This document shows positions 1 through 64,000 of a stretch of 64,000 bases of DNA, piece by piece. Positions within the stretch are counted from its first letter, which is position 1, and every line of letters starts with the position of its first letter. Source of the DNA: an uncultured Undibacterium sp. GTDB taxonomy: Bacteria; Pseudomonadota; Gammaproteobacteria; Burkholderiales; Burkholderiaceae_D. Under the pieces are notes generated by a model. That model saw nothing but the letters and a program-made list of their open reading frames with translations. It was not told the origin of the DNA and did no database searches. Made by a program: the position numbers and the translations under genes. The stretch covers positions 2,551 through 66,550 of the forward strand of contig CAUPNA010000004.1 in NCBI GenBank assembly GCA_963512475.1. Reading direction: 5' to 3'.

Positions 1-518
1 GCAATCGCCTTCAAATTCTTCAAGCCGCCTTCAAAATCCGGCCCGACCAACTTGTCCATAAATGGAGCAAATAATTTCATCATGAAATTACCTTCGCTAG
101 TGCCGGTCATGCTCCAGGTGACTTTCGTCGAAGTGTCATCCGCTTCTAAACTTAAGTTACCTGTGGAAGGTTTGCCCATATCTTCAAAGTACATTTCATA
201 ATGAACGACTTGATTGTTGGTGACTTTAGTAAATTTCATGCCACCATTGCCTTCACTTTTACTCTTCCAATCCCAGGCTGCTCCGGTACCTATTTCTGGT
301 CCTGAATACAGCATTTCCATGTTGGGGTCACGTTGATTCCAGACCGACCATTTTTTCCATTCTTTAGGTGCAGCGATTAATGGGTAAATTTTTTCTGGGG
401 ACGTATTAATTTTGATGCTGCGGATTACACCATATTGATTGGGCATCATATAAGCAGCGGCAATCAAAATTAAAATAAGAGCGGCCAAACCTATGAGCAA
501 TCGTTTGAGTATTTGCAT
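1..518 (-). CDS. SRPBCC (polyketide cyclase/dehydrase-like) family protein, 3' end truncated by window edge
   Basis: Own translation of minus strand from ATG 518 (GAGG RBS): MQILKRLLIGLAALILILIAAAYMMPNQYGVIRSIKINTSPEKIYPLIAAPKEWKKWSVW...VTWSMTG; open to window start. Confidence 0.8.
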   Translation of the reverse strand, partial: MQILKRLLIGLAALILILIAAAYMMPNQYGVIRSIKINTSPEKIYPLIAAPKEWKKWSVWNQRDPNMEMLYSGPEIGTGAAWDWKSKSEGNGGMKFTKVTNNQVVHYEMYFEDMGKPSTGNLSLEADDTSTKVTWSMTGTSEGNFMMKLFAPFMDKLVGPDFEGGLKNLKAI

Positions 519-570
519 GATGTTTTTCCTCTTTAGAATTGAACGAAGTATTGTGCTGTAGTTTCTAAAA

Positions 571-2040
571 TTAACGCAAGCCTTGTATGGCTTTTTTCCA
601 ATCTTGGATTAACTTATTCGCAGCGTCGCGTGAAATACTTGGTAGAAAAGCTCGCTGTTGTTTCCATAAAGCACTGCATTCCTCTAGATTGGCATACGCG
701 CCTATTTTTAATCCCGCCAGGTAAGCGCTACCTAAAGCCGTGGTTTCTAAAATTTCGGGACGAATGACGGGGATGCCTAATAGATCTGCTTGAAATTGTA
801 ATAAAGTATTATTCGATGCAGCGCCGCCATCCACTCGTAATTCAGTGATGGTGGCTTGGCTATCGTTTTGCATAGCAAACAGCAGTTCGGCACTTTGGAA
901 TGCAATCGCTTCGATAGCCGCCCGGGCGATATGTGCAGCCCGTGTGCCACGATGTAGTCCTAAGATGGCACCTTTGACGTGCGGGTCCCAATAGGGCGCA
1001 CCTAGCCCGGCAAATGCTGGTACGAAGATCACGCCGTCGCTGTCTGGCATACTATTCGCCAGCGCCTCAATATCGCTAGCGTGGGTGAACAAATGTAATT
1101 GATCACGTAGCCATTGCACCACAGCACCACCAACGAAGACACTACCTTCCAGCGCGTATTGGGCTCGATGATCGAGCTGACAAGCTGCGGTACTAATTAA
1201 GCCATGTTGTGACTGACTGCATAGATCTGCTGTTTGTAGCAGCATGAAGCAACCTGTGCCATAGGTATTTTTAGCCATGCCAGACTCAAAACATGCTTGA
1301 CCAAACAGTGCGGATTGTTGATCACCGGCGATGCCTGCGATGGGTATTGCCGACCCAAACAGACGGCAATCGCCAAAATGATGACTGGATGGATGTACCT
1401 CAGGCAAGACCGCAGCGGGAATATTAAATAGGGTAAGCAAGTCCTCATCCCAGCGGTTCTGATGAATATTCCAGAGCATAGTGCGCGAGGCGTTGGTGAC
1501 GTCACTGACGTGCAATTGGTGTTCGCTGAGCTGCCATGCTAGCCAGGAGTCTATCGTCCCAAACGCTAATTCGCCCCGTTGAGCTTTGCTTCTTGCTTCA
1601 GGAATATGATCGAGTATCCAAGCAAGTTTTGTTGCGGAAAAATAGGGGTCGAGTACCAGTCCAGTTTTTTCTTGTATGGTTTTATTGTAGCCTTGTGCGC
1701 GCAAAACATCGCAATCAGTGCTGGTGCGACGGTCTTGCCAGACGATTGCTGGACAAATGGGGTGACCGGTTTTTTTGTCCCAAACCACCGTGGTTTCTCG
1801 CTGATTGGTGATGCCGATGGCGGCGATTTGATGGGTATCAATGCCGCTTTTTTGAAGGACTTGCTTAATGGTGGCAAGTTGGCTGTGCCAGATTTCCATC
1901 GCATCATGCTCGACCCAACCTGACTGTGGAAAATATTGAGGAAATTCCTGCTGGGCGCTGGCAATAATTTGACCGGCACGATTAAAAATAATCGAACGTG
2001 AACTGGAAGTGCCTTGATCGAGTGCCAGTAAATACGTCAT
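571..2040 (-). CDS. glpK: Glycerol kinase (FGGY family)
   Basis: LALDQGTSSSR, GITNQRETT, AIVWQDRRT, GDQQSALFGQ, KNTYGTGCF motifs. Confidence 0.95.
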   Translation of the reverse strand: MTYLLALDQGTSSSRSIIFNRAGQIIASAQQEFPQYFPQSGWVEHDAMEIWHSQLATIKQVLQKSGIDTHQIAAIGITNQRETTVVWDKKTGHPICPAIVWQDRRTSTDCDVLRAQGYNKTIQEKTGLVLDPYFSATKLAWILDHIPEARSKAQRGELAFGTIDSWLAWQLSEHQLHVSDVTNASRTMLWNIHQNRWDEDLLTLFNIPAAVLPEVHPSSHHFGDCRLFGSAIPIAGIAGDQQSALFGQACFESGMAKNTYGTGCFMLLQTADLCSQSQHGLISTAACQLDHRAQYALEGSVFVGGAVVQWLRDQLHLFTHASDIEALANSMPDSDGVIFVPAFAGLGAPYWDPHVKGAILGLHRGTRAAHIARAAIEAIAFQSAELLFAMQNDSQATITELRVDGGAASNNTLLQFQADLLGIPVIRPEILETTALGSAYLAGLKIGAYANLEECSALWKQQRAFLPSISRDAANKLIQDWKKAIQGLR

Positions 2041-2083
2041 GCTGCTCTCCAGATTCTGTTACTACATCATGTCTTTTTCTTGC

Positions 2084-2623
2084 TTACTGCGAGTTAATTT
2101 GACTCCAGACTTCACCACCATGCACTTCAATTTGAGTCAGATACAAACGACAATCAAGTTCGTATTGATGATACTCGGGTTCTATATAGGTGCAAAGTTG
2201 ATAGAAAGCCTTATTGTGTTCTTTCTCTTTCAGGTGCGCTAATTCATGCACGGTGATCATCTTGAGAAATTCTTCAGGCACATATTTAAACAAACTGGCT
2301 ATCCGGATTTCATTCTTGGTCTTTAGTTTGCTACCTTGCACGCGCGACACATAGGTGTGTGTGCCTAAAGCATTTTTGATCACGTGTAGCTTATTATCGT
2401 ACAACACCTTACTGATCTGATCACCGTTTCTTAGCGTTTCATTTTTCAAATCCTGCACATATTGATACAGCGCTTTATCGGTGCGGATGTCGTGGATCTG
2501 TGGATATTTCTTGCGTAAATGTTGCGCCAGTTTTTCGCTTTCAAGCAGCTGCCTGACCTGAGCTTGTAAAGGCTCAGGATAGGCAGTGAGATACTTAAGC
2601 GTATTTGTTTTGGTGTCTGTCAA
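2084..2623 (-). CDS. YgjP-like M48/SprT family metal-dependent hydrolase
   Basis: HELAH zincin motif followed by H..EH.KAFY; TTG start. Confidence 0.8.
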   Translation of the reverse strand: MTDTKTNTLKYLTAYPEPLQAQVRQLLESEKLAQHLRKKYPQIHDIRTDKALYQYVQDLKNETLRNGDQISKVLYDNKLHVIKNALGTHTYVSRVQGSKLKTKNEIRIASLFKYVPEEFLKMITVHELAHLKEKEHNKAFYQLCTYIEPEYHQYELDCRLYLTQIEVHGGEVWSQINSQ

Positions 2624-2629
2624 AGTGGT

Positions 2630-3511
2630 TTATTTTACTTTTAACAGTTGAACTTCAAAAATCAAATCCGAATTGGCGGGGATCAAACCATTGCCAACTT
2701 CACGCGTACCATAAGCAAGTGCTGCAGGGATAATCAATGTGCGTTTACCGCCGATTTTCATACCTTGTACGCCGAGATCCCAACCGCGAATCACTTCGCC
2801 ACCGTTGATAGTGAAACTAAACGCGTCACGTTTGCGTGAGCTGTCAAATTCTTTGCCTTTTTCGCCTTTGGCCTTAGGGTCACGCAACCAGCCAGTGTAA
2901 TGAACGGTGACTTGTTTGCCGCTAACAGCTTCTGTGCCTTTGCCGAGTTTGTTGTCAATTTTTTTGACCTCTGGCATATTAATGACATCCAGTAACTCAA
3001 TATCAAATACCAAATCTGCATCAGGTGGAATCACGCCTTTGCCGGCACCGCGTGAACCATAGCCTAATTGTGAAGGAATGATCAAAGTACGCTTACCACC
3101 GACTTTCATACCTTGTACGCCTTGTTCCCAACCCTTGATCACGCGGCCTTCGCCGAGATTAAAACTAAATGGGCCGCGACCAATCGAGCTGTCGAAAGGT
3201 TTGCCATGTTGTTGTTCTGCCTGAGGATCACGTAACCAGCCGCTGTAATGTACGACCGCGGTTTTACCAACGACGGCTTCGACACCGCTACCAACGACGG
3301 TGTCGATTTTTTCTAATACCGGCGCGACCGTTGCTATTGGCGCGATTGGTGCAACAGCGTCTTGATTTGTTGCTGCAGCGCTGGTCGCTGTGCTTGTTGT
3401 TGTATTAGTGCTTGTCGCTTTTTCTTGCGTAGTTTTTTGTTCTTGGGCATACGCCGTGCTTAGGCATAAATTGCCAGCAATTGTCAGGGTTATGATCAGA
3501 CTCGATTTCAT
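2630..3511 (-). CDS. Secreted FKBP-type peptidyl-prolyl isomerase with two tandem FKBP domains
   Basis: Signal peptide, Thr/Ala-rich linker, two repeats of VHYxGWL...FDSS...VIxGWxxGVQGMKxGGKRTLIIP. Confidence 0.9.
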   Translation of the reverse strand: MKSSLIITLTIAGNLCLSTAYAQEQKTTQEKATSTNTTTSTATSAAATNQDAVAPIAPIATVAPVLEKIDTVVGSGVEAVVGKTAVVHYSGWLRDPQAEQQHGKPFDSSIGRGPFSFNLGEGRVIKGWEQGVQGMKVGGKRTLIIPSQLGYGSRGAGKGVIPPDADLVFDIELLDVINMPEVKKIDNKLGKGTEAVSGKQVTVHYTGWLRDPKAKGEKGKEFDSSRKRDAFSFTINGGEVIRGWDLGVQGMKIGGKRTLIIPAALAYGTREVGNGLIPANSDLIFEVQLLKVK

Positions 3512-3572
3512 AAATGAGGTTTCCTTGATTGAGGTTGTTGTCGGTTTGCGTTTTTCTATTTGAGCTTGAATA

Positions 3573-3827
3573 TTATCGCTTTAACTTCGCTTCGAAAGCG
3601 ATGTCCAGTTTGCTGGCTTTGCGTGGTGCTTCTTTTTGTACGCTATTGACGAAGCGCACAAAGTCATCGATGTCTAATGCGGTACAGAGTTGCTCTGGCG
3701 ATTCAGGATCATGGCCTAGCACCAGATAAAAATGCCCACTGCCTGTGCTCACCATCGAATAGGGCGCATTATTGCTGCGTTGTTTTAAACGTAGCACGGC
3801 ATTACTTGCTTTGGTTGAACGTGCCAT
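3573..3827 (-). CDS. Hypothetical protein (84 aa)
   Basis: ORF with AAGGA RBS filling an intergenic gap; no recognised motif. Confidence 0.6.
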   Translation of the reverse strand: MARSTKASNAVLRLKQRSNNAPYSMVSTGSGHFYLVLGHDPESPEQLCTALDIDDFVRFVNSVQKEAPRKASKLDIAFEAKLKR

Positions 3828-3961
3828 AGTTTCCTTACTATTTTGATGGAGCGCGAGCTATTGTATTTGGTGTCGATATTTAGTTTCGTAAATCGTCTCG
3901 AAACTTAATCTGCAACATGATAATCTAGACGCTGGATTTGGAGAATACCAGAAGGATAAGC

Positions 3962-5455
3962 ATGACAGTGATCGCGCATTATATGAATGGCAGTTTGGTG
4001 GTGTCGAATAGTGGACGCCAACAGCCCGTGTTTAACCCCGCTAGCGGCGTGCAAAGCGCTACTGTGGCTCTTGGCAGTGTTGATGAGGTGAATCAAGCGG
4101 TAGCGTTCGCGCTAGCCGCTTGGCCAGCCTGGAGTGAGACGGCTCCTTTGCGACGAGCGCGAGTGATGTTTAAGTTTAAAGCATTGCTGGAGCAACATCA
4201 GGAACAATTGGCTGCCGGTATCACGCGTGAGCATGGCAAGATTTTTTCGGACGCCATGGGAGAAGTGACGCGCGGTATTGAGGTGGTGGAGTTTGCCTGC
4301 GGTTTGCCGCAATTACTCAAGACTCAGTTTTCAGACAATGTTGGTGGTGGTATCGATCAATGGAATATCCGTCAGCCTTTGGGGGTTTGTGTCGGTATTA
4401 CGCCATTTAACTTTCCCTTCATGGTGCCGATGTGGATGGCACCCTTAGCGATCGCGACTGGGAATACCTTTATTTTGAAACCATCGGAACGTGATCCTTC
4501 TGCTTCTTTATTGATTGCAGATTTGTTTAAACAAGCTGGTTTGCCGGATGGTGTTTTTAATGTGGTGCAAGGCGATAAAGTCGCGGTGGATGCCTTGTTG
4601 GCGCATCCTGATGTGGCAGCGGTTTCCTTCGTGGGTTCAACCCCAATAGCAGAAACGATTCATGCAGAAGCGGCACGCCGTGGTAAGCGCGTGCAGGCAT
4701 TGGGTGGTGCTAAGAATCATCTGGTCGTGATGCCTGATGCGGATTTGGAGCAGACGGTAGATGCGTTGATGGGAGCCGCTTATGGTTCTGCGGGTGAGCG
4801 TTGCATGGCGATTTCTGTAGCGGTGGCGGTAGGCGAAATCGCAGATCAATTGGTGGAAAAATTGGTGCCACGTGTGCGTGCATTGAAGATTCGCGATGGT
4901 ATGGATGCGGAAGCCGAAATGGGGCCGGTAGTCTCAGCTGCGCATAAGGCGAAGATAGAAAGTATGATCGCTGCCGGTGTCAGCGAGGGTGCTCAATTAT
5001 TGGTCGACGGACGAGGCTTGCAAGTGGAGGGACATGAACACGGATTTTTCTTAGGCGGTTCTTTGTTTGATCATGTGCAGGAAGGTATGCAGATTCATCG
5101 CGAGGAAATTTTTGGTCCCGTATTGTGCGTCGTGCGTGTGCCGGATTTTGCATCGGCTTTGGCGCTGATTAATCGTCATGAATTTGGTAACGGCGTTTCA
5201 TTGTTCACTGCCGATGGAAATACCGCTCGTGAATTTTCACGGCGTGTGCAGGTGGGCATGGTCGGTATTAATGTACCGATTCCAGTACCAATGGCGTGGC
5301 ATTCATTCGGTGGCTGGAAACGTTCTTTGTTTGGTGATATGCACGCCTATGGCGAAGAGGGAATTCGCTTCTATACGCGCTATAAATCGATTATGCAACG
5401 TTGGCCAGACAGCATAGCCAAGGGTGCAGAATTTACCATGCCGGTTGCGAAGTGA
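3962..5455 (+). CDS. mmsA: CoA-acylating methylmalonate-semialdehyde dehydrogenase
   Basis: ALDH motifs [41 protein letters not shown]; start moved to ATG 3962 after AGGA RBS. Confidence 0.9.
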
Positions 5456-5465
5456 ATGGGTGAAC

Positions 5466-5497
5466 GGTAGGGGCATTGTACACACGGCGCACCCTAC
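5466..5497. repeat. Degenerate GTAG-type REP palindrome
   Basis: ggtagggc...cacggcgcaccctacc between convergent mmsA and chitinase; matches copy at 46139. Confidence 0.6.
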
Positions 5498-5517
5498 CGA
5501 TTGTCTGCTATTGGTGA

Positions 5518-6249
5518 TCAGCAGGCCTTGTATTTACCAGGCTCTACACCGAACATCGTCGTAATTTTCAAATAGTTTTGTATGCGCATTTGCTGTTGTT
5601 TATAGCCTATGTTGTCGCTAGGCTTGGAACATTCCAAATCGCCATTAATACTGCGCACGGTTTCTCCAAAACCCAGATTTTGTTTGATCGCGACATGGCT
5701 AGGCAAAGGCCCAGAACCTTTGATTTCCATCCAGTACCACAAGGCGGTCTTCCATGCCACCGTGGGATTGCGTGCCACCATATCGGGGTCATTGAGCAAA
5801 TCTAAACCGAGTGCTTTGCCCGCTAAAGCATAATTAAAATTCCAGCTCAGTTGAATAGGACCTCGTCCAAAATACTGTTTGCCTTTAGCGCAAGGAATAC
5901 CATTCTTATCATTGCAATAGTGATCGTGCGCGCTGGTATCCACTTCGGTTATTGCTTGTAACTCGTGTGACTCGTGCATGATGTTGGCGAGGAAAGCGGC
6001 AACTTCACGTTTGTTTTCTGCATCGCTTCCAAAGTTTCCAAATTCTGGATAGGCCTTGATTGCTTCGCTTAAACCAGCGTAGGTATAGAAGGGAATTCGT
6101 TTCGGAAATAGTGACTCAAATTGAGCCTCGGTGATCATAAAGCCGGTTTGTTTTTTTGCCTGGTTCGTTGTCGCGTTACAAGCACTGATGCCAAGCGCAA
6201 GGAGCATCATTGTTGCTAGTGTTGCCGTGATGCGGGTTATTTTTTTCAT
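5518..6249 (-). CDS. GH19 chitinase, lipoprotein
   Basis: KREVAAFLAN.MHES, ITE, YFGRGPIQLSWNFNY, AWKTALWYW, RSINGDLEC; lipobox ISAC. Confidence 0.88.
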   Translation of the reverse strand: MKKITRITATLATMMLLALGISACNATTNQAKKQTGFMITEAQFESLFPKRIPFYTYAGLSEAIKAYPEFGNFGSDAENKREVAAFLANIMHESHELQAITEVDTSAHDHYCNDKNGIPCAKGKQYFGRGPIQLSWNFNYALAGKALGLDLLNDPDMVARNPTVAWKTALWYWMEIKGSGPLPSHVAIKQNLGFGETVRSINGDLECSKPSDNIGYKQQQMRIQNYLKITTMFGVEPGKYKAC

Positions 6250-6351
6250 GTGCTTCCTTCTATTTTTTTGAGCTAAATTGTTAGGTCATTTAGCTTAAAC
6301 AAAGTAGGCATTGAAAGCAAAGAAGTGGTATTGAATTACGCAAAATAGTAT

Positions 6352-6383
6352 AAAAAAATGGCGAACCGAGGTTCGCCATTTTT
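6352..6383 (-). terminator. Rho-independent terminator downstream of the TBDR
   Basis: aaaaatggcgaac-cgag-gttcgccattttt perfect stem with T tract on both strands. Confidence 0.85.
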
Positions 6384-6429
6384 AGGTTTAAGTACTTAGC
6401 TTAACTACTAAGACTAAGGACTAATCAGA

Positions 6430-9324
6430 TTAGAACTTGATTGTCGCACCTACACTGAAATAACGACCAACTGCATCGTAGTATTGTGGGAAAGTGTTAC
6501 CGCTGTTAGTACCAGTGGAACCAATAGTGGAACCAACGATAGGTGGCATCTTATTCGCAGCATTGTTGATACTAATGTTCAAACGAATATTTTTGTTGAA
6601 GTTCCAGACCGCGCTCAGATCAATGTAGTCAAACGCATCAATTTTTGCATAAGCTGGTAAGAAGTTAGTGCCACCTGGTTCTTCGATTACACCGCTAACA
6701 TGACGCCAGTTGTAGCCAAATACGAATTCACCAAACGTCCATGCGGCACGTTGTGTAAATTTGTTTTTGTAAGTTGGGCCACCGCAAGCAACAGAGTAGT
6801 AACCTAAGCAGTCACGATCGATAGAAGCTGGTGTTGGCTGAAAGTGAAATGACGTTGTTTTGTTCATATCGAAGCCCAAATCTAAGCGACCATACTTTGA
6901 GTCCAGACCCAAGCTTGTCATTGGAACTTGGTATTTCACACTCAAGTCGTAACCAGCGGTGCTTTGGTTACCTAAGTTAGATGAGCCAGTGACGACACCT
7001 TTGGAATCTACCCCATTGAAACTACCATTTGCTGCGCTACGACCAATCAATGCGCAAGACGCATTTAAAGTATAACCAGGGTTGAACTTTGCTGAGTAGC
7101 ATCCGTCAAGAACGTCGGTCGTCGTCGGAGAAGAAATCGCCTTAGTAATGTCGATTTTGTAGTAATCGAGACTAATCGCCAATTTTGGCAATGGTTCAAT
7201 CACAAAACCGATAGTTTTGGTTTTTGCTTCTTCAGGGCCCAGGTTAGGATTGCCACCTGTTTGACGATTGATCTGACCTGCGGACGGTTTATCCAGAGAG
7301 CCAATAACGCTTGCTGGTACACCTGTTAAACGGCACAGATTGGACAATGTACCAGCTGTGTTTGCTTCGCCTGCGTTGATCAAGCTTAATTGGCATGGAT
7401 CTGTTGCCAAGTTGCTTAAGCCAGTTACAGCGGGTGCAAACAATTCGTTCACGTTAGGTGCACGAGTCGCTTTTTGCACCATACCGCGGAAGCGCAGCAT
7501 TTGCACAGGTGACCATTCGCCACCGTATTTGTAGCTGCCGTAATCTTGTGACTTTTTAGCAGTGGCAAAATTGGTTTGACGATAGCCGATTTCAGCATTT
7601 AAAGAACGAATGAACGGTAAGTCTTTGATCAAAGGAATCGCCGCCTCAACTGCGTATTCTTTTAACTTGAACGTACCTGTACGATCTGGCGTTGGCGCAC
7701 CAGTACCGAGCACTTCACCTTGTATCTGTGAAACCGCATCAGATCTTGTATAGGCGGTCACCTTACGTTGTTCAGAACTGACAGAAACGCTAATAGGATC
7801 TTTTGCCCATGGGCTCTTAATGCTGCCTAAGTCACCTGAAGTTGATACCGCAGCCACGTCTTGCTCAACACCTTGCAGCAAGATTGCGCTTTGGTTGATG
7901 TAAGCAACTTGTTCAGGCGTAATCGAGCCTGCAGCACCCCATACGTTTAAAGGTACACAACCGTTGGACGCATCAACGCATTTGCCAACCGCCACGGAAT
8001 TGAGTGCCTGTTTAACTTTGGATAAAGAACCCCAGTTTTTACGAATCTGGGTTTGATCTGCCGTACCACGGCTCCAGTACGCATCGTAGTTCCAAGAACC
8101 TGCGATTTCACCTTTAGTACCGAGAGTGTATTGCAGCGTCTTGTTATCGAAATCGTTGAAACGTGGGCCCATTTCAGTAATACGACGACCGATAGTTAAT
8201 GGCACGATCGTAGTATTGCCTACGACGCAATCAGCCGCAGCGATGCCGCGACGTTGGCACAATTGATCACGTGTAGCTGCTGGGATGAATGGATTACCAA
8301 TTGGCACATTGAAGGTATTGTTAAAGGTGCCGGACTCAGCCAAAGTGGATGCCACTTTACTGGCTGTGTAGAACAATTCGCCATAGACTTCAAAATTATC
8401 GTTAATTTTGTAATTAGCTAATGACGTTGCTTGAGAACGATCTAAACCCGTAACATAGTAGTTCAATGGGTTAAAGTTGTACAAGCTGACCGGTTGTACC
8501 AATCTGCCTGTAGCAGGATCGATTTGCCATGCGCCCGCTAAAGCGTCAGTACCACCAGTACCTTTTACGGTGGACATCGCTGCAGGAACCGTCGTGCCAG
8601 AACCATCTGGCGCGCCAGAAATAGAATTGAGTGCGCTCTTACCATAGGTGCGCTCACCTTGTGTCAACGGATCAGATTTTGTGCGACCCAGACTCAAAAC
8701 GACGTTACCACGGCCCTCATCCAAGCTTGCACCCATCGTTACGTCAGTGCGGTTGCGTTTAGCATCAGACTTGCTAGTCGAACCGTAGGATGTGTTTACT
8801 TCGAAACCTTGGAAGTTCTTTTTTAAATTAAAGTTGGCAACACCGGAAACGGCATCCGCACCGTACACCACGGAAGCACCACCAGTAAGCAAGTCAACAC
8901 GGCTCAATAAAGCGATAGGAATGGAGTTCGTATCAACGATACCGTCCAAATTGTAGGGAACAATACGACGGCCATTAACTAGAACCAAAGTACGAGTTGA
9001 TCCTAAACCACGTAAGTCAATGGTTGCAGCACCACCAGTACCATTGTTGGTACCTGGTCCGATAGCTGGAACCGCAGCTGGCAAGCCTTTAAAGAATTCT
9101 TCAACCGCAACAGGTTGAGAAGATTTGATTTCTTCCGCTGAGATGGAACCAATAGGGCTGCTGGATGTCGTACCAGGCGAAGTGATACGGGTACCGGTAA
9201 CAACCACGGTCTCCATTTTCTTTTCTTGTGCCACGGCAGGCAGAGCCATGACGCCCATACTTGCTACTACGCTACCTGTGAACATGAGTCGCAAGGAACG
9301 CGACAGGATTTTTTCTACAATCAT
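6430..9324 (-). CDS. TonB-dependent receptor (964 aa)
   Basis: Signal peptide, TonB box ETVVVTGTRI, plug motifs DLRGLG..RTLVLVNGRR and YGADAVSGV, C-terminal ...GATIKF. Confidence 0.93.
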   Translation of the reverse strand: MIVEKILSRSLRLMFTGSVVASMGVMALPAVAQEKKMETVVVTGTRITSPGTTSSSPIGSISAEEIKSSQPVAVEEFFKGLPAAVPAIGPGTNNGTGGAATIDLRGLGSTRTLVLVNGRRIVPYNLDGIVDTNSIPIALLSRVDLLTGGASVVYGADAVSGVANFNLKKNFQGFEVNTSYGSTSKSDAKRNRTDVTMGASLDEGRGNVVLSLGRTKSDPLTQGERTYGKSALNSISGAPDGSGTTVPAAMSTVKGTGGTDALAGAWQIDPATGRLVQPVSLYNFNPLNYYVTGLDRSQATSLANYKINDNFEVYGELFYTASKVASTLAESGTFNNTFNVPIGNPFIPAATRDQLCQRRGIAAADCVVGNTTIVPLTIGRRITEMGPRFNDFDNKTLQYTLGTKGEIAGSWNYDAYWSRGTADQTQIRKNWGSLSKVKQALNSVAVGKCVDASNGCVPLNVWGAAGSITPEQVAYINQSAILLQGVEQDVAAVSTSGDLGSIKSPWAKDPISVSVSSEQRKVTAYTRSDAVSQIQGEVLGTGAPTPDRTGTFKLKEYAVEAAIPLIKDLPFIRSLNAEIGYRQTNFATAKKSQDYGSYKYGGEWSPVQMLRFRGMVQKATRAPNVNELFAPAVTGLSNLATDPCQLSLINAGEANTAGTLSNLCRLTGVPASVIGSLDKPSAGQINRQTGGNPNLGPEEAKTKTIGFVIEPLPKLAISLDYYKIDITKAISSPTTTDVLDGCYSAKFNPGYTLNASCALIGRSAANGSFNGVDSKGVVTGSSNLGNQSTAGYDLSVKYQVPMTSLGLDSKYGRLDLGFDMNKTTSFHFQPTPASIDRDCLGYYSVACGGPTYKNKFTQRAAWTFGEFVFGYNWRHVSGVIEEPGGTNFLPAYAKIDAFDYIDLSAVWNFNKNIRLNISINNAANKMPPIVGSTIGSTGTNSGNTFPQYYDAVGRYFSVGATIKF

Positions 9325-9738
9325 TTAATACTCCTCGTGTGGGGGTAAACACTTTTTGGAATCAAGCTGGGATTAAGCCTGACACTTTTCTACTTCCCTC
9401 TTTGGTGGTAATTTTTAGCACGTCTTTAAATACGTGTCTTTAATTTGTCTGCCTACTTGCATGTTTTTATGCAGCCGTAATGAGACCATCTTCGGGTAAG
9501 GTATGTCAATCAATCATGCGCTCCTGTCTGCATCAAACAACAGTTGTTTTTTTTGTTTGATTTAAACCATTTTTCCTGCTTGCAATTGTCTGCGCCGTAT
9601 CTTTGAGAGAGGTTCTTTTTTAGGACATTTTTTATACGGTAAACTAAAGGTGGGAAGAGGCTGTTGCGGCATACGGAAACAAGGTGCGGATTTGAACCGT
9701 AATTTTAAGTGCATTTTTTATATTGAATTGAGGCTGGT

Positions 9739-10500
9739 GTGGGCGATTATTTCTTGTTAGGCATGGCCGCATTCTTTGCTGGTTTTGTGGATGCGGTTGT
9801 GGGCGGCGGTGGATTGATACAGTTGCCAGCCCTCTTCGCCGTGTTTCCTTCAACGGCTCCTGCTAGCTTGTTGGGTACTAGTAAGCTGGCTGGTGTTTGG
9901 GGTACTTCGGTGGCAGCCATGAATTACGTGCGTACGGTCAAGTTGAACTGGCGTGTTATTTTGCCGGCGGCCTCCATGGCTTTTGTTCTTTCGTTCGCTG
10001 GCGCGGTTACGGTAACGCAGATTCCGCCTACCTATTTACGTATGGCTTTGCCATTTATTTTGGCGATGATTGCGGTATATACGTTCTGGAAAAAGGATTT
10101 GGGTAGTCACTCCCGTCCCTTGTATAGTGGTGCTAAAGAGTTGTATATGGCGATGTTGGTCGGCGCTGTCATTGGGTTCTACGATGGATTCTTTGGGCCT
10201 GGTACCGGTAGCTTTTTTATCTTTATTTTCGTGCGTATTTTCGGTTATGACTTCCTTCATGCCTCAGCCTCGGCTAAAGTACTGAATGTAGCATGCAATG
10301 TCGCCGCTCTGATATGGTTTGGGTTTAGTGGTCATATTATGTGGATGCTAGGCATGGCGATGGCGGTTTGCGGGGTTGTAGGTTCAATCGCAGGGAGTCA
10401 TTTGGCGATCAAGCATGGGAGTGGTTTCGTGCGATCTTTGTTCTTAGTGGTCGTTTCGGCCTTGGTGCTGAAGACTAGCTACGATGCCTTCTTAAAATAG
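9739..10500 (+). CDS. TSUP (TauE/SafE) family membrane transporter
   Basis: AGFVDAVVGGGGLIQLP and GFYDGFFGPGTGSF repeats; multiple TM helices. Confidence 0.88.
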   Translation: MGDYFLLGMAAFFAGFVDAVVGGGGLIQLPALFAVFPSTAPASLLGTSKLAGVWGTSVAAMNYVRTVKLNWRVILPAASMAFVLSFAGAVTVTQIPPTYLRMALPFILAMIAVYTFWKKDLGSHSRPLYSGAKELYMAMLVGAVIGFYDGFFGPGTGSFFIFIFVRIFGYDFLHASASAKVLNVACNVAALIWFGFSGHIMWMLGMAMAVCGVVGSIAGSHLAIKHGSGFVRSLFLVVVSALVLKTSYDAFLK

Positions 10501-11186
10501 TGTATGTTTCACGTGAAACAAATTTAAGTGAGAATATTTTGGGTCAAATTTTGGATCAGATAAGCGGTAAGTTATTTAGGCGAACCGAATTGGGTAATGC
10601 TGAAGTTCGAGATCGCGCATTAAACTTAAATAAGTTTGAGCAAACTTTGTTGATTTCCGTCGACGGCGAAACCAGTGTGATCGAACTTGGTAAGTTATTT
10701 CAAGCGACTGAGATATCCGATTTCGATGCGGCTATTCGTAATCTTCAAAAAAAGGTGTTGATTGAGGTAGTGCCAGACGAGGCTGCGAAAGAGGAATTTG
10801 GTGCTAATCTCTTGCGGTCAAGTATAGATGATTTCGATTCGGAGAATTTCTTTTCGGGTTCGCTTCGACCTATGCAGACTGGTTCTGGCTTGGTGGTCGA
10901 TACGCATGCTAATAAAATGAAATCTGTGAACCTGAAGAAGCGTGACTTTTCAGTACATGAGTCATTCGAGCTTTCATTGGGCTTGGACGATGATGATAAA
11001 GATAAAAAGACCAAGCGTTTGAAAAAGAAACTGGTGCAAGTTTTTCCTGAACCAGAGAAGGTTAAGAAGCGTAAGCGTTCAAGGCGTAAGGTTGAGGAGG
11101 TTCCTGAGAATAAGTGGAAGTTGCGGATTTATATTGGCTTGATTGCGGGTGGTGTTTTGTTGGCTTTGTTTTCGCTATTTAGTTAG
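10500..11186 (+). CDS. Hypothetical protein with a basic Lys/Arg patch and C-terminal TM helix
   Basis: 228-aa ORF; GTG start overlaps the upstream TAG by 1 nt; ends WKLRIYIGLIAGGVLLALFSLFS; start position uncertain. Confidence 0.7.
   Translation: MYVSRETNLSENILGQILDQISGKLFRRTELGNAEVRDRALNLNKFEQTLLISVDGETSVIELGKLFQATEISDFDAAIRNLQKKVLIEVVPDEAAKEEFGANLLRSSIDDFDSENFFSGSLRPMQTGSGLVVDTHANKMKSVNLKKRDFSVHESFELSLGLDDDDKDKKTKRLKKKLVQVFPEPEKVKKRKRSRRKVEEVPENKWKLRIYIGLIAGGVLLALFSLFS
10505..10520. promoter_or_regulatory. parS: parS site (perfect)
   Basis: TGTTTCACGTGAAACA, exact consensus parS palindrome, near parAB. Confidence 0.92.
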
Positions 11187-11194
11187 TTGAGCAG

Positions 11195-11210
11195 TGTTTC
11201 ACGTGAAACA
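11195..11210. promoter_or_regulatory. parS: parS site (perfect)
   Basis: TGTTTCACGTGAAACA upstream of mnmG. Confidence 0.92.
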
Positions 11211-11389
11211 GTTTTCTTGGGTTTTGTATGCGGTGGTTTGTAATTTTCCGAAATAGTTTGTAAATTGTTCGAAAATTGATCAAATTTCGAGTTTGAATAA
11301 GTTATTCTTAGGTCGAAAAGCAACTATAATCGTGCCTCGTATTAGTTTCACTCTATCGTCACCAAGCAATTCCTCCTTGAGCTATCCAC

Positions 11390-13348
11390 ATGTTTTATCC
11401 AAATGAATTCGATGTCATCGTCGTAGGCGGCGGTCATGCCGGTACAGAAGCCGCTTTGGCTTCCGCACGCATGGGCCAAAAAACCTTATTGTTGACCCAT
11501 AATATTGAGACCTTAGGGCAGATGTCTTGCAATCCATCGATAGGTGGAATTGGCAAAGGCCATCTTGTGAAGGAAGTCGATGCTATGGGCGGCGCAATGG
11601 CAATTGCGACCGATGAGGCGGGCATACAATTTCGGATTTTGAATTCATCTAAAGGCCCTGCGGTGCGAGCGACACGCGCGCAGGCTGACCGTATTTTGTA
11701 TAAGCAAGCGATCCGTAGTCGTCTTGAGAATCAAGAAAACCTGTGGATATTCCAGCAAGCGGTTGATGATTTGTTGGTTGAGGGTGATAGAGTGGTTGGC
11801 GCTGTGACACAAGTCGGCTTGAAATTTAAGGCGCGAGCGGTGGTGTTGACAGCGGGTACTTTCCTCGATGGGAAGATCCATGTTGGTTTGAATAGCTACT
11901 CAGCCGGCCGTGCTGGTGATCCGCCAGCGATCTCTTTATCTAGTCGCTTGAAAGAATTGGCGCTGCCGCAAGGGCGTCTAAAGACGGGTACGCCGCCGCG
12001 TATCGATGGTCGTAGTATCGATTTTTCTCAAATGGAAGAACAGCCGGGTGATCTCAATCCCATTCCAGTATTCTCAGTTATGGGCAATGTTGGGATGCAT
12101 CCGCGTCAAGTACCATGCTGGATTACCCATACGAATGCCAAAACACATGACATTATCCGCGCTGGCTTAGATCGCAGTCCGATGTACACGGGCGTGATCG
12201 AAGGTGTTGGGCCACGCTATTGTCCATCAATTGAAGATAAGATTCATCGCTTCTCAGGCAAGGATTCGCATCAGATTTTCCTTGAGCCTGAAGGCCTGAC
12301 AACAAACGAATTCTACCCAAATGGCATTTCTACCAGCCTGCCGTTTGATGTGCAACTGGAGCTGGTGCGTTCCATGCGCGGTATGGAAAACGCCTATATT
12401 TTGCGTCCCGGCTATGCGATTGAATACGATTATTTTGATCCAAGAGGATTAAAAACTTCTTTAGAAACACGTTCTATCCAAGGATTATTCTTCGCTGGCC
12501 AGATCAATGGTACGACTGGATACGAAGAAGCTGCAGCGCAAGGGATGTTGGCGGGTCTCAATGCAGCATTGCAAACGCAGGGCAAAGAGGCTTGGGTGCC
12601 ACGTCGTGATGAAGCCTATCTGGGTGTGTTGGTCGATGATTTGGTAACGAAAGGCGTGCAAGAGCCTTACCGTATGTTCACCAGTCGCGCCGAATTCCGC
12701 CTCAGTTTGCGTGAAGATAATGCCGACATGCGCCTGACTGAGATCGGTCGCAAGCTTGGTTGCGTCAGCGATAAGCAATGGCAAATGTTCGAAGAAAAGC
12801 GTGAAGCGGTTTCACGTGAAATGGAAAGATTAAAGTCAACCTGGGTTAATCCACGCATCGTTGACGATGCAGAAGCTGAGCGTGTGGTCGGCAAAGCATT
12901 GGAGCGTGAATACTCACTGGCTGATTTATTGCGCCGTCCGCAAGTGACCTACGATCACTTAATGACGCTCAAAGGCAAAGAAGGACAATCTTTAGCAGGC
13001 GAAAACCTTGCAGATCCAGCAGTCAAAGAGCAGATAGAAATTCAAATCAAATATTCCGGTTATATCGGACGTCAGGCCAAAGAGGTCGAACGTCAGGCAT
13101 ATTATGAAAATCTGAAAATGCCAGACGACTTTGATTACTTGGAAGTGAACGGTCTCTCTATCGAAGTGAAGCAAAAACTGAATGCACAAAAACCAGAAAC
13201 TTTAGGGCAGTGTGGTCGCATCTCCGGCGTGACGCCTGCGGCTTTGTCCTTACTGCTAGTGCATCTGAAAAAACGTGGTTTTAAAGGTTTTGCTAATGCA
13301 GCACCAGCCAATGATGAAGAATTAAATGTCAAAGTGGTGGGTGAATAA
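11390..13348 (+). CDS. mnmG: tRNA uridine-5-carboxymethylaminomethyl(34) synthesis enzyme MnmG (GidA)
   Basis: [61 protein letters not shown]. Confidence 0.98.
12808..12823. promoter_or_regulatory. parS: parS-like site inside mnmG
   Basis: gGTTTCACGTGAAAtg; 12-bp core TTTCACGTGAAA intact. Confidence 0.65.
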
Positions 13349-13351
13349 GCT

Positions 13352-13999
13352 ATGAGTCGTTTTGATAAAGAAGCTCTGGGAAATGAGCTGAGAGAAGGTA
13401 TTGCCTCCTTAGGTCTGCCATTGAATGAAGAACAAGTAGAAAAAATGTTGGCCTACTTGGCTTTATTGATCAAGTGGAATTCGGTCTATAACCTCACTTC
13501 CATTCGCGATCCGCATGACATGGTCAAGCAACATTTGCTCGACTCTTTGTCGGCAGTGCATGCTTTTACCCAAGCGAAGAACATTCTTGATGTCGGTTCT
13601 GGTGGTGGTTTGCCAGGCATAGTCTTGGCGATTGTTTTTCCAACCGCTTCAGTGACGATGATTGATATCGTCAATAAGAAGACCGCGTTCCTGACACAAG
13701 TGAAAGCTGAGCTCAAGCTCAAAAATGTTACTGTGCACACAGGACGCGTCGAGCTTTTGAAAGTCGAGCACAAATTCGACGTGATTACGTCGCGCGCATT
13801 TTCCGAGTTAAATAACTTCATCAACTGGTCGCAGCATCTGTTGACTGAGGATGGGCGCTTTTTGGCGATGAAGGGTGTTTCCCCAACACAGGAGATTGAA
13901 CGTCTGCCTGAAGGTTGGGAAGTCGAAAGTATAGAACCTTTGAAAGTGCCAGGTCTGGTTGTAGAAAGACATCTGGTACATGTGAAGAAGCTAGCTTGA
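13352..13999 (+). CDS. rsmG: 16S rRNA m7G527 methyltransferase RsmG (GidB)
   Basis: KWNSVYNLT, HLLDSL, LDVGSGGGLPG, TSRAFS. Confidence 0.96.
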   Translation: MSRFDKEALGNELREGIASLGLPLNEEQVEKMLAYLALLIKWNSVYNLTSIRDPHDMVKQHLLDSLSAVHAFTQAKNILDVGSGGGLPGIVLAIVFPTASVTMIDIVNKKTAFLTQVKAELKLKNVTVHTGRVELLKVEHKFDVITSRAFSELNNFINWSQHLLTEDGRFLAMKGVSPTQEIERLPEGWEVESIEPLKVPGLVVERHLVHVKKLA

Positions 14000-14007
14000 G
14001 CAATTTA

Positions 14008-14023
14008 AGTTACACGTGAAACA
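14008..14023. promoter_or_regulatory. parS: parS-like site just upstream of parA
   Basis: aGTTaCACGTGAAACA, 2 mismatches to consensus. Confidence 0.75.
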
Positions 14024-14070
14024 GCAGTTCCGGGATTTTCTTTTAACCGCAGTTATTCTAAAAAGTGTCT

Positions 14071-14850
14071 ATGGCTAAAATTTTTTGCGTTGCCAATCAA
14101 AAAGGTGGTGTAGGAAAAACTACTACAACGGTCAATCTAGCTGCGGGTTTGGCTAAGCTTGATCAGCGAGTTTTGCTGGTCGATCTTGATCCCCAAGGCA
14201 ATGCCACTATGGGGGCGGGAGTCAATAAAGCCAAGATAGAATTGTCTGTTTACCAAGTTTTGCTGGGTATGGCGGATGTGAAATCTGCCGTGGTTAGATC
14301 GGAATCTGGTAAATTTGACATTCTTCCAGCCAACCGTGAACTAGCCGGCGCTGAGGTTGAAATGGTCGAGTTAGAAAACCGAGATAAGCGTCTACGCTTG
14401 GCCTTAGACCAAGTGGGCGCTGACTACGACTTCATTTTGATCGATTGCCCACCCGCTCTGTCGATGCTGACACTGAATGGTTTATGTGCAGCGAATGGTG
14501 TGATTATTCCTATGCAATGTGAATACTATGCTCTGGAAGGGCTGTCGGATTTGGCGAATACGATCAAGAAGGTCTCCGCTAATTTGAATCCAGACTTGAA
14601 AATTGTTGGTTTATTGCGGGTCATGTTTGACCCACGTATGACTTTGTCTCAACAGGTATCTGATCAACTGGAGCAACATTTTGGTGAGAAGGTATTTAAG
14701 ACTGTGATCCCGCGTAACGTGCGACTAGCCGAAGCACCTTCCTATGGTATTCCTGGCGTGGTATTTGACCCATCTTCCAAAGGCGCACAAGCGTATATCG
14801 CCTTCGGCGCAGAGATGGTGGAAAGAATTAAAGCATTGGATAAGAAATAA
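14071..14850 (+). CDS. parA: Chromosome partitioning ATPase ParA (Soj)
   Basis: ANQKGGVGKTTT, DLDPQGNAT, IDCPP, IPRNVRLAEAPSYG. Confidence 0.97.
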   Translation: MAKIFCVANQKGGVGKTTTTVNLAAGLAKLDQRVLLVDLDPQGNATMGAGVNKAKIELSVYQVLLGMADVKSAVVRSESGKFDILPANRELAGAEVEMVELENRDKRLRLALDQVGADYDFILIDCPPALSMLTLNGLCAANGVIIPMQCEYYALEGLSDLANTIKKVSANLNPDLKIVGLLRVMFDPRMTLSQQVSDQLEQHFGEKVFKTVIPRNVRLAEAPSYGIPGVVFDPSSKGAQAYIAFGAEMVERIKALDKK

Positions 14851-14864
14851 ACCTCTAAATTATT

Positions 14865-15758
14865 ATGGCAACTAAAAAACAAAAAGGCTTGGGGCGTGGC
14901 TTAGACGCTCTATTAGACGGCGCTGGCGATTTTGCCGAAGCGGTACCAACAGTCGTTGGCGCACCGACCAGTTTGCCGGTCACGCAAATGCAAGCCGGTA
15001 AATACCAGCCACGGACTCGTATGGATGAGGGCGCCTTGGCTGAGCTAGCAGCCTCGATTAAAGCCCAAGGCCTGATGCAGCCTATTCTGGTGCGTCCAAT
15101 CGGTCAGGCGAATGGCGTAACCAAATACGAGATCATCGCTGGTGAGCGTCGCTTCCGTGCCTCGCAGATGGCCGGTTTAACTGAAGTTGCTGTCATGGTG
15201 AAAGATGTCGACGATCAAGCCGCTGCGGCCATGGCCTTGATCGAAAATATCCAACGCGAAGACTTAAATCCTTTGGAAGAAGCGCAAGGTATTCATCGCT
15301 TGATTTCGGACTTTACATTTACGCACGAGCAAGCAGCCAATGCGGTAGGGCGTTCACGCAGCGCGGTATCGAATCTTTTGCGCTTGTTAAATTTGGCGCG
15401 TCCGGTACAAACCATGTTGATGGCAGGCGATATCGATATGGGTCATGCCCGTGCATTATTAGCAGTTGACGCTGCAACGCAGATTCAGCTAGCGAATCAG
15501 GTCGTGGCAAAACGAATGTCAGTACGTGACACGGAAAAGCTGGTCACCAAGACCACGGCAGAGTTAGCGACACCGGCCAAGCAAAAAGATAAAGCAGAAA
15601 AATCTCGTGACATTACGCGTCTCGAAGAAGAGTTGTCAGATTTGCTAGCGACCCAAGTGACTTTGAAGATGGGCAGCAAAGGCCGAGGTCAGATGCTGAT
15701 TGATTTTGAGGATTTGGATTCTTTGGATGGCGTGATACTGAAAATTCGTGGGCGGTGA
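14865..15758 (+). CDS. parB: Chromosome partitioning protein ParB (Spo0J)
   Basis: GLGRGLDALL, QPR, IIAGERRFRA, ENIQREDLNPLEEA, HTH with RSAVSNLLRLL. Confidence 0.97.
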   Translation: MATKKQKGLGRGLDALLDGAGDFAEAVPTVVGAPTSLPVTQMQAGKYQPRTRMDEGALAELAASIKAQGLMQPILVRPIGQANGVTKYEIIAGERRFRASQMAGLTEVAVMVKDVDDQAAAAMALIENIQREDLNPLEEAQGIHRLISDFTFTHEQAANAVGRSRSAVSNLLRLLNLARPVQTMLMAGDIDMGHARALLAVDAATQIQLANQVVAKRMSVRDTEKLVTKTTAELATPAKQKDKAEKSRDITRLEEELSDLLATQVTLKMGSKGRGQMLIDFEDLDSLDGVILKIRGR

Positions 15759-15881
15759 TTCATTGGAATAAAAAGGTTTAAATAACAAGTTTTCTGATAA
15801 TCCACAGCAAACTTGTTATTTAATCGAAGACTATTAGGCAAATGAATTCCAAAACGAAATTTGTTGCGTTGCATCAAACGT

Positions 15882-15910
15882 TTGACCTTGCTTATACATG
15901 CACGTATAAT
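15882..15910 (+). promoter_or_regulatory. sigma70 promoter of the atp operon
   Basis: TTGACC-17 bp-TATAAT. Confidence 0.8.
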
Positions 15911-16078
15911 TCCGTGGCTTTGGAAAATCTGCCCTAACGCGCACCAAAATAGCTCGAAGGCAGCACTACAATAGATCAGACAGAGCACCAATGCAGCGCA
16001 GAATAAGCATCTAAAAATAAGAAATCTGCTTCGCGCGCTGACGATAAATGAACACTTGTTGTAAAACTGGGGAGTGGC

Positions 16079-17244
<1,166 letters not shown>

Positions 17245-17310
17245 TGATTAGCAACGAGTAATCCGTAATAGGTAGTTCAGTAACATTCAGTAAAAACGGT
17301 TTCGAATCGA

Positions 17311-17635
<325 letters not shown>

Positions 17636-17653
17636 TTTAATTTCCTTTTTCTA

Positions 17654-17686
17654 CCGCAGTGCTGGTCATTGGATCAGCGCTAGCGG
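17654..17686 (+). other. Intercistronic stem-loop atpE-atpF
   Basis: ccgc-agtgctggtc/attg/gatcagcgct-agcgg hairpin without U tail. Confidence 0.6.
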
Positions 17687-17713
17687 AACGATAATTCACA
17701 CAAGGAAACGACG

Positions 17714-18184
17714 ATGAATCTTAATCAAACCATGTTGTACCAAGCGGCGGTGTTCTTCATCCTCGCTTTGTTCACAATGAAATTCGTTTGGCCACCATTG
17801 ATTGGTGCCATCGATGCACGTATGAAAAAAATCGCAGACGGTTTAGCCGCTGCGGATCAAGGGCAAGCCGCCATGAAAGAAGCTGAGAAAAAAGTTCAGC
17901 TTGAATTGGCAGCCGCTCATGATAAAGGTATGACACAAATTGCTAACGCTGAGAAGCGTGGTCAATTGATCGTTGAAGAAGCTAAGAATGCTGCCAATGC
18001 AGAAGCTGCGCGTATTATCGCTGCTGCTCAAGCGGAAGCTGCAAATCAAGTCACAAAAGCACGCGAAGAGTTGCGCGACCAGGTTGCTGCATTAGCAGTC
18101 AAAGGCGCAGAGCAAATTCTGAAACGTGAGGTTAACGCGTCTGCTCATGCAGATTTGTTAAACCAATTGAAGACTGAGCTGTAA
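17714..18184 (+). CDS. atpF: F0 subunit b
   Basis: [27 protein letters not shown]. Confidence 0.96.
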
Positions 18185-18186
18185 TC

Positions 18187-18720
18187 ATGGCAGAACTCGC
18201 AACGATCGCTCGTCCATACGCAGAAGCGTTGTATCGCGTTGCTAAGTCCGGTAACTTGTCCGCTTGGTCGGAACTCGTTGCCGAGATGGCGCAAGCCGCA
18301 GCGCATCCCGATGTAGTAGCTCTTGCACACAACCCCAAAGTCTCCGCAGCGCAAACTGCTGAGGCTTTCTTGTCCGTGTTGAAGTCCCCTGTAAATGCTG
18401 AAGCCAAAAACTTCATCACTACATTGACTGAATATGACCGTTTAACCACATTGCCAGAAATCGCTGTGCAATTTCATGCTTTGCAAAACGCCGACGCTGG
18501 CTCTGCAGATGCTGAAATCACCAGCGCATTTGAAATGACTGACGCACAGGTTAAAGATTTGGCCGCAACACTGGAAAAGAAATTTGGTCGCAAACTGCAC
18601 CCAACTGTGACAGTGGATTCGTCCCTGATCGGTGGTGTGCGTATCGTGGTTGGTGATCAAGTGCTAGATACTTCGGTTCGCGCTAAGCTGCAACAGATGC
18701 ACAACGCTTTGACTGCATAA
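18187..18720 (+). CDS. atpH: F1 subunit delta
   Basis: [34 protein letters not shown]. Confidence 0.97.
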
Positions 18721-18758
18721 TTGCCGTCATAAGTACTGAAACAATTTTAGGAGTTTGT

Positions 18759-20300
18759 ATGCAACTCAACCCATCAGAAATCAGCGAGTTGATCAAGAGC
18801 CGTATTCAAGGCCTTGGCGACGGTGCTGAGATTCGTAATCAAGGTACGGTTATTTCCGTTACCGACGGCATCTGCCGCATCCACGGTTTGTCCGATGCGA
18901 TGCAAGGTGAGATGTTGGAATTCCCAGGCAATACATTTGGCCTGGCTTTGAACTTGGAACGTGATTCCGTTGGTGCCGTTATTCTTGGTGACTACGAGCA
19001 CATTTCAGAAGGCGACACAGTCAAATGTACTGGTCGTATTTTGGAAGTTCCTATCGGTCCAGAACTGCGCGGCCGTGTTGTCAACGCATTGGGTCAACCA
19101 ATCGATGGCAAAGGTCCTATCAATGCAAAATTGTCTGCGCCAATCGAAAAGATTGCACCAGGCGTTATTGCACGTCAATCTGTTTCTCAACCATTGCAAA
19201 CTGGCTTGAAGTCTATCGACTCCATGGTTCCAGTGGGTCGTGGTCAGCGTGAATTGATCATTGGCGATCGTCAAACTGGTAAAACAGCGGTAGCGATCGA
19301 TGCGATCATCAATCAAAAAGGTCAAGACGTTACTTGTATCTATGTAGCGATTGGTCAAAAAGCGTCTTCCGTTAAAAACGTTGTGCGTGCCTTAGAAGCA
19401 CACGGCGCGATGGAATACACGATCGTTGTTGCCGCAACTGCAGCTGAATCTGCAGCGATGCAATACGTATCCGCATACTCTGGTTGCGCGATGGGTGAAT
19501 ATTTCCGCGATCGCGGAGAAGATGCATTGATCGTTTATGATGATTTGTCTAAGCAAGCTGTGGCTTACCGTCAAGTTTCCCTGTTGTTGCGCCGTCCACC
19601 AGGTCGTGAAGCATACCCAGGTGACGTGTTCTATTTGCACTCACGTTTGTTAGAGCGCGCAGCACGTGTTAACCCAGACTACGTTGAAGCATTCACTAAA
19701 GGTGAAGTTAAAGGTAAGACAGGTTCATTGACAGCATTGCCTATCATTGAAACACAAGCTGGTGACGTTTCTGCTTTCGTTCCAACCAACGTAATTTCGA
19801 TTACTGACGGTCAGATCTTCTTGGAAACTTCTTTGTTTAACGCAGGTATTCGTCCAGCGATTAACGCCGGTATTTCCGTGTCACGCGTTGGTGGTGCTGC
19901 TCAAACTAAAGTTATCAAAAACTTGTCCGGTGGTATTCGTACTGACTTGGCACAGTATCGTGAATTGGCTGCGTTTGCGCAGTTCGCTTCTGATCTGGAT
20001 GAAGCAACCCGTAAGCAATTGGATCGTGGTGCACGCGTGACTGAATTGTTGAAACAAGCTCAGTACGCTCCGTTGTCAATTTCTCTGATGGCAGTGACTT
20101 TGTTCGCAGTGAACAAAGGCTTCTTGGATGATGTACCTGTGAAGAAAGTTTTGGCTTTCGAAGCTGGCGTGCATAATTTCATGAAAACTAGCCATGCAGC
20201 CTTGTTGCAAAAGATTGAAGAGACTAAGCAATTGGACAAAGATGGCGAAGCTGCCATGTCTGCCGCAATCGCTGATTTCAAAAAATCCGGCGCATTTTAA
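18759..20300 (+). CDS. atpA: F1 subunit alpha
   Basis: [29 protein letters not shown]. Confidence 0.99.
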
Positions 20301-20327
20301 TTACTTATAGCTTGAAGGAGTTTACTC

Positions 20328-21197
20328 ATGGCTGTAGGTAAAGAGATACGTGGCAAGATCAAGAGCGTAGAGAATACGAAGAAGATCACGAAGGCGATGG
20401 AAATGGTCGCCGCTTCTAAAATGCGTAAAGCGCAGGAAAGAATGCGTGCGGCTCGTCCGTACAGTGAGAAGATTCGTACGATCACAGCTAACTTGTCACA
20501 GGCTAACCCAGAGTACACGCATCCTTTCATGGTTCAACAAGATCAATCCAAGAAAGTTGGATTGATCGTTGTAACGACAGATAAGGGTTTGTGCGGCGGT
20601 TTAAACACCAACGTACTGCGTTTGGTCACCACCAAAATGCGTGAACTTGAAGGTCAGGGTTCAAAAATTGAAGCGGTCGCAATTGGTAATAAAGGTTTTG
20701 GTTTCCTGAATCGAGTAGGTGCAAAAGTTGTGGCGCATGCGACGCAATTGGGTGATACACCCCACCTCGATAAATTGATTGGTCCAGTCAAGTTGTTATT
20801 GGATGCGTATCAGGAAGGCAAAATCGATGCGGTTTACTTAAGCTACACGAAATTCATTAACACCATGAAGCAAGAGCCAGTGTTAGAGCAATTATTGCCT
20901 CTGACAGCGGACAAGCTGGAAACAAATAAAGCCCAACATTCTTGGGACTACATTTACGAACCAGATGCGGCTGCGGTGATCGATGAATTGTTGATTCGTT
21001 ATGTTGAAGCCTTGATTTATCAAGCTGTTGCAGAAAACATGGCGTCTGAACAATCGGCACGTATGGTGGCGATGAAGTCAGCAAGTGATAACGCAGGTAG
21101 TGTGATTGGTGAGTTGAAATTGATTTACAACAAAACTCGTCAAGCCGCTATTACCAAAGAGCTTTCCGAGATCGTCGCCGGCGCGGCAGCGGTCTAA
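20328..21197 (+). CDS. atpG: F1 subunit gamma
   Basis: [30 protein letters not shown]. Confidence 0.98.
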
Positions 21198-22631
<1,434 letters not shown>

Positions 22632-22664
22632 TTATTCCAAGCCCGCGAGGGCAAGGAGTGACGT

Positions 22665-22787
22665 CCCCCTCCCCTTCAAGGGGAGGGCCGGGGTGGGGAT
22701 GGGGTAAAGTTCGAGTTACTAAGAAGGATATAAGTGCTCAATGTTAACCCCATCCCCCTCCCTACCTCCCCCTTGAAGGGGGAGGGG
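22665..22787. repeat. Inverted pair of CCCCTCCCC-type REP palindromes between atpD and atpC
   Basis: cccctccccttcaaggggagggccggggtggggatggggt ... accccatccccctccctacctcccccttgaagggggagggg. Confidence 0.85.
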
Positions 22788-22809
22788 CATTTTGAAAAAA
22801 GGTTAGCAC

Positions 22810-23232
22810 ATGGCACATACTATTCACGTTGACGTAGTTTCTGCAGAAGAGATGATCTTTTCTGGCGAAGCTGAATTCGTCGCGTTGCCGGGTGAATCAG
22901 GTGAATTGGGTATTTATCCAAAACACACGCCACTGATCACACGTATTAAGCCAGGCGCGGTACGTATTAAGGTTGCAGGTCAAGCTGAAGACGAATTCGT
23001 ATTCGTTGCTGGCGGGATCCTGGAAGTTCAACCTGATAGCGTGACTGTACTTGCTGATACAGCGATCCGTGGTCATGATCTGGATGAGGCAAAAGCAGCA
23101 GAAGCTAAGAAATTAGCGGAAGAAGCTTTGGTCAATCGCGAATCAGGCATCGACTACGCGCAAGCACAAGCCGAATTGCAATCAGCGATTGCACAGTTGG
23201 CAGCGATACAGAAATTGCGTTCTAAGCGTTAA
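22810..23232 (+). CDS. atpC: F1 subunit epsilon
   Basis: [39 protein letters not shown]. Confidence 0.98.
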
Positions 23233-23296
23233 TTCTGCAAAAGCTTTACTTTGCAGAAGCAATATAGGTTTCAAGGTATTTGTTTTACGATGGAAG

Positions 23297-23324
23297 AGGC
23301 AGCTACGGCTGCCTTTTTCTTTTT
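23297..23324 (+). terminator. Rho-independent terminator of atp operon
   Basis: aggcagc-tacg-gctgcct followed by ttttcttttt. Confidence 0.85.
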
Positions 23325-23351
23325 CAAGATGATTTTTTATGGATATGAAGT

Positions 23352-23777
23352 ATGTCTGAAGTGTTGATTGATCACTTATTGAATACCGCGAAGACCATCG
23401 CCATTGTTGGCATCTCGAATAAACCTGAACGTGACAGCTATAAAGTTGCTGAGTATTTGCAAGAACACGGTTATAAAGTGTTAGCTGTCAATCCGCTGCA
23501 AGCAGGTAATACCATCTTGGGCGAAACTTGCTATGCGAGTTTAAGTGAGGCGCAACAACAAAGCGGTCTCGACATCGATATCGTCGATTGTTTCCGTAAA
23601 TCAGAAGATATCCCAACGATCGTGGATGAAGCCATTGCTATCAAAGCAGGCGCGGTATGGATGCAACTTAGCATCGTGAACGAAGCCGCGGCAGAGCAAG
23701 CCTTAGCGGCTGGATTGCAGATTGTCATGGATAAATGTACTAAGATAGAACACAAACGCTTGCATCAAATTTCCTAA
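23352..23777 (+). CDS. CoA-binding protein (YccU-like)
   Basis: IAIVGISNKPERDSY, DIVDCFR, VWMQL, VMDKC. Confidence 0.88.
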   Translation: MSEVLIDHLLNTAKTIAIVGISNKPERDSYKVAEYLQEHGYKVLAVNPLQAGNTILGETCYASLSEAQQQSGLDIDIVDCFRKSEDIPTIVDEAIAIKAGAVWMQLSIVNEAAAEQALAAGLQIVMDKCTKIEHKRLHQIS

Positions 23778-23794
23778 TTCAAGAGGCAAAACCC

Positions 23795-24607
23795 ATGACC
23801 GCTATCGCCCCACAGTTTCTCGCCACGTCAGACATCGTTTTGCAAGACAAAGACGCGAGCAAACGACCATTTGCTGATGTGGGCACTAAAGAGGCGATGA
23901 AAATAAAGACGGGTAATTTGGGTGAAAAGATCGCTGCTTATCAGGATATTTTGTACGCACAGCACCAGCATAAATTGCTGGTTATTTTGCAGGGCATGGA
24001 TACCTCCGGCAAAGATGGAACCGTGAAGACGGTCTTCGGTCAGCTTAATCCTGCTGGTGTGCGTAGTGTGAGTTTTAAAGCACCGGCTACCATCGAGTTG
24101 GCACATGATTTTTTATGGCGTATCCACCAACAAGTGCCAGCTGCAGGCGAGGTCGTCATTTTTAATCGCAGTCATTATGAAGACGTGCTGATCACCAAGG
24201 TTCATGGTTGGATTGATGTTGCGGAATGTAAGCGACGGTACGCGCACATCAATGCTTTTGAACGCATGCTGAGTGAAACTGGCACGACTATTTTGAAGTT
24301 CTTTTTACATATCTCTAAGGATGAACAAAAATTGCGTCTGGAAGAGCGTATTGCCGATCCAAGCAAACATTGGAAATTTGATCCTCAAGATTTAAATGAG
24401 CGAAAATTCTGGGACGATTATCAAAGCGCATATCAAGACACGATACGAGCCACCCATACCGAGTATGCGCCTTGGCATATTATTCCCGCCAATTCTAAGA
24501 CTCAAAGAAACTTCGCAATTGCAAATGTCGTGACCGAAAAGTTAACAGGAATGGGACTCGCTTATCCAACCGAGAATCCAGCACTGTATAAGCTTAAAGT
24601 CGAATAA
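23795..24607 (+). CDS. ppk2: Polyphosphate kinase 2 family protein
   Basis: LQGMDTSGKDG, FKAP, FNRSHYEDVL, APWHIIPA. Confidence 0.92.
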   Translation: MTAIAPQFLATSDIVLQDKDASKRPFADVGTKEAMKIKTGNLGEKIAAYQDILYAQHQHKLLVILQGMDTSGKDGTVKTVFGQLNPAGVRSVSFKAPATIELAHDFLWRIHQQVPAAGEVVIFNRSHYEDVLITKVHGWIDVAECKRRYAHINAFERMLSETGTTILKFFLHISKDEQKLRLEERIADPSKHWKFDPQDLNERKFWDDYQSAYQDTIRATHTEYAPWHIIPANSKTQRNFAIANVVTEKLTGMGLAYPTENPALYKLKVE

Positions 24608-24695
24608 GATTTTGAGATACTTTTTTCAGTGATGCTGTGACGTACTTTTCGATTGAGAAGCTAGCTTATTCAGTTTTCACCGGTTTTCAAATTAA

Positions 24696-24865
24696 TTATC
24701 CACAAAAATTCCATAGAATATTTGCCTGTGGAAATTTCGTGCAATTGATAATAATTTGCAAATTGCATTGAAAATCAATGACTTAAGACTGCTAATTAAT
24801 TTGATTTATCTTGATGCGATCTCAAACTTCAAATTATTCAAATCTTACCCACAAAGTTATCCACA
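24696..24865. promoter_or_regulatory. Cluster of DnaA boxes flanking an AT-rich core
   Basis: TTATCCACA 24696-24704 and 24857-24865 (perfect), TTACCCACA 24845-24853, inverted TGTGGAAAT 24727-24735. Confidence 0.65.
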
Positions 24866-24979
24866 GTTTCTTCTAACGAAGCCGCAGCAAATTCGCGTAA
24901 ATTCTTTACAGATTCGCCTGCAAAATAGCTTGCCACCTGTCATTACAAAGAGATAGAAATGTCGCAAAAAAACACAAAA

Positions 24980-25057
24980 TGGGAACGTTTCCAAAAAAAT
25001 GTTGACATCAAATTTTGATGAATGCTATATTTCAAATCACAAATGGAAACGATTCCA
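24980..25057 (+). promoter_or_regulatory. TBDR promoter with two LacI-type operators
   Basis: Operator TGGGAACGTTTCCA 24980-24993; -35 TTGACA 25002-25007; extended -10 TGcTATATT 25023-25031; operator TGGAAACGATTCCA 25044-25057. Confidence 0.8.
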
Positions 25058-25364
25058 TAAAAGTGAAGAATTCAGCTAATTGACCTTGTTTGCTGAACCC
25101 GACGATAAACACTATGAGCGAGCTGCTTAAGTTGGTATCGAATAAAAATAACTTTTCGTGGATAAAGACCTTTGTAAGCACTGCCGGTTAAATCGCAAGC
25201 AAGATCAAGTAAGGACGGGATTTGACAAAGGTTGTAGCTGCAAGACAGTACTTAAATTTCGCAGAAATATGTAATATCGAGAAAAACGAACACCTGTAGT
25301 GACATGACTCTACGATCCACACAAAGATCCTAGAGATCGCAGAATATCAAAACAAGGAGACAAA

Positions 25365-28061
25365 ATGTTTCATCTGAAGACTAAACGCACTCTCATGAGC
25401 GTGGCAGTTGCCGGCGCATGCGGATTGATGACCATGCACGCGCAAGCGCAGCAGGCAGAGCCAGCGAAAACGACAGAGCCAGGCACCACCAAGAAGAGCA
25501 ATACTGAATCTGAAAAAATTCAAGAGGTTCAAGTAACGGCAACCCGTTATTCAACATCTCTTTTGAAAACACCATTAGCCGTCACTGCCTTCAATCAAGA
25601 AAGCTTGGCACGCATGGGTGTAACCAGCGCCAAGGATTTGGCCAACGAAATTCCTAACGTCACCATCGTTCAATCAAACGATTCCGCGATTCAGGTCACG
25701 ATCCGTGGTATTACATCTAGCAATACTACCGAGATCGGCGATCCAGCAGTCGGCTTCCACGTTGATGGTCTATATTCACCACGTCCACAAGGTGCACAAG
25801 CCTTGATGTTCGACGTGGCACAGGTAGAAGTGTTGCGCGGTCCGCAAGGCACTTTGTTTGGTCGTAATTCGACTGGTGGTACGATCAATGTGATCTCCGC
25901 AAAACCAGATTTCAGCGGCAACTACGGTAGCGCCGAAATTGAACTGGGCAATTACAACAAGCGTCAAGTACATGCAATACAAAACATCAAAGTCAATAAT
26001 GAGTTAGCTTTGCGCGCAGCGATCATGAAAGTGACGCGCGATGGTTATGCGAATCAAATGCAAGATTTCAGCGAAGCCAATTTGCCATCCAAAGGCTGGA
26101 TTCCTGACGGCATACCGGACAATATTCAACGTTGGAATCGTAAAGTAGATCCTAGCGATTACTACACAAATCAGAATGAATGGGCTGCTCGTTTGTCCGC
26201 TTTGTACAAAGTGAACAAAGACTGGAAACTCCATGCAACCTATGAAGAGTTTCAAGATTCAAGCGCTGGCGGCACTGCCTTCAAAGATTGCGATTCCACT
26301 AGAGGCACACGTTATGCTTGTCCAAGTGGTTGGGGACGATTTGATCTGAAAATCAACGTGCCAGGTGTGACGGACATGAAGATTCGTACTTTGCGCGCGG
26401 GTTCCAATTGGAACATCAGCAATGATGCTAGCTTGGACTATAACTTCGCTTTGGCCGATCAACGTCGTAGCCAATTGTATGACAATGACAAGGGTAACCA
26501 AACAGCCTTACCATTCCAGATCACGCAAGATCATCCACGCATCGCTGGTGGGAATAACTGGGGTACATGGCCATTAGCAGATCAGTATCAACAAACGGTC
26601 GATTCCAAGTATGTCTCCACGGTGCATGAGCTGCAGTTAAAGCAACGCTTAGGCGATCTGCAATATGTGGCAGGATTGTTCTGGATGCATGAGAAGAATC
26701 AAATCAACTATGAAGTTGTCGATCTGTATCGTGCTCCGGTCGGTCTGGCATCGGGTGCATTCTATGCACAACCGGATCGTCAAGTTGATGCGAAAGCGGT
26801 GTTTGCTCAAGCAGATTGGAAGTTCGCGCCAACTTGGACTGCGACCGCAGGTCTGCGTTATAGCGTGGATAAAAAGACCGACAAAGATGGTCTGAATCTC
26901 GGAGGTTGGTGGGGCCAAAAAGAATTTTACAACGGCGGCTATGATCCGGGCACACCAGGTACACCTGGTTATCGCCTGCCACAAGGCAATGATCTGAACT
27001 ATGGTCCGGGCGGTAGCGCCGCAGCTTATAAAGGCTACGGCACACCGAGCAAAAATGATCACAGCGATTCATGGCGCAAGATGACATGGCGTTTAGGTTT
27101 GCAAACGCAGATCAATGAAAACCAAATGGCTTACGCTGCTTTGGCGACGGGATATAAAGCCGGTGGTTTCGGTGACCGCACTTTAGCGTGCGGTGGTAGC
27201 GCAACTGATCCGGTGCAGCGTAAGTGCGCGGATGGTAAACCTAACACAGAAACCTTCCTGCCTTACAAACCAGAGTTGGTGACCAACTTTGAACTGGGCT
27301 ACAAAGGTAAATTCTTAGACAATCGCATGAGTGTTTCCGCGGTTGCGTTTGCGATGAACTATAAGGATCAGCAATTAACCAATACCTATTTTGTCAGCAA
27401 ATACATCACTCCTGTACCTTGTACTTCTGATCAACCAAAATGCGACGTTTATGAAACTTGGCGCACGATTAATGTAGGCAATACCAAGATTCGTGGTCTA
27501 GAAGTTGAGTGGGACTACAAGCCATGGCCAGGCGCTAAAGTGGGTGGTGCGTTTACGGTGTTAGATACCAAGATTCATGACTATGGTTCCTACAGTGATG
27601 ACTACAACTGTGACGCACGGGTTGAGTTTGGTGATACGCCTTGTCCAGCACCTTACGCTGGCTTAGGACCTGATAATGGTAAGCGTTTGTATGACGTCAC
27701 CAATAACAGTTTGCCAAATGCGCCGAAACGTACTTTCATGTTGCATTTCTCACAGAAATTTGACTTACCTAGCGGTTACAGCTTGACGCCATATATCAAG
27801 ATGAACTGGCGCGACAAGGCCTACTTTGACGTGCGCAATGATGAGTTCAAACACATCGGTCGCTATCAAAAAGCGTATGCGTTGGTCGATGCTTCGGTAC
27901 GTTTAGATGCACCAGAAGATCAATGGCATGCTGAGCTTTTTGTACGCAATGCCAGCGATAGTAAAGCGGTGTATTGGCGTGGGGCAGGTGTTGGTGCTCA
28001 GATGAATTCGGCACCGGTTGAACCGCGCATGTTTGGTATTCGTTTTGGTTTCAATTACTAA
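25365..28061 (+). CDS. TonB-dependent receptor (898 aa), probable oligosaccharide importer
   Basis: Signal peptide, EVQVTATR TonB box, IRGI, EVLRGPQGTLFGRNSTGG, C-terminal PRMFGIRFGFNY; operators shared with GH locus. Confidence 0.92.
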   Translation: MFHLKTKRTLMSVAVAGACGLMTMHAQAQQAEPAKTTEPGTTKKSNTESEKIQEVQVTATRYSTSLLKTPLAVTAFNQESLARMGVTSAKDLANEIPNVTIVQSNDSAIQVTIRGITSSNTTEIGDPAVGFHVDGLYSPRPQGAQALMFDVAQVEVLRGPQGTLFGRNSTGGTINVISAKPDFSGNYGSAEIELGNYNKRQVHAIQNIKVNNELALRAAIMKVTRDGYANQMQDFSEANLPSKGWIPDGIPDNIQRWNRKVDPSDYYTNQNEWAARLSALYKVNKDWKLHATYEEFQDSSAGGTAFKDCDSTRGTRYACPSGWGRFDLKINVPGVTDMKIRTLRAGSNWNISNDASLDYNFALADQRRSQLYDNDKGNQTALPFQITQDHPRIAGGNNWGTWPLADQYQQTVDSKYVSTVHELQLKQRLGDLQYVAGLFWMHEKNQINYEVVDLYRAPVGLASGAFYAQPDRQVDAKAVFAQADWKFAPTWTATAGLRYSVDKKTDKDGLNLGGWWGQKEFYNGGYDPGTPGTPGYRLPQGNDLNYGPGGSAAAYKGYGTPSKNDHSDSWRKMTWRLGLQTQINENQMAYAALATGYKAGGFGDRTLACGGSATDPVQRKCADGKPNTETFLPYKPELVTNFELGYKGKFLDNRMSVSAVAFAMNYKDQQLTNTYFVSKYITPVPCTSDQPKCDVYETWRTINVGNTKIRGLEVEWDYKPWPGAKVGGAFTVLDTKIHDYGSYSDDYNCDARVEFGDTPCPAPYAGLGPDNGKRLYDVTNNSLPNAPKRTFMLHFSQKFDLPSGYSLTPYIKMNWRDKAYFDVRNDEFKHIGRYQKAYALVDASVRLDAPEDQWHAELFVRNASDSKAVYWRGAGVGAQMNSAPVEPRMFGIRFGFNY

Positions 28062-28131
28062 TTGATAGTAGCGTGATCAATCTGTAAGCAACAATTTTCA
28101 TTGAGTACATCTGCATTCTTCGGAATGATTC

Positions 28132-28180
28132 GGTCTATGTCATGCGATCACTTTTAGGTTGCATCACATAGACCTTTTTT
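28132..28180 (+). terminator. Terminator-like hairpin after the TBDR
   Basis: ggtctatgt...acatagacc stem followed by tttttt. Confidence 0.65.
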
Positions 28181-28271
28181 ATTCAGAAGAACGCCTACAA
28201 AGATTGAAATAGTTGTGCCGTAAAAGAAGTTAATACGTAAAATGAATAACATCGACTCTCCGGGAATCGCT

Positions 28272-29816
28272 ATGAATGAAAACGGTAAAAATGAAAACCG
28301 CGCAAAAGAAAATCGCATCAAAGATGTCGTCATCGTTGGTGGGGGCACTGCTGGTTGGATGAGTGCAGCAGCTATAGCGCAGTTACTGCCGACTGGATAC
28401 AACTATCGTCTGGTCGAGTCCGATCAAATTTCCACCATAGGGGTAGGAGAGGCGACGATACCTAGCATACGCAATTTCAATATGCATCTAGGCATAGATG
28501 AAAATGATTTCATCCGAAATACGCAAGGTACTTTTAAGCTCGGTATTGAATTCGTTAACTGGGGCATTAATAACAGCAAATACTTTCATGGCTTCGGCTC
28601 GGTGGGACGCGATCAGCCTACCGCAAATTTTTATCATTACTGGCTCAAACTCAATCAGCTAGGCATGGTGGGTGGTCTTGAGCCTTACTCCATCAATACG
28701 GTTGCGAGCATGTTGGGGAAGTTCAGTGTTGGTCGTCCCGACTTGCCGAATTCGCCCCTTGCCGATTTGTCGTACGCCTATCATTTTGATGCGGGTCTTT
28801 ACGCTAAATATTTACGTGCCTATGCCGAACAACGTGGCGTCAAACGTACTGAAGGTCGCATCGTCCAAACACTGTTACGTGAGAGCGATGGATTTATCGA
28901 GGCTTTGGTCATGGAGAACGGTGAAAAAATCCATGGCGATTTCTTTATTGATTGCTCGGGCATGGTTGGTCTCTTGATCGAAAAAGCCTTGAATACCGGC
29001 TACGAAGATTGGTCGCATTGGTTGCCTTGTGATACCGCTATCGCCGTGCCATGTGAGCTGGCAGGCTCGGCACAAGCACATACGCGCTCCACCGCCCACA
29101 GCGCGGGTTGGCAGTGGCGCATTCCTTTGCAGCACCGCATCGGTAACGGACACGTCTTTTCTAGTAAGTTTATGGACCACGACACCGCGCAAGACATCCT
29201 GATGAATAATCTAGACGGGAAAGCGTTGGCAGAGCCGCGTCAGATAAAATTTATTACTGGCAAACGTAAAAAAGCCTGGAACAAAAATTGTATCGCGATT
29301 GGCTTGTCAGGCGGCTTCATGGAGCCACTCGAGTCGACAAGTATTCACATGGTCAAAACAGGTTTGATGCGTTTGATTACCTTCTTCCCAGATAAAGATT
29401 TTGATCAGGTCGATATTGATAATTACAATCGCTTGACTGACAAAGAGTACGCTCAGATACGCGACTTCCTGATTTTGCATTACAAAGTGAATCAACGTGA
29501 CGACGCAGAATTCTGGCGCTATTGCCGTGAGATGGAGGTACCAGAAAGTCTGCAAGTTAAACTTGACCTCTTCGCCAGCCATGGACGAATTTTGCGCGAG
29601 AACGAAGAACTATTTCCCGAAGACAGTTGGCTACAAGTCATGCACGGACAAGGCATGCGACCCCGTCGCTACAATCCAGTCGTTGATCAGCGCAGCAAAG
29701 AAGAAATTGCCGGATTCTTGCACAATACACAGGCCGTAATTCGTAAATGTGTGGATGCCATGCCCTCGCATTTGGACTACATTCGCACCAATTGCGCTGC
29801 AAGAAAAGGCGTCTAA
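28272..29816 (+). CDS. Tryptophan halogenase family FAD-dependent protein (copy 1)
   Basis: VGGGTAGW, GVGEATIP, TFKLGI (catalytic Lys position), WQWRIPLQHR, FMEPLEST; alternative start 28242. Confidence 0.92.
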   Translation: MNENGKNENRAKENRIKDVVIVGGGTAGWMSAAAIAQLLPTGYNYRLVESDQISTIGVGEATIPSIRNFNMHLGIDENDFIRNTQGTFKLGIEFVNWGINNSKYFHGFGSVGRDQPTANFYHYWLKLNQLGMVGGLEPYSINTVASMLGKFSVGRPDLPNSPLADLSYAYHFDAGLYAKYLRAYAEQRGVKRTEGRIVQTLLRESDGFIEALVMENGEKIHGDFFIDCSGMVGLLIEKALNTGYEDWSHWLPCDTAIAVPCELAGSAQAHTRSTAHSAGWQWRIPLQHRIGNGHVFSSKFMDHDTAQDILMNNLDGKALAEPRQIKFITGKRKKAWNKNCIAIGLSGGFMEPLESTSIHMVKTGLMRLITFFPDKDFDQVDIDNYNRLTDKEYAQIRDFLILHYKVNQRDDAEFWRYCREMEVPESLQVKLDLFASHGRILRENEELFPEDSWLQVMHGQGMRPRRYNPVVDQRSKEEIAGFLHNTQAVIRKCVDAMPSHLDYIRTNCAARKGV

Positions 29817-29877
29817 TTATTCTAAATGTTTTGTTTGTGACGGTAATCCCGTTCAGTTAAGATTATTTTCATGTTTT

Positions 29878-29980
29878 GCCATTCCCGCGAAGAACCTGCC
29901 CTCGACTGTTTGAGTCGGGGGCAGGAATACCTTGACATAAAAAATTGAAGACGCTGGATCTCTGCCTACGTAGGGATGAC
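29878..29980. repeat. Degenerate GTCATTCCCGCG...GGGAATGAC (dRS3-like) palindromic element
   Basis: gccattcccgcg...ctggatctctgcctacgtagggatgac with internal hairpin cctgccctcgac/gtcgggggcagg. Confidence 0.65.
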
Positions 29981-30031
29981 GCTAAATCGTGCTTCACGTT
30001 CGCCACCGGCTTTTCCTCAAATCAATAAAGC

Positions 30032-30097
30032 ATCGATTTTTTCGAGTAATGAGATTCAATTAATCGATTTGAATCTAACTGCACTCGTCCTTACACT
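30032..30097 (+). promoter_or_regulatory. LysR-activated promoter upstream of the hpf-like gene
   Basis: T-N11-A boxes TCGATTTTTTCGA 30033-30045 and TTCAATTAATCGA 30055-30067 abutting TTGAAT-17-TACACT (30069-30097). Confidence 0.65.
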
Positions 30098-30129
30098 AAC
30101 TCCACTACCTAAATAAATGGAGAAACGTA

Positions 30130-30495
30130 ATGAACATCGATATACAGGCACGAGGTTTTGAGTTGACCGAAGGGCTACGCGCACATACCTATCGCCGTCT
30201 CAAGTTTGCCACCGACTGGGCTATGGATGATGTGAAAACAATTAAAGTCCGCCTTTCGGATATAAACGGCCCGCGTGGTGGTGCGGACAAACATTGTTTA
30301 ATTCAAATTCCTATGGCGAAAAAACAGCAAATTGTGATTCATGACACCGAAGCTGATTTGTACATCGCGATTGATAAAGCGATCAAGCGAGCCGAGCAAT
30401 TACTCGCTAAACGCATAGGTCGTATCAAAGAACACCCCCACGTCAAAGTGCATCATTTGGCTTATGACGACGAAGAAGAATTGATTTCTAAGTAA
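30130..30495 (+). CDS. HPF/RaiA family ribosome-associated protein
   Basis: MNIDIQARGFELTEGLR, VRLSDINGPRGGADKHC, DLYIAID. Confidence 0.88.
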   Translation: MNIDIQARGFELTEGLRAHTYRRLKFATDWAMDDVKTIKVRLSDINGPRGGADKHCLIQIPMAKKQQIVIHDTEADLYIAIDKAIKRAEQLLAKRIGRIKEHPHVKVHHLAYDDEEELISK

Positions 30496-30560
30496 AGCTT
30501 AAAGTAGTACGAGCTAAGCTGCAGACAGAAAACTAGCATTTTATTGATGAAAGACATGTC

Positions 30561-31076
30561 ATGAGAACTTATCCTGTAAATAGCCCTGAAGCGATGGCGC
30601 GTATCGTCGCTTTATCAATGTTGGTCGATGGTGGTTTGGATCAATCAGAACTGGACGTCGTTAGTCGTTATGGCATCGTCGAACGATTAGGATTAAGTGA
30701 TGATGAATTCGAAAAGATAGTGCACCACCTTTGTGAGGACATGCTGCAGTGTGCTGATGGTGCTCATTTTGGACAAATAGAGATCGCCAATCCAGCCATA
30801 GACCGTATTCTCGCTGAAATTAAAGATCTGAAACTGCGTAAACAGCTATTACGCATTATGGTCGCCATCGTCGACGCAGACGATATGCTGAGCGATGGTG
30901 AAGCTGTATTGATAGAACGCGCATTGCAATGCTGGATGCTTGATTTGGTGTCGATTAGTGACACACTTCTTGATGGCAATGTAGCGAATGACGATAGTTC
31001 GCAATCATCTCAGCAAGCGCATTTCCGAGATTATACCTCGACGAAAAAAGCCTCTATACTTGAAACACATTATTAA
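30561..31076 (+). CDS. TerB-family protein
   Basis: MRTYPVNSPEAMARIVAL..LVDG.L...E; AIVDAD..LSDGE. Confidence 0.75.
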   Translation: MRTYPVNSPEAMARIVALSMLVDGGLDQSELDVVSRYGIVERLGLSDDEFEKIVHHLCEDMLQCADGAHFGQIEIANPAIDRILAEIKDLKLRKQLLRIMVAIVDADDMLSDGEAVLIERALQCWMLDLVSISDTLLDGNVANDDSSQSSQQAHFRDYTSTKKASILETHY

Positions 31077-31167
31077 ATCTATTGGTCATTTAATGTGAAA
31101 TTGCTCGATGAAGTCGGATGGTTAGCATGAGCTGTAAAATACAGTTGTTGAGAAGTGAAAAGTACGT

Positions 31168-31746
31168 ATGCCAAAAAAATTCTTAAGAAGAGTACTCCCA
31201 AGTCGGGAGACGATAGAACGCATTCCGATTAGCCGCCGTTTTACCAATCGGCTTAATCGACCGGGTCTATGGGATATTGCGCGGGAGCCTGTGGCCATAG
31301 GTTTGGCGATTGGTGTCTTGTGCGGTATGATTCCAGGGCCTTTGCAGATGATCGCGGCAGTGACTTTAGCCTGCTTGTTACGAGTGAATTTGCCTATGGC
31401 GCTAATTGGGACGTTTCTCACGAATCCTATTACGATCGTGCCTATCTATATGTTGGCCTATGGGATCGGACAGAGCCTCAGCGGCGCCGCTCATTGGCAT
31501 GAACTACCAGCGATGCCGGTGACAGATTGGACCCAGCTTGTTGATAGTCTACACGCATGGTCAGCCTGGATGGCTTCCCTTGGAACGCCATGGCTGTTGG
31601 GTATGCTGATTCTAGCGCTCTCTTTGGCGGTAATTAGCTATTGCTGGGTGCAGGTGATCTGGCGCGGTTGTCGCTTCTGGAGTTTGCACTGTTTGCGAGT
31701 GCAAAGGCGTAATCGAATAGAACATATAAACAAAGCAATCATGTAG
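31168..31746 (+). CDS. DUF2062 family membrane protein
   Basis: VAIGLAIGV..GMIP.P.Q, RVNLP.AL..TFLTNP.T..P.Y. Confidence 0.82.
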   Translation: MPKKFLRRVLPSRETIERIPISRRFTNRLNRPGLWDIAREPVAIGLAIGVLCGMIPGPLQMIAAVTLACLLRVNLPMALIGTFLTNPITIVPIYMLAYGIGQSLSGAAHWHELPAMPVTDWTQLVDSLHAWSAWMASLGTPWLLGMLILALSLAVISYCWVQVIWRGCRFWSLHCLRVQRRNRIEHINKAIM

Positions 31747-31815
31747 AATAAAAAAGTACATAGCGCATTTGCTAATCAGGTATGTAGCTAAAAATTATAG
31801 ATAAGGGACTCCAAT

Positions 31816-32715
31816 TTGCCAGCGTTGAATTTCAAGCACCTCCGATATTATTGGACGGTCGCCAAGACCGGTAGCATCGCTAAGGCCGCTGAAAAGTTGC
31901 ATTTGACTGCACATGCGGTCAGCGGTCAGATCAACGAGTTTGAGCAGAGTCTCGGTGTGGAGCTATTTAAAAAAAATGGGCGCAATATCGAGTTGACTGA
32001 CGCCGGTCGGCGTATTCTCATTTATGCCGACGATATTTTTAATTCGGGCGACCAGCTACTCGATGCCTTACGTGATCACTTACAAGCGCGTCGTCGCACA
32101 TTTCGTGTGGGTATCGCCGATACCGTCCCCAAGATTATTGCTTACCGCTTACTGCAGCCTGCGATCGAACTAGAAGAGCCAGTTCGATTAAACTGTCGCG
32201 AGGGGCGTCTTGATCTCCTGTTGGCTGAATTGGCCTTGCATCGATTGGATGTCATTATTGCCGATCGCCCGATGGGGAATCAGACCAGTATTCGTGCTTA
32301 CAATCATTTGCTTGGAAAATGTGGCTTAACCGTGTTTGGAACATCGACATTAGCAAAGAAATACAAGGGTAGTTTTCCAGCATGCCTGCAACATGCACCC
32401 TTCTTAATACCTGGTGAAGACGTTGCGGTGCAAGCCAAAATTTTACAGTGGATGGAAGAGTCGGAATTGCATCCTATCATCGTTGGTGAGTTTGACGATG
32501 GCGCATTAATGAAAGCCTTTGGTCGTGCTGGGGCAGGTTTTTTCTTAGCGCCGACCGCAATGAAGAAGGAAATCTGTTCACAACATAATGTCGTAGCAAT
32601 TGGCGATGTTCCGAACATTGTTGAAGAAATTTATGTGATTACAATTGACCGCCGTCTAAATGATCCCGCCATCCTCGCCATTAGTCAGGCAGCCAAGCGC
32701 GACATCTTTGCATAA
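31816..32715 (+). CDS. nhaR: NhaR-like LysR transcriptional activator
   Basis: LNFKHLRYYWTVAKTGSI, VPKIIAYRLL, LALHRLD, GEFDDGALMKAFG. Confidence 0.82.
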   Translation: MPALNFKHLRYYWTVAKTGSIAKAAEKLHLTAHAVSGQINEFEQSLGVELFKKNGRNIELTDAGRRILIYADDIFNSGDQLLDALRDHLQARRRTFRVGIADTVPKIIAYRLLQPAIELEEPVRLNCREGRLDLLLAELALHRLDVIIADRPMGNQTSIRAYNHLLGKCGLTVFGTSTLAKKYKGSFPACLQHAPFLIPGEDVAVQAKILQWMEESELHPIIVGEFDDGALMKAFGRAGAGFFLAPTAMKKEICSQHNVVAIGDVPNIVEEIYVITIDRRLNDPAILAISQAAKRDIFA

Positions 32716-32860
32716 GGCAAGACCTCGAAGTGACTCGGTTTGGGTTTCAATTCCTAGTGAGCGCCGAGGTATAGGGCGCGATGAACGTAAAGAATACAAA
32801 CCCGATGCTGTGACTCTATAGTTAATCGAGGCCTGTGCTTCAAGCACACTGCACAAAACG

Positions 32861-32899
32861 CCCTTCTCCCGCAAGCGGGAGAAGGGTTGGGGATGAGGG
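32861..32899. repeat. CCCTCTCCC-type REP
   Basis: cccttctcccgcaagcgggagaagggttggggatgaggg; near-identical to 60058-60093. Confidence 0.85.
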
Positions 32900-33004
32900 T
32901 GGTTCAGGCGCGATCATACTATTTCGCCAGCCAAGCAGTCAGCCATTTTTGAGCAGATATCTAAATTTACTCAACTTAAATAAAACGAACTCGTAGCGAC
33001 CAAT

Positions 33005-34042
33005 TTACTGCGCCACCATCTCCACCCGACGATTACGCACACGTCCCGCTTCCTCCGTATTACTCGCCACTGGTGCCAGATTGGCGTTACCTTTGGCAAT
33101 TAAACGATTGGTGGCTATCTTATACGGAGCAGCGCTTAAAGCCTCGACTACTGCCTGTGCTCGTTGTAAAGACAGCGTCATATTGCTATCAAAATTGCCG
33201 ACATTATCGGTGTGGCCGACGATAAAGAATTTTTGCTGGGTTTGCGTTTGCATTAGTTTTGCCATTTCATCTAACTGAGCCTTTGAATCTGGCTTGATTT
33301 GCGCTTTGCCCGTATCAAAATACAGCCCGTACAAAGCGATCTTGCCCTCAGATTGCAAAGCCGCTTTGATCGCATTGGCGTCCACGCTGACCTGTCCGGT
33401 CTGCATCGCTTTGGGTTCTATGATTTGAATAAATGTCGCGGTCAATCCGGTCACGTTGTAGGCTGCCACCGAGGTGAACAGTAAGACATACACTTCTTGT
33501 CCGGCATTTTTTAGCGTGCCAACCATCATCAAACTCTTATCCGAACTCAAGGCTGAATAATGACTATAGCGACTGCCGTCCGGTGTATAAATACTGCCAT
33601 TCGCCCATTGCAAACCGTCGGTTGGCTTACTCAATTTGCCCCACGCAGAATACAGATTGGAACATTGGCTTTCACAACTAAATCGGGTTTTCAAACCAGC
33701 CGATTTCAAAGCCTGTTCATAATTACGAAATACTTCTAAAGGCACTTTTCCACGTGGCGCCAGATAAATCAAGCGTGTAATTTTGCCTTCAAGGGTGATG
33801 CTGTCTTTGATTTTTTGATCCTTATCCAATTGCGCACTGACCGGTAGCGTCGCCGCATTCCATTCGTCCTGTAGATAACCCGTTAACCACGATCCAGTAA
33901 AGCGTTTGATCAAAGGATGGTCTTGCGCTTTAGGAACATCAATACCCCATTCTTTGGCTTCATCGGCATGGCTGATGGTGGTGCTGAGGCTGAGTACCAA
34001 AAGTAATGAGCTGCTGAGTGCGGTGACGATAGATTTTTTCAA
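33005..34042 (-). CDS. DUF4892 + OmpA C-terminal domain protein
   Basis: DHPLIKRF.GS, LEGKITR..Y; OmpA motifs FDTGKA, VGHTDNVG, LSLQRAQAV, NRRVE; TTG 34042 after AAGGAAG. Confidence 0.85.
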   Translation of the reverse strand: MKKSIVTALSSSLLLVLSLSTTISHADEAKEWGIDVPKAQDHPLIKRFTGSWLTGYLQDEWNAATLPVSAQLDKDQKIKDSITLEGKITRLIYLAPRGKVPLEVFRNYEQALKSAGLKTRFSCESQCSNLYSAWGKLSKPTDGLQWANGSIYTPDGSRYSHYSALSSDKSLMMVGTLKNAGQEVYVLLFTSVAAYNVTGLTATFIQIIEPKAMQTGQVSVDANAIKAALQSEGKIALYGLYFDTGKAQIKPDSKAQLDEMAKLMQTQTQQKFFIVGHTDNVGNFDSNMTLSLQRAQAVVEALSAAPYKIATNRLIAKGNANLAPVASNTEEAGRVRNRRVEMVAQ

Positions 34043-34317
34043 AGTGACTTCCTTGGTTTGGATTTTGGCTAGGATAAGGGAGGAGGTGACTATTTTCTTT
34101 TCAATCATACTGTTAAAAAATAAATAATGTTGAGTATTCTTGAATGTGTTGATGAATGCAATTCAACATGTAGCTAGCCATGTTTTAGTTGACGCAGAAG
34201 ATATCATGATAAAATAAAATGCTTTACTATCACTGCAGCAAAATCTGACACGACGCTGTAGCCGACCCCCGCATAGTCCTTTTTGCGCACCAATTACATC
34301 TCTATCTTAAAACGCGA

Positions 34318-34905
34318 ATGAACCAACTACTCCAACAGCTCAATTTTTTACGCGAGATTGATCGCCTAAAATCCGTCATTCGACAATCACCCTTGCTAGA
34401 TCAAAGCCGCAAAGAAAACAGCGCAGAGCATTCCTGGCATCTGGCGATGTATGCCTTGCTTTTGCGTGATCATGCTGTGGGTGTAATTGATGTTGAACGT
34501 GTCGTTAAGATGTTGCTCATCCATGACATCGTTGAAGTGGATGTGGGTGACATACCTATCCATAGTGGTGCTTCATCGCAAGATCAAGCTCTCCTTGAGA
34601 CCCAAGCCGCGGCGCGACTGTTTGGCCTGCTGCCCGAACCACAAAACAGCGAACTACTCGCGCTCTGGCATGAGTTTGAAGACGCGATGACCGAGGACGC
34701 TAAGTTCGCCAAAGCACTTGATCGGGTGCAGCCTTTGCTGGTGAATGTCCATACTGGTGGCGGTACTTGGACTGAAAATGGTGTGAGTTTAGAGCAAGTT
34801 CTGCAGCGCTACGGCCCAGTCATCGCGCGCGGTTCGCCAGCGCTGTGGCAAGTTTGTGAGCAATTGGCGAGAGAGCATTTTGCCGCTCAAACGCCTGCGA
34901 TCTAA
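34318..34905 (+). CDS. HD domain-containing hydrolase (YfbR/HDDC2-like)
   Basis: ENSAEHSWH, LLIHDIVE, AKALDR. Confidence 0.88.
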   Translation: MNQLLQQLNFLREIDRLKSVIRQSPLLDQSRKENSAEHSWHLAMYALLLRDHAVGVIDVERVVKMLLIHDIVEVDVGDIPIHSGASSQDQALLETQAAARLFGLLPEPQNSELLALWHEFEDAMTEDAKFAKALDRVQPLLVNVHTGGGTWTENGVSLEQVLQRYGPVIARGSPALWQVCEQLAREHFAAQTPAI

Positions 34906-35136
34906 GGAATACTGAATTAAGCTTAGTGCTTGAAATAAGACTTGAGTATTTGATCGCGATTGCCTGGTGTGGGCTGTGCATGGGGCTTTGTATTCCGCGC
35001 ATGTGAATGCTGAGCGGTCTGAGCAAGGAGAAAAACTTGTTTGATTTTTCTTCTTTAAGTTTTGAAAATCGGGAAGCACCATATCAAACCGTGATGCTTA
35101 CTTAGAAAACACTCCAATAAACGAGGTCTTGCCTAT

Positions 35137-36072
35137 TCAATGCTGATGCCCAAGCCTCACCGTTATGGCCGGATGCCGCTCCACCAATCCCTTCAGCGCT
35201 TGTAAGCTGCTTAGATTACTGGCGTGATCGCGCGTGTAGTCACCTGGTTCTACCCCGTTTTCCCAGCCCCATAGTGTGTGCGAGGTATCGCCTACGATGA
35301 GGACAGGGCCTTGTGTACTGCGTACCAGATAGGCGGTGCTGCCTTTGGTATGACCTGGTACCGCAATCGCAAAGACGCTGCCGTCGCCGAAAATATCGAT
35401 GACCGAGCGGCTGCTTGCGGCTGAGTCTATCTGGTCAAACGCCCATTCTTGCAAGGGTGCCCGATTGGCGAGTAACTGATCAGTGGCGGGGCGCACGACC
35501 ATGTTGAGCCAGTAGGTGTCTTTGCTTTCACCCGCTCCTGTACAGACCGGGACAGACGTCGGTATATCGGGTAAACCACTGATGTGATCGAGATGCAAAT
35601 GAGTGAGAAATACACCGGATAATTTTTGCGGTAATTTGGCCAAAATAGTGGACGTGCTGGTTTTTACCTGCATTTTTTCTAGTTGCATACCTTTCCGCAG
35701 CATCCAGCCAAAACCAAAACGAGCCGGATCTGCTATCAGTTGTGCCGAGACGCCGGTATCGATTAAAAAGTAGCCAAACTGAGGATGTTTAATCACGTAG
35801 GTGAAAATTTGTATCGCCTCATCCTTATCCTTGAGCTGCGCCTGACGTGCTGCTAGGCTATCTAAATTGACTAGCCCGGACAGGGGCACAGACCAGTTTG
35901 CAGCGGTGACAGTTTCGACGTTGATAGTGCCGGGTTGGTCTATCAATGCTTCCATGGTCGCTTGTGTGCTGGGCTTTCCTAAACGCGATGTTTCGGTAGG
36001 ATGATTGCTGCTAGTGCAGGCTTGTAGGACGAATAAGGAAATGAGTGTCAGGCTGAGTGTGAGCTTATTCAT
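35137..36072 (-). CDS. Metallo-beta-lactamase fold hydrolase, lipoprotein (AHL-lactonase-like)
   Basis: LIDTG, THLHLDH, PGHT.G, VGDTSH, LGHQ; lipobox LQAC. Confidence 0.82.
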   Translation of the reverse strand: MNKLTLSLTLISLFVLQACTSSNHPTETSRLGKPSTQATMEALIDQPGTINVETVTAANWSVPLSGLVNLDSLAARQAQLKDKDEAIQIFTYVIKHPQFGYFLIDTGVSAQLIADPARFGFGWMLRKGMQLEKMQVKTSTSTILAKLPQKLSGVFLTHLHLDHISGLPDIPTSVPVCTGAGESKDTYWLNMVVRPATDQLLANRAPLQEWAFDQIDSAASSRSVIDIFGDGSVFAIAVPGHTKGSTAYLVRSTQGPVLIVGDTSHTLWGWENGVEPGDYTRDHASNLSSLQALKGLVERHPAITVRLGHQH

Positions 36073-36107
36073 GTGACGTATCTATCTTTAAGAAAATGGC
36101 GTTTGAA

Positions 36108-36545
36108 TTATTTGTTTTTGACGGGCATAAAGCTCCCGCTGGCATTTCCCAAGCCAAATAAGGGCATATTGACGTAGATATTGCTGTGACTGCCGGCTTT
36201 GATTTGGTAACTTTCATGCCAAATGCCCACCGCAGTATTTCCATCGGAAGCTTGTTGAAACGCGCGCCAAGCGGGCAGGTGTTGGCGTTCTTTGCTTCTG
36301 GCATAGGCGTGTAACTGTTCTAGCGAACGCCAGTACTGCAGTGTGATAATCGTGCGACCAAACCAGGCGTCCGCATGTAATAGACCCAGTTCTGGTTGTG
36401 CGTACAATTCGGTCAGCATTTTCGGCATCGCACGCGCTACCGGCAACCAACGGTGTACTTGTAAAGGCTTATTGATGCGCATGCCGATCAAGAAAAGGAC
36501 AAAATCCCCCTCTAGTTCCGCTTTCATACGATGTGGATAAATCAT
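36108..36545 (-). CDS. DUF4188 family protein
   Basis: FVLFLIGMRINK, LQYWRS.E.L..YAR, H.PAW, GIWHESY. Confidence 0.8.
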   Translation of the reverse strand: MIYPHRMKAELEGDFVLFLIGMRINKPLQVHRWLPVARAMPKMLTELYAQPELGLLHADAWFGRTIITLQYWRSLEQLHAYARSKERQHLPAWRAFQQASDGNTAVGIWHESYQIKAGSHSNIYVNMPLFGLGNASGSFMPVKNK

Positions 36546-36699
36546 CTGGTCGCCTCTAAAATTAACAGTTAAGGCAGTGTCGCATATCCAAATATCTGCG
36601 ACAATTGCCTAAATTCTGATGTATCCATCCGAATTTAAATGAATGCTGCCTCTGCTTGTCGCAGTTGTTCCGATAGAAATGAGACTCAAAGAGGCGCGT

Positions 36700-37596
36700 A
36701 TGGGTTTACGTTGGGATGATGTCAAACTATTTGTGACCGTCGTTGAACAAGGCAGTTTGAGTGCGGCTGCACGTGTTTTACGGCTTGGGCAACCAACTTT
36801 GAGCCGGCGTATCGGTGAGCTTGAAGAAGCGATAGGTGAGAACTTGTTTGAGCGCGCCAGTAGTGGCGTGACTTTGACCCAAGCTGGTGAAAAACTACTA
36901 CCTGCTGCGCAAAGAATGGCTGAATGGGCGCATCAGGCCGAGCAAAATATCAGCCAAAAGACCCGTCTGCCGGAAGGAAAAATCCGCATCGCCGCACCGC
37001 CTGGGATTGCTTTTGACTTGCTGGCGCCTTTAAGCAAACAATTACAGACCAAATATCCCAAGTTATACATGGAGGTCTTGTCAGGCGTAGAAACCTTAAA
37101 CCTAGGACGAGGCGAAGCGGATATCTCCTTACGCACGGCAGCACCGAATGACGAGGACCTGATTTGCCTGAACCAAGTACATACCACCGTTCGTGTGTAT
37201 GCCGCGCCAAGCTATGCGGCAGAACTAGGTGAGCACCCTAAGCTTGAAGACTTAAATTGGATATGCTGGGCAGAGTCGCATGACCACTTGTACGTCAATC
37301 AAAGTTTACGCGCCATGATTCCGAATTTTCGACCAGCTTTTACCTCAGACGATTTCAATGTTCAAGTCGCAGCTTGTCGCGCTGGCATCGGGGTGATGCC
37401 TTTAGCTAAAGCGCCGCATAGGTATTCCGTGATCAATGAGTTGACTGAACTTAATCTGGATTTGGGGCCAGATGCGGTGGGCAGTTTGTATTTGGTGGTA
37501 CACAAGCGCCATCGCTATTTGCCTAAGGTCCAATGTGTCACGGAACTCATTAGTGCAGCGTTTGAAGAACTTAGACAAACGCTCAATCGTCCTTAG
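36700..37596 (+). CDS. LysR family regulator, divergent from DUF4188/MBL genes
   Basis: WDDVKLF, GSLSAAAR.L...QPTLSRRI..LE; start ATG 36700 after GAGG. Confidence 0.9.
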   Translation: MGLRWDDVKLFVTVVEQGSLSAAARVLRLGQPTLSRRIGELEEAIGENLFERASSGVTLTQAGEKLLPAAQRMAEWAHQAEQNISQKTRLPEGKIRIAAPPGIAFDLLAPLSKQLQTKYPKLYMEVLSGVETLNLGRGEADISLRTAAPNDEDLICLNQVHTTVRVYAAPSYAAELGEHPKLEDLNWICWAESHDHLYVNQSLRAMIPNFRPAFTSDDFNVQVAACRAGIGVMPLAKAPHRYSVINELTELNLDLGPDAVGSLYLVVHKRHRYLPKVQCVTELISAAFEELRQTLNRP

Positions 37597-37638
37597 CGCT
37601 GATGTCATCGAGCTTTTCTTGTTGGTACAAGCAAGCGC

Positions 37639-37740
37639 TCAATCACTCCCGCGGCCGCTTACTGGCACGCGTAAATCGTCTAAATAGTCGCCAGCGATAT
37701 TGACGCTGCACGACACGCCCAAGTGTTGGCGGTGCTCAAG
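37639..37740 (-). pseudogene. Orphan duplicate of the patatin gene 3' end
   Basis: Translates LEHRQHLGVSCSVNIAGDYLDDLRVPVSGRGSD* versus RQHLGVSCSVNIARDYLDDLRVPVGGRSS* of 39452-40558; offset 1810 bp. Confidence 0.9.
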
Positions 37741-38090
37741 CAGAGCGTGCATCGCAAATGGCTGCACAATACCCGATCACGCGATTGATAGGATTTGCGC
37801 GTCCTTTTCTATCTTGGTGAGTGCTCGTCAGATCAGGGATAAGACTTTGTAGTGCGTTGTCTGTTTGGGTTGATGGAGAGCCTAAGTCTCTGCTGAAAAG
37901 TGTCATTCGCGTACTCAGCTTTTCTGAAAATCACCTGCACCTTTTGTCGGTTTGTTTAAACCAAGTTGTTGTAGGGTATAAGCAAATTCAGCTAAGCCTG
38001 ATGCGGGTTTCCAGAAGGTAGAAACAAATTGCCAAATTTTTGATGGTCGGTTATCTTTGCAATTTGTTAAATAAAATCGCGTTATATGCC

Positions 38091-38390
38091 ATGAGCGAAA
38101 CAAATAAGCGCACATTGAAATTTTTGGCCATCGCAATTGTCGGTTGCCTTGCGCTATCGTTTTTCTTTCACGTTCCTTTCATTTATACGCTTTGTGGATT
38201 TGCTGCTTGGATGGCATTTGGTCATTTGATTACTATTGATGACGACGCTCCTGGCGGCTTCAGCAATTCAGGCGAAAACAAAATGATATGGCGTCATTCT
38301 TTACTTGAATTGGTTTTGAAGTTCGGCGTACTTATATTTTTATGTGTGCTTGCTTTTACAGTTCCAGTAATTAGAAGCTATGGTGCTTAA
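38091..38390 (+). CDS. Cassette 1: small membrane protein
   Basis: ATG 10 nt after core site GTTATAT; 3-4 hydrophobic segments. Confidence 0.75.
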   Translation: MSETNKRTLKFLAIAIVGCLALSFFFHVPFIYTLCGFAAWMAFGHLITIDDDAPGGFSNSGENKMIWRHSLLELVLKFGVLIFLCVLAFTVPVIRSYGA

Positions 38391-38402
38391 TATGAACCAC
38401 GC

Positions 38403-38456
38403 ATATAACTCAACATTTGACGCCGACGCTTCGCGCCGGTCAATTTAGCGTTAGAA
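38403..38456 (+). mobile_element. attC: attC site 1
   Basis: R'' ATATAAC, 5-bp spacer, L'' ATTTGAC, stem cgccgacgcttcgcgccg, L' GGTCAAT, spacer, R' GTTAGAA. Confidence 0.85.
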
Positions 38457-38461
38457 GGCAT

Positions 38462-38821
38462 ATGGATACGTTGCGACTGGGAGAAAGGCTCGATGAGCTC
38501 ATACTAAAGTATCGCGAAATCGCTTTCTCTTCATGGGAAAGGAGTTGTCCGTCCAGCGAACACCATTTCAACGACTATGCACCGGGCGATCCAAATGACT
38601 CAACGTGGTGGCAAGCAGACACAGATGTTCTTGAAATCGTTCTTGATTCCGACGGTCAAAAATGGGCTAATGTCTCGATCGTACTTTATCCGCAGGGTGT
38701 CCACTCTCTCCCTCCCGCTCTATCAGCGGGTCTGGCGATATATGAGGACGGACGTGTCGAAGGCATTTGGGCGAGCGGAGAGAAGTTCGATCACATACAG
38801 GTGCGAAACGATGCCATCTAG
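38462..38821 (+). CDS. Cassette 2: hypothetical acidic protein
   Basis: ATG 12 nt after GTTAGAA core; stop lies in inverse core atgccatcTAGc. Confidence 0.7.
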   Translation: MDTLRLGERLDELILKYREIAFSSWERSCPSSEHHFNDYAPGDPNDSTWWQADTDVLEIVLDSDGQKWANVSIVLYPQGVHSLPPALSAGLAIYEDGRVEGIWASGEKFDHIQVRNDAI

Positions 38822-38866
38822 CATGACATTCATAACGGACGCGCGCCGCACAATTCAGCGAAAAAT
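38816..38866 (+). mobile_element. attC: Degenerate attC site 2
   Basis: R'' ATCTAGC (expected TTCTAAC); R' gAAaaatgcc where gTTaaatgcc is predicted from cassette 3 inverse core ggcatttaac. Confidence 0.65.
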
Positions 38867-38886
38867 GCCAAGTTTAGAGGATTTCA

Positions 38887-39312
38887 GTGACTATCAAAAT
38901 TGAACAAAGTAATTGGTCTGAGGCGAGTAAGCGTTCTTTCGCCTACGGCGGATCTTTTTTGTACAGTGGCTCTGATCCTGATTGCTACGAAAACGTTGTG
39001 TGTCGTTGCTTCAAGTGCGAGCAGTCATTCGTATTCACCGCCAAAGAACAAAAAATTGCCTTCGAAGTCCACAAGCAATATGTTTGGAAGCCAAAGAGGC
39101 GCTGTAATCAGTGTCAGCTTAAGCTTGAAAATATTCAAACTCGTGAACGTGAATTACAGCTCGCCTGGAATAAAAATGGCAAAGTTCTTTGTTTCGATCG
39201 CAATTTTTTGGAAGAATGGCTAACAATCTTGGAGTTGATTCCGCTTTTTGGAAAGAGGGAAAATAGTTCCGCAATCAGAATGTTAAGGAAAGCTTTACTT
39301 GGAGGCATTTAA
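38887..39312 (+). CDS. Cassette 3: zinc-ribbon (zf-trcl-like) protein
   Basis: CFKC..SFVFTAKEQ...P.RRCNQC four-Cys pattern. Confidence 0.75.
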   Translation: MTIKIEQSNWSEASKRSFAYGGSFLYSGSDPDCYENVVCRCFKCEQSFVFTAKEQKIAFEVHKQYVWKPKRRCNQCQLKLENIQTRERELQLAWNKNGKVLCFDRNFLEEWLTILELIPLFGKRENSSAIRMLRKALLGGI

Positions 39313-39396
39313 CATAACAGTCGATGGTGGTGCCGCGCTGCTGCTTTCTCCCTGTGCCAGCCGTATCGCGCGGCGCACATCACTTTTACGTTGAAG
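39307..39396 (+). mobile_element. attC: attC site 3 (90 bp)
   Basis: R'' ATTTAAC, L'' AGTCGATG pairs with L' CATCACT with one extrahelical C, inner stem ccgcgc/gcgcgg, R' GTTGAAG. Confidence 0.85.
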
Positions 39397-39451
39397 CATA
39401 ACTGACCGCATGACTCACAGCGATGACACTTCACTTTCACAACTACACCGC

Positions 39452-40558
39452 TCAACTACTACGCCCACCAACCGGCACGCGCAAATCATCCAAATAATCA
39501 CGGGCAATATTCACGCTACACGACACACCCAAGTGTTGGCGTTGATCTTGCAGCCATTGCTTGGCGCAGCTTTGCCCGAGGTCACGTAACTGATAAATTA
39601 GTTTGGCGTCAGTTTGTGATTTGCTGGAGGCAGGATAGGCTTCGAGTTGTTCGCCGCCGTCGATGCGATGCATGAGAACGTCTTTGTAGCGAGTGGCATC
39701 AAGTTTGTTCTCCGCCAACAGACGCTTAACAAAATCAATCGCGCGCATCTCAGCGATGAGGGCTGAATTAAACGTCATTTCGTTGAGTCGGTCTAAAATA
39801 TCGGCCGAGGTTTTTGGCAAGCTATCGCGTCGAATCGGATTGATCTGCACCAGCATGATGTCGCGACTTTGGCATTCGTAAATGAGCGGATGTATCGCCG
39901 GGTTCCCCGAATAACCCCCGTCCCAATAATGTTCGCCTTCAATTTCTACTGCCTGAAACACGGTGGGCAGACAAGCCGATGCCATGACCGCATCGGCAGT
40001 CAGGCGCTGGCCGCTAAATATCTCGGCCTTGCCGTCGCTGACTTTGGTCGCGACTACAAACACTTTCAACTGCGTGCATGTCGCCAGTCGGTCAAAATCA
40101 ATTTGACGTTCTAGAAAGTCTTTGAGCGGATTAATATCTAAGGGATTACTTTGATAGGGCGAAATAGAACTGGTCCATAGACTACCAAGCGATTCAGAAA
40201 ACATTTGCGCCGGTGAGTGCGCGCCAGCAAGAGCCGCCATACCACCAAACAAAAGATCAAACGGTACACGATGTGCGTGTGCCAGGCTATTTTGCATGGC
40301 GTTCATACTGATGACGCCGTCCCAAAAATCCTTTAACGACTGTCGTGCTGCCTCACGCCGCACCAGTGCAGATTTTTTATCCGCTAGTGCAAAGCCGTGT
40401 GCCATTGCTACTGCATTCATGGCACCAGCGCTGGTGCCACTCACGCCTTCAAATTGGATAGTGCCATCGTCGAGTAAGGCATCAAGTACGCCCCAAGTGA
40501 AGGCACCATGTGAACCACCACCTTGTAATGCCAGATTGACGATATGTTGCTTGCTCAA
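39452..40558 (-). CDS. Patatin-like phospholipase/esterase
   Basis: LQGGGSHG oxyanion loop, GTSAG nucleophile Ser, WDGGY catalytic Asp. Confidence 0.92.
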   Translation of the reverse strand: MSKQHIVNLALQGGGSHGAFTWGVLDALLDDGTIQFEGVSGTSAGAMNAVAMAHGFALADKKSALVRREAARQSLKDFWDGVISMNAMQNSLAHAHRVPFDLLFGGMAALAGAHSPAQMFSESLGSLWTSSISPYQSNPLDINPLKDFLERQIDFDRLATCTQLKVFVVATKVSDGKAEIFSGQRLTADAVMASACLPTVFQAVEIEGEHYWDGGYSGNPAIHPLIYECQSRDIMLVQINPIRRDSLPKTSADILDRLNEMTFNSALIAEMRAIDFVKRLLAENKLDATRYKDVLMHRIDGGEQLEAYPASSKSQTDAKLIYQLRDLGQSCAKQWLQDQRQHLGVSCSVNIARDYLDDLRVPVGGRSS

Positions 40559-40928
40559 ATGAATCTCCCTATGGGTGTTTTTTGCGATTGGGGCGAGGCT
40601 GCGATATCGTCAGAGTATAACGCTTGTGTATCTCGGCCGTGACTTCTTGCTTACGGGAAGAAGCGTACATGTGCGTCTTCGTTGAGCATAAAGCCTATTT
40701 GAGGTTGAATGAAACAATTTCCAAATTCGGCGATAAGTTTTATGATGGTGCTAGAAATTAAGGAAATCGTATGCTACGCCAAACTACTCAATTCGCCTTA
40801 GTGCATTGGCAAATATGTTCGCTAGTAAACCTATTTCGAATTACGATTGGCGAAAGTTTTGAGTTGATATAGCTTGAACAGAGATACTTAAATTATTATT
40901 CTTTTTTTTGTTTGTTATGGGACTTCAC

Positions 40929-41378
40929 ATGCAGTTGATATTTACAAAAGGCTCGGGCAAACACGATCAAATGGAAGTGATGCGCAACGGCGTCGTCGCC
41001 GAAAGCATAGCGTGCCCAAAGCAGGGAATTATTCCTCATGATATGGTGCATTTTGGTGTTGAGAGCACATTGCACAAACGCGGATTTGTTGATCGTATTC
41101 TTCACGGAGAAGCGGCAACATTTCAGATGGAATCAGAACCAGAAAGTGATGGCGTAGAGCGTCTGGTTGAAGTCTTTCAAGCAGACGGCTGGTCTGGCTG
41201 GAATAGTGCTCCCGCTGATATGTTGGATTTGTATCAGGTCACTTGTCATGCACGTCAATGTGAGCCCTTGCAATTGAGCCTAGAGGATATTGATGCGGTA
41301 CGTAAAAAACTTTTAGAGCTGACCGCGCAATGGCAATTGGTCGCGATAGGCGAGTCTTTGGTTTTGCAATTCGAATAG
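40929..41378 (+). CDS. Hypothetical protein with a PHDMVH...E motif
   Basis: 150-aa ORF, GGGA RBS before ATG 40929. Confidence 0.7.
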   Translation: MQLIFTKGSGKHDQMEVMRNGVVAESIACPKQGIIPHDMVHFGVESTLHKRGFVDRILHGEAATFQMESEPESDGVERLVEVFQADGWSGWNSAPADMLDLYQVTCHARQCEPLQLSLEDIDAVRKKLLELTAQWQLVAIGESLVLQFE

Positions 41379-41422
41379 AGTTGATTTGATACATCGCCTT
41401 GTTTCACAAATAAGGAGGCAAA

Positions 41423-42154
41423 ATGAGCATCGCAGCATCCACCCAGCAATCAGTCACAACGGTAGTTAAGCAGTTAGAAGCGTTAGGTCTGGAATCTTAC
41501 CGCAACACCATGCGCAAACATGGTGCGCAAGAACCTATCTTCGGTGTCAAAATTGAAGAGATGAAGAAGCTGATGAAGCCTTATAAGAATGATCTGGCTT
41601 TTGCTTGTGCTCTGTTTGATACTGGGATTTATGACGCGCAGTATATGGCGGGTTTGCTGGCCGACGGTAGCAAGATGAGTGCGGCGCAATTGCAGCACTG
41701 GGTAGAAACGGCCAACTCGCATGGCATACGTGAATACAGTGTGGCATGGGTAGCGGCAGAGAGTTCGCATGCCATGTCCTTAGGATTGGCGTGGATAGAT
41801 TCTGATAACCACGATATTGCAGCCGCTGGCTGGTGCACGCTGAGTAGTTATATCTCAGTCACAGACGATGCGGATTTGGATTTGAAGCTATTACAAAAAC
41901 TGCTCAAGCGCGTGCAAGCTGGGATTCATCAAGCACCAAATCGTGTGTCTTATTGTATGAACGGTTTTGTGATTGCTTTGGGCTGCTATGTGTCGGCACT
42001 CAGCGAAGCAGCAATTCAAGCCGGACAAAAAATCGGCGAAGTCGTTATCGATGTCGGTGATACATCCTGTAAGGTACCGTTCTCGCCAGACTATATTGCC
42101 AAAGTCGCGCAGCGTGGTAGCTTGGGTAAAAAGCGTAAGACGACCAAGTGCTAA
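41423..42154 (+). CDS. DNA alkylation repair (AlkD-like HEAT repeat) protein
   Basis: KHGA.EP.FGVK, ALFDTG.YDA.Y.A, NRV.YCMNGFVIALG. Confidence 0.8.
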   Translation: MSIAASTQQSVTTVVKQLEALGLESYRNTMRKHGAQEPIFGVKIEEMKKLMKPYKNDLAFACALFDTGIYDAQYMAGLLADGSKMSAAQLQHWVETANSHGIREYSVAWVAAESSHAMSLGLAWIDSDNHDIAAAGWCTLSSYISVTDDADLDLKLLQKLLKRVQAGIHQAPNRVSYCMNGFVIALGCYVSALSEAAIQAGQKIGEVVIDVGDTSCKVPFSPDYIAKVAQRGSLGKKRKTTKC

Positions 42155-42163
42155 GGACCTAAA

Positions 42164-42976
42164 TTAGCTTTTACTCTGCAAGCTCTTTTCATATTCACCC
42201 GGCGTCATTCCTATCAAGGCACGAAAATCTCGACCGAAATGCGCCTGATCAAAGTAGCCTAGTTCCAGTGCCAGATCACTCCAACTACAGGTTTTACCCG
42301 CCTGCACTTGGGCGATGGCTTGATGCAAGCGGTAGCGTTGAATTACCCACTTTGGACTGGCACCGACATAGACTTGAAACAGGCGTTGCAAGCTGCGTTT
42401 GTCTAAACCGGTATGTCTGATTAAATCGTCGACGCTAATCAGACTGCGATCTTGCTCTATGTCTTTGAGTAATTGATCTAGGAAATTTAGTTTGGGATCT
42501 GCTTCAGGTAAATACGCCAATAGAAAATGCTCTGCCACTTCGCACATCGCCGAAAAATCTCGTGCCGCTTCAATTCCTGCCACTAGATCCTGATCGCCAG
42601 CAGCAAAACAGACGTTGATATCAAGTGTTTGATTATGAATATCTGCGATGGGTTTTCGGTGAAATGAATAAAAACCACCTGCCTTGAATTTGATACCAAA
42701 GACTCGGTCTTGTTCTGCCAATTCTCGTGTGAACCGCTCGCTGTGTACGCCGTAAATAAGTGCTTTTCCTTGCTCTACGATGAGATGTACATTCGGATGC
42801 GGCAAGGTTGCTTGCTGTTGCGGTGGGCATCCACGCAAATCCCAACTAACGAACCAGTAATGCGCAACGAATTGCGCTAATGAAGCGCTAGGGGCTAGGC
42901 GCAGATGTTGAAATTGCCCTTCGCTAAAGTGAGGGCGTAGTACACCGCGCGGTTCATGGTTTTTCATATTGTTCAA
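42164..42976 (-). CDS. AraC family regulator with N-terminal DUF6597-like domain
   Basis: LAQFVAHYW, TLPHP, FGIKF; RSLQRLF..YVG.SPKW, GYFDQAHF.RDF. Confidence 0.88.
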   Translation of the reverse strand: MNNMKNHEPRGVLRPHFSEGQFQHLRLAPSASLAQFVAHYWFVSWDLRGCPPQQQATLPHPNVHLIVEQGKALIYGVHSERFTRELAEQDRVFGIKFKAGGFYSFHRKPIADIHNQTLDINVCFAAGDQDLVAGIEAARDFSAMCEVAEHFLLAYLPEADPKLNFLDQLLKDIEQDRSLISVDDLIRHTGLDKRSLQRLFQVYVGASPKWVIQRYRLHQAIAQVQAGKTCSWSDLALELGYFDQAHFGRDFRALIGMTPGEYEKSLQSKS

Positions 42977-43072
42977 TTTGGTTTGTCGCGTTTTTACTAT
43001 CCAATGGCGATGAACCAGTTTTAAATGTATCTAATAATGCGATGCCGAATCATGAGCCATTGAAAGATAACG

Positions 43073-43588
43073 ATGAAACGAATAAATCAAGCATTAAGCC
43101 AAGGATTATATGTAGCTTGCCTTAGTTTGTGCATAATGACTACCCACAGCTACGCAGAAAATACACCGATCGCTATTCAACTCAAGGACTCGACTATGCA
43201 ACAGATACGCGGCAGTTTCGACGTAAAACTTCAACCACAAGCGCCAGCTCCTGCAATTGTAGACGCCAAATTGGGACGTCAAACCATCGATAAACAATTT
43301 CATGGTGATTTGAACGCGCACAGTTTGGGTGAAATGTTGGCGGCAATGACCGAGGTCAAAGGTTCTGCAGGCTACGTGGCGATAGAGCGGGTGAGTGGTA
43401 CTTTACAAGGTAAGCGCGGCAGCTTTGTTCTGATGCATACCGGCGTTATGGACAAAGGCACGCCACACCTGACAATACAAGTTGTGCCGGATTCCGGCAC
43501 GGATGAGTTAGTGGGCTTGAAAGGGCAAATGCAGATAGAAATTAAGGAGGGAAAGCATTTCTATGTTTTTGATTATAGTTTGCCGTGA
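43073..43588 (+). CDS. DUF3224 family protein, exported
   Basis: GSFDVKL, K.FHGDL, SAGYVAIERV.GTL.GK.GSFVL.H, VVPDSGTDEL.GL.G. Confidence 0.82.
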   Translation: MKRINQALSQGLYVACLSLCIMTTHSYAENTPIAIQLKDSTMQQIRGSFDVKLQPQAPAPAIVDAKLGRQTIDKQFHGDLNAHSLGEMLAAMTEVKGSAGYVAIERVSGTLQGKRGSFVLMHTGVMDKGTPHLTIQVVPDSGTDELVGLKGQMQIEIKEGKHFYVFDYSLP

Positions 43589-43620
43589 TCGCACATTGCA
43601 CAACGTGATCTGAGTTCCGA

Positions 43621-43914
43621 CTATAAATGCTTAGTCGGTACCATTGTTTGATGCAATATTGCGAGCACGACGATGTCATTTTGAACAAGCTGGTAGTAAA
43701 TCATGTGACTAGCTTGAGGAAGACTGCGTATTTCTTTACCAAGATCGTCGCTACGGTCAATGCCAAGAAGCGGATGTTCCATGAGCTGACGTAATGTATG
43801 ACGCAGCTCGTTAATGTAGGTTTGAGCTTGAGTCTTACCCCAAGTCTTGTTTGTATAGTTGCGGATTTCCAGCAAGTCTTGCTTGGCTTCCTCTGTAAAA
43901 ATTAAGCGAGCCAT
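43621..43914 (-). CDS. Type II TA toxin, ParE/RelE family
   Basis: FTEEAKQDL.EI..YT...WG..QA..Y, HMIYY, ILHQ.M. Confidence 0.88.
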   Translation of the reverse strand: MARLIFTEEAKQDLLEIRNYTNKTWGKTQAQTYINELRHTLRQLMEHPLLGIDRSDDLGKEIRSLPQASHMIYYQLVQNDIVVLAILHQTMVPTKHL

Positions 43915-43915
43915 C

Positions 43916-44176
43916 TTAGGTGATGTCTTCATCTAACATGGATTGCAACAGCGCTTCGCCATCATGCGTTTTTCCATTGCTAAGGTCATATTGCGCGCGT
44001 TGAATTTTGTCTTGCAACTGGTGTAGCTTGAGCGATTCTAGTGCTGCGTAGTCTTCCATTGACAGCATAACCGCAACCGCTTTGCCGTTGCGACTGATTT
44101 CAACAGGAGCGCGTTGCACTTTGAGCAATAGATCGCCGAATTGTGTTTTCGCTTGATTGGAGGTTAAGGTTTCCAT
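43916..44176 (-). CDS. Type II TA antitoxin, Phd/YefM family
   Basis: AKTQFGDLL, PVEISRNGKAVAVMLS; imperfect palindrome ttcgat...atcgaa at 44204-44227 upstream. Confidence 0.88.
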   Translation of the reverse strand: METLTSNQAKTQFGDLLLKVQRAPVEISRNGKAVAVMLSMEDYAALESLKLHQLQDKIQRAQYDLSNGKTHDGEALLQSMLDEDIT

Positions 44177-44306
44177 GGCACCTGCTCAAAAGTAAATAAA
44201 TCGTTCGATTTGATTGAAATGATCGAAGTACTTGATTATATGCCTAATTTTGTCGCTGCGGTACCCATGGCACGCACTATGAGCTCACTACTTCTTGTAG
44301 AAATGC

Positions 44307-45029
44307 TTATGCCGTCTTTTTAAACTTAAAAAAGCCATTTAACGCCAAACGTGCTGTATTCGGCTCGCTATTCAATAGCGCTGGCTGGGTGATATGTGCA
44401 GCGTGGAAGATTGTGCCTTCGTAGAAAATGGCGCGATTCCACTTGGCGGGCACGGTATGCATTAACTCGAAATAATCATTGCTGGCATGTAGATAAGCTG
44501 GCGCAGTTTTGAGTAAAGTTGTGCAGGCCTCGGGCGTGGCATTTTGTGCGGTGCTTAGCAATTCACGTGTGGCATCCGCGCTGAGTTTGGGGCGATAAAA
44601 GCTGGTACCACCAAGTTCTGCATTTTGAAATAAATACACGACTGCAGCAGCAATCCCGACACCTGGTGGGAAAGTGTCAGCGTCACGATGGCAAAGTCTT
44701 TGTAAGGCATTAAGTTCATGCGGTTGTAAAGTGGTCATGGAGATTCTGCAGGCGACACCGAGTTGCCTACGCGCGGCAAAGTAACGACGCATTTGCAGCA
44801 TAAAGTACTGTTCCAGACTGAGCGCAAATTCTCGCCCCATGTCCATTTCTAAGCCTGGAAAATAGTTGTCCGCGTCATAGCGAAAATGTGCTCGTTGACT
44901 ATTCACCAAATCGACCATAGCCTGCGGTTCGCGTAAAAAATCATCAATCACGATGCAGTGGTGCCCGTCAAACAGCGGCACGACTTTGATGCTTGCATTT
45001 GGATTGAAAATGTCGCGGTTATTGAACAT
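44307..45029 (-). CDS. DUF6445 family protein (2OG-Fe(II) oxygenase-like)
   Basis: CIVIDDFL..P, YFPG, CHRD (HxD), LGGTSFY, WNR.IFY.G.IFH, distal RLALNGF. Confidence 0.78.
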   Translation of the reverse strand: MFNNRDIFNPNASIKVVPLFDGHHCIVIDDFLREPQAMVDLVNSQRAHFRYDADNYFPGLEMDMGREFALSLEQYFMLQMRRYFAARRQLGVACRISMTTLQPHELNALQRLCHRDADTFPPGVGIAAAVVYLFQNAELGGTSFYRPKLSADATRELLSTAQNATPEACTTLLKTAPAYLHASNDYFELMHTVPAKWNRAIFYEGTIFHAAHITQPALLNSEPNTARLALNGFFKFKKTA

Positions 45030-45094
45030 GGTTCGTTATGTTTTGAAGGTAGTTGCTTGAGTCATTAAGTTTGATCAAGGCTGATTACGGTTGA

Positions 45095-45991
45095 TTAAGG
45101 TTGATAAATCCGCACATAATCAATCTCAAATTTACTCGGAAAAATGCTGTCATCCACCGCACCACCGAGGTCACCGCCTATGGCGAGATTGAGGATTAAG
45201 TATTGTGGTTGATCGAAAGGCCATTTTTTATAGTCACCGGTTTTCGCGTTTACAAATTGAAAGTAGTACTTATCGTCAACCGCGATCGCTAACTGATTTT
45301 GGTCCCAATACAATTGATAGTTATGGAAAACATCGCAAGCGTCGTTGACCGTGGTCGCCTTGGTATTGCCCGTGCCATTCGCCCAGTTGTAAAAATTGCT
45401 GTAGGCGCTACCCAGAATTTGCCCCTTGTTTTTGCCAACATGTTCCATGATGTCGATCTCACCATCATCTGGCCACGCACCTTTTGTGCCTAGCGTCCAG
45501 ATCGCTGGCCAGGTCCCAAGGCCACAGGGGAGTTTGGCGCGAATCTCAAAAAAACCATAAGTCCAGCTTGCTTTGCCACGCGTCAACAGGCGCGCTGAGG
45601 TGTAAGCCTGGCCGCCAAAATCGGGGGCGCTGCTGAGTTGTTCTTTGAGTGCGGTTATAGTGAGTTTGCCATCTGCTACGCGGGCATTTTCTAGACGGTC
45701 TTTTGAATAGTATTGACGTTCATTATTGAACCATCCCGCTTTGTTTCTTTCCGTATCGAACATCCACTTGTCCGCACTGGGTAATCCGGCTTGATCAAAT
45801 TCATCGGACCAAACCAATTTCCAACCCGCTGGTTTGCCCCCGATTGGAAGGGAAGGCGTGCTTACGGTGGGAGCCGTAACCACAGGGGTGCTGACTGCTG
45901 GCGTCGTCGGATTCGTGCCCGATCCACCACCACAGGCGCTAAGCATGCTTGCCAAAAGTATGGCTAAAGGATAGAAATAAGCTTTCATCAA
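45095..45991 (-). CDS. GH16 endo-beta-1,3-glucanase (laminarinase-like), lipoprotein
   Basis: WSDEFD, YTSARL, WPAIW, GEIDIMEH (ExDxxE), LNLAIGG; lipobox LSAC. Confidence 0.9.
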   Translation of the reverse strand: MMKAYFYPLAILLASMLSACGGGSGTNPTTPAVSTPVVTAPTVSTPSLPIGGKPAGWKLVWSDEFDQAGLPSADKWMFDTERNKAGWFNNERQYYSKDRLENARVADGKLTITALKEQLSSAPDFGGQAYTSARLLTRGKASWTYGFFEIRAKLPCGLGTWPAIWTLGTKGAWPDDGEIDIMEHVGKNKGQILGSAYSNFYNWANGTGNTKATTVNDACDVFHNYQLYWDQNQLAIAVDDKYYFQFVNAKTGDYKKWPFDQPQYLILNLAIGGDLGGAVDDSIFPSKFEIDYVRIYQP

Positions 45992-46055
45992 ACTTTGCTC
46001 CTGTAAAGTTTTTTAGCGCACAAAAACGTTTTAATCTGGCTTTGTGGTAGAAATG

Positions 46056-46110
46056 TGGAATCGTTTCCAATTTGTCGGGAAGTATGGCATTATTCATTTT
46101 TAAATGTCAA
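46056..46110 (-). promoter_or_regulatory. GH16/DUF6445 promoter with operator
   Basis: Minus strand TTGACA (46110-46105), 18 bp, TGcCATACT (46089-46081), operator TGGAATCGTTTCCA 46056-46069. Confidence 0.8.
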
Positions 46111-46138
46111 CAACAGTGTGGTTTTGAAGTGAGAGAAA

Positions 46139-46220
46139 GTAGGGTGCGCCGTGCGCACCGCCTATCAATAACTCCAACCGCGGTAACTTCATTCTTGTTG
46201 GTGCGCACTGCACACCGCAC
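46139..46220. repeat. GTAG-type REP doublet between the divergent promoters
   Basis: gtagggtgcgccgtgcgcacc ... ggtgcgcactgcacaccgcac. Confidence 0.75.
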
Positions 46221-46245
46221 CAATGACGCCATCAGCTGATGTGAA

Positions 46246-46299
46246 TTGACATCTAAAAATGAAGAATGCTATAGTCGTCGAAGAGTGGTAACGTTTCCA
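46246..46299 (+). promoter_or_regulatory. ABC operon promoter with operator
   Basis: TTGACA 46246-46251, 18 bp, TGcTATAGT, operator TGGTAACGTTTCCA 46286-46299. Confidence 0.82.
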
Positions 46300-46414
46300 C
46301 GTGGTGAAATGTGGCACTAAAGCGGTAGTCAGTAAAGCAGTACGAAATTAAAACAGGTTCGATTCAAAATTGATGAATAATGCAGACAAAGTATCTGCGT
46401 TATCAGGAGACTAG

Positions 46415-47671
46415 ATGTTCAAGCTTAACTATCCTTTACTGGCTATGTGTCTGGCCTCGTTTGCCAGTGCATCCACAGCGCAGGCGCAGGCAACCAAGCC
46501 AGTGCCTGTCGAAAAAGCCGAAATTATTCATTGGTGGACCTCTAGTAGCGAGTCGGCGGCAGCCAAGCTGATCGCTGATGCTTATCGTAAAGCCGGCGGT
46601 ATCTGGGTCGATTCGGCGGTTGCAGGTGCCGACCAGGCTAGAGCCGTGGCGATCAATCGTATCGTTGGCAGTAATCCACCCACTGCGGCGCAGTTCAACA
46701 CGACCAAGCAATTTCTTGATTTGGTCGAACAAGGCATGCTCAATAATGTCGATGACGTTGCCAAGAACGAGGGTTGGGAAAAATTTTTGCCTGAGCCCGT
46801 CTTGAATGTGATCCGGATCAAAGGCCATTACTACGCCGTGCCCGTGAATATCCATATGCAGACTTGGTTCTGGTACTCCAAAGCTGCATTTAAAAAAGCG
46901 GGTATCGCTAAAGAGCCAGCGACTGTGGATGAGATGTTTGCCGCACTCGATAAGTTGAAAGCAGCTGGCATCATTCCACTCGCGCATGGTGGCCAAGCCT
47001 GGCAAGAAACCATCGTGTTTCAAGCCATGCTAGCCAATCTCGGTGGTAAAGATCTCTATCTGAGCGTGATCCGCGATCGCGACCAAAAAGCCATCAACTC
47101 TGAAGCCTTTAAGAAAGTATTAACCGCCTTCAAGCGCATGCAGACCTATGTTGATGCAGGTGCGCCAGGTCGCAACTGGAATGACGCTACCGCATTATTG
47201 ATCAGCGGCAAAGCGGGTATGCAGATTATGGGCGATTGGGTAAAAGGGGAGTTCGCAGCAGCTAAGCAAGTCGCTGGCAAAGACTTTGGCTGTATCGCAG
47301 GATTAACCCCAAATTCGCCTTATCTGATTCAAGGTGATGCTTTCGTTTTTCCTCGCACCACTAATCCTTCTAGGGTGAACGCGCAAAAATTATTAGCGAA
47401 AGTCGTGCTGACCCCGAGCACACAGTTGGAATTCAATAAATTGAAAGGCTCGATTCCTATCCGCAGTGATGTTGATACGTCGACCATGGATATTTGCGCG
47501 CAAGCGGGGATGGCGATTATGAAAGACAAATCGCGCCAAGTAGGCATTAGCGAAATGTTTTTGACGCCAGATCAAAACGGTGCGTTGCAGGATATTTTGA
47601 CGGCATTTTGGAATACCCGCATGCCAGTAGAAAAAGCCCAAAAAAGCATTGCCAATGCTTTGAAAGACTAA
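46415..47671 (+). CDS. Sugar ABC transporter substrate-binding protein (GtsA-like)
   Basis: EIIHWWTS..E, PPTAAQ, YYAVPVNIH, MQIMGDWVKGEF, KGSIPIR. Confidence 0.9.
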   Translation: MFKLNYPLLAMCLASFASASTAQAQATKPVPVEKAEIIHWWTSSSESAAAKLIADAYRKAGGIWVDSAVAGADQARAVAINRIVGSNPPTAAQFNTTKQFLDLVEQGMLNNVDDVAKNEGWEKFLPEPVLNVIRIKGHYYAVPVNIHMQTWFWYSKAAFKKAGIAKEPATVDEMFAALDKLKAAGIIPLAHGGQAWQETIVFQAMLANLGGKDLYLSVIRDRDQKAINSEAFKKVLTAFKRMQTYVDAGAPGRNWNDATALLISGKAGMQIMGDWVKGEFAAAKQVAGKDFGCIAGLTPNSPYLIQGDAFVFPRTTNPSRVNAQKLLAKVVLTPSTQLEFNKLKGSIPIRSDVDTSTMDICAQAGMAIMKDKSRQVGISEMFLTPDQNGALQDILTAFWNTRMPVEKAQKSIANALKD

Positions 47672-47709
47672 GTAAGTCAATAAGTAAACAAATAAGTAAA
47701 TAAATACGA

Positions 47710-48612
47710 ATGCAAATCAAAGCCCTCAGCCGTAAAACCAAATCACTGATCCCATCCGCAGCCTTGCTGCCTATGGCTTTAGTGACTTTGGTCGCCTATC
47801 TGGGTGCGACACTGTGGTCGATTAAAGTCTCGTTTTCCAATTCCCGCACGATGCCGACCGACACCTTTGTCGGCATGGCGCAATACACCAAACTGTTTGA
47901 GAACGAACGGTGGCTATTATCGATAGAAAATATTGCGATCTACACGGTACTCTTTATTCTGGTCAGCATGGTCTTGGGATTTTTGCTGGCCGTATTTATC
48001 GATCAAAAAGTGACAGCAGAAGGCGTATTGCGCACGGTATTTTTGTATCCCTACGCGATGTCCTTCGTCGCGACTGGTTTGATTTGGCAATGGATGCTGA
48101 CACCTGGCATAGGCATAGAATACGCGGTGCGGCAGATGGGTTATCCGGATTTTGTGTTTGACTGGATTATTGATCAGGACAAAGTCATCTACACCATCGT
48201 GATCGCCACCGTTTGGCAAACCGCCGGCTTGGTGATGGCCTTATTGTTGGCAGCCTTGCGTGGCATAGACGAAGAAATTTGGAAAGCCGCGAGACTCGAT
48301 GGTATTCCGGTGTGGCGGGTGTATGTGTCTATTGTGATTCCTATGTTGGCACCAGCCATCGCGACCGTCTTCCTTCTATTGTCCACCACGGCAATCAAAC
48401 TATTTGATTCCGTCGTCGCCATGACCCAAGGTGGTCCCGGCACAGCCAGTGAAGTGCCGGCTAAATTCATTATGGATCACTTGTTTGGTCGCGCTAATAT
48501 TGCCCTTGCCTCGGCAGGTGCGGTCATGCTGTTAGTGCCAGTCATTGCGATACTCGCGCCCTATGTGTATGCGCGCAACCGTAATGTACGTAACCATAAG
48601 GCGGGCAAATGA
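47710..48612 (+). CDS. Sugar ABC transporter permease
   Basis: TM helices, FLYP.A.SF..TG..W, EAA-like KAARLDG. Confidence 0.9.
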   Translation: MQIKALSRKTKSLIPSAALLPMALVTLVAYLGATLWSIKVSFSNSRTMPTDTFVGMAQYTKLFENERWLLSIENIAIYTVLFILVSMVLGFLLAVFIDQKVTAEGVLRTVFLYPYAMSFVATGLIWQWMLTPGIGIEYAVRQMGYPDFVFDWIIDQDKVIYTIVIATVWQTAGLVMALLLAALRGIDEEIWKAARLDGIPVWRVYVSIVIPMLAPAIATVFLLLSTTAIKLFDSVVAMTQGGPGTASEVPAKFIMDHLFGRANIALASAGAVMLLVPVIAILAPYVYARNRNVRNHKAGK

Positions 48613-49541
48613 GCACTATTTTGCCATCCGCTGCTGATGCTACAAACGTTGCCAAATCAGCCCAAAGCCGGAAGCGACACGGCAGAAGCAAGCGATTTAG
48701 TCTCGCTCGCTTAGGCATATATGCTTTTTTGATCAGCGCCGCAATTTTCTTTTTGCTGCCGCTCTACATCATGCTCACGACCTCAGTGAAAAGCATGGAT
48801 GAAATTCGCATGGGTAACATCTTTGCCTTGCCACAGCAATTTAGCCTGAATGCCTGGACTATTGCTTGGACCAGCGCCTGCACTGGTATTGATTGCGAAG
48901 GCATACGTGGTGGCTTTATGAACTCGGTAGTGATCGCGATACCGAGTACCTTGATACCGATTTTTCTCGGTGCTTTGAATGGCTATGCCTTGTCGTTCTG
49001 GCGTCCACGTGGTGCGAATATTTTGTTTGGTATCTTGATGGTCGGTGCTTTCATCCCTGTGCAGGTGATGATCTTTCCCTTAGTGAGAATTTTAGCCAGC
49101 ATCGATTTGTATAGCTCTTTGCCAGGCATTGTCTTGGTTCATACGGTGTTTAGTATGCCGGTGATGACGCTACTCTTTCGTAATTATTACAGCACGATAC
49201 CGCATGAGCTGTTTCAAGCGGCGCGTATCGATGGTGGTGGTTTCATTCGAATTTTTATACAACTGATTTTGCCGATGTCGACCCCAATTATTGTGGTGGC
49301 GGCGATTATGCAATTGACCGGTGTTTGGAATGATTACATTCTAGGATTGGTGTTTGCTGGACGTGAGCATTTACCGATGACGGTGCAACTAAATAATGTG
49401 ATCAATACCACCACTGGTACGCGCATGTACAACGTGAATATGGCAGCGACCATTTTGACTTCGCTGGTGCCTTTGACATTGTATTTCGTCTCGGGGCGCT
49501 GGTTTGTGCGCGGTATCGCGGCAGGTGCGGTTAAGGGATAG
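48609..49541 (+). CDS. Sugar ABC transporter permease
   Basis: ELFQAARIDG EAA motif, WND, GIAAGAVKG end. Confidence 0.9.
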   Translation: MSTILPSAADATNVAKSAQSRKRHGRSKRFSLARLGIYAFLISAAIFFLLPLYIMLTTSVKSMDEIRMGNIFALPQQFSLNAWTIAWTSACTGIDCEGIRGGFMNSVVIAIPSTLIPIFLGALNGYALSFWRPRGANILFGILMVGAFIPVQVMIFPLVRILASIDLYSSLPGIVLVHTVFSMPVMTLLFRNYYSTIPHELFQAARIDGGGFIRIFIQLILPMSTPIIVVAAIMQLTGVWNDYILGLVFAGREHLPMTVQLNNVINTTTGTRMYNVNMAATILTSLVPLTLYFVSGRWFVRGIAAGAVKG

Positions 49542-49588
49542 AACAATTTTGATGCTGTTTCGAAAAAATATTAAGGCTTAGGAAAACT

Positions 49589-50653
49589 GTGGCGAATGTC
49601 TGTCTACAAAATTTAGGCATCAATCTGGGCGGGAATCAGATCATTTCTGACCTCAATTTAAACGTTGAGGCGGGAGAGTTTTTGGTTTTGCTGGGACCTT
49701 CAGGGTGCGGTAAATCCACTCTGTTGCATGCTATCGCGGGTTTGATTGATGTCAACTCAGGTAGTGTGGAAATTGCAGGTGAGGATATGACTTGGGCTGA
49801 TCCTAGCGAACGTCAAATTGGTATGGTGTTTCAATCCTACGCCTTGTATCCGACCATGACGGTAGAAAAAAACATGTCATTCGGCTTGCGTATCAACGGG
49901 ACACCCAAAGCAGAAATCGCACGACGTATAGAAAAAGTCGCTGAGATGTTGCACTTGACGCCCTTGCTGCAGCGAAAACCAGCCGCCTTGTCTGGTGGCC
50001 AAAGACAGCGGGTTGCCATCGGACGTGCTTTGGTGCGTGAGGCGGAAGTATTTTTATTTGATGAGCCCTTGTCGAATCTGGATGCCAAGCTACGTAGCAA
50101 TTTACGACGTGAACTTAAGCTTTTGCACCAACAACTGCAGTCCACCATGATTTATGTCACGCACGATCAAGTCGAGGCGATGACTTTAGCAACGCGCATC
50201 GTCGTGATGCAAGGTGGCAAAATCCAGCAAATCGGAACACCGGAATGTGTTTATGAACGCCCAGTGAACTTGTTTGTCGCGGGATTTTTGGGGGCGCCGG
50301 CGATGAATTTTATTAGCGGTGAACTCGATACTCAAGCTCACTTTGTCTCAAATACCTTGAGTATCGATTTGTCGACTTATGCTTTTGCAGCACCTTGGTC
50401 GGCGAGTGCGGAGGTCATGTTAGGTGTGCGCCCTGAGCAGATACAAATCCGTGATGATGGCCAGTTCGTCGGGGCGGTCATGTTGGTCGAGCCTATGGGT
50501 AATCATCAAGTCGTATGGCTACAGGCAGGCACGCAAACTATTTCCAGTATCGTCAACGATCAGCGTCCGTTCGAGATCGGTCAGACAGTTTTGTACACTA
50601 TCGACACGCGCAAAGTTTCTCTGTTTAATCCGCAAAGTGAGCAAAGACTATGA
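49589..50653 (+). CDS. Sugar ABC transporter ATP-binding protein (MalK/UgpC family)
   Basis: GPSGCGKST, LSGGQRQR, DEPLSNLDAK, YVTHDQ. Confidence 0.95.
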   Translation: MANVCLQNLGINLGGNQIISDLNLNVEAGEFLVLLGPSGCGKSTLLHAIAGLIDVNSGSVEIAGEDMTWADPSERQIGMVFQSYALYPTMTVEKNMSFGLRINGTPKAEIARRIEKVAEMLHLTPLLQRKPAALSGGQRQRVAIGRALVREAEVFLFDEPLSNLDAKLRSNLRRELKLLHQQLQSTMIYVTHDQVEAMTLATRIVVMQGGKIQQIGTPECVYERPVNLFVAGFLGAPAMNFISGELDTQAHFVSNTLSIDLSTYAFAAPWSASAEVMLGVRPEQIQIRDDGQFVGAVMLVEPMGNHQVVWLQAGTQTISSIVNDQRPFEIGQTVLYTIDTRKVSLFNPQSEQRL

Positions 50654-52209
50654 ACCATTCTACCAATGCAGGCCAAGCCGCCAGCACTGATGCGCAGATA
50701 CGTGACATCGTGATCGTCGGCGGTGGCACGGCAGGCTGGATGACGGCGGCTGCACTGTCACGCATGCTACCGCAGGGTAAGCGTATTCGTTTGGTGGAAT
50801 CAGATCAGATCTCCACCATCGGTGTAGGCGAAGCGACGATACCTAGCATCCGCGCCTTTAATCAATTGCTCAATCTGGATGAAGATGAATTCATGCGTCA
50901 GACCCAGGCCACCTTTAAGCTGGGTATCGAGTTCGTCAATTGGGGCAAGCAGGGCGATTCCTACATCCACGGTTTTGGTCAGATTGGACGCGATCAGGTC
51001 GTGGCGAAGTTTTATCAATATTGGTTGAAGATGTATCAGGCCGGTACAGTGCCGGATTTGGAAGCGTTTTCCATCAATACGGTAGCGCCGCGTCAGGGCA
51101 AATTTATGCGTCCGCCCAAGGACATGCCGAATTCACCGCTGTCCGATATTTCGTACGCTTTTCATTTTGATGCAGGTCTGTATGCGCGCTATTTACGGGG
51201 CATCAGCGAAGCACAGGGGGTGGTGCGAAGTGAAGGCCGTATCGTCGACGTGTTGACACGTGCTCACGATGGACATATCGAAACCTTGGTGATGGAAAAT
51301 GGTGAGCAGTTCACCGGTGATCTATTCATCGATTGCTCAGGTTTGGCCGCTTTGCTGATAGAAAAGACTTTGCAAACCGGCTATGAGGATTGGAGTCACT
51401 GGTTGCCAGCGAATAGTGCGATTGCTGTGCCATGTACATCGACCACACCTTTACATCCTTATACGCGCTCGACCGCACATAAGGCAGGCTGGCAATGGCG
51501 TATTCCTTTGCAACACCGTATCGGCAATGGACATGTGTTTAGTAGTCAATTTATGAGCGCCGACGAAGCCCAGTCTATCTTGTTGAACAATCTCGATGGC
51601 AGTGTGTTGGCGGAACCGCGCTTAATTAAATTCACGACTGGCAAGCGTAAGAAAGCCTGGAACAAGAATTGTGTTGCGATGGGACTGGCGGGTGGTTTTA
51701 TGGAGCCACTCGAATCAACCAGCATACACATGGTGCAAACTGCCATCATGCGTCTGCTGAGTTTGTTTCCAGATCGCGGTTTTAATCAGGTTGATATCGA
51801 TACTTATAACGCGCAGAACGATGAAGAATATCAGCGTATTCGTGATTTTCTCATCATGCACTATAAGCTGAATACGCATGAAAATGCGCCGTTCTGGGAA
51901 TATTGTCGCACGATGGAAGTACCCGCTGAAGTGCAGCATCGTATTGATTTGTATCGTAGTCACGGCAGAATCTTCCGCTTAGGCGAAGAGTTATTTGCCG
52001 ATGCCAGCTGGCTGCAAGTCATGCACGGACAAGGTTTGCGCGCAACGTCTTATCATCCATTAGTCGATCAGCGTAGTGCCGAGGACATACAGTATTTTTT
52101 AGATCAGGTACAAAAAACGATAGCCAAATGCGTGGAAGTGATGCCGACGCATGCGGAATTTATTGCAGCGACTTGTGCGGCTAATACAGTAGTGAGTGCG
52201 GCGGCTTGA
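50650..52209 (+). CDS. Tryptophan halogenase family FAD-dependent protein (copy 2)
   Basis: VGGGTAGW, TFKLGI, WQWRIPLQHR, FMEPLEST; ATGA overlap with ABC ATPase stop. Confidence 0.92.
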   Translation: MNHSTNAGQAASTDAQIRDIVIVGGGTAGWMTAAALSRMLPQGKRIRLVESDQISTIGVGEATIPSIRAFNQLLNLDEDEFMRQTQATFKLGIEFVNWGKQGDSYIHGFGQIGRDQVVAKFYQYWLKMYQAGTVPDLEAFSINTVAPRQGKFMRPPKDMPNSPLSDISYAFHFDAGLYARYLRGISEAQGVVRSEGRIVDVLTRAHDGHIETLVMENGEQFTGDLFIDCSGLAALLIEKTLQTGYEDWSHWLPANSAIAVPCTSTTPLHPYTRSTAHKAGWQWRIPLQHRIGNGHVFSSQFMSADEAQSILLNNLDGSVLAEPRLIKFTTGKRKKAWNKNCVAMGLAGGFMEPLESTSIHMVQTAIMRLLSLFPDRGFNQVDIDTYNAQNDEEYQRIRDFLIMHYKLNTHENAPFWEYCRTMEVPAEVQHRIDLYRSHGRIFRLGEELFADASWLQVMHGQGLRATSYHPLVDQRSAEDIQYFLDQVQKTIAKCVEVMPTHAEFIAATCAANTVVSAAA

Positions 52210-52239
52210 GTTTGCCATTGAGCAGAGAATTAGAAAGTT

Positions 52240-52351
52240 AAAACCCCTCAACGCCGAGACGCAGTGGAGCACAGAGAAAATCTTGAAGCCTCCTCTCTTT
52301 TCGTTTTTTCGGCGCCTCAGCGTCTCGGCGTTGAGGGGTTTTGTGCTTAAC
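52240..52351. repeat. MITE-like palindromic element, copy 1
   Basis: aaaacccctcaacgccgagacgc ... gcgtctcggcgttgaggggtttt terminal inverted repeat, ends gtgcttaac. Confidence 0.85.
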
Positions 52352-52414
52352 ATAAAGGCAGGTCTGGTAGCACGGGGGAGAAGCAGCGCTGCTCAGGTGC
52401 TTGATGGTTTGGCG

Positions 52415-52436
52415 GCGCGGGTTGCACCCGCCCTAC
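52415..52436. repeat. GTAG-type REP (single)
   Basis: gcgcgggttgcacccgccctac, same as halves of the 57340 and 60136 doublets. Confidence 0.8.
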
Positions 52437-52665
52437 AATTTTTTTGCCGGTAGTTTGGCTAGAGAGCATTAATTAAGTAAGTGGATAAGTGGCTACGTGG
52501 GAATTAAATCGGAGTATGCAACAAAATATGAAATAGCTTGCTAAGTTACAAAAATCGTCAGAAGCAAGCGAAGGCATTTACAATATGCTGATTTATTGAG
52601 CAATTTTGATTTAGCACCGTAGAACATAAAATAATTTGCTGAAGAAAGCATGAGAACAAAAAAAT

Positions 52666-53742
52666 ATGGCAACTATTAAAGATGTCGCCCGTTTGGCGGG
52701 AGTGGGATTGGGAACAGCTTCTCGAGTCGTGAGCGGCAAGGGGTCGGTGTCACCAGCGACTTTAGAGCGTGTGAGAAAAGCCATTGAAGAATTGGATTTT
52801 CGTCCTTCGCATGCGGCGCGTTCTCTGCTGTCCGGCTCTAGCCGTATGATAGGTGTCTACATACCTTTGCTTAAAGGTACGTTTTATATGCCTATTATGC
52901 AAGCGATCGACACCGAGTTGCGTGCCGAGGGTTTGCACATGGTGGTGGCGTTCGGTGTTGGTGCTGGCGACGTGCGGGAACAAGCGATTGATGGGATTAA
53001 TTTCCTAATTGAACGTGGTTGCGATGGTTTGATTGTGATGAGCAATGCGTTACAAGATGCCGATATCGACAACTTAGGTTCTAAAAAAACGAATTTAGTC
53101 GTATTGAACCACCGCTACGATTGCATCGCGGATCAGTGTTTTACTGCCGATCATAATTTGGGTGGACGTATGGCGGCGCAGGCATTGCTGAAGCAGAAGC
53201 ATAAAAAAATTGCGGTCATTGCCGGTCCCGCTAGCGCACCCGATAACGTGGATCGTATTGGTGGTTTTATGCACGAATTAGAACAGGCTGGAATCGACGT
53301 TAAAAAGATGTGGGTAGCCGAAAGTAACTTTGCACCGGATGGTGGTTGGGCGTCAGCGCAGGAATTGGTGGAGTCTGCCTACGATTTTACTGCAGTATTT
53401 TGCGCGAATGATGAGATGGCAATCGGCGCTCTATCTTACTTCCAGCATGCGGGCATCGCTGTGCCGGGTGAAGTTTCCGTGGTGGGTTACGATGATACCG
53501 AAACCGCTTCTTTTTCCGCACCGCGTTTATCCTCAGTGCACATCGCTTGGCGTGAGATGACTTTGAATGGTTTAAGTTTTTTACTGAATCGTTGTTACGA
53601 TTTGCAACGCCCAGTACAGCGTAAGTTTCCGGTTAGTATGACTTGGCGTAGTTCGGTGGAAAAAGCAGCGCGCACTTCTTTCCGTAAGCGATTGAATTTA
53701 GCAAGTGTTGAACAAGCTGGTGAAAAAATTAGCGAGGAATGA
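52666..53742 (+). CDS. LacI family transcriptional regulator
   Basis: MATIKDVARLAGVGLGTASRV HTH, AVFCANDEMAIG, SVVGYDD. Confidence 0.95.
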   Translation: MATIKDVARLAGVGLGTASRVVSGKGSVSPATLERVRKAIEELDFRPSHAARSLLSGSSRMIGVYIPLLKGTFYMPIMQAIDTELRAEGLHMVVAFGVGAGDVREQAIDGINFLIERGCDGLIVMSNALQDADIDNLGSKKTNLVVLNHRYDCIADQCFTADHNLGGRMAAQALLKQKHKKIAVIAGPASAPDNVDRIGGFMHELEQAGIDVKKMWVAESNFAPDGGWASAQELVESAYDFTAVFCANDEMAIGALSYFQHAGIAVPGEVSVVGYDDTETASFSAPRLSSVHIAWREMTLNGLSFLLNRCYDLQRPVQRKFPVSMTWRSSVEKAARTSFRKRLNLASVEQAGEKISEE

Positions 53743-53813
53743 GCTAAAAAATAGTGATCACTTTTTTTCATAAAAAAACATGCACATTTTGCGTGTTTTT
53801 TTTGGATGTCAAA

Positions 53814-53827
53814 TGGAAACGATTCCA
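53814..53827. promoter_or_regulatory. LacI-type operator upstream of GH5
   Basis: TGGAAACGATTCCA, identical to 25044-25057. Confidence 0.82.
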
Positions 53828-53872
53828 TTTAAGAATAGACGATGTTGGAAATAGGTAGAAGGGGATCTGTTA

Positions 53873-55489
53873 ATGAAAAAATTGAATATGGATGGTCGTC
53901 TGCGCCAGGTTGGTCGCCGCTCCATGGGACTTAGCTTGAGCCTATTCTTGGCATTCATTAGCCGAGGCTTCACAACGATGAAGTTAATAACCAGGCAGTC
54001 AAAACCCCTCAACGCTGAGACGCAGAGGAGCAGAGGAGCGCAGAGAAAACCTTGCAGCGCCTTCATGTCTTTGCTTCCTCTCTTTTTGTTTTTTCGGCGT
54101 CTCAGCGTCTCGGCGTTGAAGGGTCTTGTGCTTAACTTACTGGCGTTGAGCTTTACGCTAAGTCTAAGTTTCAGCCTGAGCGCTTGCGGCTCCGGTGACG
54201 CTACTTCCACAAAAACGGCAACACCGACAGTCAATGTCATCGTCCCCATCCCGCAAGCTATTGTGCGTGAAACGCCGACCATGTTGCATACCGAAGGCAC
54301 GCTGTGGTTGCGCGAGAGCGGTAAACCGATACAACTCAAGGGCGTCAATCTTGGCAATTGGCTGATGCAAGAATTTTGGATGATGGGGCAGGGTTCGAAC
54401 GGTATCGACGATCAGTGCAAACTAGAAGCAGTGTTGGATAAGCGTTTTGGTTATGCGGAACGGGAACGCCTTTACCGTATGTATCGCAAGAATTGGATGC
54501 GCGAGCGCGACTGGGATTTGATCGCGCAATACGGCATGAATGTGGTGCGTCTGCCTTTCATCTGGAGCGTGATCGAAGACGAAAAAAATCCCGGTCATCT
54601 ACGCATTGATGCTTGGGAATATCTAGACGATGCCATCGCTCAGGCAGAGCGTCGTGGCATGCACGTGATACTCGATTTGCACGGCGCGGTCGGTAGTCAG
54701 GGATGGGAACATCATTCCGGTTGCGCCGGTAAAAATTTGTATTGGAGCACACCTGAATTTCAAGAGCGCACGATCTGGTTGTGGCAAGCGATCGCGGCGC
54801 GTTATAAAGATAGGGCAGCGGTGGCAGGCTACAGTTTATTAAATGAGCCTTGGGGTACTACGCCTGATGTGATGGCAAAAGAAATGATTCGCCTGTATCA
54901 CGCGGTGCGTAGTGTCGACACTAATCATGTGATTATTTTGCCCGGTCATTCCAGTGGCATTGATGCGTATGGCAAACCAGCAGATCGAGGCATGCGCAAT
55001 GTCGCATTCGAAATGCATCCTTATCCAGGGTTTTTTGGTTGGGGTCAACCGTCGCTACAAGTACATAAAGATTGGTTGCGCTGCGGTAGTTCCGGCAATG
55101 GCGGCGTCTGCGAATGGAACACCCGATTAAAGAATTTGAATACCGCCTTATTGATAGGCGAGTTTCAACCCTGGGCGGGTTTAGGCGCGGAATTGGGTGG
55201 ACAAATTACCCGCGTCACCTATGACACATATGCCAGTTACGGATGGGCGGCCACGAGTTGGTCGTATAAATTGCTCAGTAATAATGGCGCGCAAGGCAAT
55301 GGTACCTGGGGACTGGTGACCAACAGTGCTCAAGTCAAAGTACCTGCGCTCGACTTTAATCAAGCTAGTTTGAGCGAGATAGAAAAATTATTCGAACTCT
55401 TTGGCAGCATTCCCTATGAACCACAACAGGCAGTAATGAATTGGATGACCAGCGCTGTTGCACCCGATCCTTTTGCACGTTCCCAATAA
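53873..55489 (+). CDS. GH5 glucanase, lipoprotein (true start uncertain)
   Basis: GVNLGNWL, NVVRLPF, ILDLHGA, LLNEP (acid/base), IGEF (nucleophile); lipobox LSAC at residue 105. Confidence 0.88.
   Translation: MKKLNMDGRLRQVGRRSMGLSLSLFLAFISRGFTTMKLITRQSKPLNAETQRSRGAQRKPCSAFMSLLPLFLFFRRLSVSALKGLVLNLLALSFTLSLSFSLSACGSGDATSTKTATPTVNVIVPIPQAIVRETPTMLHTEGTLWLRESGKPIQLKGVNLGNWLMQEFWMMGQGSNGIDDQCKLEAVLDKRFGYAERERLYRMYRKNWMRERDWDLIAQYGMNVVRLPFIWSVIEDEKNPGHLRIDAWEYLDDAIAQAERRGMHVILDLHGAVGSQGWEHHSGCAGKNLYWSTPEFQERTIWLWQAIAARYKDRAAVAGYSLLNEPWGTTPDVMAKEMIRLYHAVRSVDTNHVIILPGHSSGIDAYGKPADRGMRNVAFEMHPYPGFFGWGQPSLQVHKDWLRCGSSGNGGVCEWNTRLKNLNTALLIGEFQPWAGLGAELGGQITRVTYDTYASYGWAATSWSYKLLSNNGAQGNGTWGLVTNSAQVKVPALDFNQASLSEIEKLFELFGSIPYEPQQAVMNWMTSAVAPDPFARSQ
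54001..54136. repeat. MITE-like palindromic element, copy 2, inside the GH5 ORF
   Basis: aaaacccctcaacgctgagacgc ... gcgtctcggcgttgaagggtcttgtgcttaac, homologous to 52240-52351. Confidence 0.85.
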
Positions 55490-55493
55490 GCTT

Positions 55494-56879
55494 ATGATGA
55501 CTACTCCCTCTACTTCAGTGCTTCCTTCTCCCTCTCAACCTGCGCTAGCGCGCGCTGACTTTCCTGCCGATTTTGCTTGGGGTTGTTCGACATCTTCGTT
55601 TCAAATTGAAGGCGGTGCGGCGCTGGACGGACGCGCTGAATCAATCTGGGACAGATTCTGTCAACAGCCGGGCAAGATCCGCGATGGCAGCAATGCCAGC
55701 GTCGCCTGTGATCACTATCATCGCTGGCCAGAAGATCTGAATATCGCCCAACAATTTGGTATGAATGCTTATCGCTTTTCGATTGCATGGCCGCGAGTGA
55801 TCAGTGAATTAGGTGCGAAGCCCAATCAACGCGGACTCGATTTCTATTCGCGTCTGGTGGATGGCATGCTAGAGCGCGGCTTGCAACCTTGGGCCACGCT
55901 TTATCATTGGGATTTGCCGCAGTATTTGCAAGATCAGGGTGGTTGGGAGCGTCGTGCAACAGTCGATGCTTATCTTGAATATGTGGATGCGACCACTCGG
56001 CACTTAGGTGATAGAGTCAAACATTGGATCACGCACAATGAACCTTGGTGTACAGCCATGCATGGCAACTGGGATGGTATGCATGCGCCGGGTCAGCAAA
56101 ATTTCAAAGCGGCACTACAAGTGTGTCACCATGTATTGCTCTCCCATGGTTTGGCGGTACCTTTGATTAAATCGAATGTGGCGCAGGCACAAGTGGGTAT
56201 TGCCCTGAGCTTGCATCCGCTGCGCAGCGCAAGTGATTCGCCTGAAGACCAAGCAGCAATGCAGCGTCACGATGGCTTGCGCAATCGCTGGTTTCTTGAT
56301 CCTCTTTTTGGACGTGGCTATCCGGCTGATATCCTAGAACATTGTGCGGCGGATCTACCTGACATCGAGGCGACCGATCTCGAAGTCATCGCCACGCCGA
56401 TCGATTTTCTGGGCGTGAACTACTACTTCCCCGAAACGATTGCTGATGCGCCGGAAATACCACCCTTACATACTAAATTGGTCGTACTGCCAGATCGTGA
56501 GCGCACCGGTTTTGCCTGGGAAGTAGCGCCTGATGGGATGCGCGAATTGCTAGTCCGTATCAAAAATGATTATCCTAAGGTTCCCATTTTCTTGACCGAA
56601 AATGGTTCCAGCTATGAAGATCAGGTCGAAGCTGACGGTAGTGTTTGCGATATAGAACGGCGCAATTATTTCATGCGTCATCTGGATGCCTTGAAACAGG
56701 CACGTGCAGAAGGTGTTGATGTACGCGGCTATTTTGCCTGGAGTTTGATGGATAATTTTGAGTGGGCAGAAGGCTATTTACGCCGCTTTGGTATGGTGTA
56801 CATCGATTTTGTCACGCAGAAACGCACAGTGAAAGAAAGCGGACGCTGGTTTAGCGCGTTTTTGAATCAGAATAAATAG
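55494..56879 (+). CDS. GH1 beta-glucosidase (cytoplasmic)
   Basis: FAWG..TSSFQIEG, TLYHWDLP, THNEPW, FLTENG, WSLMDNFEWAEGY. Confidence 0.93.
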   Translation: MMTTPSTSVLPSPSQPALARADFPADFAWGCSTSSFQIEGGAALDGRAESIWDRFCQQPGKIRDGSNASVACDHYHRWPEDLNIAQQFGMNAYRFSIAWPRVISELGAKPNQRGLDFYSRLVDGMLERGLQPWATLYHWDLPQYLQDQGGWERRATVDAYLEYVDATTRHLGDRVKHWITHNEPWCTAMHGNWDGMHAPGQQNFKAALQVCHHVLLSHGLAVPLIKSNVAQAQVGIALSLHPLRSASDSPEDQAAMQRHDGLRNRWFLDPLFGRGYPADILEHCAADLPDIEATDLEVIATPIDFLGVNYYFPETIADAPEIPPLHTKLVVLPDRERTGFAWEVAPDGMRELLVRIKNDYPKVPIFLTENGSSYEDQVEADGSVCDIERRNYFMRHLDALKQARAEGVDVRGYFAWSLMDNFEWAEGYLRRFGMVYIDFVTQKRTVKESGRWFSAFLNQNK

Positions 56880-57149
56880 TATTGCAAAATGGGTAATCGT
56901 GGCCTGCGATTATTAACAAGTCCGTTATGTGGATTTGCTGCACTAGGGTTTATGCACTACTTTTCCCGGGGGGGAGGAGTAAGCAAGAGTGGAGGCGAAT
57001 GGCAATCAACACAACTTGATGCGCCGTTCGCCTCGCATTCTAAACGCCAATTTTGCCCGCTAGTATGGTTTGCCCACATGCTATTTCTCCCAGCTTTTCG
57101 TCCCTAAGTTGTATCTCTTTCACATCCCCAAAACATTTTTTAAAAATAA

Positions 57150-57197
57150 TTGGTAACGTTTCCAAAATTCATTTAGAATAAAACGGAAACGTTACCA
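57150..57197 (+). promoter_or_regulatory. GH3 promoter with two operators
   Basis: TTGGTA-18-TAGAAT (57150-57179); operators TGGTAACGTTTCCA 57151-57164 and CGGAAACGTTACCA 57184-57197. Confidence 0.78.
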
Positions 57198-57254
57198 ATT
57201 AATGCAAAAGTGATTCAAAAGACCACTTAATTTGCGCGAACCACTTGTTGAAAT

Positions 57255-57293
57255 TCCCATCCCACGCAGGCGAGAGAGGGCTGGGATGAGGGG
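57255..57293. repeat. Degenerate CCCTCTCCC-type REP
   Basis: tcccatcccacgcaggcgagagagggctgggatgagggg. Confidence 0.6.
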
Positions 57294-57339
57294 CGTTCAG
57301 GAACATCAAAATTCTTGACCGACATAAACAGCAATGCCT

Positions 57340-57408
57340 GTAGGGCGGGTGAAACCCGCGCCGACTAGCCTTTACGAACCTGAGCAGCGTGGGTTGCACC
57401 CGCCCTAC
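57340..57408. repeat. GTAG-type REP doublet (REPIN-like)
   Basis: gtagggcgggtgaaacccgcgc ... gcgtgggttgcacccgccctac. Confidence 0.85.
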
Positions 57409-57471
57409 AAGATCGTATAAACAATTGAGCCTTAAAACCAAGACATTAGAAAACTAATCGAGAGACAAAAC

Positions 57472-60045
57472 GTGAAACTAACGACAAAAAAAATGACCAG
57501 CTTGCAGCTCGCTTTAGCTGTACTGTGCAGTGCAGGCTTTCATAGCGTCGCTAACGCAGCCCCGACAACAACTGCAGCGCCCGCCACCATTAAAGGCTGG
57601 CCGCACATCAAGAGCGCGATCGCCAAAGACCCAGCGATGGAAACGAAGATCGCCAAGATGGTTCGCAACATGACGCTGGCGCAAAAAGTCGGGCAAATGA
57701 CGCAGCCGGAAATCAAATTCATTACACCAGATGACGTGCGTAAATATTATCTGGGCTCAGTGCTCAATGGCGGCGGCAGCTGGCCAAAAATGAATAAGTA
57801 CGCGACCGCAGCGGACTGGGTCAGTCTGGCTGATCAATATTACGCAGCATCGATGAGTACCGATATGGTAGACAAAGTGCCAGTGATTTGGGGCATTGAT
57901 GCGATTCATGGCAATAGCAATGTGGTTGGTGCGACCTTGTTCCCACATAATATTGGCCTAGGTGCCGCGCGTAATCCCAAGCTGATCGCACAGATGGCTG
58001 AGCATGTTGGCAAAGCAGTGCGTGCCACTGGCATCGCCTGGGTCTTCGCACCGACGCTCGCGGTCGGACGTGACGCGCGCTGGGGACGTACTTATGAGAG
58101 TTTTTCAGAAGACGGACGCCTGGTCAAAGACTACGGCGCGGTGTACGTCAAAGCCTTGCAAGGCAAATTTAAAGACGACAAGAACGTTGTCGCCACTGCC
58201 AAACATTTCATTGGAGATGGCGGCACTGACAAAGGTGTTGATCGCGGCGTAACCAAAGCGACTTTGAGTGAGATGTTGAACCAGCATGCACAAGGCTATT
58301 ACGGCGCCTTTGCCGAAGGTGCGCAGACCGTCATGGCATCCTACAACAGCTGGCATGACGTTGCAGGCAATGTGAACTACGGCAAAATGCACGGCAGCAA
58401 AGCCCTGTTGACGGATGCCTTGAAAGACAAAATGGGCTTCGATGGTTTTGTCGTGTCGGATTGGGACGGTATCGCCGAGGTGCCTGGTTGTAGCAACGAT
58501 AGCTGCCCGCAAGCGATTAATGCGGGTATCGATATGGTGATGGTGCCAGACAACTGGAAATCCTTTATTGCCAATACCATCGCTCAAGTTGAGCGTGGCG
58601 AGATTCCTATGGCGCGTATCGATGATGCGGTGAGTCGTATTCTGCGTGTCAAATTGCGCGCTGGTTTGTTCGGCAAAAAACCATCCGACAATCAATACGC
58701 TGGTAAGCAGGACGCACTGCTGGCACGCGACATCGCACGTCGGGCTGTGCGTGAATCCTTAGTGCTGTTAAAGAACAATGACAGTGTTTTACCATTGGCT
58801 CGCGGCAAAAAAATTCTGGTTGTCGGTAAGAGTGCAGATAGCATGATCAATCAATCCGGTGGATGGTCTATCACCTGGCAAGGCACAGAAAACAAAGAAG
58901 CAGACTACACACCTGGCGACACGCTATTAACCGGCATTAAAGAAGCCGCTGGTGCTGTCAATGTGCATTACAGTGCTAACGGTGAGGGTGTCGATGTCGC
59001 CCAATTCGACGTGGTTGTCGCCGTATTGGGTGAAACGCCGTATGCCGAAGGTTTTGGTGATGTGGCGGCCAGCCGTGGTTTGAGTCACAGCCAACAGTTT
59101 CCAGAAGACTTAGCGGTACTGAAAAAAGTCGCTAACAAAGGTAAACCGGTAGTCACCCTATTATTGAGTGGTCGTGCTGTGTACGCCAACGATTTACTGA
59201 ACTTGTCCGACAGCTTTGTCGCTGCCTGGTTACCGGGTACAGAAGGTAAAGGCGTTGCCGATGTTTTATTCAAAAATGCCCAAGGCAAAGTCGCACACGC
59301 CATCAAAGGTCGCTTGTCATTTTCATGGCCAGCAAAAGCCTGCTTATCATCAACATTAACCTCAACACTGACACACGCCGCAGCAACAGGCGGCAGCGAG
59401 ACTTTGTTCAAGTATGGCTATGGCTTGCAATACGGTAAAGCACCACGCATGGCGGTCTTAGCTGAAGACACCAGCACCGCTTGCGAGGTAGCGTCCAGCC
59501 TGGTCATCTCGAATCCGCAAGATCAAACTAGCTACCCACTTTCAGTGACCACTGGCAAACGCAAAGTCACGCTAGGTAGCGAACTGGCTTTAAGCAAAGC
59601 TGAAGACACCGTCGCAGCAAAAACCGTACAAGTCGGAGCGGTTAGCGGTAATCAAATCAGCTGGAGTGGTAAAGGACGTTTCGAAGCGGCTGCAGCATTC
59701 GCCACACCTATACCCGCCAATTTGGTACCCGATGGCGCATTGCAATTCTTAGCTCAAGTACAAACCGCACCTGCTGGCCGAGTCGGTATGACAATGGAAT
59801 GCGGCGAAACCTGCACCGCCAGCCTCGATCTCAGTTCCACCTTCAAAAACATGGCAGGTGCTGGCGCTAAGGCTGTGAAAATTCCGTTGTCTTGCTTCAG
59901 TGCTTTAGGTGTCGATATGCGTAAAGTCAAAACACCATTTAACGTCAGCACCGATGCGAATTTTGTAGCGGCTTTTGCCGACATCAAAATCGTCGCGGGC
60001 GCAGCGAAAGATGCAGATGCGCTGTCGTGCGCGAGCTTGAAGTAA
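57472..60045 (+). CDS. GH3 exo-beta-glucosidase/glucanase, secreted, with C-terminal beta-sandwich domain
   Basis: Signal peptide, KVGQMTQPE, DAIHG, FPHNIGLGA, WGRTYESFSE, AKHFIGDGG, VVSDW nucleophile. Confidence 0.93.
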   Translation: MKLTTKKMTSLQLALAVLCSAGFHSVANAAPTTTAAPATIKGWPHIKSAIAKDPAMETKIAKMVRNMTLAQKVGQMTQPEIKFITPDDVRKYYLGSVLNGGGSWPKMNKYATAADWVSLADQYYAASMSTDMVDKVPVIWGIDAIHGNSNVVGATLFPHNIGLGAARNPKLIAQMAEHVGKAVRATGIAWVFAPTLAVGRDARWGRTYESFSEDGRLVKDYGAVYVKALQGKFKDDKNVVATAKHFIGDGGTDKGVDRGVTKATLSEMLNQHAQGYYGAFAEGAQTVMASYNSWHDVAGNVNYGKMHGSKALLTDALKDKMGFDGFVVSDWDGIAEVPGCSNDSCPQAINAGIDMVMVPDNWKSFIANTIAQVERGEIPMARIDDAVSRILRVKLRAGLFGKKPSDNQYAGKQDALLARDIARRAVRESLVLLKNNDSVLPLARGKKILVVGKSADSMINQSGGWSITWQGTENKEADYTPGDTLLTGIKEAAGAVNVHYSANGEGVDVAQFDVVVAVLGETPYAEGFGDVAASRGLSHSQQFPEDLAVLKKVANKGKPVVTLLLSGRAVYANDLLNLSDSFVAAWLPGTEGKGVADVLFKNAQGKVAHAIKGRLSFSWPAKACLSSTLTSTLTHAAATGGSETLFKYGYGLQYGKAPRMAVLAEDTSTACEVASSLVISNPQDQTSYPLSVTTGKRKVTLGSELALSKAEDTVAAKTVQVGAVSGNQISWSGKGRFEAAAAFATPIPANLVPDGALQFLAQVQTAPAGRVGMTMECGETCTASLDLSSTFKNMAGAGAKAVKIPLSCFSALGVDMRKVKTPFNVSTDANFVAAFADIKIVAGAAKDADALSCASLK

Positions 60046-60057
60046 GTGATGTTTTTA

Positions 60058-60093
60058 CCCTCTCCCGCAAGCGGGAGAGGGCCAGGGTGAGGG
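60058..60093. repeat. CCCTCTCCC-type REP
   Basis: ccctctcccgcaagcgggagagggccagggtgaggg. Confidence 0.85.
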
Positions 60094-60135
60094 TGGTTCA
60101 GTAGCGATAAAAGTGGCAAGCGACAAGACAAAAAA

Positions 60136-60217
60136 GTAGGGCGGGTGCAACCCGCGCCGCCATAACGTAGCGCACGCGTGATCAACCCATGAACCGCGCG
60201 GGTTGCACCCGTCCTAC
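60136..60217. repeat. GTAG-type REP doublet (REPIN-like)
   Basis: gtagggcgggtgcaacccgcgc ... gcgcgggttgcacccgtcctac. Confidence 0.85.
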
Positions 60218-60306
60218 ATTAGGCATCACAAGATTTGCAGCAAATTAAGCAACGAGTTACGCAACGAATCACGCAACAACAAACTAAAACAATAAGGAGA
60301 CACAAC

Positions 60307-61626
60307 ATGGCAAGTCAAATGGGTAGTAATGCCATCCCCAACCGAGTCGATGGCGAAGTGAGTAGTACGGTCAAAAACAATAACTCCGCCTTGGTGATCG
60401 TTACCCTATTGTTCTTTATGTGGGGTTTGCTGACCTCCTTGAATGATGTATTGATACCGCATTTGAAGTCCGTTTACACCTTGACCTATGTGCAAGCGAT
60501 GTTGGTGCAATTTTGTTTTTTTGGTGCCTATTTTATTGTGTCTTGGCCAGCAGGAATTTTGATTAAGCGGATAGGTTATCAAAGTGGTGCGGTAGCGGGT
60601 TTGGTGATTGCCGCTATCGGTTGCGCTTTGTTCTATCCCGCCGCTACACGCGGCTATGGTCTGTTTCTGCTGGCATTTTTTGTTCTGGCTTCCGGCATCA
60701 CGATTTTGCAAGTGGCAGCAAATCCTTATGTCACGGTATTAGGCGATGCAAAAACCGCCTCTAGTCGTTTGACCTTGACCCAGGCATTTAATTCTCTCGG
60801 CACAACCATCGCGCCGGCCTTAGGCGGATTCTTAATTCTCTCCGGTGTTGTACTTACTGCGGCACAGTTTGAAGCCTTACCCGCCGCCGAACAATTGGCA
60901 CACAGAGCAAAAGAAGCGGCAGCAGTACAAGGCCCTTATCTGGCATTGGCTGCTGCGTTACTAGTTCTGGCGATCTTGTTTGCGTTAGCACGCCTACCTA
61001 AAATCTCGCATGAAGAAGAGCTCGTGATTAGCACCTCTGCGCCAAGTCAACATGCCTCCGTTCTCTCGCATAAGCATTTGGTCTTGGGCGCGATTGGCAT
61101 TTTTTTATATGTCGGTGGCGAAGTTAGTATTGGCAGTTTCTTGATCAACTTCCTAGGCGAGAGTCACATCGCCAACTTGAGTGCTGCCGATGCCGCACAT
61201 TACGTTAGCTACTACTGGGGCGGTGCGATGGTGGGTCGATTCATCGGTTTTGTGGTCATGCGTAAAGTCAGTCCGGGTAAAGCCTTGGCTTTCAATGCGG
61301 CCTGCTCGATCGCTTTGATCTTGGCAGCCATCTTCGCCAGTGGCAATGTCGCAATGTGGGCAATTATCGCGGTGGGCTTATGTAACTCGATTATGTTCCC
61401 GACGATTTTCAGTATGGCCTTAAAAGACTTGGGCAAATTCACAGGACAAGGCTCGGGCGTCTTGTGTATGGCAATTGTCGGTGGTGCGATTGTGCCCTTT
61501 GTACAGGGATTTTTTGCGGATCAGATAGGCTTGCAATGGTCGTTCTTTGTACCGGCTGCTTGCTACGTGTTCATCCTCTATTTCGGCGTGAAATATGCTG
61601 GTATGTACGATAAACCTGCATTCTGA
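60307..61626 (+). CDS. Glucose/galactose MFS transporter (GluP/FucP family)
   Basis: [44 protein letters not shown]; ATG 60307 after TAAGGAG. Confidence 0.92.
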
Positions 61627-61647
61627 AAATCAATCAAGGACAGCGCC

Positions 61648-62994
61648 ATGCCGGAACAAACAGCCCTAGCCCAACAATTCCCCACCGAATTTGTGTGGGG
61701 TGTAGCCACCAGTGCTTACCAAATTGAAGGTGCCGCCAATGAAGGCGGACGAGCACCTTCGATCTGGGACACATTTAGTCATACGCGAGGCAAGATACTC
61801 GATGGCGGCAGTGGCGACGTGGCCTGCGACCACTACCATCGTTATGCCGAGGATGTAGAACATATCGCGAATCTTGGCGTTGATGCGTATCGTTTTTCGG
61901 TGTCGTGGTCGCGTGTGCAGCCCGATGGCAGCGGTGCTTGGAACGAAGAAGGCATGGCTTTCTATGCCCGTCTAATTCATGCTTTAGCGCAAAAAAATAT
62001 TAGTGCGCATATGACCTTGTATCACTGGGATTTACCGCAAGCATTGGAAGAGCAGGGTGGTTGGCTCAATCGCGACACCGCCGTGCATTTCGCTCGTTAC
62101 GCACAAGAAATTGCAGCACGTTTTGGTGATCAACTAGCCAGTATCGCCACCCACAATGAGCCTTGGTGTACCGCAAATCTTGGTTATGGCAACGGCCAAT
62201 TTGCCCCCGGTGTGAAGGACGAAGTCGCTGCTTTGCAGGTCTCACATCACCTTTTGTTATCGCATGGTTTGGCAATACAAGCGATGCGCACCCAAAACAA
62301 AAAAGCCAAGCTAGGCATAGTCTTAAATCAATGGACCGCCGATCCCGCCACCGACAGTGAAGCAGACCGTACCGCAGCTGCGTTGGAATACGCTCGCTCA
62401 GTACAATGGTTTATGGACCCGATCTTTCGTGGACACTATCCTGAATTGGCACTCGCTAAAATAGACCAGTCACGTTTTGTGGTCGCCCCCGGTGATCTGC
62501 AAGCGATACATCAACCCTTAGATTTCTTAGGCGTGAATTACTATTTCCGTGCCTACGTCAGCACCGAAACCCCACCGCGCCTGCCGGAAGCCAAACTAGG
62601 CTTAACCGACATGGGCTGGGAAATTTATCCAGAGGGCCTAAGCCGCCTCTTGATCGGCATACACGAAGAGTACAAGGACCTAGGACTACCACCGATCTAC
62701 ATCACAGAAAACGGTATGGCCGTCGCCGACCAGCTCGAAGGCGAACAAATCCACGATAGCCAACGCATCGATTACATGCAACGCCACTTTCAAGAAGTCG
62801 CAAACGCGATCGCCGCTGGCGTGAACATTAAAGGATTCTTTTATTGGAGCTTGCTCGATAATTTCGAATGGAATTCAGGCTACCTGCGCCGCTTTGGTTT
62901 GATCTATGTGGACTATGTGAGTCAGCGTAGGATCTGGAAGGATAGTGCGATTTGGTTTAAGGGGTTTGTGCAGAAGTTTCGGGGGCTGGTTTGA
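61648..62994 (+). CDS. GH1 beta-glucosidase (second paralog)
   Basis: FVWGVATSAYQIEG, TLYHWDLPQ, THNEPW, YITENG, WSLLDNFEW. Confidence 0.93.
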   Translation: MPEQTALAQQFPTEFVWGVATSAYQIEGAANEGGRAPSIWDTFSHTRGKILDGGSGDVACDHYHRYAEDVEHIANLGVDAYRFSVSWSRVQPDGSGAWNEEGMAFYARLIHALAQKNISAHMTLYHWDLPQALEEQGGWLNRDTAVHFARYAQEIAARFGDQLASIATHNEPWCTANLGYGNGQFAPGVKDEVAALQVSHHLLLSHGLAIQAMRTQNKKAKLGIVLNQWTADPATDSEADRTAAALEYARSVQWFMDPIFRGHYPELALAKIDQSRFVVAPGDLQAIHQPLDFLGVNYYFRAYVSTETPPRLPEAKLGLTDMGWEIYPEGLSRLLIGIHEEYKDLGLPPIYITENGMAVADQLEGEQIHDSQRIDYMQRHFQEVANAIAAGVNIKGFFYWSLLDNFEWNSGYLRRFGLIYVDYVSQRRIWKDSAIWFKGFVQKFRGLV

Positions 62995-62998
62995 TGAT

Positions 62999-63805
62999 TC
63001 ATTCTTGCACATACAAAAGTGCACCACTGCCCTTCGGATACGTCGTTGCCATAGTCTCAAAGCAACTATCCCCCTCAGTATGAATACGTAAGACTTTCGC
63101 GGTATTGATGCATTCTGTGATAAAAAGATCGCATCCCGATACCTTGATTGGTAGTCCTAAATGCTTTGCCCAAGCATTTAGAATTGTTTCTGTGACCGAG
63201 TGCGCATTCAGCTGGCCTGAAAGAGAGGTTTCTATTTCAATAACTCGCGGTGTACCTATTTTCTTAAGGATTGAAGCTATTCTTTTATCGGAGAGCCAAA
63301 AGTACGCGGATTCGCTTCCCCAACTTTCAAGAAGGAGCGTAACTCTACTATCGCAAGGTGAAAGTGGAATAATGATGGTAGACAAGAGTCCAACGCGATT
63401 GTCGAATTGTTTATGGAAAGGGCTTTGAGAAAATACTGTTTCCGAGTCAATCTGTGTCAGGAGATTTTTTTCAACGAGATTGTCTAATCGAAGGCGTAGC
63501 GAGTCGAGACAAGACAACACTAACTGTTTTTGCATTGCATCAGCTTCATCATTTGTGAGGCGCGTATAGTGCCATACTCGGATACGGCTCGTTGCCAAGA
63601 TCGGTGTCAGCGTTTGTTCTCGAAATTCTTGATAAGCTGAAAAATGGCAATTTGGTTTTAAGCTTTGATATGGAGAGCTATTGAGATGTTCATCCATTAA
63701 CTGCCGATCTTCTGTTTGGTATTTGAAAATTAATTCAGAATTGTCAATAAGTGTCTTCGTAATTTCAGTACCAAATGTTTTTGAATTACAAGCGTCAATA
63801 ATCAT
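62999..63805 (-). CDS. Hypothetical protein (268 aa), AT-richer than neighbours
   Basis: Long ORF convergent with GH1; no family recognised. Confidence 0.65.
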   Translation of the reverse strand: MIIDACNSKTFGTEITKTLIDNSELIFKYQTEDRQLMDEHLNSSPYQSLKPNCHFSAYQEFREQTLTPILATSRIRVWHYTRLTNDEADAMQKQLVLSCLDSLRLRLDNLVEKNLLTQIDSETVFSQSPFHKQFDNRVGLLSTIIIPLSPCDSRVTLLLESWGSESAYFWLSDKRIASILKKIGTPRVIEIETSLSGQLNAHSVTETILNAWAKHLGLPIKVSGCDLFITECINTAKVLRIHTEGDSCFETMATTYPKGSGALLYVQE

Positions 63806-63843
63806 TATTGTGAATCATATAGTACGTTCGGTGGAACTTTTGG

Positions 63844-64000
63844 TTAGGAAATATTGCCAGAGATTACTTCTTTTACTATTACTAGGAACCGTTCTGCGTC
63901 GACGCATTCTAGTAGAACGATCTTGCCATTTTCTAGCGTTTCATCGGTGATGGAGATCTGAAATTCGTAGTTTCCATGTGGTAGTTCGCCAGCATGAGTA
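63844..64000 (-). CDS. 3' end of a CDS entering from outside the window
   Basis: Open frame THAGELPHGNYEFQISITDETLENGKIVLLECVDAERFLVIVKEVISGNIS*. Confidence 0.55.
   Translation of the reverse strand, partial: THAGELPHGNYEFQISITDETLENGKIVLLECVDAERFLVIVKEVISGNIS

Follow-up and report, generated by a model that had tools for sequence, protein, structure and literature searches.

A beta-glucoside regulon controlled by BglR has been predicted in Shewanella and Alteromonadales (Rodionov et al. 2010, PMC2996990; BglR(1) in RegPrecise, PMC4052901), and BglR also controls a gene for a TonB-dependent outer-membrane transporter (TBDR) that is located at a separate place and has its own operator (PMC2996990). 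In Streptomyces and Thermobifida, the LacI-family cellobiose repressors CebR and CelR, which recognize the box TGGGAGCGCTCCCA (PMC4358012), repress genes for beta-glucan and cellulose use and are released by a beta-glucose disaccharide. The CUT loci of Xanthomonas and aquatic Proteobacteria, such as sux with the LacI-type SuxR, combine a TBDR, an inner-membrane transporter, glycan-degrading enzymes and a LacI-type repressor into one carbohydrate-scavenging unit (Blanvillain et al. 2007, PMC1790865). A full-text literature search yielded no published regulon for beta-glucan use in Undibacterium or the Oxalobacteraceae, and none of the exact operator strings reported below was found in print, the only published one being the actinobacterial CebR box. 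Here, we describe a predicted beta-glucan regulon in an uncultured Undibacterium sp., most of which is located in a window of 64,000 nucleotides, the whole stretch of DNA that was analysed. The features of the window are as follows:

24980..24993: TBDR operator O1, TGGGAACGTTTCCA; ends 8 nt upstream of the -35 hexamer
25002..25031, plus strand: predicted sigma-70 promoter of the TBDR-halogenase unit, read from the sequence; TTGACA, 18 nt, TATATT
25044..25057: TBDR operator O2, TGGAAACGATTCCA; 12 nt downstream of the -10 hexamer, at about +6 to +19 of the predicted start
25365..29816, plus strand: TBDR-halogenase unit; TBDR (25365-28061), then Trp-halogenase-like flavoprotein (28242-29816)
44307..45991, minus strand: GH16-DUF6445 unit; GH16 lipoprotein (45095-45991), then DUF6445 (44307-45029), from Pfam
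46056..46069: GH16 operator; 11 nt downstream of the -10 hexamer of a minus-strand promoter
46110-46105 and 46086-46081, minus strand: predicted GH16 promoter; TTGACA, 18 nt, CATACT
46246..46275, plus strand: predicted sigma-70 promoter of the ABC operon; TTGACA, 18 nt, TATAGT, 11/12 matches and a TG extension
46286..46299: ABC-halogenase operator, TGGTAACGTTTCCA; 10 nt downstream of the -10 hexamer
46415..52209, plus strand: ABC-halogenase operon; binding protein, two permeases, MalK-like ATPase and second Trp-halogenase-like gene, from Pfam
52666..53742, plus strand: gene for the predicted LacI-family repressor, 358 aa; LacI HTH and Peripla_BP domains in Pfam
53777..53803, plus strand: terminator-like hairpin and T-run; ends the lacI unit directly before the next operator
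53814..53827: GH5-GH1 operator, TGGAAACGATTCCA; 46 nt upstream of the ATG at 53873
53873..56879, plus strand: GH5-GH1 operon; GH5 exo-beta-1,3-glucanase-like protein and cytoplasmic GH1 beta-glucosidase, from Pfam
57151..57164: GH3 operator O1, TGGTAACGTTTCCA; overlaps the -35-like hexamer TTGGTA (57150-57155)
57184..57197: GH3 operator O2, CGGAAACGTTACCA; 4 nt after the -10 hexamer TAGAAT (57174-57179)
57472..62994, plus strand: GH3-MFS-GH1 operon; periplasmic GH3 exo-1,3/1,4-beta-glucanase, MFS permease and second cytoplasmic GH1 beta-glucosidase, from Pfam

The TBDR combines Plug and TonB_dep_Rec barrel domains in Pfam, and the flavoprotein at 28242-29816 matches Trp_halogenase at E 5e-188 with the GxGxxG and WxWxIP motifs present. 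The GH16 protein, which has the lipobox LSAC at its N-terminus, is endo-beta-1,3(4)-glucanase-like and matches the PDB laminarinases 6XOF (E 4e-79) and 3ILN (E 6e-67). Products of the GH5-GH1 operon match 9KU5, 8Z2W and 6ZB9, and its GH1 is without signal peptide; the GH3 has a signal peptide and matches ExoP (3RRX, 3USZ; E 4e-189). The ABC binding protein matches the Pseudomonas glucose-binding proteins 5XPJ (E 5.9e-88) and 8HQQ (E 2.5e-83) as well as the 5DVF group (5DVF, 5DVI, 5DVJ; E 1.9e-87). Since the system is closest to transporters with Pseudomonas-type glucose-binding proteins, it is probably a glucose-type rather than an oligosaccharide importer that takes up glucose released in the periplasm, and disaccharides are more likely to be imported by the MFS permease.

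Compared by published description, the content of BglR(1) is shared here: endo-1,3-glucanase, periplasmic and cytoplasmic beta-glucosidases, permease, glucose importer and TBDR, supplied by GH16, GH3, two GH1, MFS, a glucose ABC system and the TBDR, and the two pathways follow one logic. The layout is not unusual, because the predicted Shewanella regulon already includes a TBDR gene that is located apart and has an operator of its own. However, the lineage is different, the Oxalobacteraceae being Betaproteobacteria, for which no BglR group appears in the 2014 LacI census (PMC4052901). The window LacI is probably not orthologous to BglR, as a search for distant orthologs across the class, in 400 evenly sampled genomes, gave no homolog at E<=1e-70. 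Furthermore, an ABC system takes the place of the GGP permease in glucose uptake, the other permease belongs to the MFS instead of the GPH type, and two Trp-halogenase-like genes, DUF6445, GH5 and GH5-CBM6 come in addition.

The operators and the CebR/CelR box have the 14-bp frame TGGnAnCGnTnCCA in common and agree in the outer TGG/CCA, in A5/T10 and in the central CG; at positions 4, 6, 9 and 11, the operators have A/T and the box has G/C. We rejected membership in the CebR/CelR group, since the match to T. fusca CelR (5YSZ, E 7e-40) is at the general family level, no closer than to PurR or CcpA, and the transporter is not CebEFG-like, its binding protein resembling glucose-binding proteins and not CebE; the host is also Gram-negative and adds a TBDR step. 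All four component classes of a CUT locus (PMC1790865) are present under one shared operator, with the differences that beta-glucans take the place of the sucrose of sux and that the unit is split over three genomic places, united only by that operator. A polysaccharide utilization locus (PUL) of the Bacteroidota type was rejected, as no match to the SusD family was obtained among the 20 ORFs scanned and the host is a betaproteobacterium.

A sequence-only reading of this DNA had placed seven such palindromes, and none elsewhere in the window, at the promoters of the TBDR-halogenase, GH16-DUF6445, ABC-halogenase, GH5-GH1 and GH3-MFS-GH1 units, and our searches agreed with it on every site. Matches to the pattern TGGNANCGNTTCCA were located at 24980, 25044, 46056, 46286, 53814 and 57151, with a total of 9 strand-matches in the window as compared to 0.02 expected from 100 dinucleotide shuffles, in any of which there was at most one. 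The seventh site, at 57184, deviates from a perfect palindrome by 2 mismatches. The remaining matches, at 16692, 38463, 48641 and 51059, all contained 3 mismatches, for which 3.3 are expected by chance, and we therefore count no further operators in the window.

The same reading had proposed a motif scan of the genome, which we carried out on the 4.39-Mb assembly. Only 8 sites scored at least 18 bits: the seven in the window and one full-strength operator outside it, at position 11918 of another contig (C88), with a sharp drop in scores below these. The eighth operator is located 398 bp upstream of a gene for a secreted GH5-CBM6 endoglucanase and has been kept at orthologs of this gene in 5 genomes. 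The idea of a regulon made up of two loci 15 kb apart is thus upheld with respect to the shared operators, but the endoglucanase gene extends the regulon beyond the window. The lower-scoring matches that we examined were rejected, being all inside coding regions or beside unrelated genes, as was C38:21210 (TGGAGACGTTTCCA, 16.8-19.2 bits), which is flanked by two unrelated genes that converge on it with their 3' ends and encode a GDYXXLXY protein and a PBP5-type carboxypeptidase. The list of operators may be incomplete since the assembly is 92% complete and in 250 contigs.

All seven window operators (7/7) are intergenic and upstream of beta-glucan gene units, as called with Pfam, and the majority overlap sigma-70-like promoters. 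The ABC, GH16 and second TBDR operators follow the -10 hexamer at 10-12 nt, the first GH3 operator and the C88 operator are placed over the -35 hexamer, and operators abut or overlap the promoters of the ABC, GH16, TBDR, GH3 and C88 units. The promoter hexamers of GH5 are weak and the promoter scan made no call there. Several operators are 275-400 bp from the start codon, which is more distant than usual for the LacI family, and an Rfam scan of the window found no riboswitch or leader in the long 5' UTRs. The consensus is TGGaAaCGtTtCCA, a CG-centred palindrome of even length (14 bp), in which the central CG is invariant in 8/8 genomic and 162 orthologous sites. Such palindromes are typical of the LacI family, as are operator pairs spaced by about 22 and 32 bp (PMC4052901). 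The two GH3 operators are 33 bp apart from centre to centre, and the pair has been kept in four related loci (L004, L005, L007, L012), of which L004, with the same layout as here, is from the culturable close relative Undibacterium danionis CCM 8677.

The protein encoded at 52666-53742 matches PF00356 over residues 3-48 (E 6e-17) and Peripla_BP_1, _3 and _4 over residues 61-331, with 2RGY as the best PDB match (E 5e-79). Residues 46-57 read RPSHAARSLLSG, a hinge with AARSL in which the leucine is at the expected place, as judged by eye and from a BLASTP alignment to a paralog. In repressors of the LacI/GalR family, a leucine of the hinge helix inserts into the central CpG of the operator. No operator was found in the 457-bp region upstream of lacI itself (52210-52665). 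Autoregulation is found in about three-quarters of local LacI regulators (PMC4052901), and read-through from the ABC operon could be a route to it here.

In about 75 of the 80 best LacI-ortholog loci, which span Undibacterium, Duganella, Massilia, Rugamonas and Telluria, the motif was present beside the LacI ortholog in matching promoter positions, and this AT-rich motif was kept even at 60-69% GC (range of the loci, 46-69%). Nearly all of these loci are labelled Oxalobacteraceae or unclassified MAGs, the closest being from Undibacterium, and three are labelled otherwise (a Burkholderia isolate, a Rhodoferax MAG and a Burkholderiales MAG). In 41 related loci, with GC contents of 46-69%, the ABC promoter reads TTGACAC...TATAnT; the spacing between GH16 promoter and operator was kept in 14 loci, and the order of hairpin, T8 and operator in 35 GH5-type and 20 GH1-type loci. 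In 3 further genomes of the genus, the TBDR orthologs have retained both operators at spacings of 64-66 bp with diverged leaders, and the promoter hexamers are identical in L085-L087 despite divergent flanks; no operators were found at paralogous TBDRs. In two relatives (L049, L053) the TBDR-halogenase pair is inside the LacI locus with operators upstream, and in three others (L028, L033, L035) the TBDR is part of a site-GH1-TBDR-GH16-GH3 string. Among 61 genomes of the genus, the motif count was 11.7 per genome with a close LacI ortholog and 1.9 without (Mann-Whitney p = 1e-8; genomes not phylogenetically independent), as compared to a control of about 2. One species, G072, has naturally lost lacI and kept the operators; the deletion looks recent since it also removed half of GH5. 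In public data, the DNA itself was located in freshwater metagenomes, and the single metatranscriptome found (X21) contained relatives as fragmentary contigs, mostly 90-95% alike, that yielded no transcript ends or expression contrast.

We consider it very likely that the 14-bp palindromes are operators of the LacI-family repressor encoded in the window. The predicted control of all units by this protein, as put forward in the sequence-only reading, is favoured by promoter overlap, genome-wide specificity, footprinting across about 80 loci, co-occurrence in 61 genomes and the distinct motifs of the paralogs. The predicted membership of the distant TBDR also gained support, from the operator pair kept at its orthologs and its position inside the LacI locus of some relatives.

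The palindromes could be regulatory and yet be bound by another factor, a LacI paralog or a global catabolite regulator, leaving the neighbouring LacI with a narrower or different role. The genome contains five LacI-family genes, lacI has no operator of its own upstream, G072 retains its operators despite the deletion, and cross-recognition is conceivable since the paralog motifs share the core nnAAnCGnTTnn with the window motif. However, 3 of the 4 other paralogs have nearby palindromes that are each distinct from the TGG...CCA motif: two of these, TGCAAnCGnTTGCA and TGAAAnCGnTTTCA, differ from it only at positions 2-3 and 12-13 and are adjacent to their own regulators, and the third, beside the C14 LacI, is unrelated. 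With the motif flanking the LacI ortholog in so many loci, at background levels in genus members without it, and with a deletion in G072 that appears recent, we regard binding by another factor as very unlikely. It is highly improbable that the LacI, when bound to these sites, activates transcription or has a dual role, or that its signal is glucose, as for a general hexose sensor, and not beta-glucan oligomers. A glucose-type ABC importer in the regulon would suit such a sensor, as would the effectors listed for the alphaproteobacterial BglR(2) ('beta-glucoside, glucose') and proposed for the related GluR (glucose) (PMC4052901), and the first TBDR operator precedes the -35 hexamer, which would be in keeping with activation. 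Yet, most operators overlap the -35 or +1 region in the classic geometry of repression, and a repressor induced by the end product glucose is still a repressor.

It is extremely improbable that the repeats have no operator function and were copied passively, as part of a promoter cassette or small mobile element that was duplicated. The TBDR, ABC, GH16 and C88 promoters share the spacer tgaAgAATGCTAta beyond the palindrome and there are REP- or MITE-like repeats in the region, but across genera the palindrome alone has been kept while spacers and flanks have diverged, at GC contents of up to 69%. In addition, the palindrome occurs in varied contexts (downstream of -10, over -35, after a terminator), is confined to beta-glucan genes and tracks one regulator in its count.

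With the LacI as repressor, dimers would be bound in the absence of inducer on or beside the -35, -10 or +1 region of the five sigma-70 promoters in the window and of the one on C88, and would block transcription at all six. The paired operators of the TBDR (64 bp) and GH3 (33 bp) would be on the same helical face, which suggests cooperative binding. The inducer, a guess from enzyme homology as is the exact glycan, would be a breakdown product of beta-glucan, probably a beta-linked glucose disaccharide and possibly glucose, that releases the repressor. The surface GH16 laminarinase and the secreted GH5-CBM6 endoglucanase would then cut beta-1,3 and mixed-linkage glucans, the TBDR would import the oligomers, and the periplasmic GH3, probably also the GH5, would trim them to glucose and disaccharides. 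Glucose would enter through the GtsA-like ABC system, and disaccharides through the MFS permease to be split by the two cytoplasmic GH1 enzymes.

The predicted regulon is well supported in silico but of an ordinary kind for bacterial sugar use, and what is known about LacI-type regulation is unchanged by it. It provides a testable regulatory map for the use of beta-glucans of the laminarin, chrysolaminarin and lichenan type in the Oxalobacteraceae, which are common heterotrophs in freshwater and soil, and G072 offers a ready comparison as a natural lacI-null species. The well-defined operator can be used for annotation across the family, and an otherwise anonymous TBDR is assigned a predicted substrate class.

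Trp-halogenase-like and DUF6445 genes, for which a role in carbohydrate use is not obvious, also come under predicted sugar control in this regulon, and this may aid functional work. It is possible, if doubtful, that these proteins function in the TBDR-mediated uptake or processing of beta-glucans and are not halogenases of secondary metabolism. A literature search found no relevant publication on an association of halogenases with TBDRs. The genome contains three Trp-halogenase-like paralogs, each within a glycan locus with predicted LacI control: one is directly behind the TBDR, one has a start that overlaps the stop of the glucose-ABC ATPase gene, and the third is divergent from a second TBDR with the operators of a second LacI regulon between them. 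An operator of this second regulon is also present in the promoter of the GH5-CBM6 endoglucanase gene, which, with one operator per regulon, would be a candidate point of integration for two repressors.

A pattern scan of the window with TGGNANCGNTTCCA returned palindromes at 24980, 25044, 46056, 46286, 53814 and 57151, amounting to 9 strand-matches where 0.02 were expected from 100 dinucleotide-preserving shuffles (shuffle maximum 1). A seventh site, CGGAAACGTTACCA at 57184, was recovered at two mismatches to the perfect palindrome, and all remaining matches in the window had three mismatches and were at chance level (3.3 expected). The seven coordinates of the sequence-only reading were thus right, as was its statement that the window holds no further copies. 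Its gene annotation agrees with the Pfam assignments:

25365-28061, plus strand, TonB-dependent receptor (TBDR)
28242-29816, plus strand, Trp-halogenase-like gene behind the TBDR
44307-45029, minus strand, DUF6445, after GH16
45095-45991, minus strand, GH16
46415-50653, plus strand, ABC binding protein, two permeases and ATPase
50650-52209, plus strand, second Trp-halogenase-like gene, after the ABC ATPase
52666-53742, plus strand, LacI
53873-55489, plus strand, GH5
55458-56879, plus strand, first GH1
57472-60045, plus strand, GH3
60235-61626, plus strand, MFS
61648-62994, plus strand, second GH1

The assembly containing the window (C4:2551-66550) comprises 4.39 Mb in 250 contigs, with 46% GC and 92% completeness. 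A weight-matrix scan of this genome returned the seven window sites and one more full-strength site, at C88:11918, and scores fell off after these eight irrespective of whether the matrix was built from window sites or from orthologous sites. The C88 site is intergenic and supplies, with its right half, the -35 hexamer of a predicted promoter with a TG-extended -10 (TAATCT). A secreted GH5-CBM6-CBM6/35 endoglucanase, the catalytic domain of which resembles EGZ/Cel5-type endoglucanases, is encoded ~400 bp downstream. The operator is kept upstream of the orthologs of this gene in five other Undibacterium genomes. The next-best match, at C38:21210, is located between two convergent unrelated genes and was regarded as a chance occurrence.

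Three of the promoters predicted from the sequence next to the operators have the same hexamer spacing:

25002-25031, plus strand, TBDR promoter, TTGACA-18-TATATT
46246-46275, plus strand, near-consensus ABC-operon promoter, TTGACA-18-TATAGT
minus strand, divergent GH16 promoter, TTGACA-18-CATACT

The ABC-operon operator starts 10 nt past its promoter and the GH16 operator lies 11 nt beyond its own. The TBDR promoter is flanked on both sides, with the first operator (O1) ending 8 nt ahead of the -35 and the second (O2) starting 12 nt past the -10, and at the GH3 promoter O1 overlaps a -35-like hexamer and O2 begins 4 nt past TAGAAT. The GH5 operator, associated with weak promoter hexamers, is located directly behind the terminator-like hairpin of lacI, 46 nt ahead of the ATG. 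Judged against these predicted promoters, the arrangement is a repression geometry. The centre spacings of the paired sites, 64 bp at the TBDR and 33 bp at GH3, are near whole numbers of helical turns; a census of the LacI family found inter-site distance peaks at 22 and 32 bp, which were read there as cooperative binding (PMC4052901).

Outside the operator, four regulon promoters have a spacer and extended -10 sequence in common, tgaAgAATGCTAta (window 25008-25031, 46252-46275 and, on the minus strand, 46104-46081; C88 11932-11955), indicative either of promoters of common descent or of an additional element. The intergenic segment just 5' of the TBDR promoter and operators (24696-24865) contains two perfect DnaA boxes, TTATCCACA, as well as related ones. 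GC-rich REP- or MITE-like hairpin repeats were observed in the intergenic regions at 46140-46230, 52240-52340, 52400-52440 and 57340-57420, among them the long leader of GH3 and the segment 5' of lacI.

A search of reference genomes with the LacI protein as query gave 80 loci. Those in Undibacterium danionis and other Undibacterium species are the most similar (80-97% identity), followed by ones in Duganella, Massilia, Rugamonas, Pseudoduganella, Janthinobacterium and Telluria (64-72% identity), so that the window is assigned to an Undibacterium (Oxalobacteraceae). Footprinting, in which the window proteins and the motif were mapped onto these loci, placed the palindrome 5' of the binding-protein gene, between lacI and GH5/GH1, and 5' of GH3 in ~75 of the 80. 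The binding-protein promoter has the pattern TTGACAC, 17-18 nt, TATAnT, 9-12 nt, TGG(T/G)AACGTTTCCA in 41 loci, despite unalignable flanks and genomic GC contents of 46-69%, and the order of terminator and operator behind lacI is retained in 55. An AT-rich 14-mer that stays unchanged at fixed promoter distances in genomes of 65-69% GC is strong comparative evidence of function.

The genome contains five LacI-family genes. The paralog near C5:5907 has palindromes of its own, TGCAAACGATTGCA and TGCAATCGATTGCA, and probably represents a third, separate sugar regulon (C5 ~5900-7300), while the one near C159:5761 is accompanied by TGAAAACGTTTTCA-type palindromes; both sets depart from the TGG...CCA motif at positions 2-3 and 12-13. 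Near the C14 paralog there is an unrelated palindrome, also CG-centred, and no palindrome stands out near the paralog at C5:29086. We also counted the motif on both strands in 61 genomes of the genus. The mean count was 11.7 (range 8-16) in the 15 genomes with a LacI ortholog at least 80% identical, 3.8 in the 12 with an ortholog of 59-71% identity and 1.9 in the 34 with none, compared to about 2 for a reversed-pattern control across all genomes. The first and last groups differ with a Mann-Whitney p of 1e-8, which is not an independent-sample statistic since the genomes are related. The sole outlier, G072, keeps the whole regulon and five operators; a deletion of ~2.3 kb (L091 on contig C28, ~11200-11360, corresponding to ~52300-54680 in the window) has taken out lacI together with the GH5 operator and the 5' half of GH5, so that this Undibacterium species appears to be a natural lacI-null. 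No operator of lacI itself was found in the genome studied here. Because lacI in many relatives comes immediately after the binding-protein gene with its operator, or is preceded by a site of its own, autoregulation via read-through is possible.

The sequence-only reading had placed all operator-bearing units, including the distant TBDR, under the LacI at 52666. Membership of the TBDR is well supported by its conserved operators and by contiguous loci in relatives. In TBDR orthologs from three other genomes of the genus (81-96% identity), O1, promoter and O2 are kept at a spacing of 64-66 bp, and the remaining upstream region has diverged past recognition; no site was found at paralogous TBDRs (44-54% identity). 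In two Massilia-like genomes (L049, L053), the TBDR-halogenase pair adjoins DUF6445, the binding protein, the second halogenase and LacI, with sites 5' of the TBDR, and a string site-GH1-TBDR-GH16-GH3 contains the TBDR in three further Undibacterium species. It therefore looks as if an ancestrally contiguous locus was interrupted secondarily, giving the 14.5-kb separation in the window.

By comparison with solved structures, GH16 (closest to 6XOF and 3ILN), which carries a lipoprotein signal, is a predicted endo-beta-1,3(4)-glucanase of the laminarinase type, and GH3, which has a signal peptide, a predicted exo-1,3/1,4-beta-glucanase of the ExoP type (E 4e-189). GH5 is nearest, weakly, to exo-beta-1,3-glucanases, and both GH1 enzymes of the window are without signal peptide. 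For the ABC transporter, glucose import is likelier than oligosaccharide import because its binding protein resembles the Pseudomonas glucose-binding proteins 5XPJ, the 5DVF group and 8HQQ (E 6e-88 to 2.5e-83). In the mechanism that we propose around the observed operator sites, their positions and their conservation, each palindrome would be bound by a LacI-family dimer that blocks RNA polymerase, and two dimers may cooperate at the TBDR and GH3 promoters. Repression would presumably be relieved by a beta-glucan degradation product. The glucan would be cut by GH16 at the cell surface and by the secreted GH5-CBM6 enzyme, the TBDR would import the oligomers, and periplasmic GH3, probably also GH5, would convert them to glucose and disaccharides. 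Glucose would enter by the ABC system and disaccharides by the MFS permease, to be split by the GH1 enzymes.

The same logic is seen in the predicted BglR regulon of Shewanella, with extracellular LamA, periplasmic and cytoplasmic beta-glucosidases, a permease, a glucose importer and a TBDT gene located elsewhere with its own BglR site (PMC2996990). Xanthomonas CUT loci likewise unite a TBDR, transporter, enzymes and a LacI-type repressor (PMC1790865). The window regulon is thus a further case of a known regulon type, a solid and useful annotation but no surprise. BglR groups in the RegPrecise census cover Gamma- and Alphaproteobacteria and Firmicutes, with none in Betaproteobacteria (PMC4052901). 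The CebR/CelR box TGGGAGCGCTCCCA has the frame TGGnAnCGnTnCCA in common with the window operator, and the CelR protein is no more similar to the window LacI than PurR is. A search for the operator strings in the searchable literature found none. The regulator clade seems restricted to Oxalobacteraceae-like lineages, as a search of 400 genomes sampled from the class gave no LacI homolog at E<=1e-70.

Contig C159 (L101, 1-6747) harbours a second locus that shares the design of the window regulon, with GH1 and a TBDR on one strand followed by a divergent Trp-halogenase-like gene and the LacI paralog, which is 30% identical to the window LacI. The palindromes of this locus, at 3521, 3542 and 5417, are found in the divergent region and 5' of the LacI paralog. 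All three halogenase-like paralogs, two in the window and one on C159, belong to predicted LacI-controlled glycan units. The GxGxxG and WxWxIP motifs are intact in both window flavoproteins, and the second gene begins with a start codon that overlaps the ABC ATPase stop codon. Given this placement and the intact motifs, a carbohydrate-related role is worth testing. The pattern TGAAANCGNTTTCA has exactly three matches in the whole genome. Two are on C159, and the third, at C88:11962, falls within the endoglucanase promoter (C88 11918-11975, L001), 44 bp 3' of its TGG-type operator. Such an element was also present in both of the two endoglucanase-ortholog loci for which flanks were displayed, and with both operator types recurring at orthologs, this promoter may integrate control by two LacI repressors.

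Follow-up and report, generated by a model that had tools for sequence, protein, structure and literature searches.

What do two flavin-dependent halogenases, Hal1 and Hal2, and an oxygenase-like protein of the family DUF6445 do among genes for the use of beta-glucan? The question is raised by a stretch of 64,000 nucleotides from an uncultured Undibacterium sp., hereafter called the window. A first-pass annotation of it had placed the three enzymes in a sugar-catabolic regulon and regarded them as the best candidate for an undescribed system. Every item that it observed was confirmed, and its interpretation held in part. The wiring into a sugar regulon and the recurrence beside TonB receptors stood, while the undescribed system and the proposed action on glucoside aglycones did not.

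Results

In the window, a freshwater Undibacterium (Oxalobacteraceae) encodes a regulon for the use of beta-glucan under LacI-type (BglR-like) control; the genes, promoters and terminator-like sites of this regulon are on the plus strand unless stated otherwise. The halogenase and oxygenase genes form two loci with 14.5 kb of unrelated genes between them (29816-44307: HPF, TerB, LysR, OmpA, HD, MBL, patatin, AraC and ParE), and the span 28272-52209 is not a single unit. One LacI-type palindrome ties both loci together. Sites with at most one mismatch number eight in the 4.39-Mb genome, six of them in the window, where a seventh site has two mismatches; seven operators were thus observed in the window against 0.25 expected. 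The gene of the TonB-dependent receptor (OmpBgl-like, 898 aa, 25365..28061, PF07715 and PF00593) was rightly described as operator-bearing, as its promoter region (24980..25057) has operators at 24980-24993 and 25044-25057, on both sides of the promoter TTGACA-18-TATATT (25002-25031). Orthologous sites lie upstream of the receptor gene in the related loci L033, L035, L037, L025 and L032.

The second locus is controlled from a divergent region (46056..46299) with two operators and two promoters, which is conserved in the related loci L016-L026. The operator 46056-46069 is downstream of the minus-strand promoter 46110-46081, which faces the GH16-DUF6445 operon, and on the plus strand the promoter TTGACA-18-TATAGT (46246-46275) precedes the operator 46286-46299 and a sugar ABC importer (46415..50653, Pfam scan). 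The importer consists of a substrate-binding protein (46415-47671), two permeases (47710-48612 and 48609-49541) and a MalK-like ATPase (49589-50653). The LacI-family protein encoded at 52666..53742 (Pfam scan) is presumed, by analogy to Shewanella BglR, to be the regulator that binds the palindrome. The rest of the regulon (53814..62994), recognised by operators and Pfam scan, comprises GH5 (53873-55489), a first GH1 (55458-56879), GH3 (57472-60045), an MFS transporter (60235-61626) and a second GH1 (61648-62994), with operators ahead of GH5 (53814-53827) and ahead of GH3 (57151-57164 and 57184-57197).

The operons of Hal1, Hal2 and DUF6445 each have a sigma-70-like promoter with the operator TGGAAACGTTTCCA directly downstream of the -10. 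The orthologous promoters of Undibacterium, Massilia, Telluria and MAGs carry these sites too, a conservation that spans the Oxalobacteraceae, and this supports the claim that the three enzymes belong to a sugar regulon. Hal1, Hal2 and DUF6445 are cytoplasmic accessory enzymes inside the operons of this regulon.

Halogenase 1 (524 aa, PF04820 and motifs) is encoded at 28242..29816. The gene itself had been recognised correctly, but the start assigned to it, 28272, is the internal Met11 of this open reading frame and is given here as the alternative start. The hairpin reported between the receptor gene and Hal1 was found again as an intrinsic-terminator-like site (28132..28180) with two stem segments, 9 and 8 bp long, a 7-nt loop and a T run; the hairpin covers 28132-28174 and is followed by TTTTTT, and the intergenic fold has -48 kcal/mol (z = -3.4). 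Each of the 15 intergenic regions considered between a receptor gene and a halogenase gene (that of the window and those of 14 related loci) has a terminator-like feature, with unrelated sequences.

Halogenase 2 (519 aa, 50650..52209, PF04820 and motifs) is the last gene of the ABC operon, and its start shares the 4-nt ATGA at 50650-53 with the stop of the ATPase gene, as had been noted. The operon ends with a long inverted repeat and terminator-like site (52241..52343; 52315-52336 and then a T run). Hal2 falls in a monophyletic clade of ABC-linked halogenases, an Oxalobacteraceae clade that has been relocated into the ABC-importer operon.

The two halogenases are 65% identical over 504 aa and match PF04820 over the full length (E 5e-188 for Hal1 and 1e-191 for Hal2). 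GGGTAGW, TFKLG, GWQWRIPL and GGFMEPLESTSI are present in both, and in the HMMER alignment with PrnA the Lys of TFK coincides with K79 and the second Glu of EPLEST with E346, in agreement with the GxGxxG, K79-equivalent Lys, WxWxIP and FxEPLEST described before. Both also have the group C motif pattern ATIPSI / HGFG. From their sequences, Hal1 and Hal2 are predicted to be catalytically intact members of the BrvH/Xcc4156 "group C" clade, which does not act on tryptophan. Both are under strong purifying selection, with dN/dS of 0.029 for Hal1 against Undibacterium sp. Di24W and 0.020 for Hal2 against U. danionis, a species in which both loci are present (0.02-0.03, as for transporter subunits).

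The DUF6445 protein (240 aa, 44307..45029, minus strand, PF20043 E 6e-59) has an Fe(II)/2-oxoglutarate oxygenase fold. Its gene follows that of an EglC-like GH16 endo-beta-glucanase (45095..45991, minus strand, PF00722), the first gene of the operon, and the 65 nt between the GH16 stop and the DUF6445 start hold no terminator-like site, as the first-pass annotation had it. The HxD...H...R pattern that it reported corresponds to H114, D116, H209 and R227, which are invariant among 34 homologs. The AF2 model is a double-stranded beta-helix (pLDDT 94.9), and its Foldseek matches are P4H, KanJ and SnoN; this points to an Fe(II)/2OG oxygenase that resembles prolyl-hydroxylase-type enzymes. Phage relatives were also found (phrog_1644 at E 1e-21 and a cyanophage match), and the cyanophage homolog is located among other 2OG oxygenases, beside a tail-fibre-like gene.

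The genome has five halogenase paralogs, and every one lies in a locus for the uptake of a sugar: beta-glucan, starch, chitin and, in one case, unassigned. Paralogs 58-60% identical to the window halogenases have the same placement in a TBDR-MFS-GH13-GH31-LacI starch locus, and a more distant one is accompanied by DUF6445 in a locus for GlcNAc/chitin. The clade of Hal1 and that of Hal2 have 233 invariant columns in common and only 22 fixed differences. With so few fixed differences and with paralogs across the uptake loci of different sugars, the role of the halogenases would be generic and not glucoside-specific. Among 78 related loci, the receptor gene is directly upstream of the halogenase in 41, an ABC ATPase is the partner in 12 and a DUF6445 gene is no more than 7 kb away in 32. 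The halogenase keeps its position and orientation across classes of Proteobacteria. Such a halogenase occurs in 16 of 81 genomes of the family, a patchy distribution, and its linkage to ABC operons has at least three separate origins.

For the window, Pfam scans of ORFs no shorter than 100 aa between 18.7 and 63.8 kb, together with six ORFs of the first 10.5 kb, bear out the remark that no flavin reductase, NRPS/PKS or prnBCD is nearby. Two flavin reductases (PF01613) are encoded elsewhere in the genome. In the genome, which is 92% complete, no tryptophanase was found, the best Beta_elim_lyase match being threonine aldolase; no halogenase has SapC beside it, the single SapC gene being elsewhere; and no JmjC/Cupin_8 was above the family cut-off. 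The absence of tryptophanase, JmjC and a second SapC is not certain because of this completeness. No conserved precursor-peptide gene adjoins the halogenases, and no scaffold genes for a halometabolite were found.

Discussion

We consider it probable, at about 60%, that the regulon with its embedded halogenases and oxygenase is best explained by a non-sugar aromatic substrate. Beta-glucan oligosaccharides would release the repressor and turn the halogenases on. Housekeeping flavin reductases would supply FADH2, which with O2 and halide may allow the halogenation of an electron-rich aromatic ring, and DUF6445 may hydroxylate the same or a related substrate. This substrate would be neither a sugar nor a glucoside aglycone but something common to the glucan, starch and chitin regulons, and the many paralogs would mean that each regulon supplies its own co-regulated copy. 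Hal1 holds the canonical spot behind the receptor gene and the terminator, with output probably by read-through and far below the receptor level. Hal2 is an Oxalobacteraceae duplicate relocated to the last position in the ABC importer operon, and DUF6445 rides behind the secreted GH16.

With low confidence, we suggest as the substrate not free indole but an aromatic, Trp-like residue of a protein or peptide that is connected with the uptake machinery. Free indole is disfavoured because no tryptophanase was found. The leaning towards a peptide or protein comes from the larger or peptide substrates proposed by the authors of the BrvH and Xcc4156 studies, the prolyl-hydroxylase likeness of DUF6445 and the cyanophage homolog beside a tail-fibre-like gene. 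The receptor need not be the target, since Hal2 and DUF6445 are away from the receptor gene here. Several points count against the preferred explanation. To our knowledge, protein halogenation within primary metabolism has no precedent. Fresh water is scarce in halide, and the characterised relatives of Hal1 and Hal2 prefer bromide. Because of the terminator after the receptor gene, Hal1 could also be wholly outside co-induction.

It is possible that a halometabolite is made on glucan sensing. The enzymes would then produce a small diffusible halogenated or hydroxylated aromatic, an antagonist or signal, that shields the oligosaccharides released by the glucanases from competitors, with one copy per regulon for co-expression. 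The secreted GH16 and GH5, the single halogenase copy of each sugar regulon, the few fixed differences between the Hal1 and Hal2 clades and the in vitro halogenation of free indole and its derivatives by the BrvH and Xcc enzymes are consistent with this, but scaffold, tailoring and export genes are lacking nearby in the window Pfam scans, a tryptophanase that could supply indole was not found, fresh water is bromide-poor, the indole activity is weak in vitro, and the authors who reported it doubt that indole is the native substrate. We regard this explanation as unlikely. A passenger or non-halogenating role, as a flavin monooxygenase, a structural or regulatory partner or a companion of mobile uptake cassettes, would fit the patchy distribution and the repeated origin of the ABC linkage; it is distinctly improbable, as the catalytic Lys and Glu and the FAD and halide-site motifs are strictly kept at low dN/dS and the conserved placement extends across proteobacterial classes.

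The suggestion that indoxyl, saligenin, hydroquinone and similar aglycones, freed from aryl-beta-glucosides by the local GH1 and GH3, are modified gains from the cytoplasmic GH1 beta-glucosidases of the same regulon and from the chemical suitability of phenols and indoles for halogenases. However, starch and chitin release no aromatic aglycone and their loci hold paralogs, which argues against it. Moreover, the conserved partner is an importer gene, and the published neighbourhood is centred on the TonB receptor with no sugar specificity (PMC2938197). It was considered very unlikely. From gene neighbourhoods, Iyer et al. proposed that amino acids are turned by the cassette into a siderophore-like compound, halogenated and hydroxylated, which the neighbouring TonB receptor imports (PMC2938197). 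In its favour, the receptor of the window matches siderophore and haem receptor models weakly and below threshold; against it, every match to siderophore models is far under the cut-off. Its promoter shares the LacI operator with the GH16, GH5, GH3 and ABC sugar genes, Hal2 is within a sugar ABC operon, and the window Pfam scans held no NRPS or siderophore-synthesis genes. This prediction hardly applies here.

Comparison with known systems

BrvH (Brevundimonas sp. BAL3, 6FRL), Xcc4156 (Xanthomonas campestris B100, 6Y1W) and 9LUQ align end-to-end with Hal1 and Hal2 (E 1e-142 to 1e-159). Common to all of them are the catalytic Lys and Glu, WxWxIP, the halide-site variant EPLESTS and the group C pattern, and all lack the motifs that clamp tryptophan. 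The BrvH/Xcc4156 clade brominates indole in vitro and is inactive on tryptophan, and its native substrate is not established. In contrast to these enzymes, Hal1 and Hal2 come from a freshwater betaproteobacterium, and Hal2 is encoded within an ABC importer operon, not behind a TonB receptor gene. The true tryptophan 7-halogenases PrnA and RebH have the same fold family and catalytic K79 and E346, but their alignments stop at about residue 445, short of the C-terminal tryptophan-binding part, with E of about 1e-80 where that of the BrvH clade is 1e-155, and no prnBCD or reb genes accompany Hal1 and Hal2.

Rodionov et al. described in 2010 the Shewanella BglR beta-glucoside regulon (PMC2996990), which likewise has a LacI-type repressor, sites upstream of a TonB receptor (OmpBgl), a GH16 (LamA-type) glucanase, GH1 and GH3 beta-glucosidases and inner-membrane sugar transporters. 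Unlike it, Undibacterium has an ABC importer as well as the MFS transporter, and adds two halogenases and DUF6445; PMC2996990 makes no mention of "halogenase".

Iyer, Abhiman, de Souza and Aravind in 2010 reported a neighbourhood of TonB receptor, tryptophan-halogenase, SapC and JOR-JmjC, with or without a Syn9-gp52-like 2OG dioxygenase (PMC2938197). Together with the 41 receptor-linked loci, it agrees with the statement that halogenase-like genes recur beside such receptors with unresolved function; co-expression of the receptor and halogenase genes was reported in Colwellia. The window is a reduced local form of this widespread neighbourhood. The order of receptor gene and halogenase (Hal1), the presence of several paralogs in one genome and the sporadic distribution are alike, and so is DUF6445 as a classical 2OG dioxygenase that has relatives in phages. 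On the other hand, SapC beside a halogenase and JmjC/Cupin_8 were not found here, Hal2 and DUF6445 lie apart from the receptor gene, one in the ABC operon and the other in the GH16 operon, and the surroundings point clearly to LacI-controlled carbohydrate use, not to a siderophore-like system. As both the enzyme clade and the gene neighbourhood are already published, this is not a new system; the locus is genuine and an ordinary representative of a kind that is known but not yet solved.

Results

Gene content, taken from the ORF listing and from Pfam scans of the window ORFs, showed two separate loci. Locus A has a TonB-dependent receptor (TBDR) gene (25365-28061) upstream of Hal1, the first of two flavin-dependent halogenase genes (28242-29816). 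Hal1 had been recognized in the first-pass annotation, but the start proposed there, 28272, is an internal Met of an ORF that begins at 28242. In locus B, a GH16 gene (45095-45991) and the gene of DUF6445, a protein of the Fe(II)/2OG oxygenase fold (44307-45029), are both on the minus strand and divergent from a sugar ABC importer operon (46415-50653), in which the second halogenase gene, Hal2 (50650-52209), is the last gene. The lacI gene (52666-53742) is located downstream of Hal2 and is followed by GH5, GH1, GH3, MFS and second GH1 genes, as far as 62994. The genes noted earlier within the span 28272-52209 were all present, but they belong to two loci with 14.5 kb of unrelated genes between them (29816-44307: HPF, TerB, DUF2062, two LysR, OmpA, HD phosphohydrolase, metallo-beta-lactamase-fold protein, patatin, AraC and ParE).

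The gene junctions agreed with the first-pass annotation. The Hal2 start overlaps the ATPase stop as ATGA, the DUF6445 gene starts 65 nt past GH16 with no terminator-like site in the gap, and the receptor gene and Hal1 are separated by a terminator-like hairpin with 17 pairs in its stem (segments of 9 and 8 bp, 28132-28174) and a T run behind it. All 15 of the receptor-to-halogenase intergenic regions that were folded have a GC-rich hairpin with a run of T after it, although their sequences are unrelated. A putative terminator or attenuator that separates a strongly expressed receptor gene from an enzyme gene expressed at a low level therefore seems to be part of a conserved design.

The closest genomes were those of Undibacterium and other Oxalobacteraceae, with 98% identity to an uncultured Undibacterium, and the sequencing runs holding the sequence were freshwater metagenomes. 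One candidate expression run (X5, kind unstated) proved to be genomic DNA of a relative, evenly covered, and not RNA. Between the loci, an af470-like monooxygenase gene, a metallo-beta-lactamase-fold protein gene and a divergent LysR gene form a small unrelated module (35137-37596). A ParE-family toxin ORF (43621-43932, minus strand; PF05016, E 2e-17) directly adjoins the DUF6445 gene and presumably belongs to a parDE pair that borders locus B. After Hal2 there is a long inverted repeat with arms of ~23 bp (52241-52343), and at 52350-52683 the contig depth in a DNA run of a relative was ~10-fold above the flanks, with many loose ends; a REP- or MITE-like dispersed repeat probably lies here (52241-52683), between Hal2 and lacI. 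On the minus strand at 5518-9324, the gene downstream of another TonB-dependent receptor gene (6430-9324) encodes a GH19 chitinase (5518-6249), and there is no halogenase gene; a halogenase is not carried by every carbohydrate-type receptor gene of this genome.

In Proteobacteria that degrade polysaccharides, few "orphan" enzymes are as common as the halogenases of the BrvH/Xcc4156 clade, whose genes are routinely annotated, wrongly, as tryptophan halogenase or antibiotic genes. Hal1 and Hal2, which are 65% identical to each other, matched PF04820 (Trp_halogenase) with 626 and 638 bits (cut-off 21) over model positions 1-456 of 458. GGGTAGW (GxGxxG), TFKLG, GWQWRIPL (WxWxIP) and GGFMEPLESTSI, including EPLEST, are present in both proteins. 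HMMER alignment to PrnA placed K79 at the Lys of TFK and E346 at the second Glu of EPLEST, and both catalytic residues are invariant across the Hal1 and Hal2 clades; the motif reading of the first-pass annotation was thus borne out.

The nearest solved structures, 9LUQ, Xcc4156 (6Y1W) and BrvH (6FRL), aligned end to end, including the C-terminal module, with E values of 1e-142 to 1e-159 (residues 17-505 and 26-514 of the queries). The true tryptophan halogenases PrnA and RebH gave E values of ~1e-80, and their alignments end near residue 445, so that no C-terminal tryptophan-clamping region of the PrnA/RebH type aligned beyond this point in Hal1 or Hal2. At the Trp1 and Trp2 sites, both proteins have the group C pattern ATIPSI/HGFG. 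The corresponding motifs have been reported as ATIPSL/HSFGH in Xcc-b100-4156 and ATIPTI/HPFGL in BrvH (PMC8269204), and Hal1 and Hal2 lack the motifs with which groups A and B bind tryptophan. By these sequence comparisons, Hal1 and Hal2 are placed in the group C clade of BrvH/Xcc4156 type. A likeness to LodB/QhpG (NCBIfam), flavoenzymes that modify protein tryptophan, was confined to the Rossmann region and far below the cut-offs, and was not counted as evidence.

The dN/dS values of Hal2 (0.020, against U. danionis) and Hal1 (0.029, against Undibacterium sp. Di24W) were comparable to those of transporter subunits; the genes are intact and under purifying selection. The two clades have 233 invariant columns in common and only 22 fixed differences, which cluster at residues 153-167 and in the C-terminal module.

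The palindrome TGGAAACGTTTCCA occurs at seven window sites with two mismatches or fewer, against 0.25 expected. With at most one mismatch it occurs at only eight sites in the 4.39-Mb assembly, six of which are in the window; the two-mismatch site of the window is upstream of GH3. The seventh genome-wide site (C88:11918), on another contig, is ~410 nt upstream of a gene for a 612-aa secreted GH5-like protein, which is probably a further regulon member, and the eighth (C38:21210), between unrelated genes, may be due to chance. The receptor, GH16-DUF6445 and ABC-Hal2 promoters are alike, with a near-consensus extended -10 element and the operator 10-13 nt downstream of it. The sites recur at orthologous promoters in Undibacterium, Massilia, Telluria and several MAGs, and the layout parallels the reconstructed BglR regulon of Shewanella. 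A candidate LacI (BglR-like) operator is shared by the promoters of all member operons and conserved in orthologous loci. The first-pass annotation had described the enzymes as wired into a sugar regulon. Because the operators are found at three enzyme-bearing promoters, are conserved across genera and have a BglR-like layout, this description stands at the level of comparative genomics, and the enzyme genes are assigned to operator-bearing operons of a predicted beta-glucan regulon.

In DUF6445, the HxD...H...R pattern noted earlier corresponds to H114, D116, H209 and R227 (the metal triad and the basic residue for the 2OG C5 carboxylate), which are invariant in 34 homologs 28-79% identical to the window protein. 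The AlphaFold (AF2) model (pLDDT 94.9, pTM 0.91) has a predicted double-stranded beta-helix fold. It matched 51 PDB entries at E ≤ 1e-3, and every one of the 50 listed was an Fe/2OG enzyme apart from two uncharacterised proteins; prolyl 4-hydroxylases, KanJ and SnoN were included (TM ~0.45, identity ~12%). The phage family phrog_1644 (E 1e-21) and a P4H-like gene in a Synechococcus phage 2OG-oxygenase cluster (E 5e-5) also matched DUF6445. In Synechococcus phage Sf-FS3 (6962-14196), a DUF6445 homolog and two further 2OG-Fe(II) oxygenase genes come immediately behind a gene of very large size that encodes a peptidase-S74 (tail-fibre-type) protein.

The DUF6445 gene (44307-45029) is only 58% identical to its counterpart in the related U. 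danionis locus (3771-4475), where the neighbouring genes are 86-96% identical. At 0.36, its dN is 4.5 times the GH16 value (0.080) and roughly ten or more times the values of the other neighbours (0.02-0.04); either the gene is fast-evolving or a paralog has taken its place.

Five halogenase paralogs of full length are encoded in the assembly, all in sugar-uptake loci. In addition to Hal1 and Hal2, these are in a starch-type locus (TBDR-Hal-MFS-GH13-GH31-LacI), in a TBDR/Hal-LacI locus, and in a chitin-type locus, where a Hal-DUF6445 pair lies between two receptor genes beside a GlcNAc kinase gene and a GntR regulator gene. Pairwise identities within the group of Hal1, Hal2 and the starch-locus paralog are 58-65%, against 31-37% between these three and the remaining two. 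Across 78 related loci, a TonB receptor gene stood immediately upstream of the halogenase in 41, an ABC ATPase gene in 12 and another gene in 20, and in 5 this position was cut off by a contig end; DUF6445 was within 7 kb of the halogenase in 32 of the 78. The ABC-linked Hal2 sequences form a monophyletic group in the tree (SH-aLRT 99) that is sister to the receptor-linked Hal1 clade, inside the Oxalobacteraceae, and ABC linkage arose at least three times. The locus shows that the selected linkage is to co-regulation with sugar import generally, by TonB receptor or ABC importer alike, and is not tied to one sugar or to siderophore uptake.

In Massilia sp. CF038 (2078-14222 of the related locus), TBDR-Hal1 and DUF6445, the latter divergent from SBP-Hal2-LacI-GH1, are contiguous; a 4-nt overlap joins Hal2 to a lone substrate-binding-protein gene, and the permease and ATPase genes are absent. 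The contiguous layout suggests one ancestral locus that was split in Undibacterium. A comparison of halogenase and receptor co-occurrence over 81 family genomes was set aside as invalid, with only 11 receptor candidates scored per genome and TonB receptors too diverse, and inspection of the halogenase-partnered receptors by eye showed no distinguishing N-terminal motif or conserved Trp.

Discussion

The shared operators suggest that Hal1, Hal2 and DUF6445 would be induced together with glucan uptake. As signal peptides are lacking and FADH2 is needed, the enzymes would act in the cytoplasm, and their substrate is expected to be aromatic and not specific to beta-glucosides. The first-pass annotation had proposed, as one of two options, that aglycones released from aryl-beta-glucosides are modified; this is unlikely because the same enzymes serve starch and chitin loci. 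Iyer et al. (2010, PMC2938197) predicted a halogenated siderophore-like product from the gene neighbourhood, and the sugar-repressor wiring and the ABC linkage found here argue against it. Pfam scans of the window ORFs of 100 aa or more at 18.7-63.8 kb and of six ORFs in the first 10.5 kb found, as annotated earlier, no flavin reductase, NRPS/PKS or prnBCD gene, and genes of reb or similar tryptophan-halogenase clusters were likewise absent; two PF01613 flavin reductase genes are elsewhere in the genome, in which no tryptophanase was found.

BrvH and the Xanthomonas enzymes have been reported to brominate indole and its derivatives and to refuse tryptophan, with an open substrate site, and the authors proposed peptides or larger molecules as substrates. 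The open active sites of these solved relatives, the protein-hydroxylase-like partners, the missing scaffold pathway and the missing tryptophanase lead us to lean weakly to a peptide- or protein-borne residue over a small diffusible product. In its most specific form, the halogenases and DUF6445 would be protein modifiers, by which an aromatic residue of the import machinery (the receptor precursor, a binding protein or a partner) is halogenated or hydroxylated during induced glycan uptake. We consider this form improbable, at roughly one chance in eight. If it is true, it would be the first halogenation known as a post-translational modification in primary nutrient uptake, and the minimal Undibacterium form without SapC and JmjC would be the core of a protein-modifying system.

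For the purpose of these halogenases, in question since 2010, this locus offers a clean testing ground, with a sharply defined regulon, two paralogs in different operon contexts and a minimal cassette. Both loci also occur in cultured relatives, Undibacterium danionis CCM 8677 among them, which would be a convenient test bed, and many other loci would be equally suitable. On the physiological role of receptor-linked halogenases, a full-text literature search turned up only Iyer et al.; Blanvillain et al. (2007) and Rodionov et al. (2010, PMC2996990) do not mention halogenases.

The first-pass annotation regarded the genes as the best candidate for an undescribed system, but both the enzyme clade (BrvH/Xcc4156) and the gene neighbourhood have already been published. 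Iyer, Abhiman, de Souza and Aravind (2010, PMC2938197) described a conserved neighbourhood in alpha- and gammaproteobacteria in which a TonB-class receptor is accompanied by one to three tryptophan-halogenase homologs, SapC and a JOR/JmjC protein. In some cases a second 2OG dioxygenase, a classical one that belongs to the Syn9-gp52-like family, is present as well. Going by its matches to phrog_1644 and the Synechococcus phage gene, DUF6445 may correspond to this second dioxygenase. The single SapC gene of the genome (C3:23330-24073) is on another contig, beside neither a halogenase nor a TonB receptor gene, and no Cupin_8 match for JmjC reached the cut-off in the genome. As in Campylobacter, the SapC gene is preceded by the gene of a repeat-rich protein (1330 aa, S-layer- or RTX-like). 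As in the published neighbourhood, a receptor gene stands directly beside Hal1 and three other paralogs of the genome, whereas Hal2 adjoins an ABC ATPase gene and SapC and JOR/JmjC genes are not near the halogenases of the window. Since Iyer et al. stated that the neighbourhood "might additionally encode" SapC and JOR/JmjC, their absence does not exclude membership. The locus is a real, well-conserved and ordinary member of this known cassette; its local variations are that one paralog is coupled to an ABC importer and that the gene set is minimal, lacking both SapC and JmjC.

Follow-up and report, generated by a model that had tools for sequence, protein, structure and literature searches.

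The 3' end of a patatin-like phospholipase gene is present twice in the window (the whole stretch of Undibacterium DNA that we analysed, 64 kb in length, from the 250-contig MAG G000), and the two copies flank a cassette array that has no integrase gene of its own. The duplication is real. Our analysis leans, with modest confidence, towards an origin in which an illegitimate join stranded the tail of a second, once-functional patatin allele at the head of the array, while the cassettes turn over independently and the two tails undergo gene conversion. Thus, the duplicated end is most likely a recombination scar at the array head and not the attachment site of an element. Both the patatin-tail relic and the array belong to kinds already known. 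The features of the locus are summarized in Table 1.

Table 1 Features of the patatin locus and its cassette array, in window coordinates.
Feature	Position	Strand	Description
LysR-family regulator gene	36643..37596	+	Convergent with the relic; Pfam HTH_1 and LysR_substrate
Relic 3' end of a second patatin allele	37639..37731	-	30 codons (RQHLGVSCSVNIAGDYLDDLRVPVSGRGSD) and a stop codon; ends at the 14-bp block 37718-37731; from alignments
Illegitimate junction between patatin tail and VOC nucleotide ~254	37729..37732	.	GCG(G) fits both parents; alignment with six intact VOC genes
Decayed VOC 3' remnant	37732..37886	+	Approximately the last 40 codons of a 124-aa gene, with an internal insertion of ~38 bp; nucleotide identity and alignment
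attI-like leader	37887..38083	+	Shared with other array heads; matches the genome's own intI-attI intergenic region
Cassette 1	38082..38450	+	Orphan ORF 38092-38390; attC 38403-38456
Cassette 2	38451..38860	+	Orphan ORF 38462-38821; attC 38830-38866; sequence reading, poor fold
Cassette 3	38861..39390	+	ORF 38887-39312; attC 39312-39396; crossover between G39390 and T39391
Conserved spacer from the last attC to the patatin stop codon	39391..39451	.	Starts with R''-like CATAAC
Intact patatin-like phospholipase gene, 368 aa	39452..40558	-	Pfam PF01734, 96.6 bits; its tail, 39452-39541, is the right-hand repeat copy
GNAT acetyltransferase gene remnant, internally deleted	40771..40870	+	Intact in G010 and G082

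A gapless alignment of 37661-37731 with 39471-39541 contains exactly 12 mismatches in 71 nt (83% identity), which reproduces the count of the initial annotation. A direct-repeat search of 37400-39800 returned a single family of 99 nt and 77% identity, at the same spacing of 1810 that had been reported. This patatin-end pair, ~93-99 nt in length, is the only direct repeat of at least 20 nt in 2.4 kb around the array, and it was also recovered by a whole-genome self-BLAST (83 nt, 80.7%, E ≤ 1e-6). A genome-wide scan for comparable short direct repeats yielded 87 pairs, most of which we would guess to be paralogues or repeat elements, judging from their size and spacing. The perfect 14-bp block described earlier, CCCAAGTGTTGGCG, is indeed found at 37718-37731 and at 39528-39541. 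The relic is truncated at this block, which also falls on a codon run under strong conservation (RQHLG). Across the 29 sense codons of the gene tail, gene and relic differ by 13 single synonymous changes and by three changed amino acids, and the synonymous excess seen initially thus extends past the 71 nt. The relic has one codon more than the gene tail, the C-terminal end of which reads RQHLGVSCSVNIARDYLDDLRVPVGGRSS. This pattern indicates that the relic derives from a once-functional patatin gene and agrees with the proposal that both copies had been under protein-level selection, the left one being a displaced 3' end. The tail homology ends ~6 nt beyond the stop codon, and the two copies must therefore have had different downstream contexts. 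A recent tandem duplication of VOC 3' part, array and tail would produce the observed junction but was rejected, since the copies are ~20% diverged and share no homology further than 6 nt behind the stop codon.

On its inner side the relic is fused to the 3' part of an unrelated gene, which we label glyoxalase-like ('VOC') from reading its sequence. Patatin homology of the left copy ends at 37731, and VOC homology starts at 37729 (nucleotide 254 onward) and continues in collinear order up to and into the leader, just like the intact VOC-leader loci of G021, G076, G041, G078, G020 and G008. In BLAST, VOC nucleotides 254-335 correspond to 37729-37805, and the remnant shares 80-84% nucleotide identity with the leader-adjoining VOC genes of G021, G076, G041, G008 and G020. 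A six-frame protein match to patatin residues 312-368 was considered as a longer relic and rejected: the stretch in question, 37729-37805, is the plus-strand VOC 3' part (80-84% in five genomes) and as such collinear with the leader, while its similarity to patatin is only ~55% after gapped alignment. Thus, patatin homology stops at the 14-bp block. The same fusion at 37731/37732 of the detached patatin end to approximately the last 40 VOC codons is present in G000, G010 and G099, of which G010 is the cultured strain Undibacterium sp. Di24W, and the identical junction and scaffold point to a single origin. These three genomes are also the only ones with a block of MBL-fold, af470-like monooxygenase and LysR genes at this locus, of which the LysR gene forms the right-hand end.

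Judging from its sites and from the comparison of genomes, we classify the locus as an integrase-less integron array (CALIN) that keeps an attI-like leader and sits in a conserved Undibacterium hot spot. As CALIN we counted at least two attC sites (R''-L''...L'-R', GTTRRRY) within 4 kb with no intI gene or pseudogene within 4-10 kb; the attC sites were called by eye, fold and comparison. The boxes are present in attC1 and attC3, and the bottom strand of the latter folds as a hairpin that pairs R'' and R'. The attC2 site is degenerate in its R' box (GAAAAAT), and cassettes 2 and 3 are therefore probably fused. Minimum-free-energy folding, a poor detector of attC sites, did not separate attC1 and attC2 from shuffled sequences. 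Sites 95-96% identical to attC1 occur in G004 and G024, in the latter on a contig that also has a partial intI match, and a site of this type lies on another array contig of metagenome run X1. The ORF of cassette 1, read by eye, likely encodes a membrane protein and has a weak, below-cut-off Pfam match (EI24); that of cassette 2 is without a Pfam match, and that of cassette 3 has a weak treble-clef zinc-finger match. Within the leader, 37935-38085 is common to other integrase-less array heads, and ~38000-38084 is similar to the sequence between intI and attI in the integron of this genome (83% over 65 bp). The leader contains a promoter-like TTGCCA-17-TATCTT at 38029-38057 and a G/TT crossover between 38081 and 38082. 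This homology, together with the swap points described below, suggests that the leader is an attI-like site. Further copies are found at three other sites in the genome, one of them beside intI, and two to four times inside the arrays of relatives.

Discrete units are exchanged at G/TT crossovers between close relatives. G000 has three orphan cassettes, G010 two different ones and G099 a single OLD-nuclease cassette, on a scaffold common to all three. In each case the cassettes lie exactly between ...AAATCGCG/TTA and G/TTRAAGCATAAC; their content diverges directly after GCGTTA, and the right boundary is conserved in G010 and G099. The spacer before the patatin stop codon is ~75 bp longer in G099 and G082. 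In metagenomes, 38083 and 39389 are likewise the points of divergence, both for contigs of a strain that co-occurs (run X2, depth 73) and for those from a wastewater run (X5). The swap points are thus the integron crossovers (~38083 and 39389) and not the patatin repeats. TIGR02249, the profile of the integron integrase, whose sites are the G/TT attI and attC, has no match on contig C4, and the 64-kb window contains no intI. All its matches lie on other contigs, and only one is intact, an IntI on contig C146 that scores 434 bits against a cut-off of 265. From the exact swap points, we infer that this single IntI of the genome acts in trans at the G/TT of the leader and at the attC sites.

The tails themselves were compared with those of patatin orthologues, which share 83-98% of their amino acids in 10 Undibacterium species and 63-76% in the listed non-Undibacterium Burkholderiales loci. 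Paralogues within the genus, at 45% identity, are far more distant than the relic. All 10 Undibacterium orthologues carry the tail type that is attached to the gene, with the detached copy as the outlier; the relic is identical at 58-60 of 83 to orthologues outside the G000/G010/G099 clade. Contrary to the initial annotation, which took the working gene to have gained a foreign C-terminus and lost its native one, this suggests that the gene-attached tail is the vertical one, although gene conversion blurs the tail-type signal. Of 31 variable sites in the tails, 28 follow neither the copy type nor, in any simple way, the genome, and gene and relic tails are identical at 83 of 90 in G099 vs 68 of 90 in G000. 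Our data thus suggest patchwise gene conversion between the two tails. With the tails 1.5-2.6 kb apart, later patch exchange would have given the working gene of G099 a relic-type C-terminus. The patatin gene was also considered as a reverse-oriented cassette, an idea that we rejected: its upstream region resembles the leader only in the promoter-like stretch, and the variable DNA there is the internally deleted GNAT gene, which has no attC sites.

In eight other Undibacterium species that lack the relic, the same patatin gene already has a neighbouring array headed by the attI-like leader, so that the array predates the duplication. Five of these eight have an intact VOC gene ahead of the leader, and the order p195-A-VOC-leader-cassettes-patatin-alkyl is seen in G021, G076, G008, G041 and G078. 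G082 shares with G000 the same patatin-GNAT-A-alkyl right side and has the array, while the LysR block and the relic are absent. G000 and G010 are 88-92% identical at the locus and 87% in the mnmG-parB region. p195 is nearest to that of G082 (94% vs 79%), whereas patatin and alkyl are nearest to G021/G020 (91% aa vs 86-89% for G082), and these discordant nearest relatives place a recombination breakpoint between p195 and patatin. Together with the G000-G010 identities, they argue for exchange between lineages at the locus. The LysR neighbourhood of G020, employed as a synteny anchor, was uninformative for patatin, as were the Comamonadaceae outgroup patatin loci for local gene order.

In the scenario that we favour, the common scaffold of G000, G010 and G099 would have formed in one illegitimate event, in which the last 93 bp of a second, diverged patatin allele, convergent to the LysR gene, were joined to the middle of the VOC gene at 37731/37732 by use of the GCG(G) microhomology. 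The most parsimonious route would be the import of a foreign version of the same neighbourhood, i.e., the MBL/monooxygenase/LysR/patatin block, with homology at p195 (window 34318-34905) as the left anchor and an illegitimate join at the right end. The 5' half of the resident VOC gene would have been lost, the resident array and patatin gene would have stayed intact, and the incoming patatin tail would be left as the relic. The cassettes between the tails would be replaced independently, by the single integron integrase of the genome acting in trans. For the direction of transfer we rely on parsimony and on tail type, the latter blurred by gene conversion. That a patatin tail was stranded only 1.8 kb from the resident one appears somewhat coincidental; nothing but an import of the syntenic locus itself would account for it. 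A donor (LysR convergent with a full patatin gene) or a pre-event intermediate was not found among 84 Undibacterium species representatives.

A more tentative reading, possible but on the whole doubtful, puts the leader at the center. In such a 'distributed integron', a leader of ~150-215 bp (attI and promoter-like site, sometimes with the VOC 3' remnant) would be a duplicating module that seeds several integrase-less arrays per genome and sub-arrays per locus, with one IntI serving all of them in trans. The patatin/VOC junction would then be a by-product of module-driven rearrangement, and the stranded tail a conversion donor that diversifies the patatin C-terminus.

Transfer in the reverse direction appears unlikely to us. 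Here, a recipient with LysR convergent to a native patatin gene but no array would have received VOC-leader-array-patatin DNA, anchored by homology in or downstream of patatin. The left end of this DNA, inside VOC, would have been joined illegitimately to the recipient's own patatin gene at the 14-bp block, which would make the relic the native tail. This version comes closest to the initial annotation, in that working patatin gene and array are both imported. It predicts the same junction and the same product, and it accommodates the breakpoint between p195 (nearest to G082) and patatin/alkyl (nearest to G021/G020). However, every relative with this patatin gene, including G082, has an adjoining array, so that an array-less recipient needs loss and then regain. 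Moreover, the patchily distributed part is the LysR block, and it is the relic tail that is the outlier among Undibacterium tails.

We also consider it improbable that the relic arose from tandem patatin paralogues (LysR, patatin-2, ..., VOC, leader, array, patatin-1) by an internal deletion from patatin-2 to VOC, with no foreign DNA in that step. One deletion with 3-4 nt of microhomology would explain the junction, and a partial patatin copy on contig C67 of G000 shows that extra copies do occur. This 5' fragment ends at residue 212, where an IS3-family remnant interrupts it, and lies in another context; it is unsupported as the missing 5' half of the relic and may be a mis-binned variant from a co-binned strain. 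Against a tandem origin, two full tandem copies were found in no relative examined, and the relic resembles an orthologue (Undibacterium-type tail, mostly synonymous divergence) and not an old paralogue. A complete tandem paralogue that decayed, with no variable cargo, was also what the initial annotation had set against its own reading; the relatives show no such paralogue, and the cargo is variable.

That reading was gene-end replacement integration, by which a site-specific integrative element, now without its integrase or mobilised in trans like a cis-mobilisable element (CIME), would have integrated at the 14-bp core with its own patatin 3' end, delivered the cassettes and pushed the native gene end aside. 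The direct repeat of the gene end with its perfect block at the gene-proximal edge, the synonymous-biased divergence, the displaced once-functional left end and the lack of an integrase in or beside the array are as it described, and the cassettes, for which it proposed a check, do vary between strains. Nevertheless, we regard an integrative element as highly improbable, because the array predates the relic and thus did not arrive with the recombining DNA, the attached tail is the vertical one, the cargo changes at G/TT sites and not at the repeats, and what adjoins the left repeat on the inside is a chromosomal gene, truncated here and complete at this position in relatives. The 14-bp block, the supposed crossover core, lies where the relic is truncated and joined to the VOC remnant, and in G010 the block shared by both tails is 12 bp and differs from the perfect 14 bp of G000. 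Pfam scans of the ten main ORFs in 35137-42976 detected no site-specific recombinase, and the repeats enclose three small orphan ORFs. An empty site (patatin directly followed by LysR) was not found in any Undibacterium genome examined, nor a second patatin tail within ~6 kb in the other 78 patatin-relative loci, nor, in contigs assembled from four metagenome runs, an excision or deletion joint across 37731/39541; such contigs drop rare variants, and this last result therefore weighs little.

The term CALIN denotes attC clusters that have no integron integrase (Cury et al. 2016, PMC4889954), and examples at conserved chromosomal loci have been described in Xanthomonas (bioRxiv 10.1101/2025.06.18.660453). 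The array described here resembles them in its three cassettes with attC-type sites, its mostly orphan genes, the lack of intI in the 64-kb window, the intact IntI elsewhere in the genome and its conserved chromosomal position across species. It differs from them in that it keeps a ~150-bp attI-like leader homologous to a real intI-attI intergenic region, and in that its whole cassette content is replaced at this leader between close relatives; it thus behaves as an acquisition platform, not just as a stranded array. The complete replacement in three close species and co-occurring strains, in one case by an OLD-family nuclease, provides comparative evidence that integrase-less arrays still gain cassettes via an integrase encoded elsewhere.

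Replacement of a gene 3' end by integrative elements is known from e14 and phage 21 in the icd gene of E. coli and from islands in tRNA genes, and the icd/e14 gene-end copies show synonymous-biased divergence. Likewise, the duplicated 3' end of a protein gene flanks inserted DNA at the patatin locus, and the differences are mostly synonymous. In contrast to those elements, no recombinase, empty site or excision product was found here, the attached end appears vertical, the left copy borders on its inner side on a broken chromosomal gene, and the cargo varies elsewhere. A duplicated gene end with synonymous-biased divergence is therefore insufficient to infer an integrative element, since the same signature results when two versions of a recombination hot spot are joined illegitimately. 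Homology-facilitated illegitimate recombination and deletion scars are part of general bacterial recombination, and the locus matches them in its sharp junction of unrelated genes with 3-4 nt of microhomology, its mosaic flanks and its discordant nearest relatives. It differs from such scars in that the donor arrangement was not found and the route is our reconstruction, and in that the stranded fragment would still be a gene-conversion partner of the working gene.

The intact patatin gene of this Undibacterium metagenome-assembled genome (G000) and a detached copy of its 3' end (the relic) flank a 1.8-kb interval carrying integron-type cassettes. The initial annotation had invoked an integrative element with att sites. 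The duplication is genuine; the better reading of it is a scar left by recombination at the head of a CALIN, a cluster of attC sites lacking an integron integrase (PMC4889954). Positions 37661-37731 and 39471-39541 align without gaps, with 12 mismatches in 71 nt, and a repeat search of 37400-39800 returned the patatin-tail pair (99 nt, 77% identity, spacing 1810) as the sole direct repeat of at least 20 nt. Over the 29 sense codons of the tail of the gene, which terminates in RQHLGVSCSVNIARDYLDDLRVPVGGRSS*, the relic shows 13 single synonymous differences and three amino-acid changes. These counts therefore bear out both the duplication as first described and the proposed divergence of the copies under protein-level selection.

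Features of the patatin locus in the window.
Feature	Position	Strand	Basis or detail
Patatin-like phospholipase gene, 368 aa	39452-40558	minus	Pfam PF01734, 96.6 bits
Patatin relic, encoding RQHLGVSCSVNIAGDYLDDLRVPVSGRGSD*	37639-37731	minus	reading of the minus strand
VOC remnant: decayed last ~40 codons of a 124-aa glyoxalase-like gene	37732-37886		VOC label from sequence reading
attI-like leader	37887-38083		
Three cassettes	after the leader	plus	attC-type sites at 38403-38456, 38830-38866 and 39312-39396
Conserved spacer, 61 bp	39391-39451		ends at the patatin stop codon

Window 37729-37805 corresponds to nt 254-335 of the plus-strand VOC gene of five relatives (G021, G076, G041, G008 and G020; 80-84% match), and the match runs collinearly into the leader as it does in those genomes. 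This places the end of patatin homology at 37731 and the start of VOC homology at 37729-37732; the junction letters GCG(G) are compatible with both parents. A six-frame protein search had given apparent patatin homology reaching residue 312, an extension of the relic ruled out by the VOC match. The perfect 14-bp block, located in a codon run (RQHLG) kept in all Undibacterium orthologues, probably just marks where the relic is cut off. Within the array, the ORFs of all three cassettes were orphans in a Pfam search. Close matches to the first attC (95-96% identity) occur in other genomes, in one case on a contig with a partial intI match. The second attC has a degenerate R' box, GAAAAAT in place of GTTRRRY, and probably no longer separates cassette 2 from cassette 3.

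We aligned the tails of ten Undibacterium genes with the three relics and one outgroup. The gene-attached tail of G000 is of the type common to all congeneric orthologues, contradicting the idea that the gene was given a foreign C-terminus. Relic-gene homology ceases ~6 nt past the stop codon, so the relic derives from a patatin gene with another downstream context. The relic type (…GTC AAT ATC…CCA GTA AGC GGC CGC GGG AGT GAT TGA) is identical at 66-68 of 83 positions to the genes of G000 and G010, and at 58-60 of 83 to orthologues outside the clade of G000, G010 and G099, the genomes sharing the relic scaffold. Among the variable tail sites of their three genes and three relics, only 3/31 split genes from relics. 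The distal end of the G099 gene shows relic states (VPVSGRGS*), gene states occupy the middle of the relics in G010 and G099, and gene-relic identity is 83/90 in G099 against 68/90 in G000. Judging from this mixture, the repeats swap patches by gene conversion, and in at least one species a working patatin C-terminus has been altered by the relic.

Five relic-free genomes (G021, G076, G008, G041 and G078) share the order p195 (the gene at window 34318-34905), gene A (156 aa), intact VOC, leader, cassettes, convergent patatin and an alkylation-repair gene. Leader-headed cassettes also adjoin patatin in G024 and G082, and the G020 contigs are consistent with this arrangement; a second patatin tail is absent from all eight. 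The left side differs in G000, G010 and G099 (p195, MBL-fold, monooxygenase, LysR, relic, VOC remnant, leader), with an identical relic-VOC junction in each. Thus, the array predates the relic, which had a single origin, and the cassettes did not come in with the duplication in the way previously proposed. None of 78 further patatin loci retrieved from other taxa contained a second tail within ~6 kb. Contig C67 of G000 (13124-13759; L002) holds a second patatin copy (residues 1-212, 95.8% amino-acid identity) interrupted by an IS3-family transposase remnant; it may represent a true additional copy or come from the contig of a co-binned strain. The 412-aa gene that precedes it resembles, in position and size, a 414-aa ORF in front of the G021 patatin gene.

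G082 has the right side of G000 (patatin, GNAT, A, alkylation-repair gene) and an array, with neither LysR block nor relic. The LysR block is patchy, occurring at patatin only in G000, G010 and G099; G020 and G024 have it at other loci. The two sides of the junction differ in their nearest relatives (p195: G082 94%, G021 79%; alkylation-repair gene: G021 91%, G082 86%). G000 and G010 are 88-92% identical from LysR to the alkylation-repair gene (35137-42200) and 87% across mnmG-rsmG-parAB (11390-15758). G076, G041 and G024 match G000 at 88-89% in that housekeeping stretch and only 77-79% in patatin. These values suggest exchange of the locus between lineages. Given these patterns, the history we favour is that the neighbourhood came in as a foreign version, with LysR and patatin convergent, and was joined illegitimately inside VOC. 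Transfer in the reverse direction seems unlikely, and we give deletion between tandem patatin copies a similarly slim chance. The donor arrangement of the favoured import, LysR convergent with patatin, was not found among 84 species genomes. Upstream of gene A, window 40771-40870 holds a GNAT acetyltransferase gene with an internal deletion; G010 and G082 have the gene intact, at 144 aa.

The cargo varies: on the shared scaffold, G000 carries three orphans, G010 two other orphans and G099 one OLD-family nuclease cassette, all unrelated. Identity between the three drops directly after ...AAATCGCGTTA and returns at G|TTRAAGCATAAC, and related-strain contigs from public freshwater and wastewater metagenomes span both flanks and diverge at 38083 and 39389, so turnover uses integron crossover points. 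The metagenome assemblies examined yielded no contig linking the two tails. CALINs are mobilisable in trans by a functional IntI (introduction of bioRxiv 10.1101/2025.06.18.660453). An intact integron integrase occurs once in G000, on contig C146 (434 bits, cut-off 265), whose intI-attI intergenic region matches the leader at 83% over the last 65 bp and more weakly farther upstream; turnover would most simply be driven by this enzyme in trans. Window 36900-40300 was compared with runs X1, X2 and X5. In the study of the likely source sample, a related strain at ~73x depth (run X2) has both flanks, 7-10% diverged, and different cassettes. Cassette 1 also occurs in a wastewater metagenome behind a different attC. 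The G099 cassette (L069, 9202-11064; ~1.95 kb) encodes a 620-aa protein with AAA_21 and OLD-like TOPRIM domains; it is an integron cassette with a likely role in anti-phage defence.

Two more leader copies, each followed by attC-type cassettes, lie on G000 contigs C6 (19115-19264) and C86 (11136-11285), heading further integrase-less arrays. The patatin-side arrays of G076, G041, G078 and G021 (L053, L054, L071 and L026) contain 2-4 copies each. A VOC 3' remnant precedes at least two internal leaders in relatives' arrays, so VOC end plus leader seems to be a duplicating unit.

The more interesting by-product is evidence consistent with active in-trans reloading of an integrase-less, attI-bearing array. 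The same architecture as the relic occurs in G020 (contig C44, L058), where ~96 bp of a LysR gene 3' end are duplicated at ~873-968 and 3803-3900 (95% identity), flanking a 2.9-kb insert with a histidine kinase and a response regulator and without an integrase.
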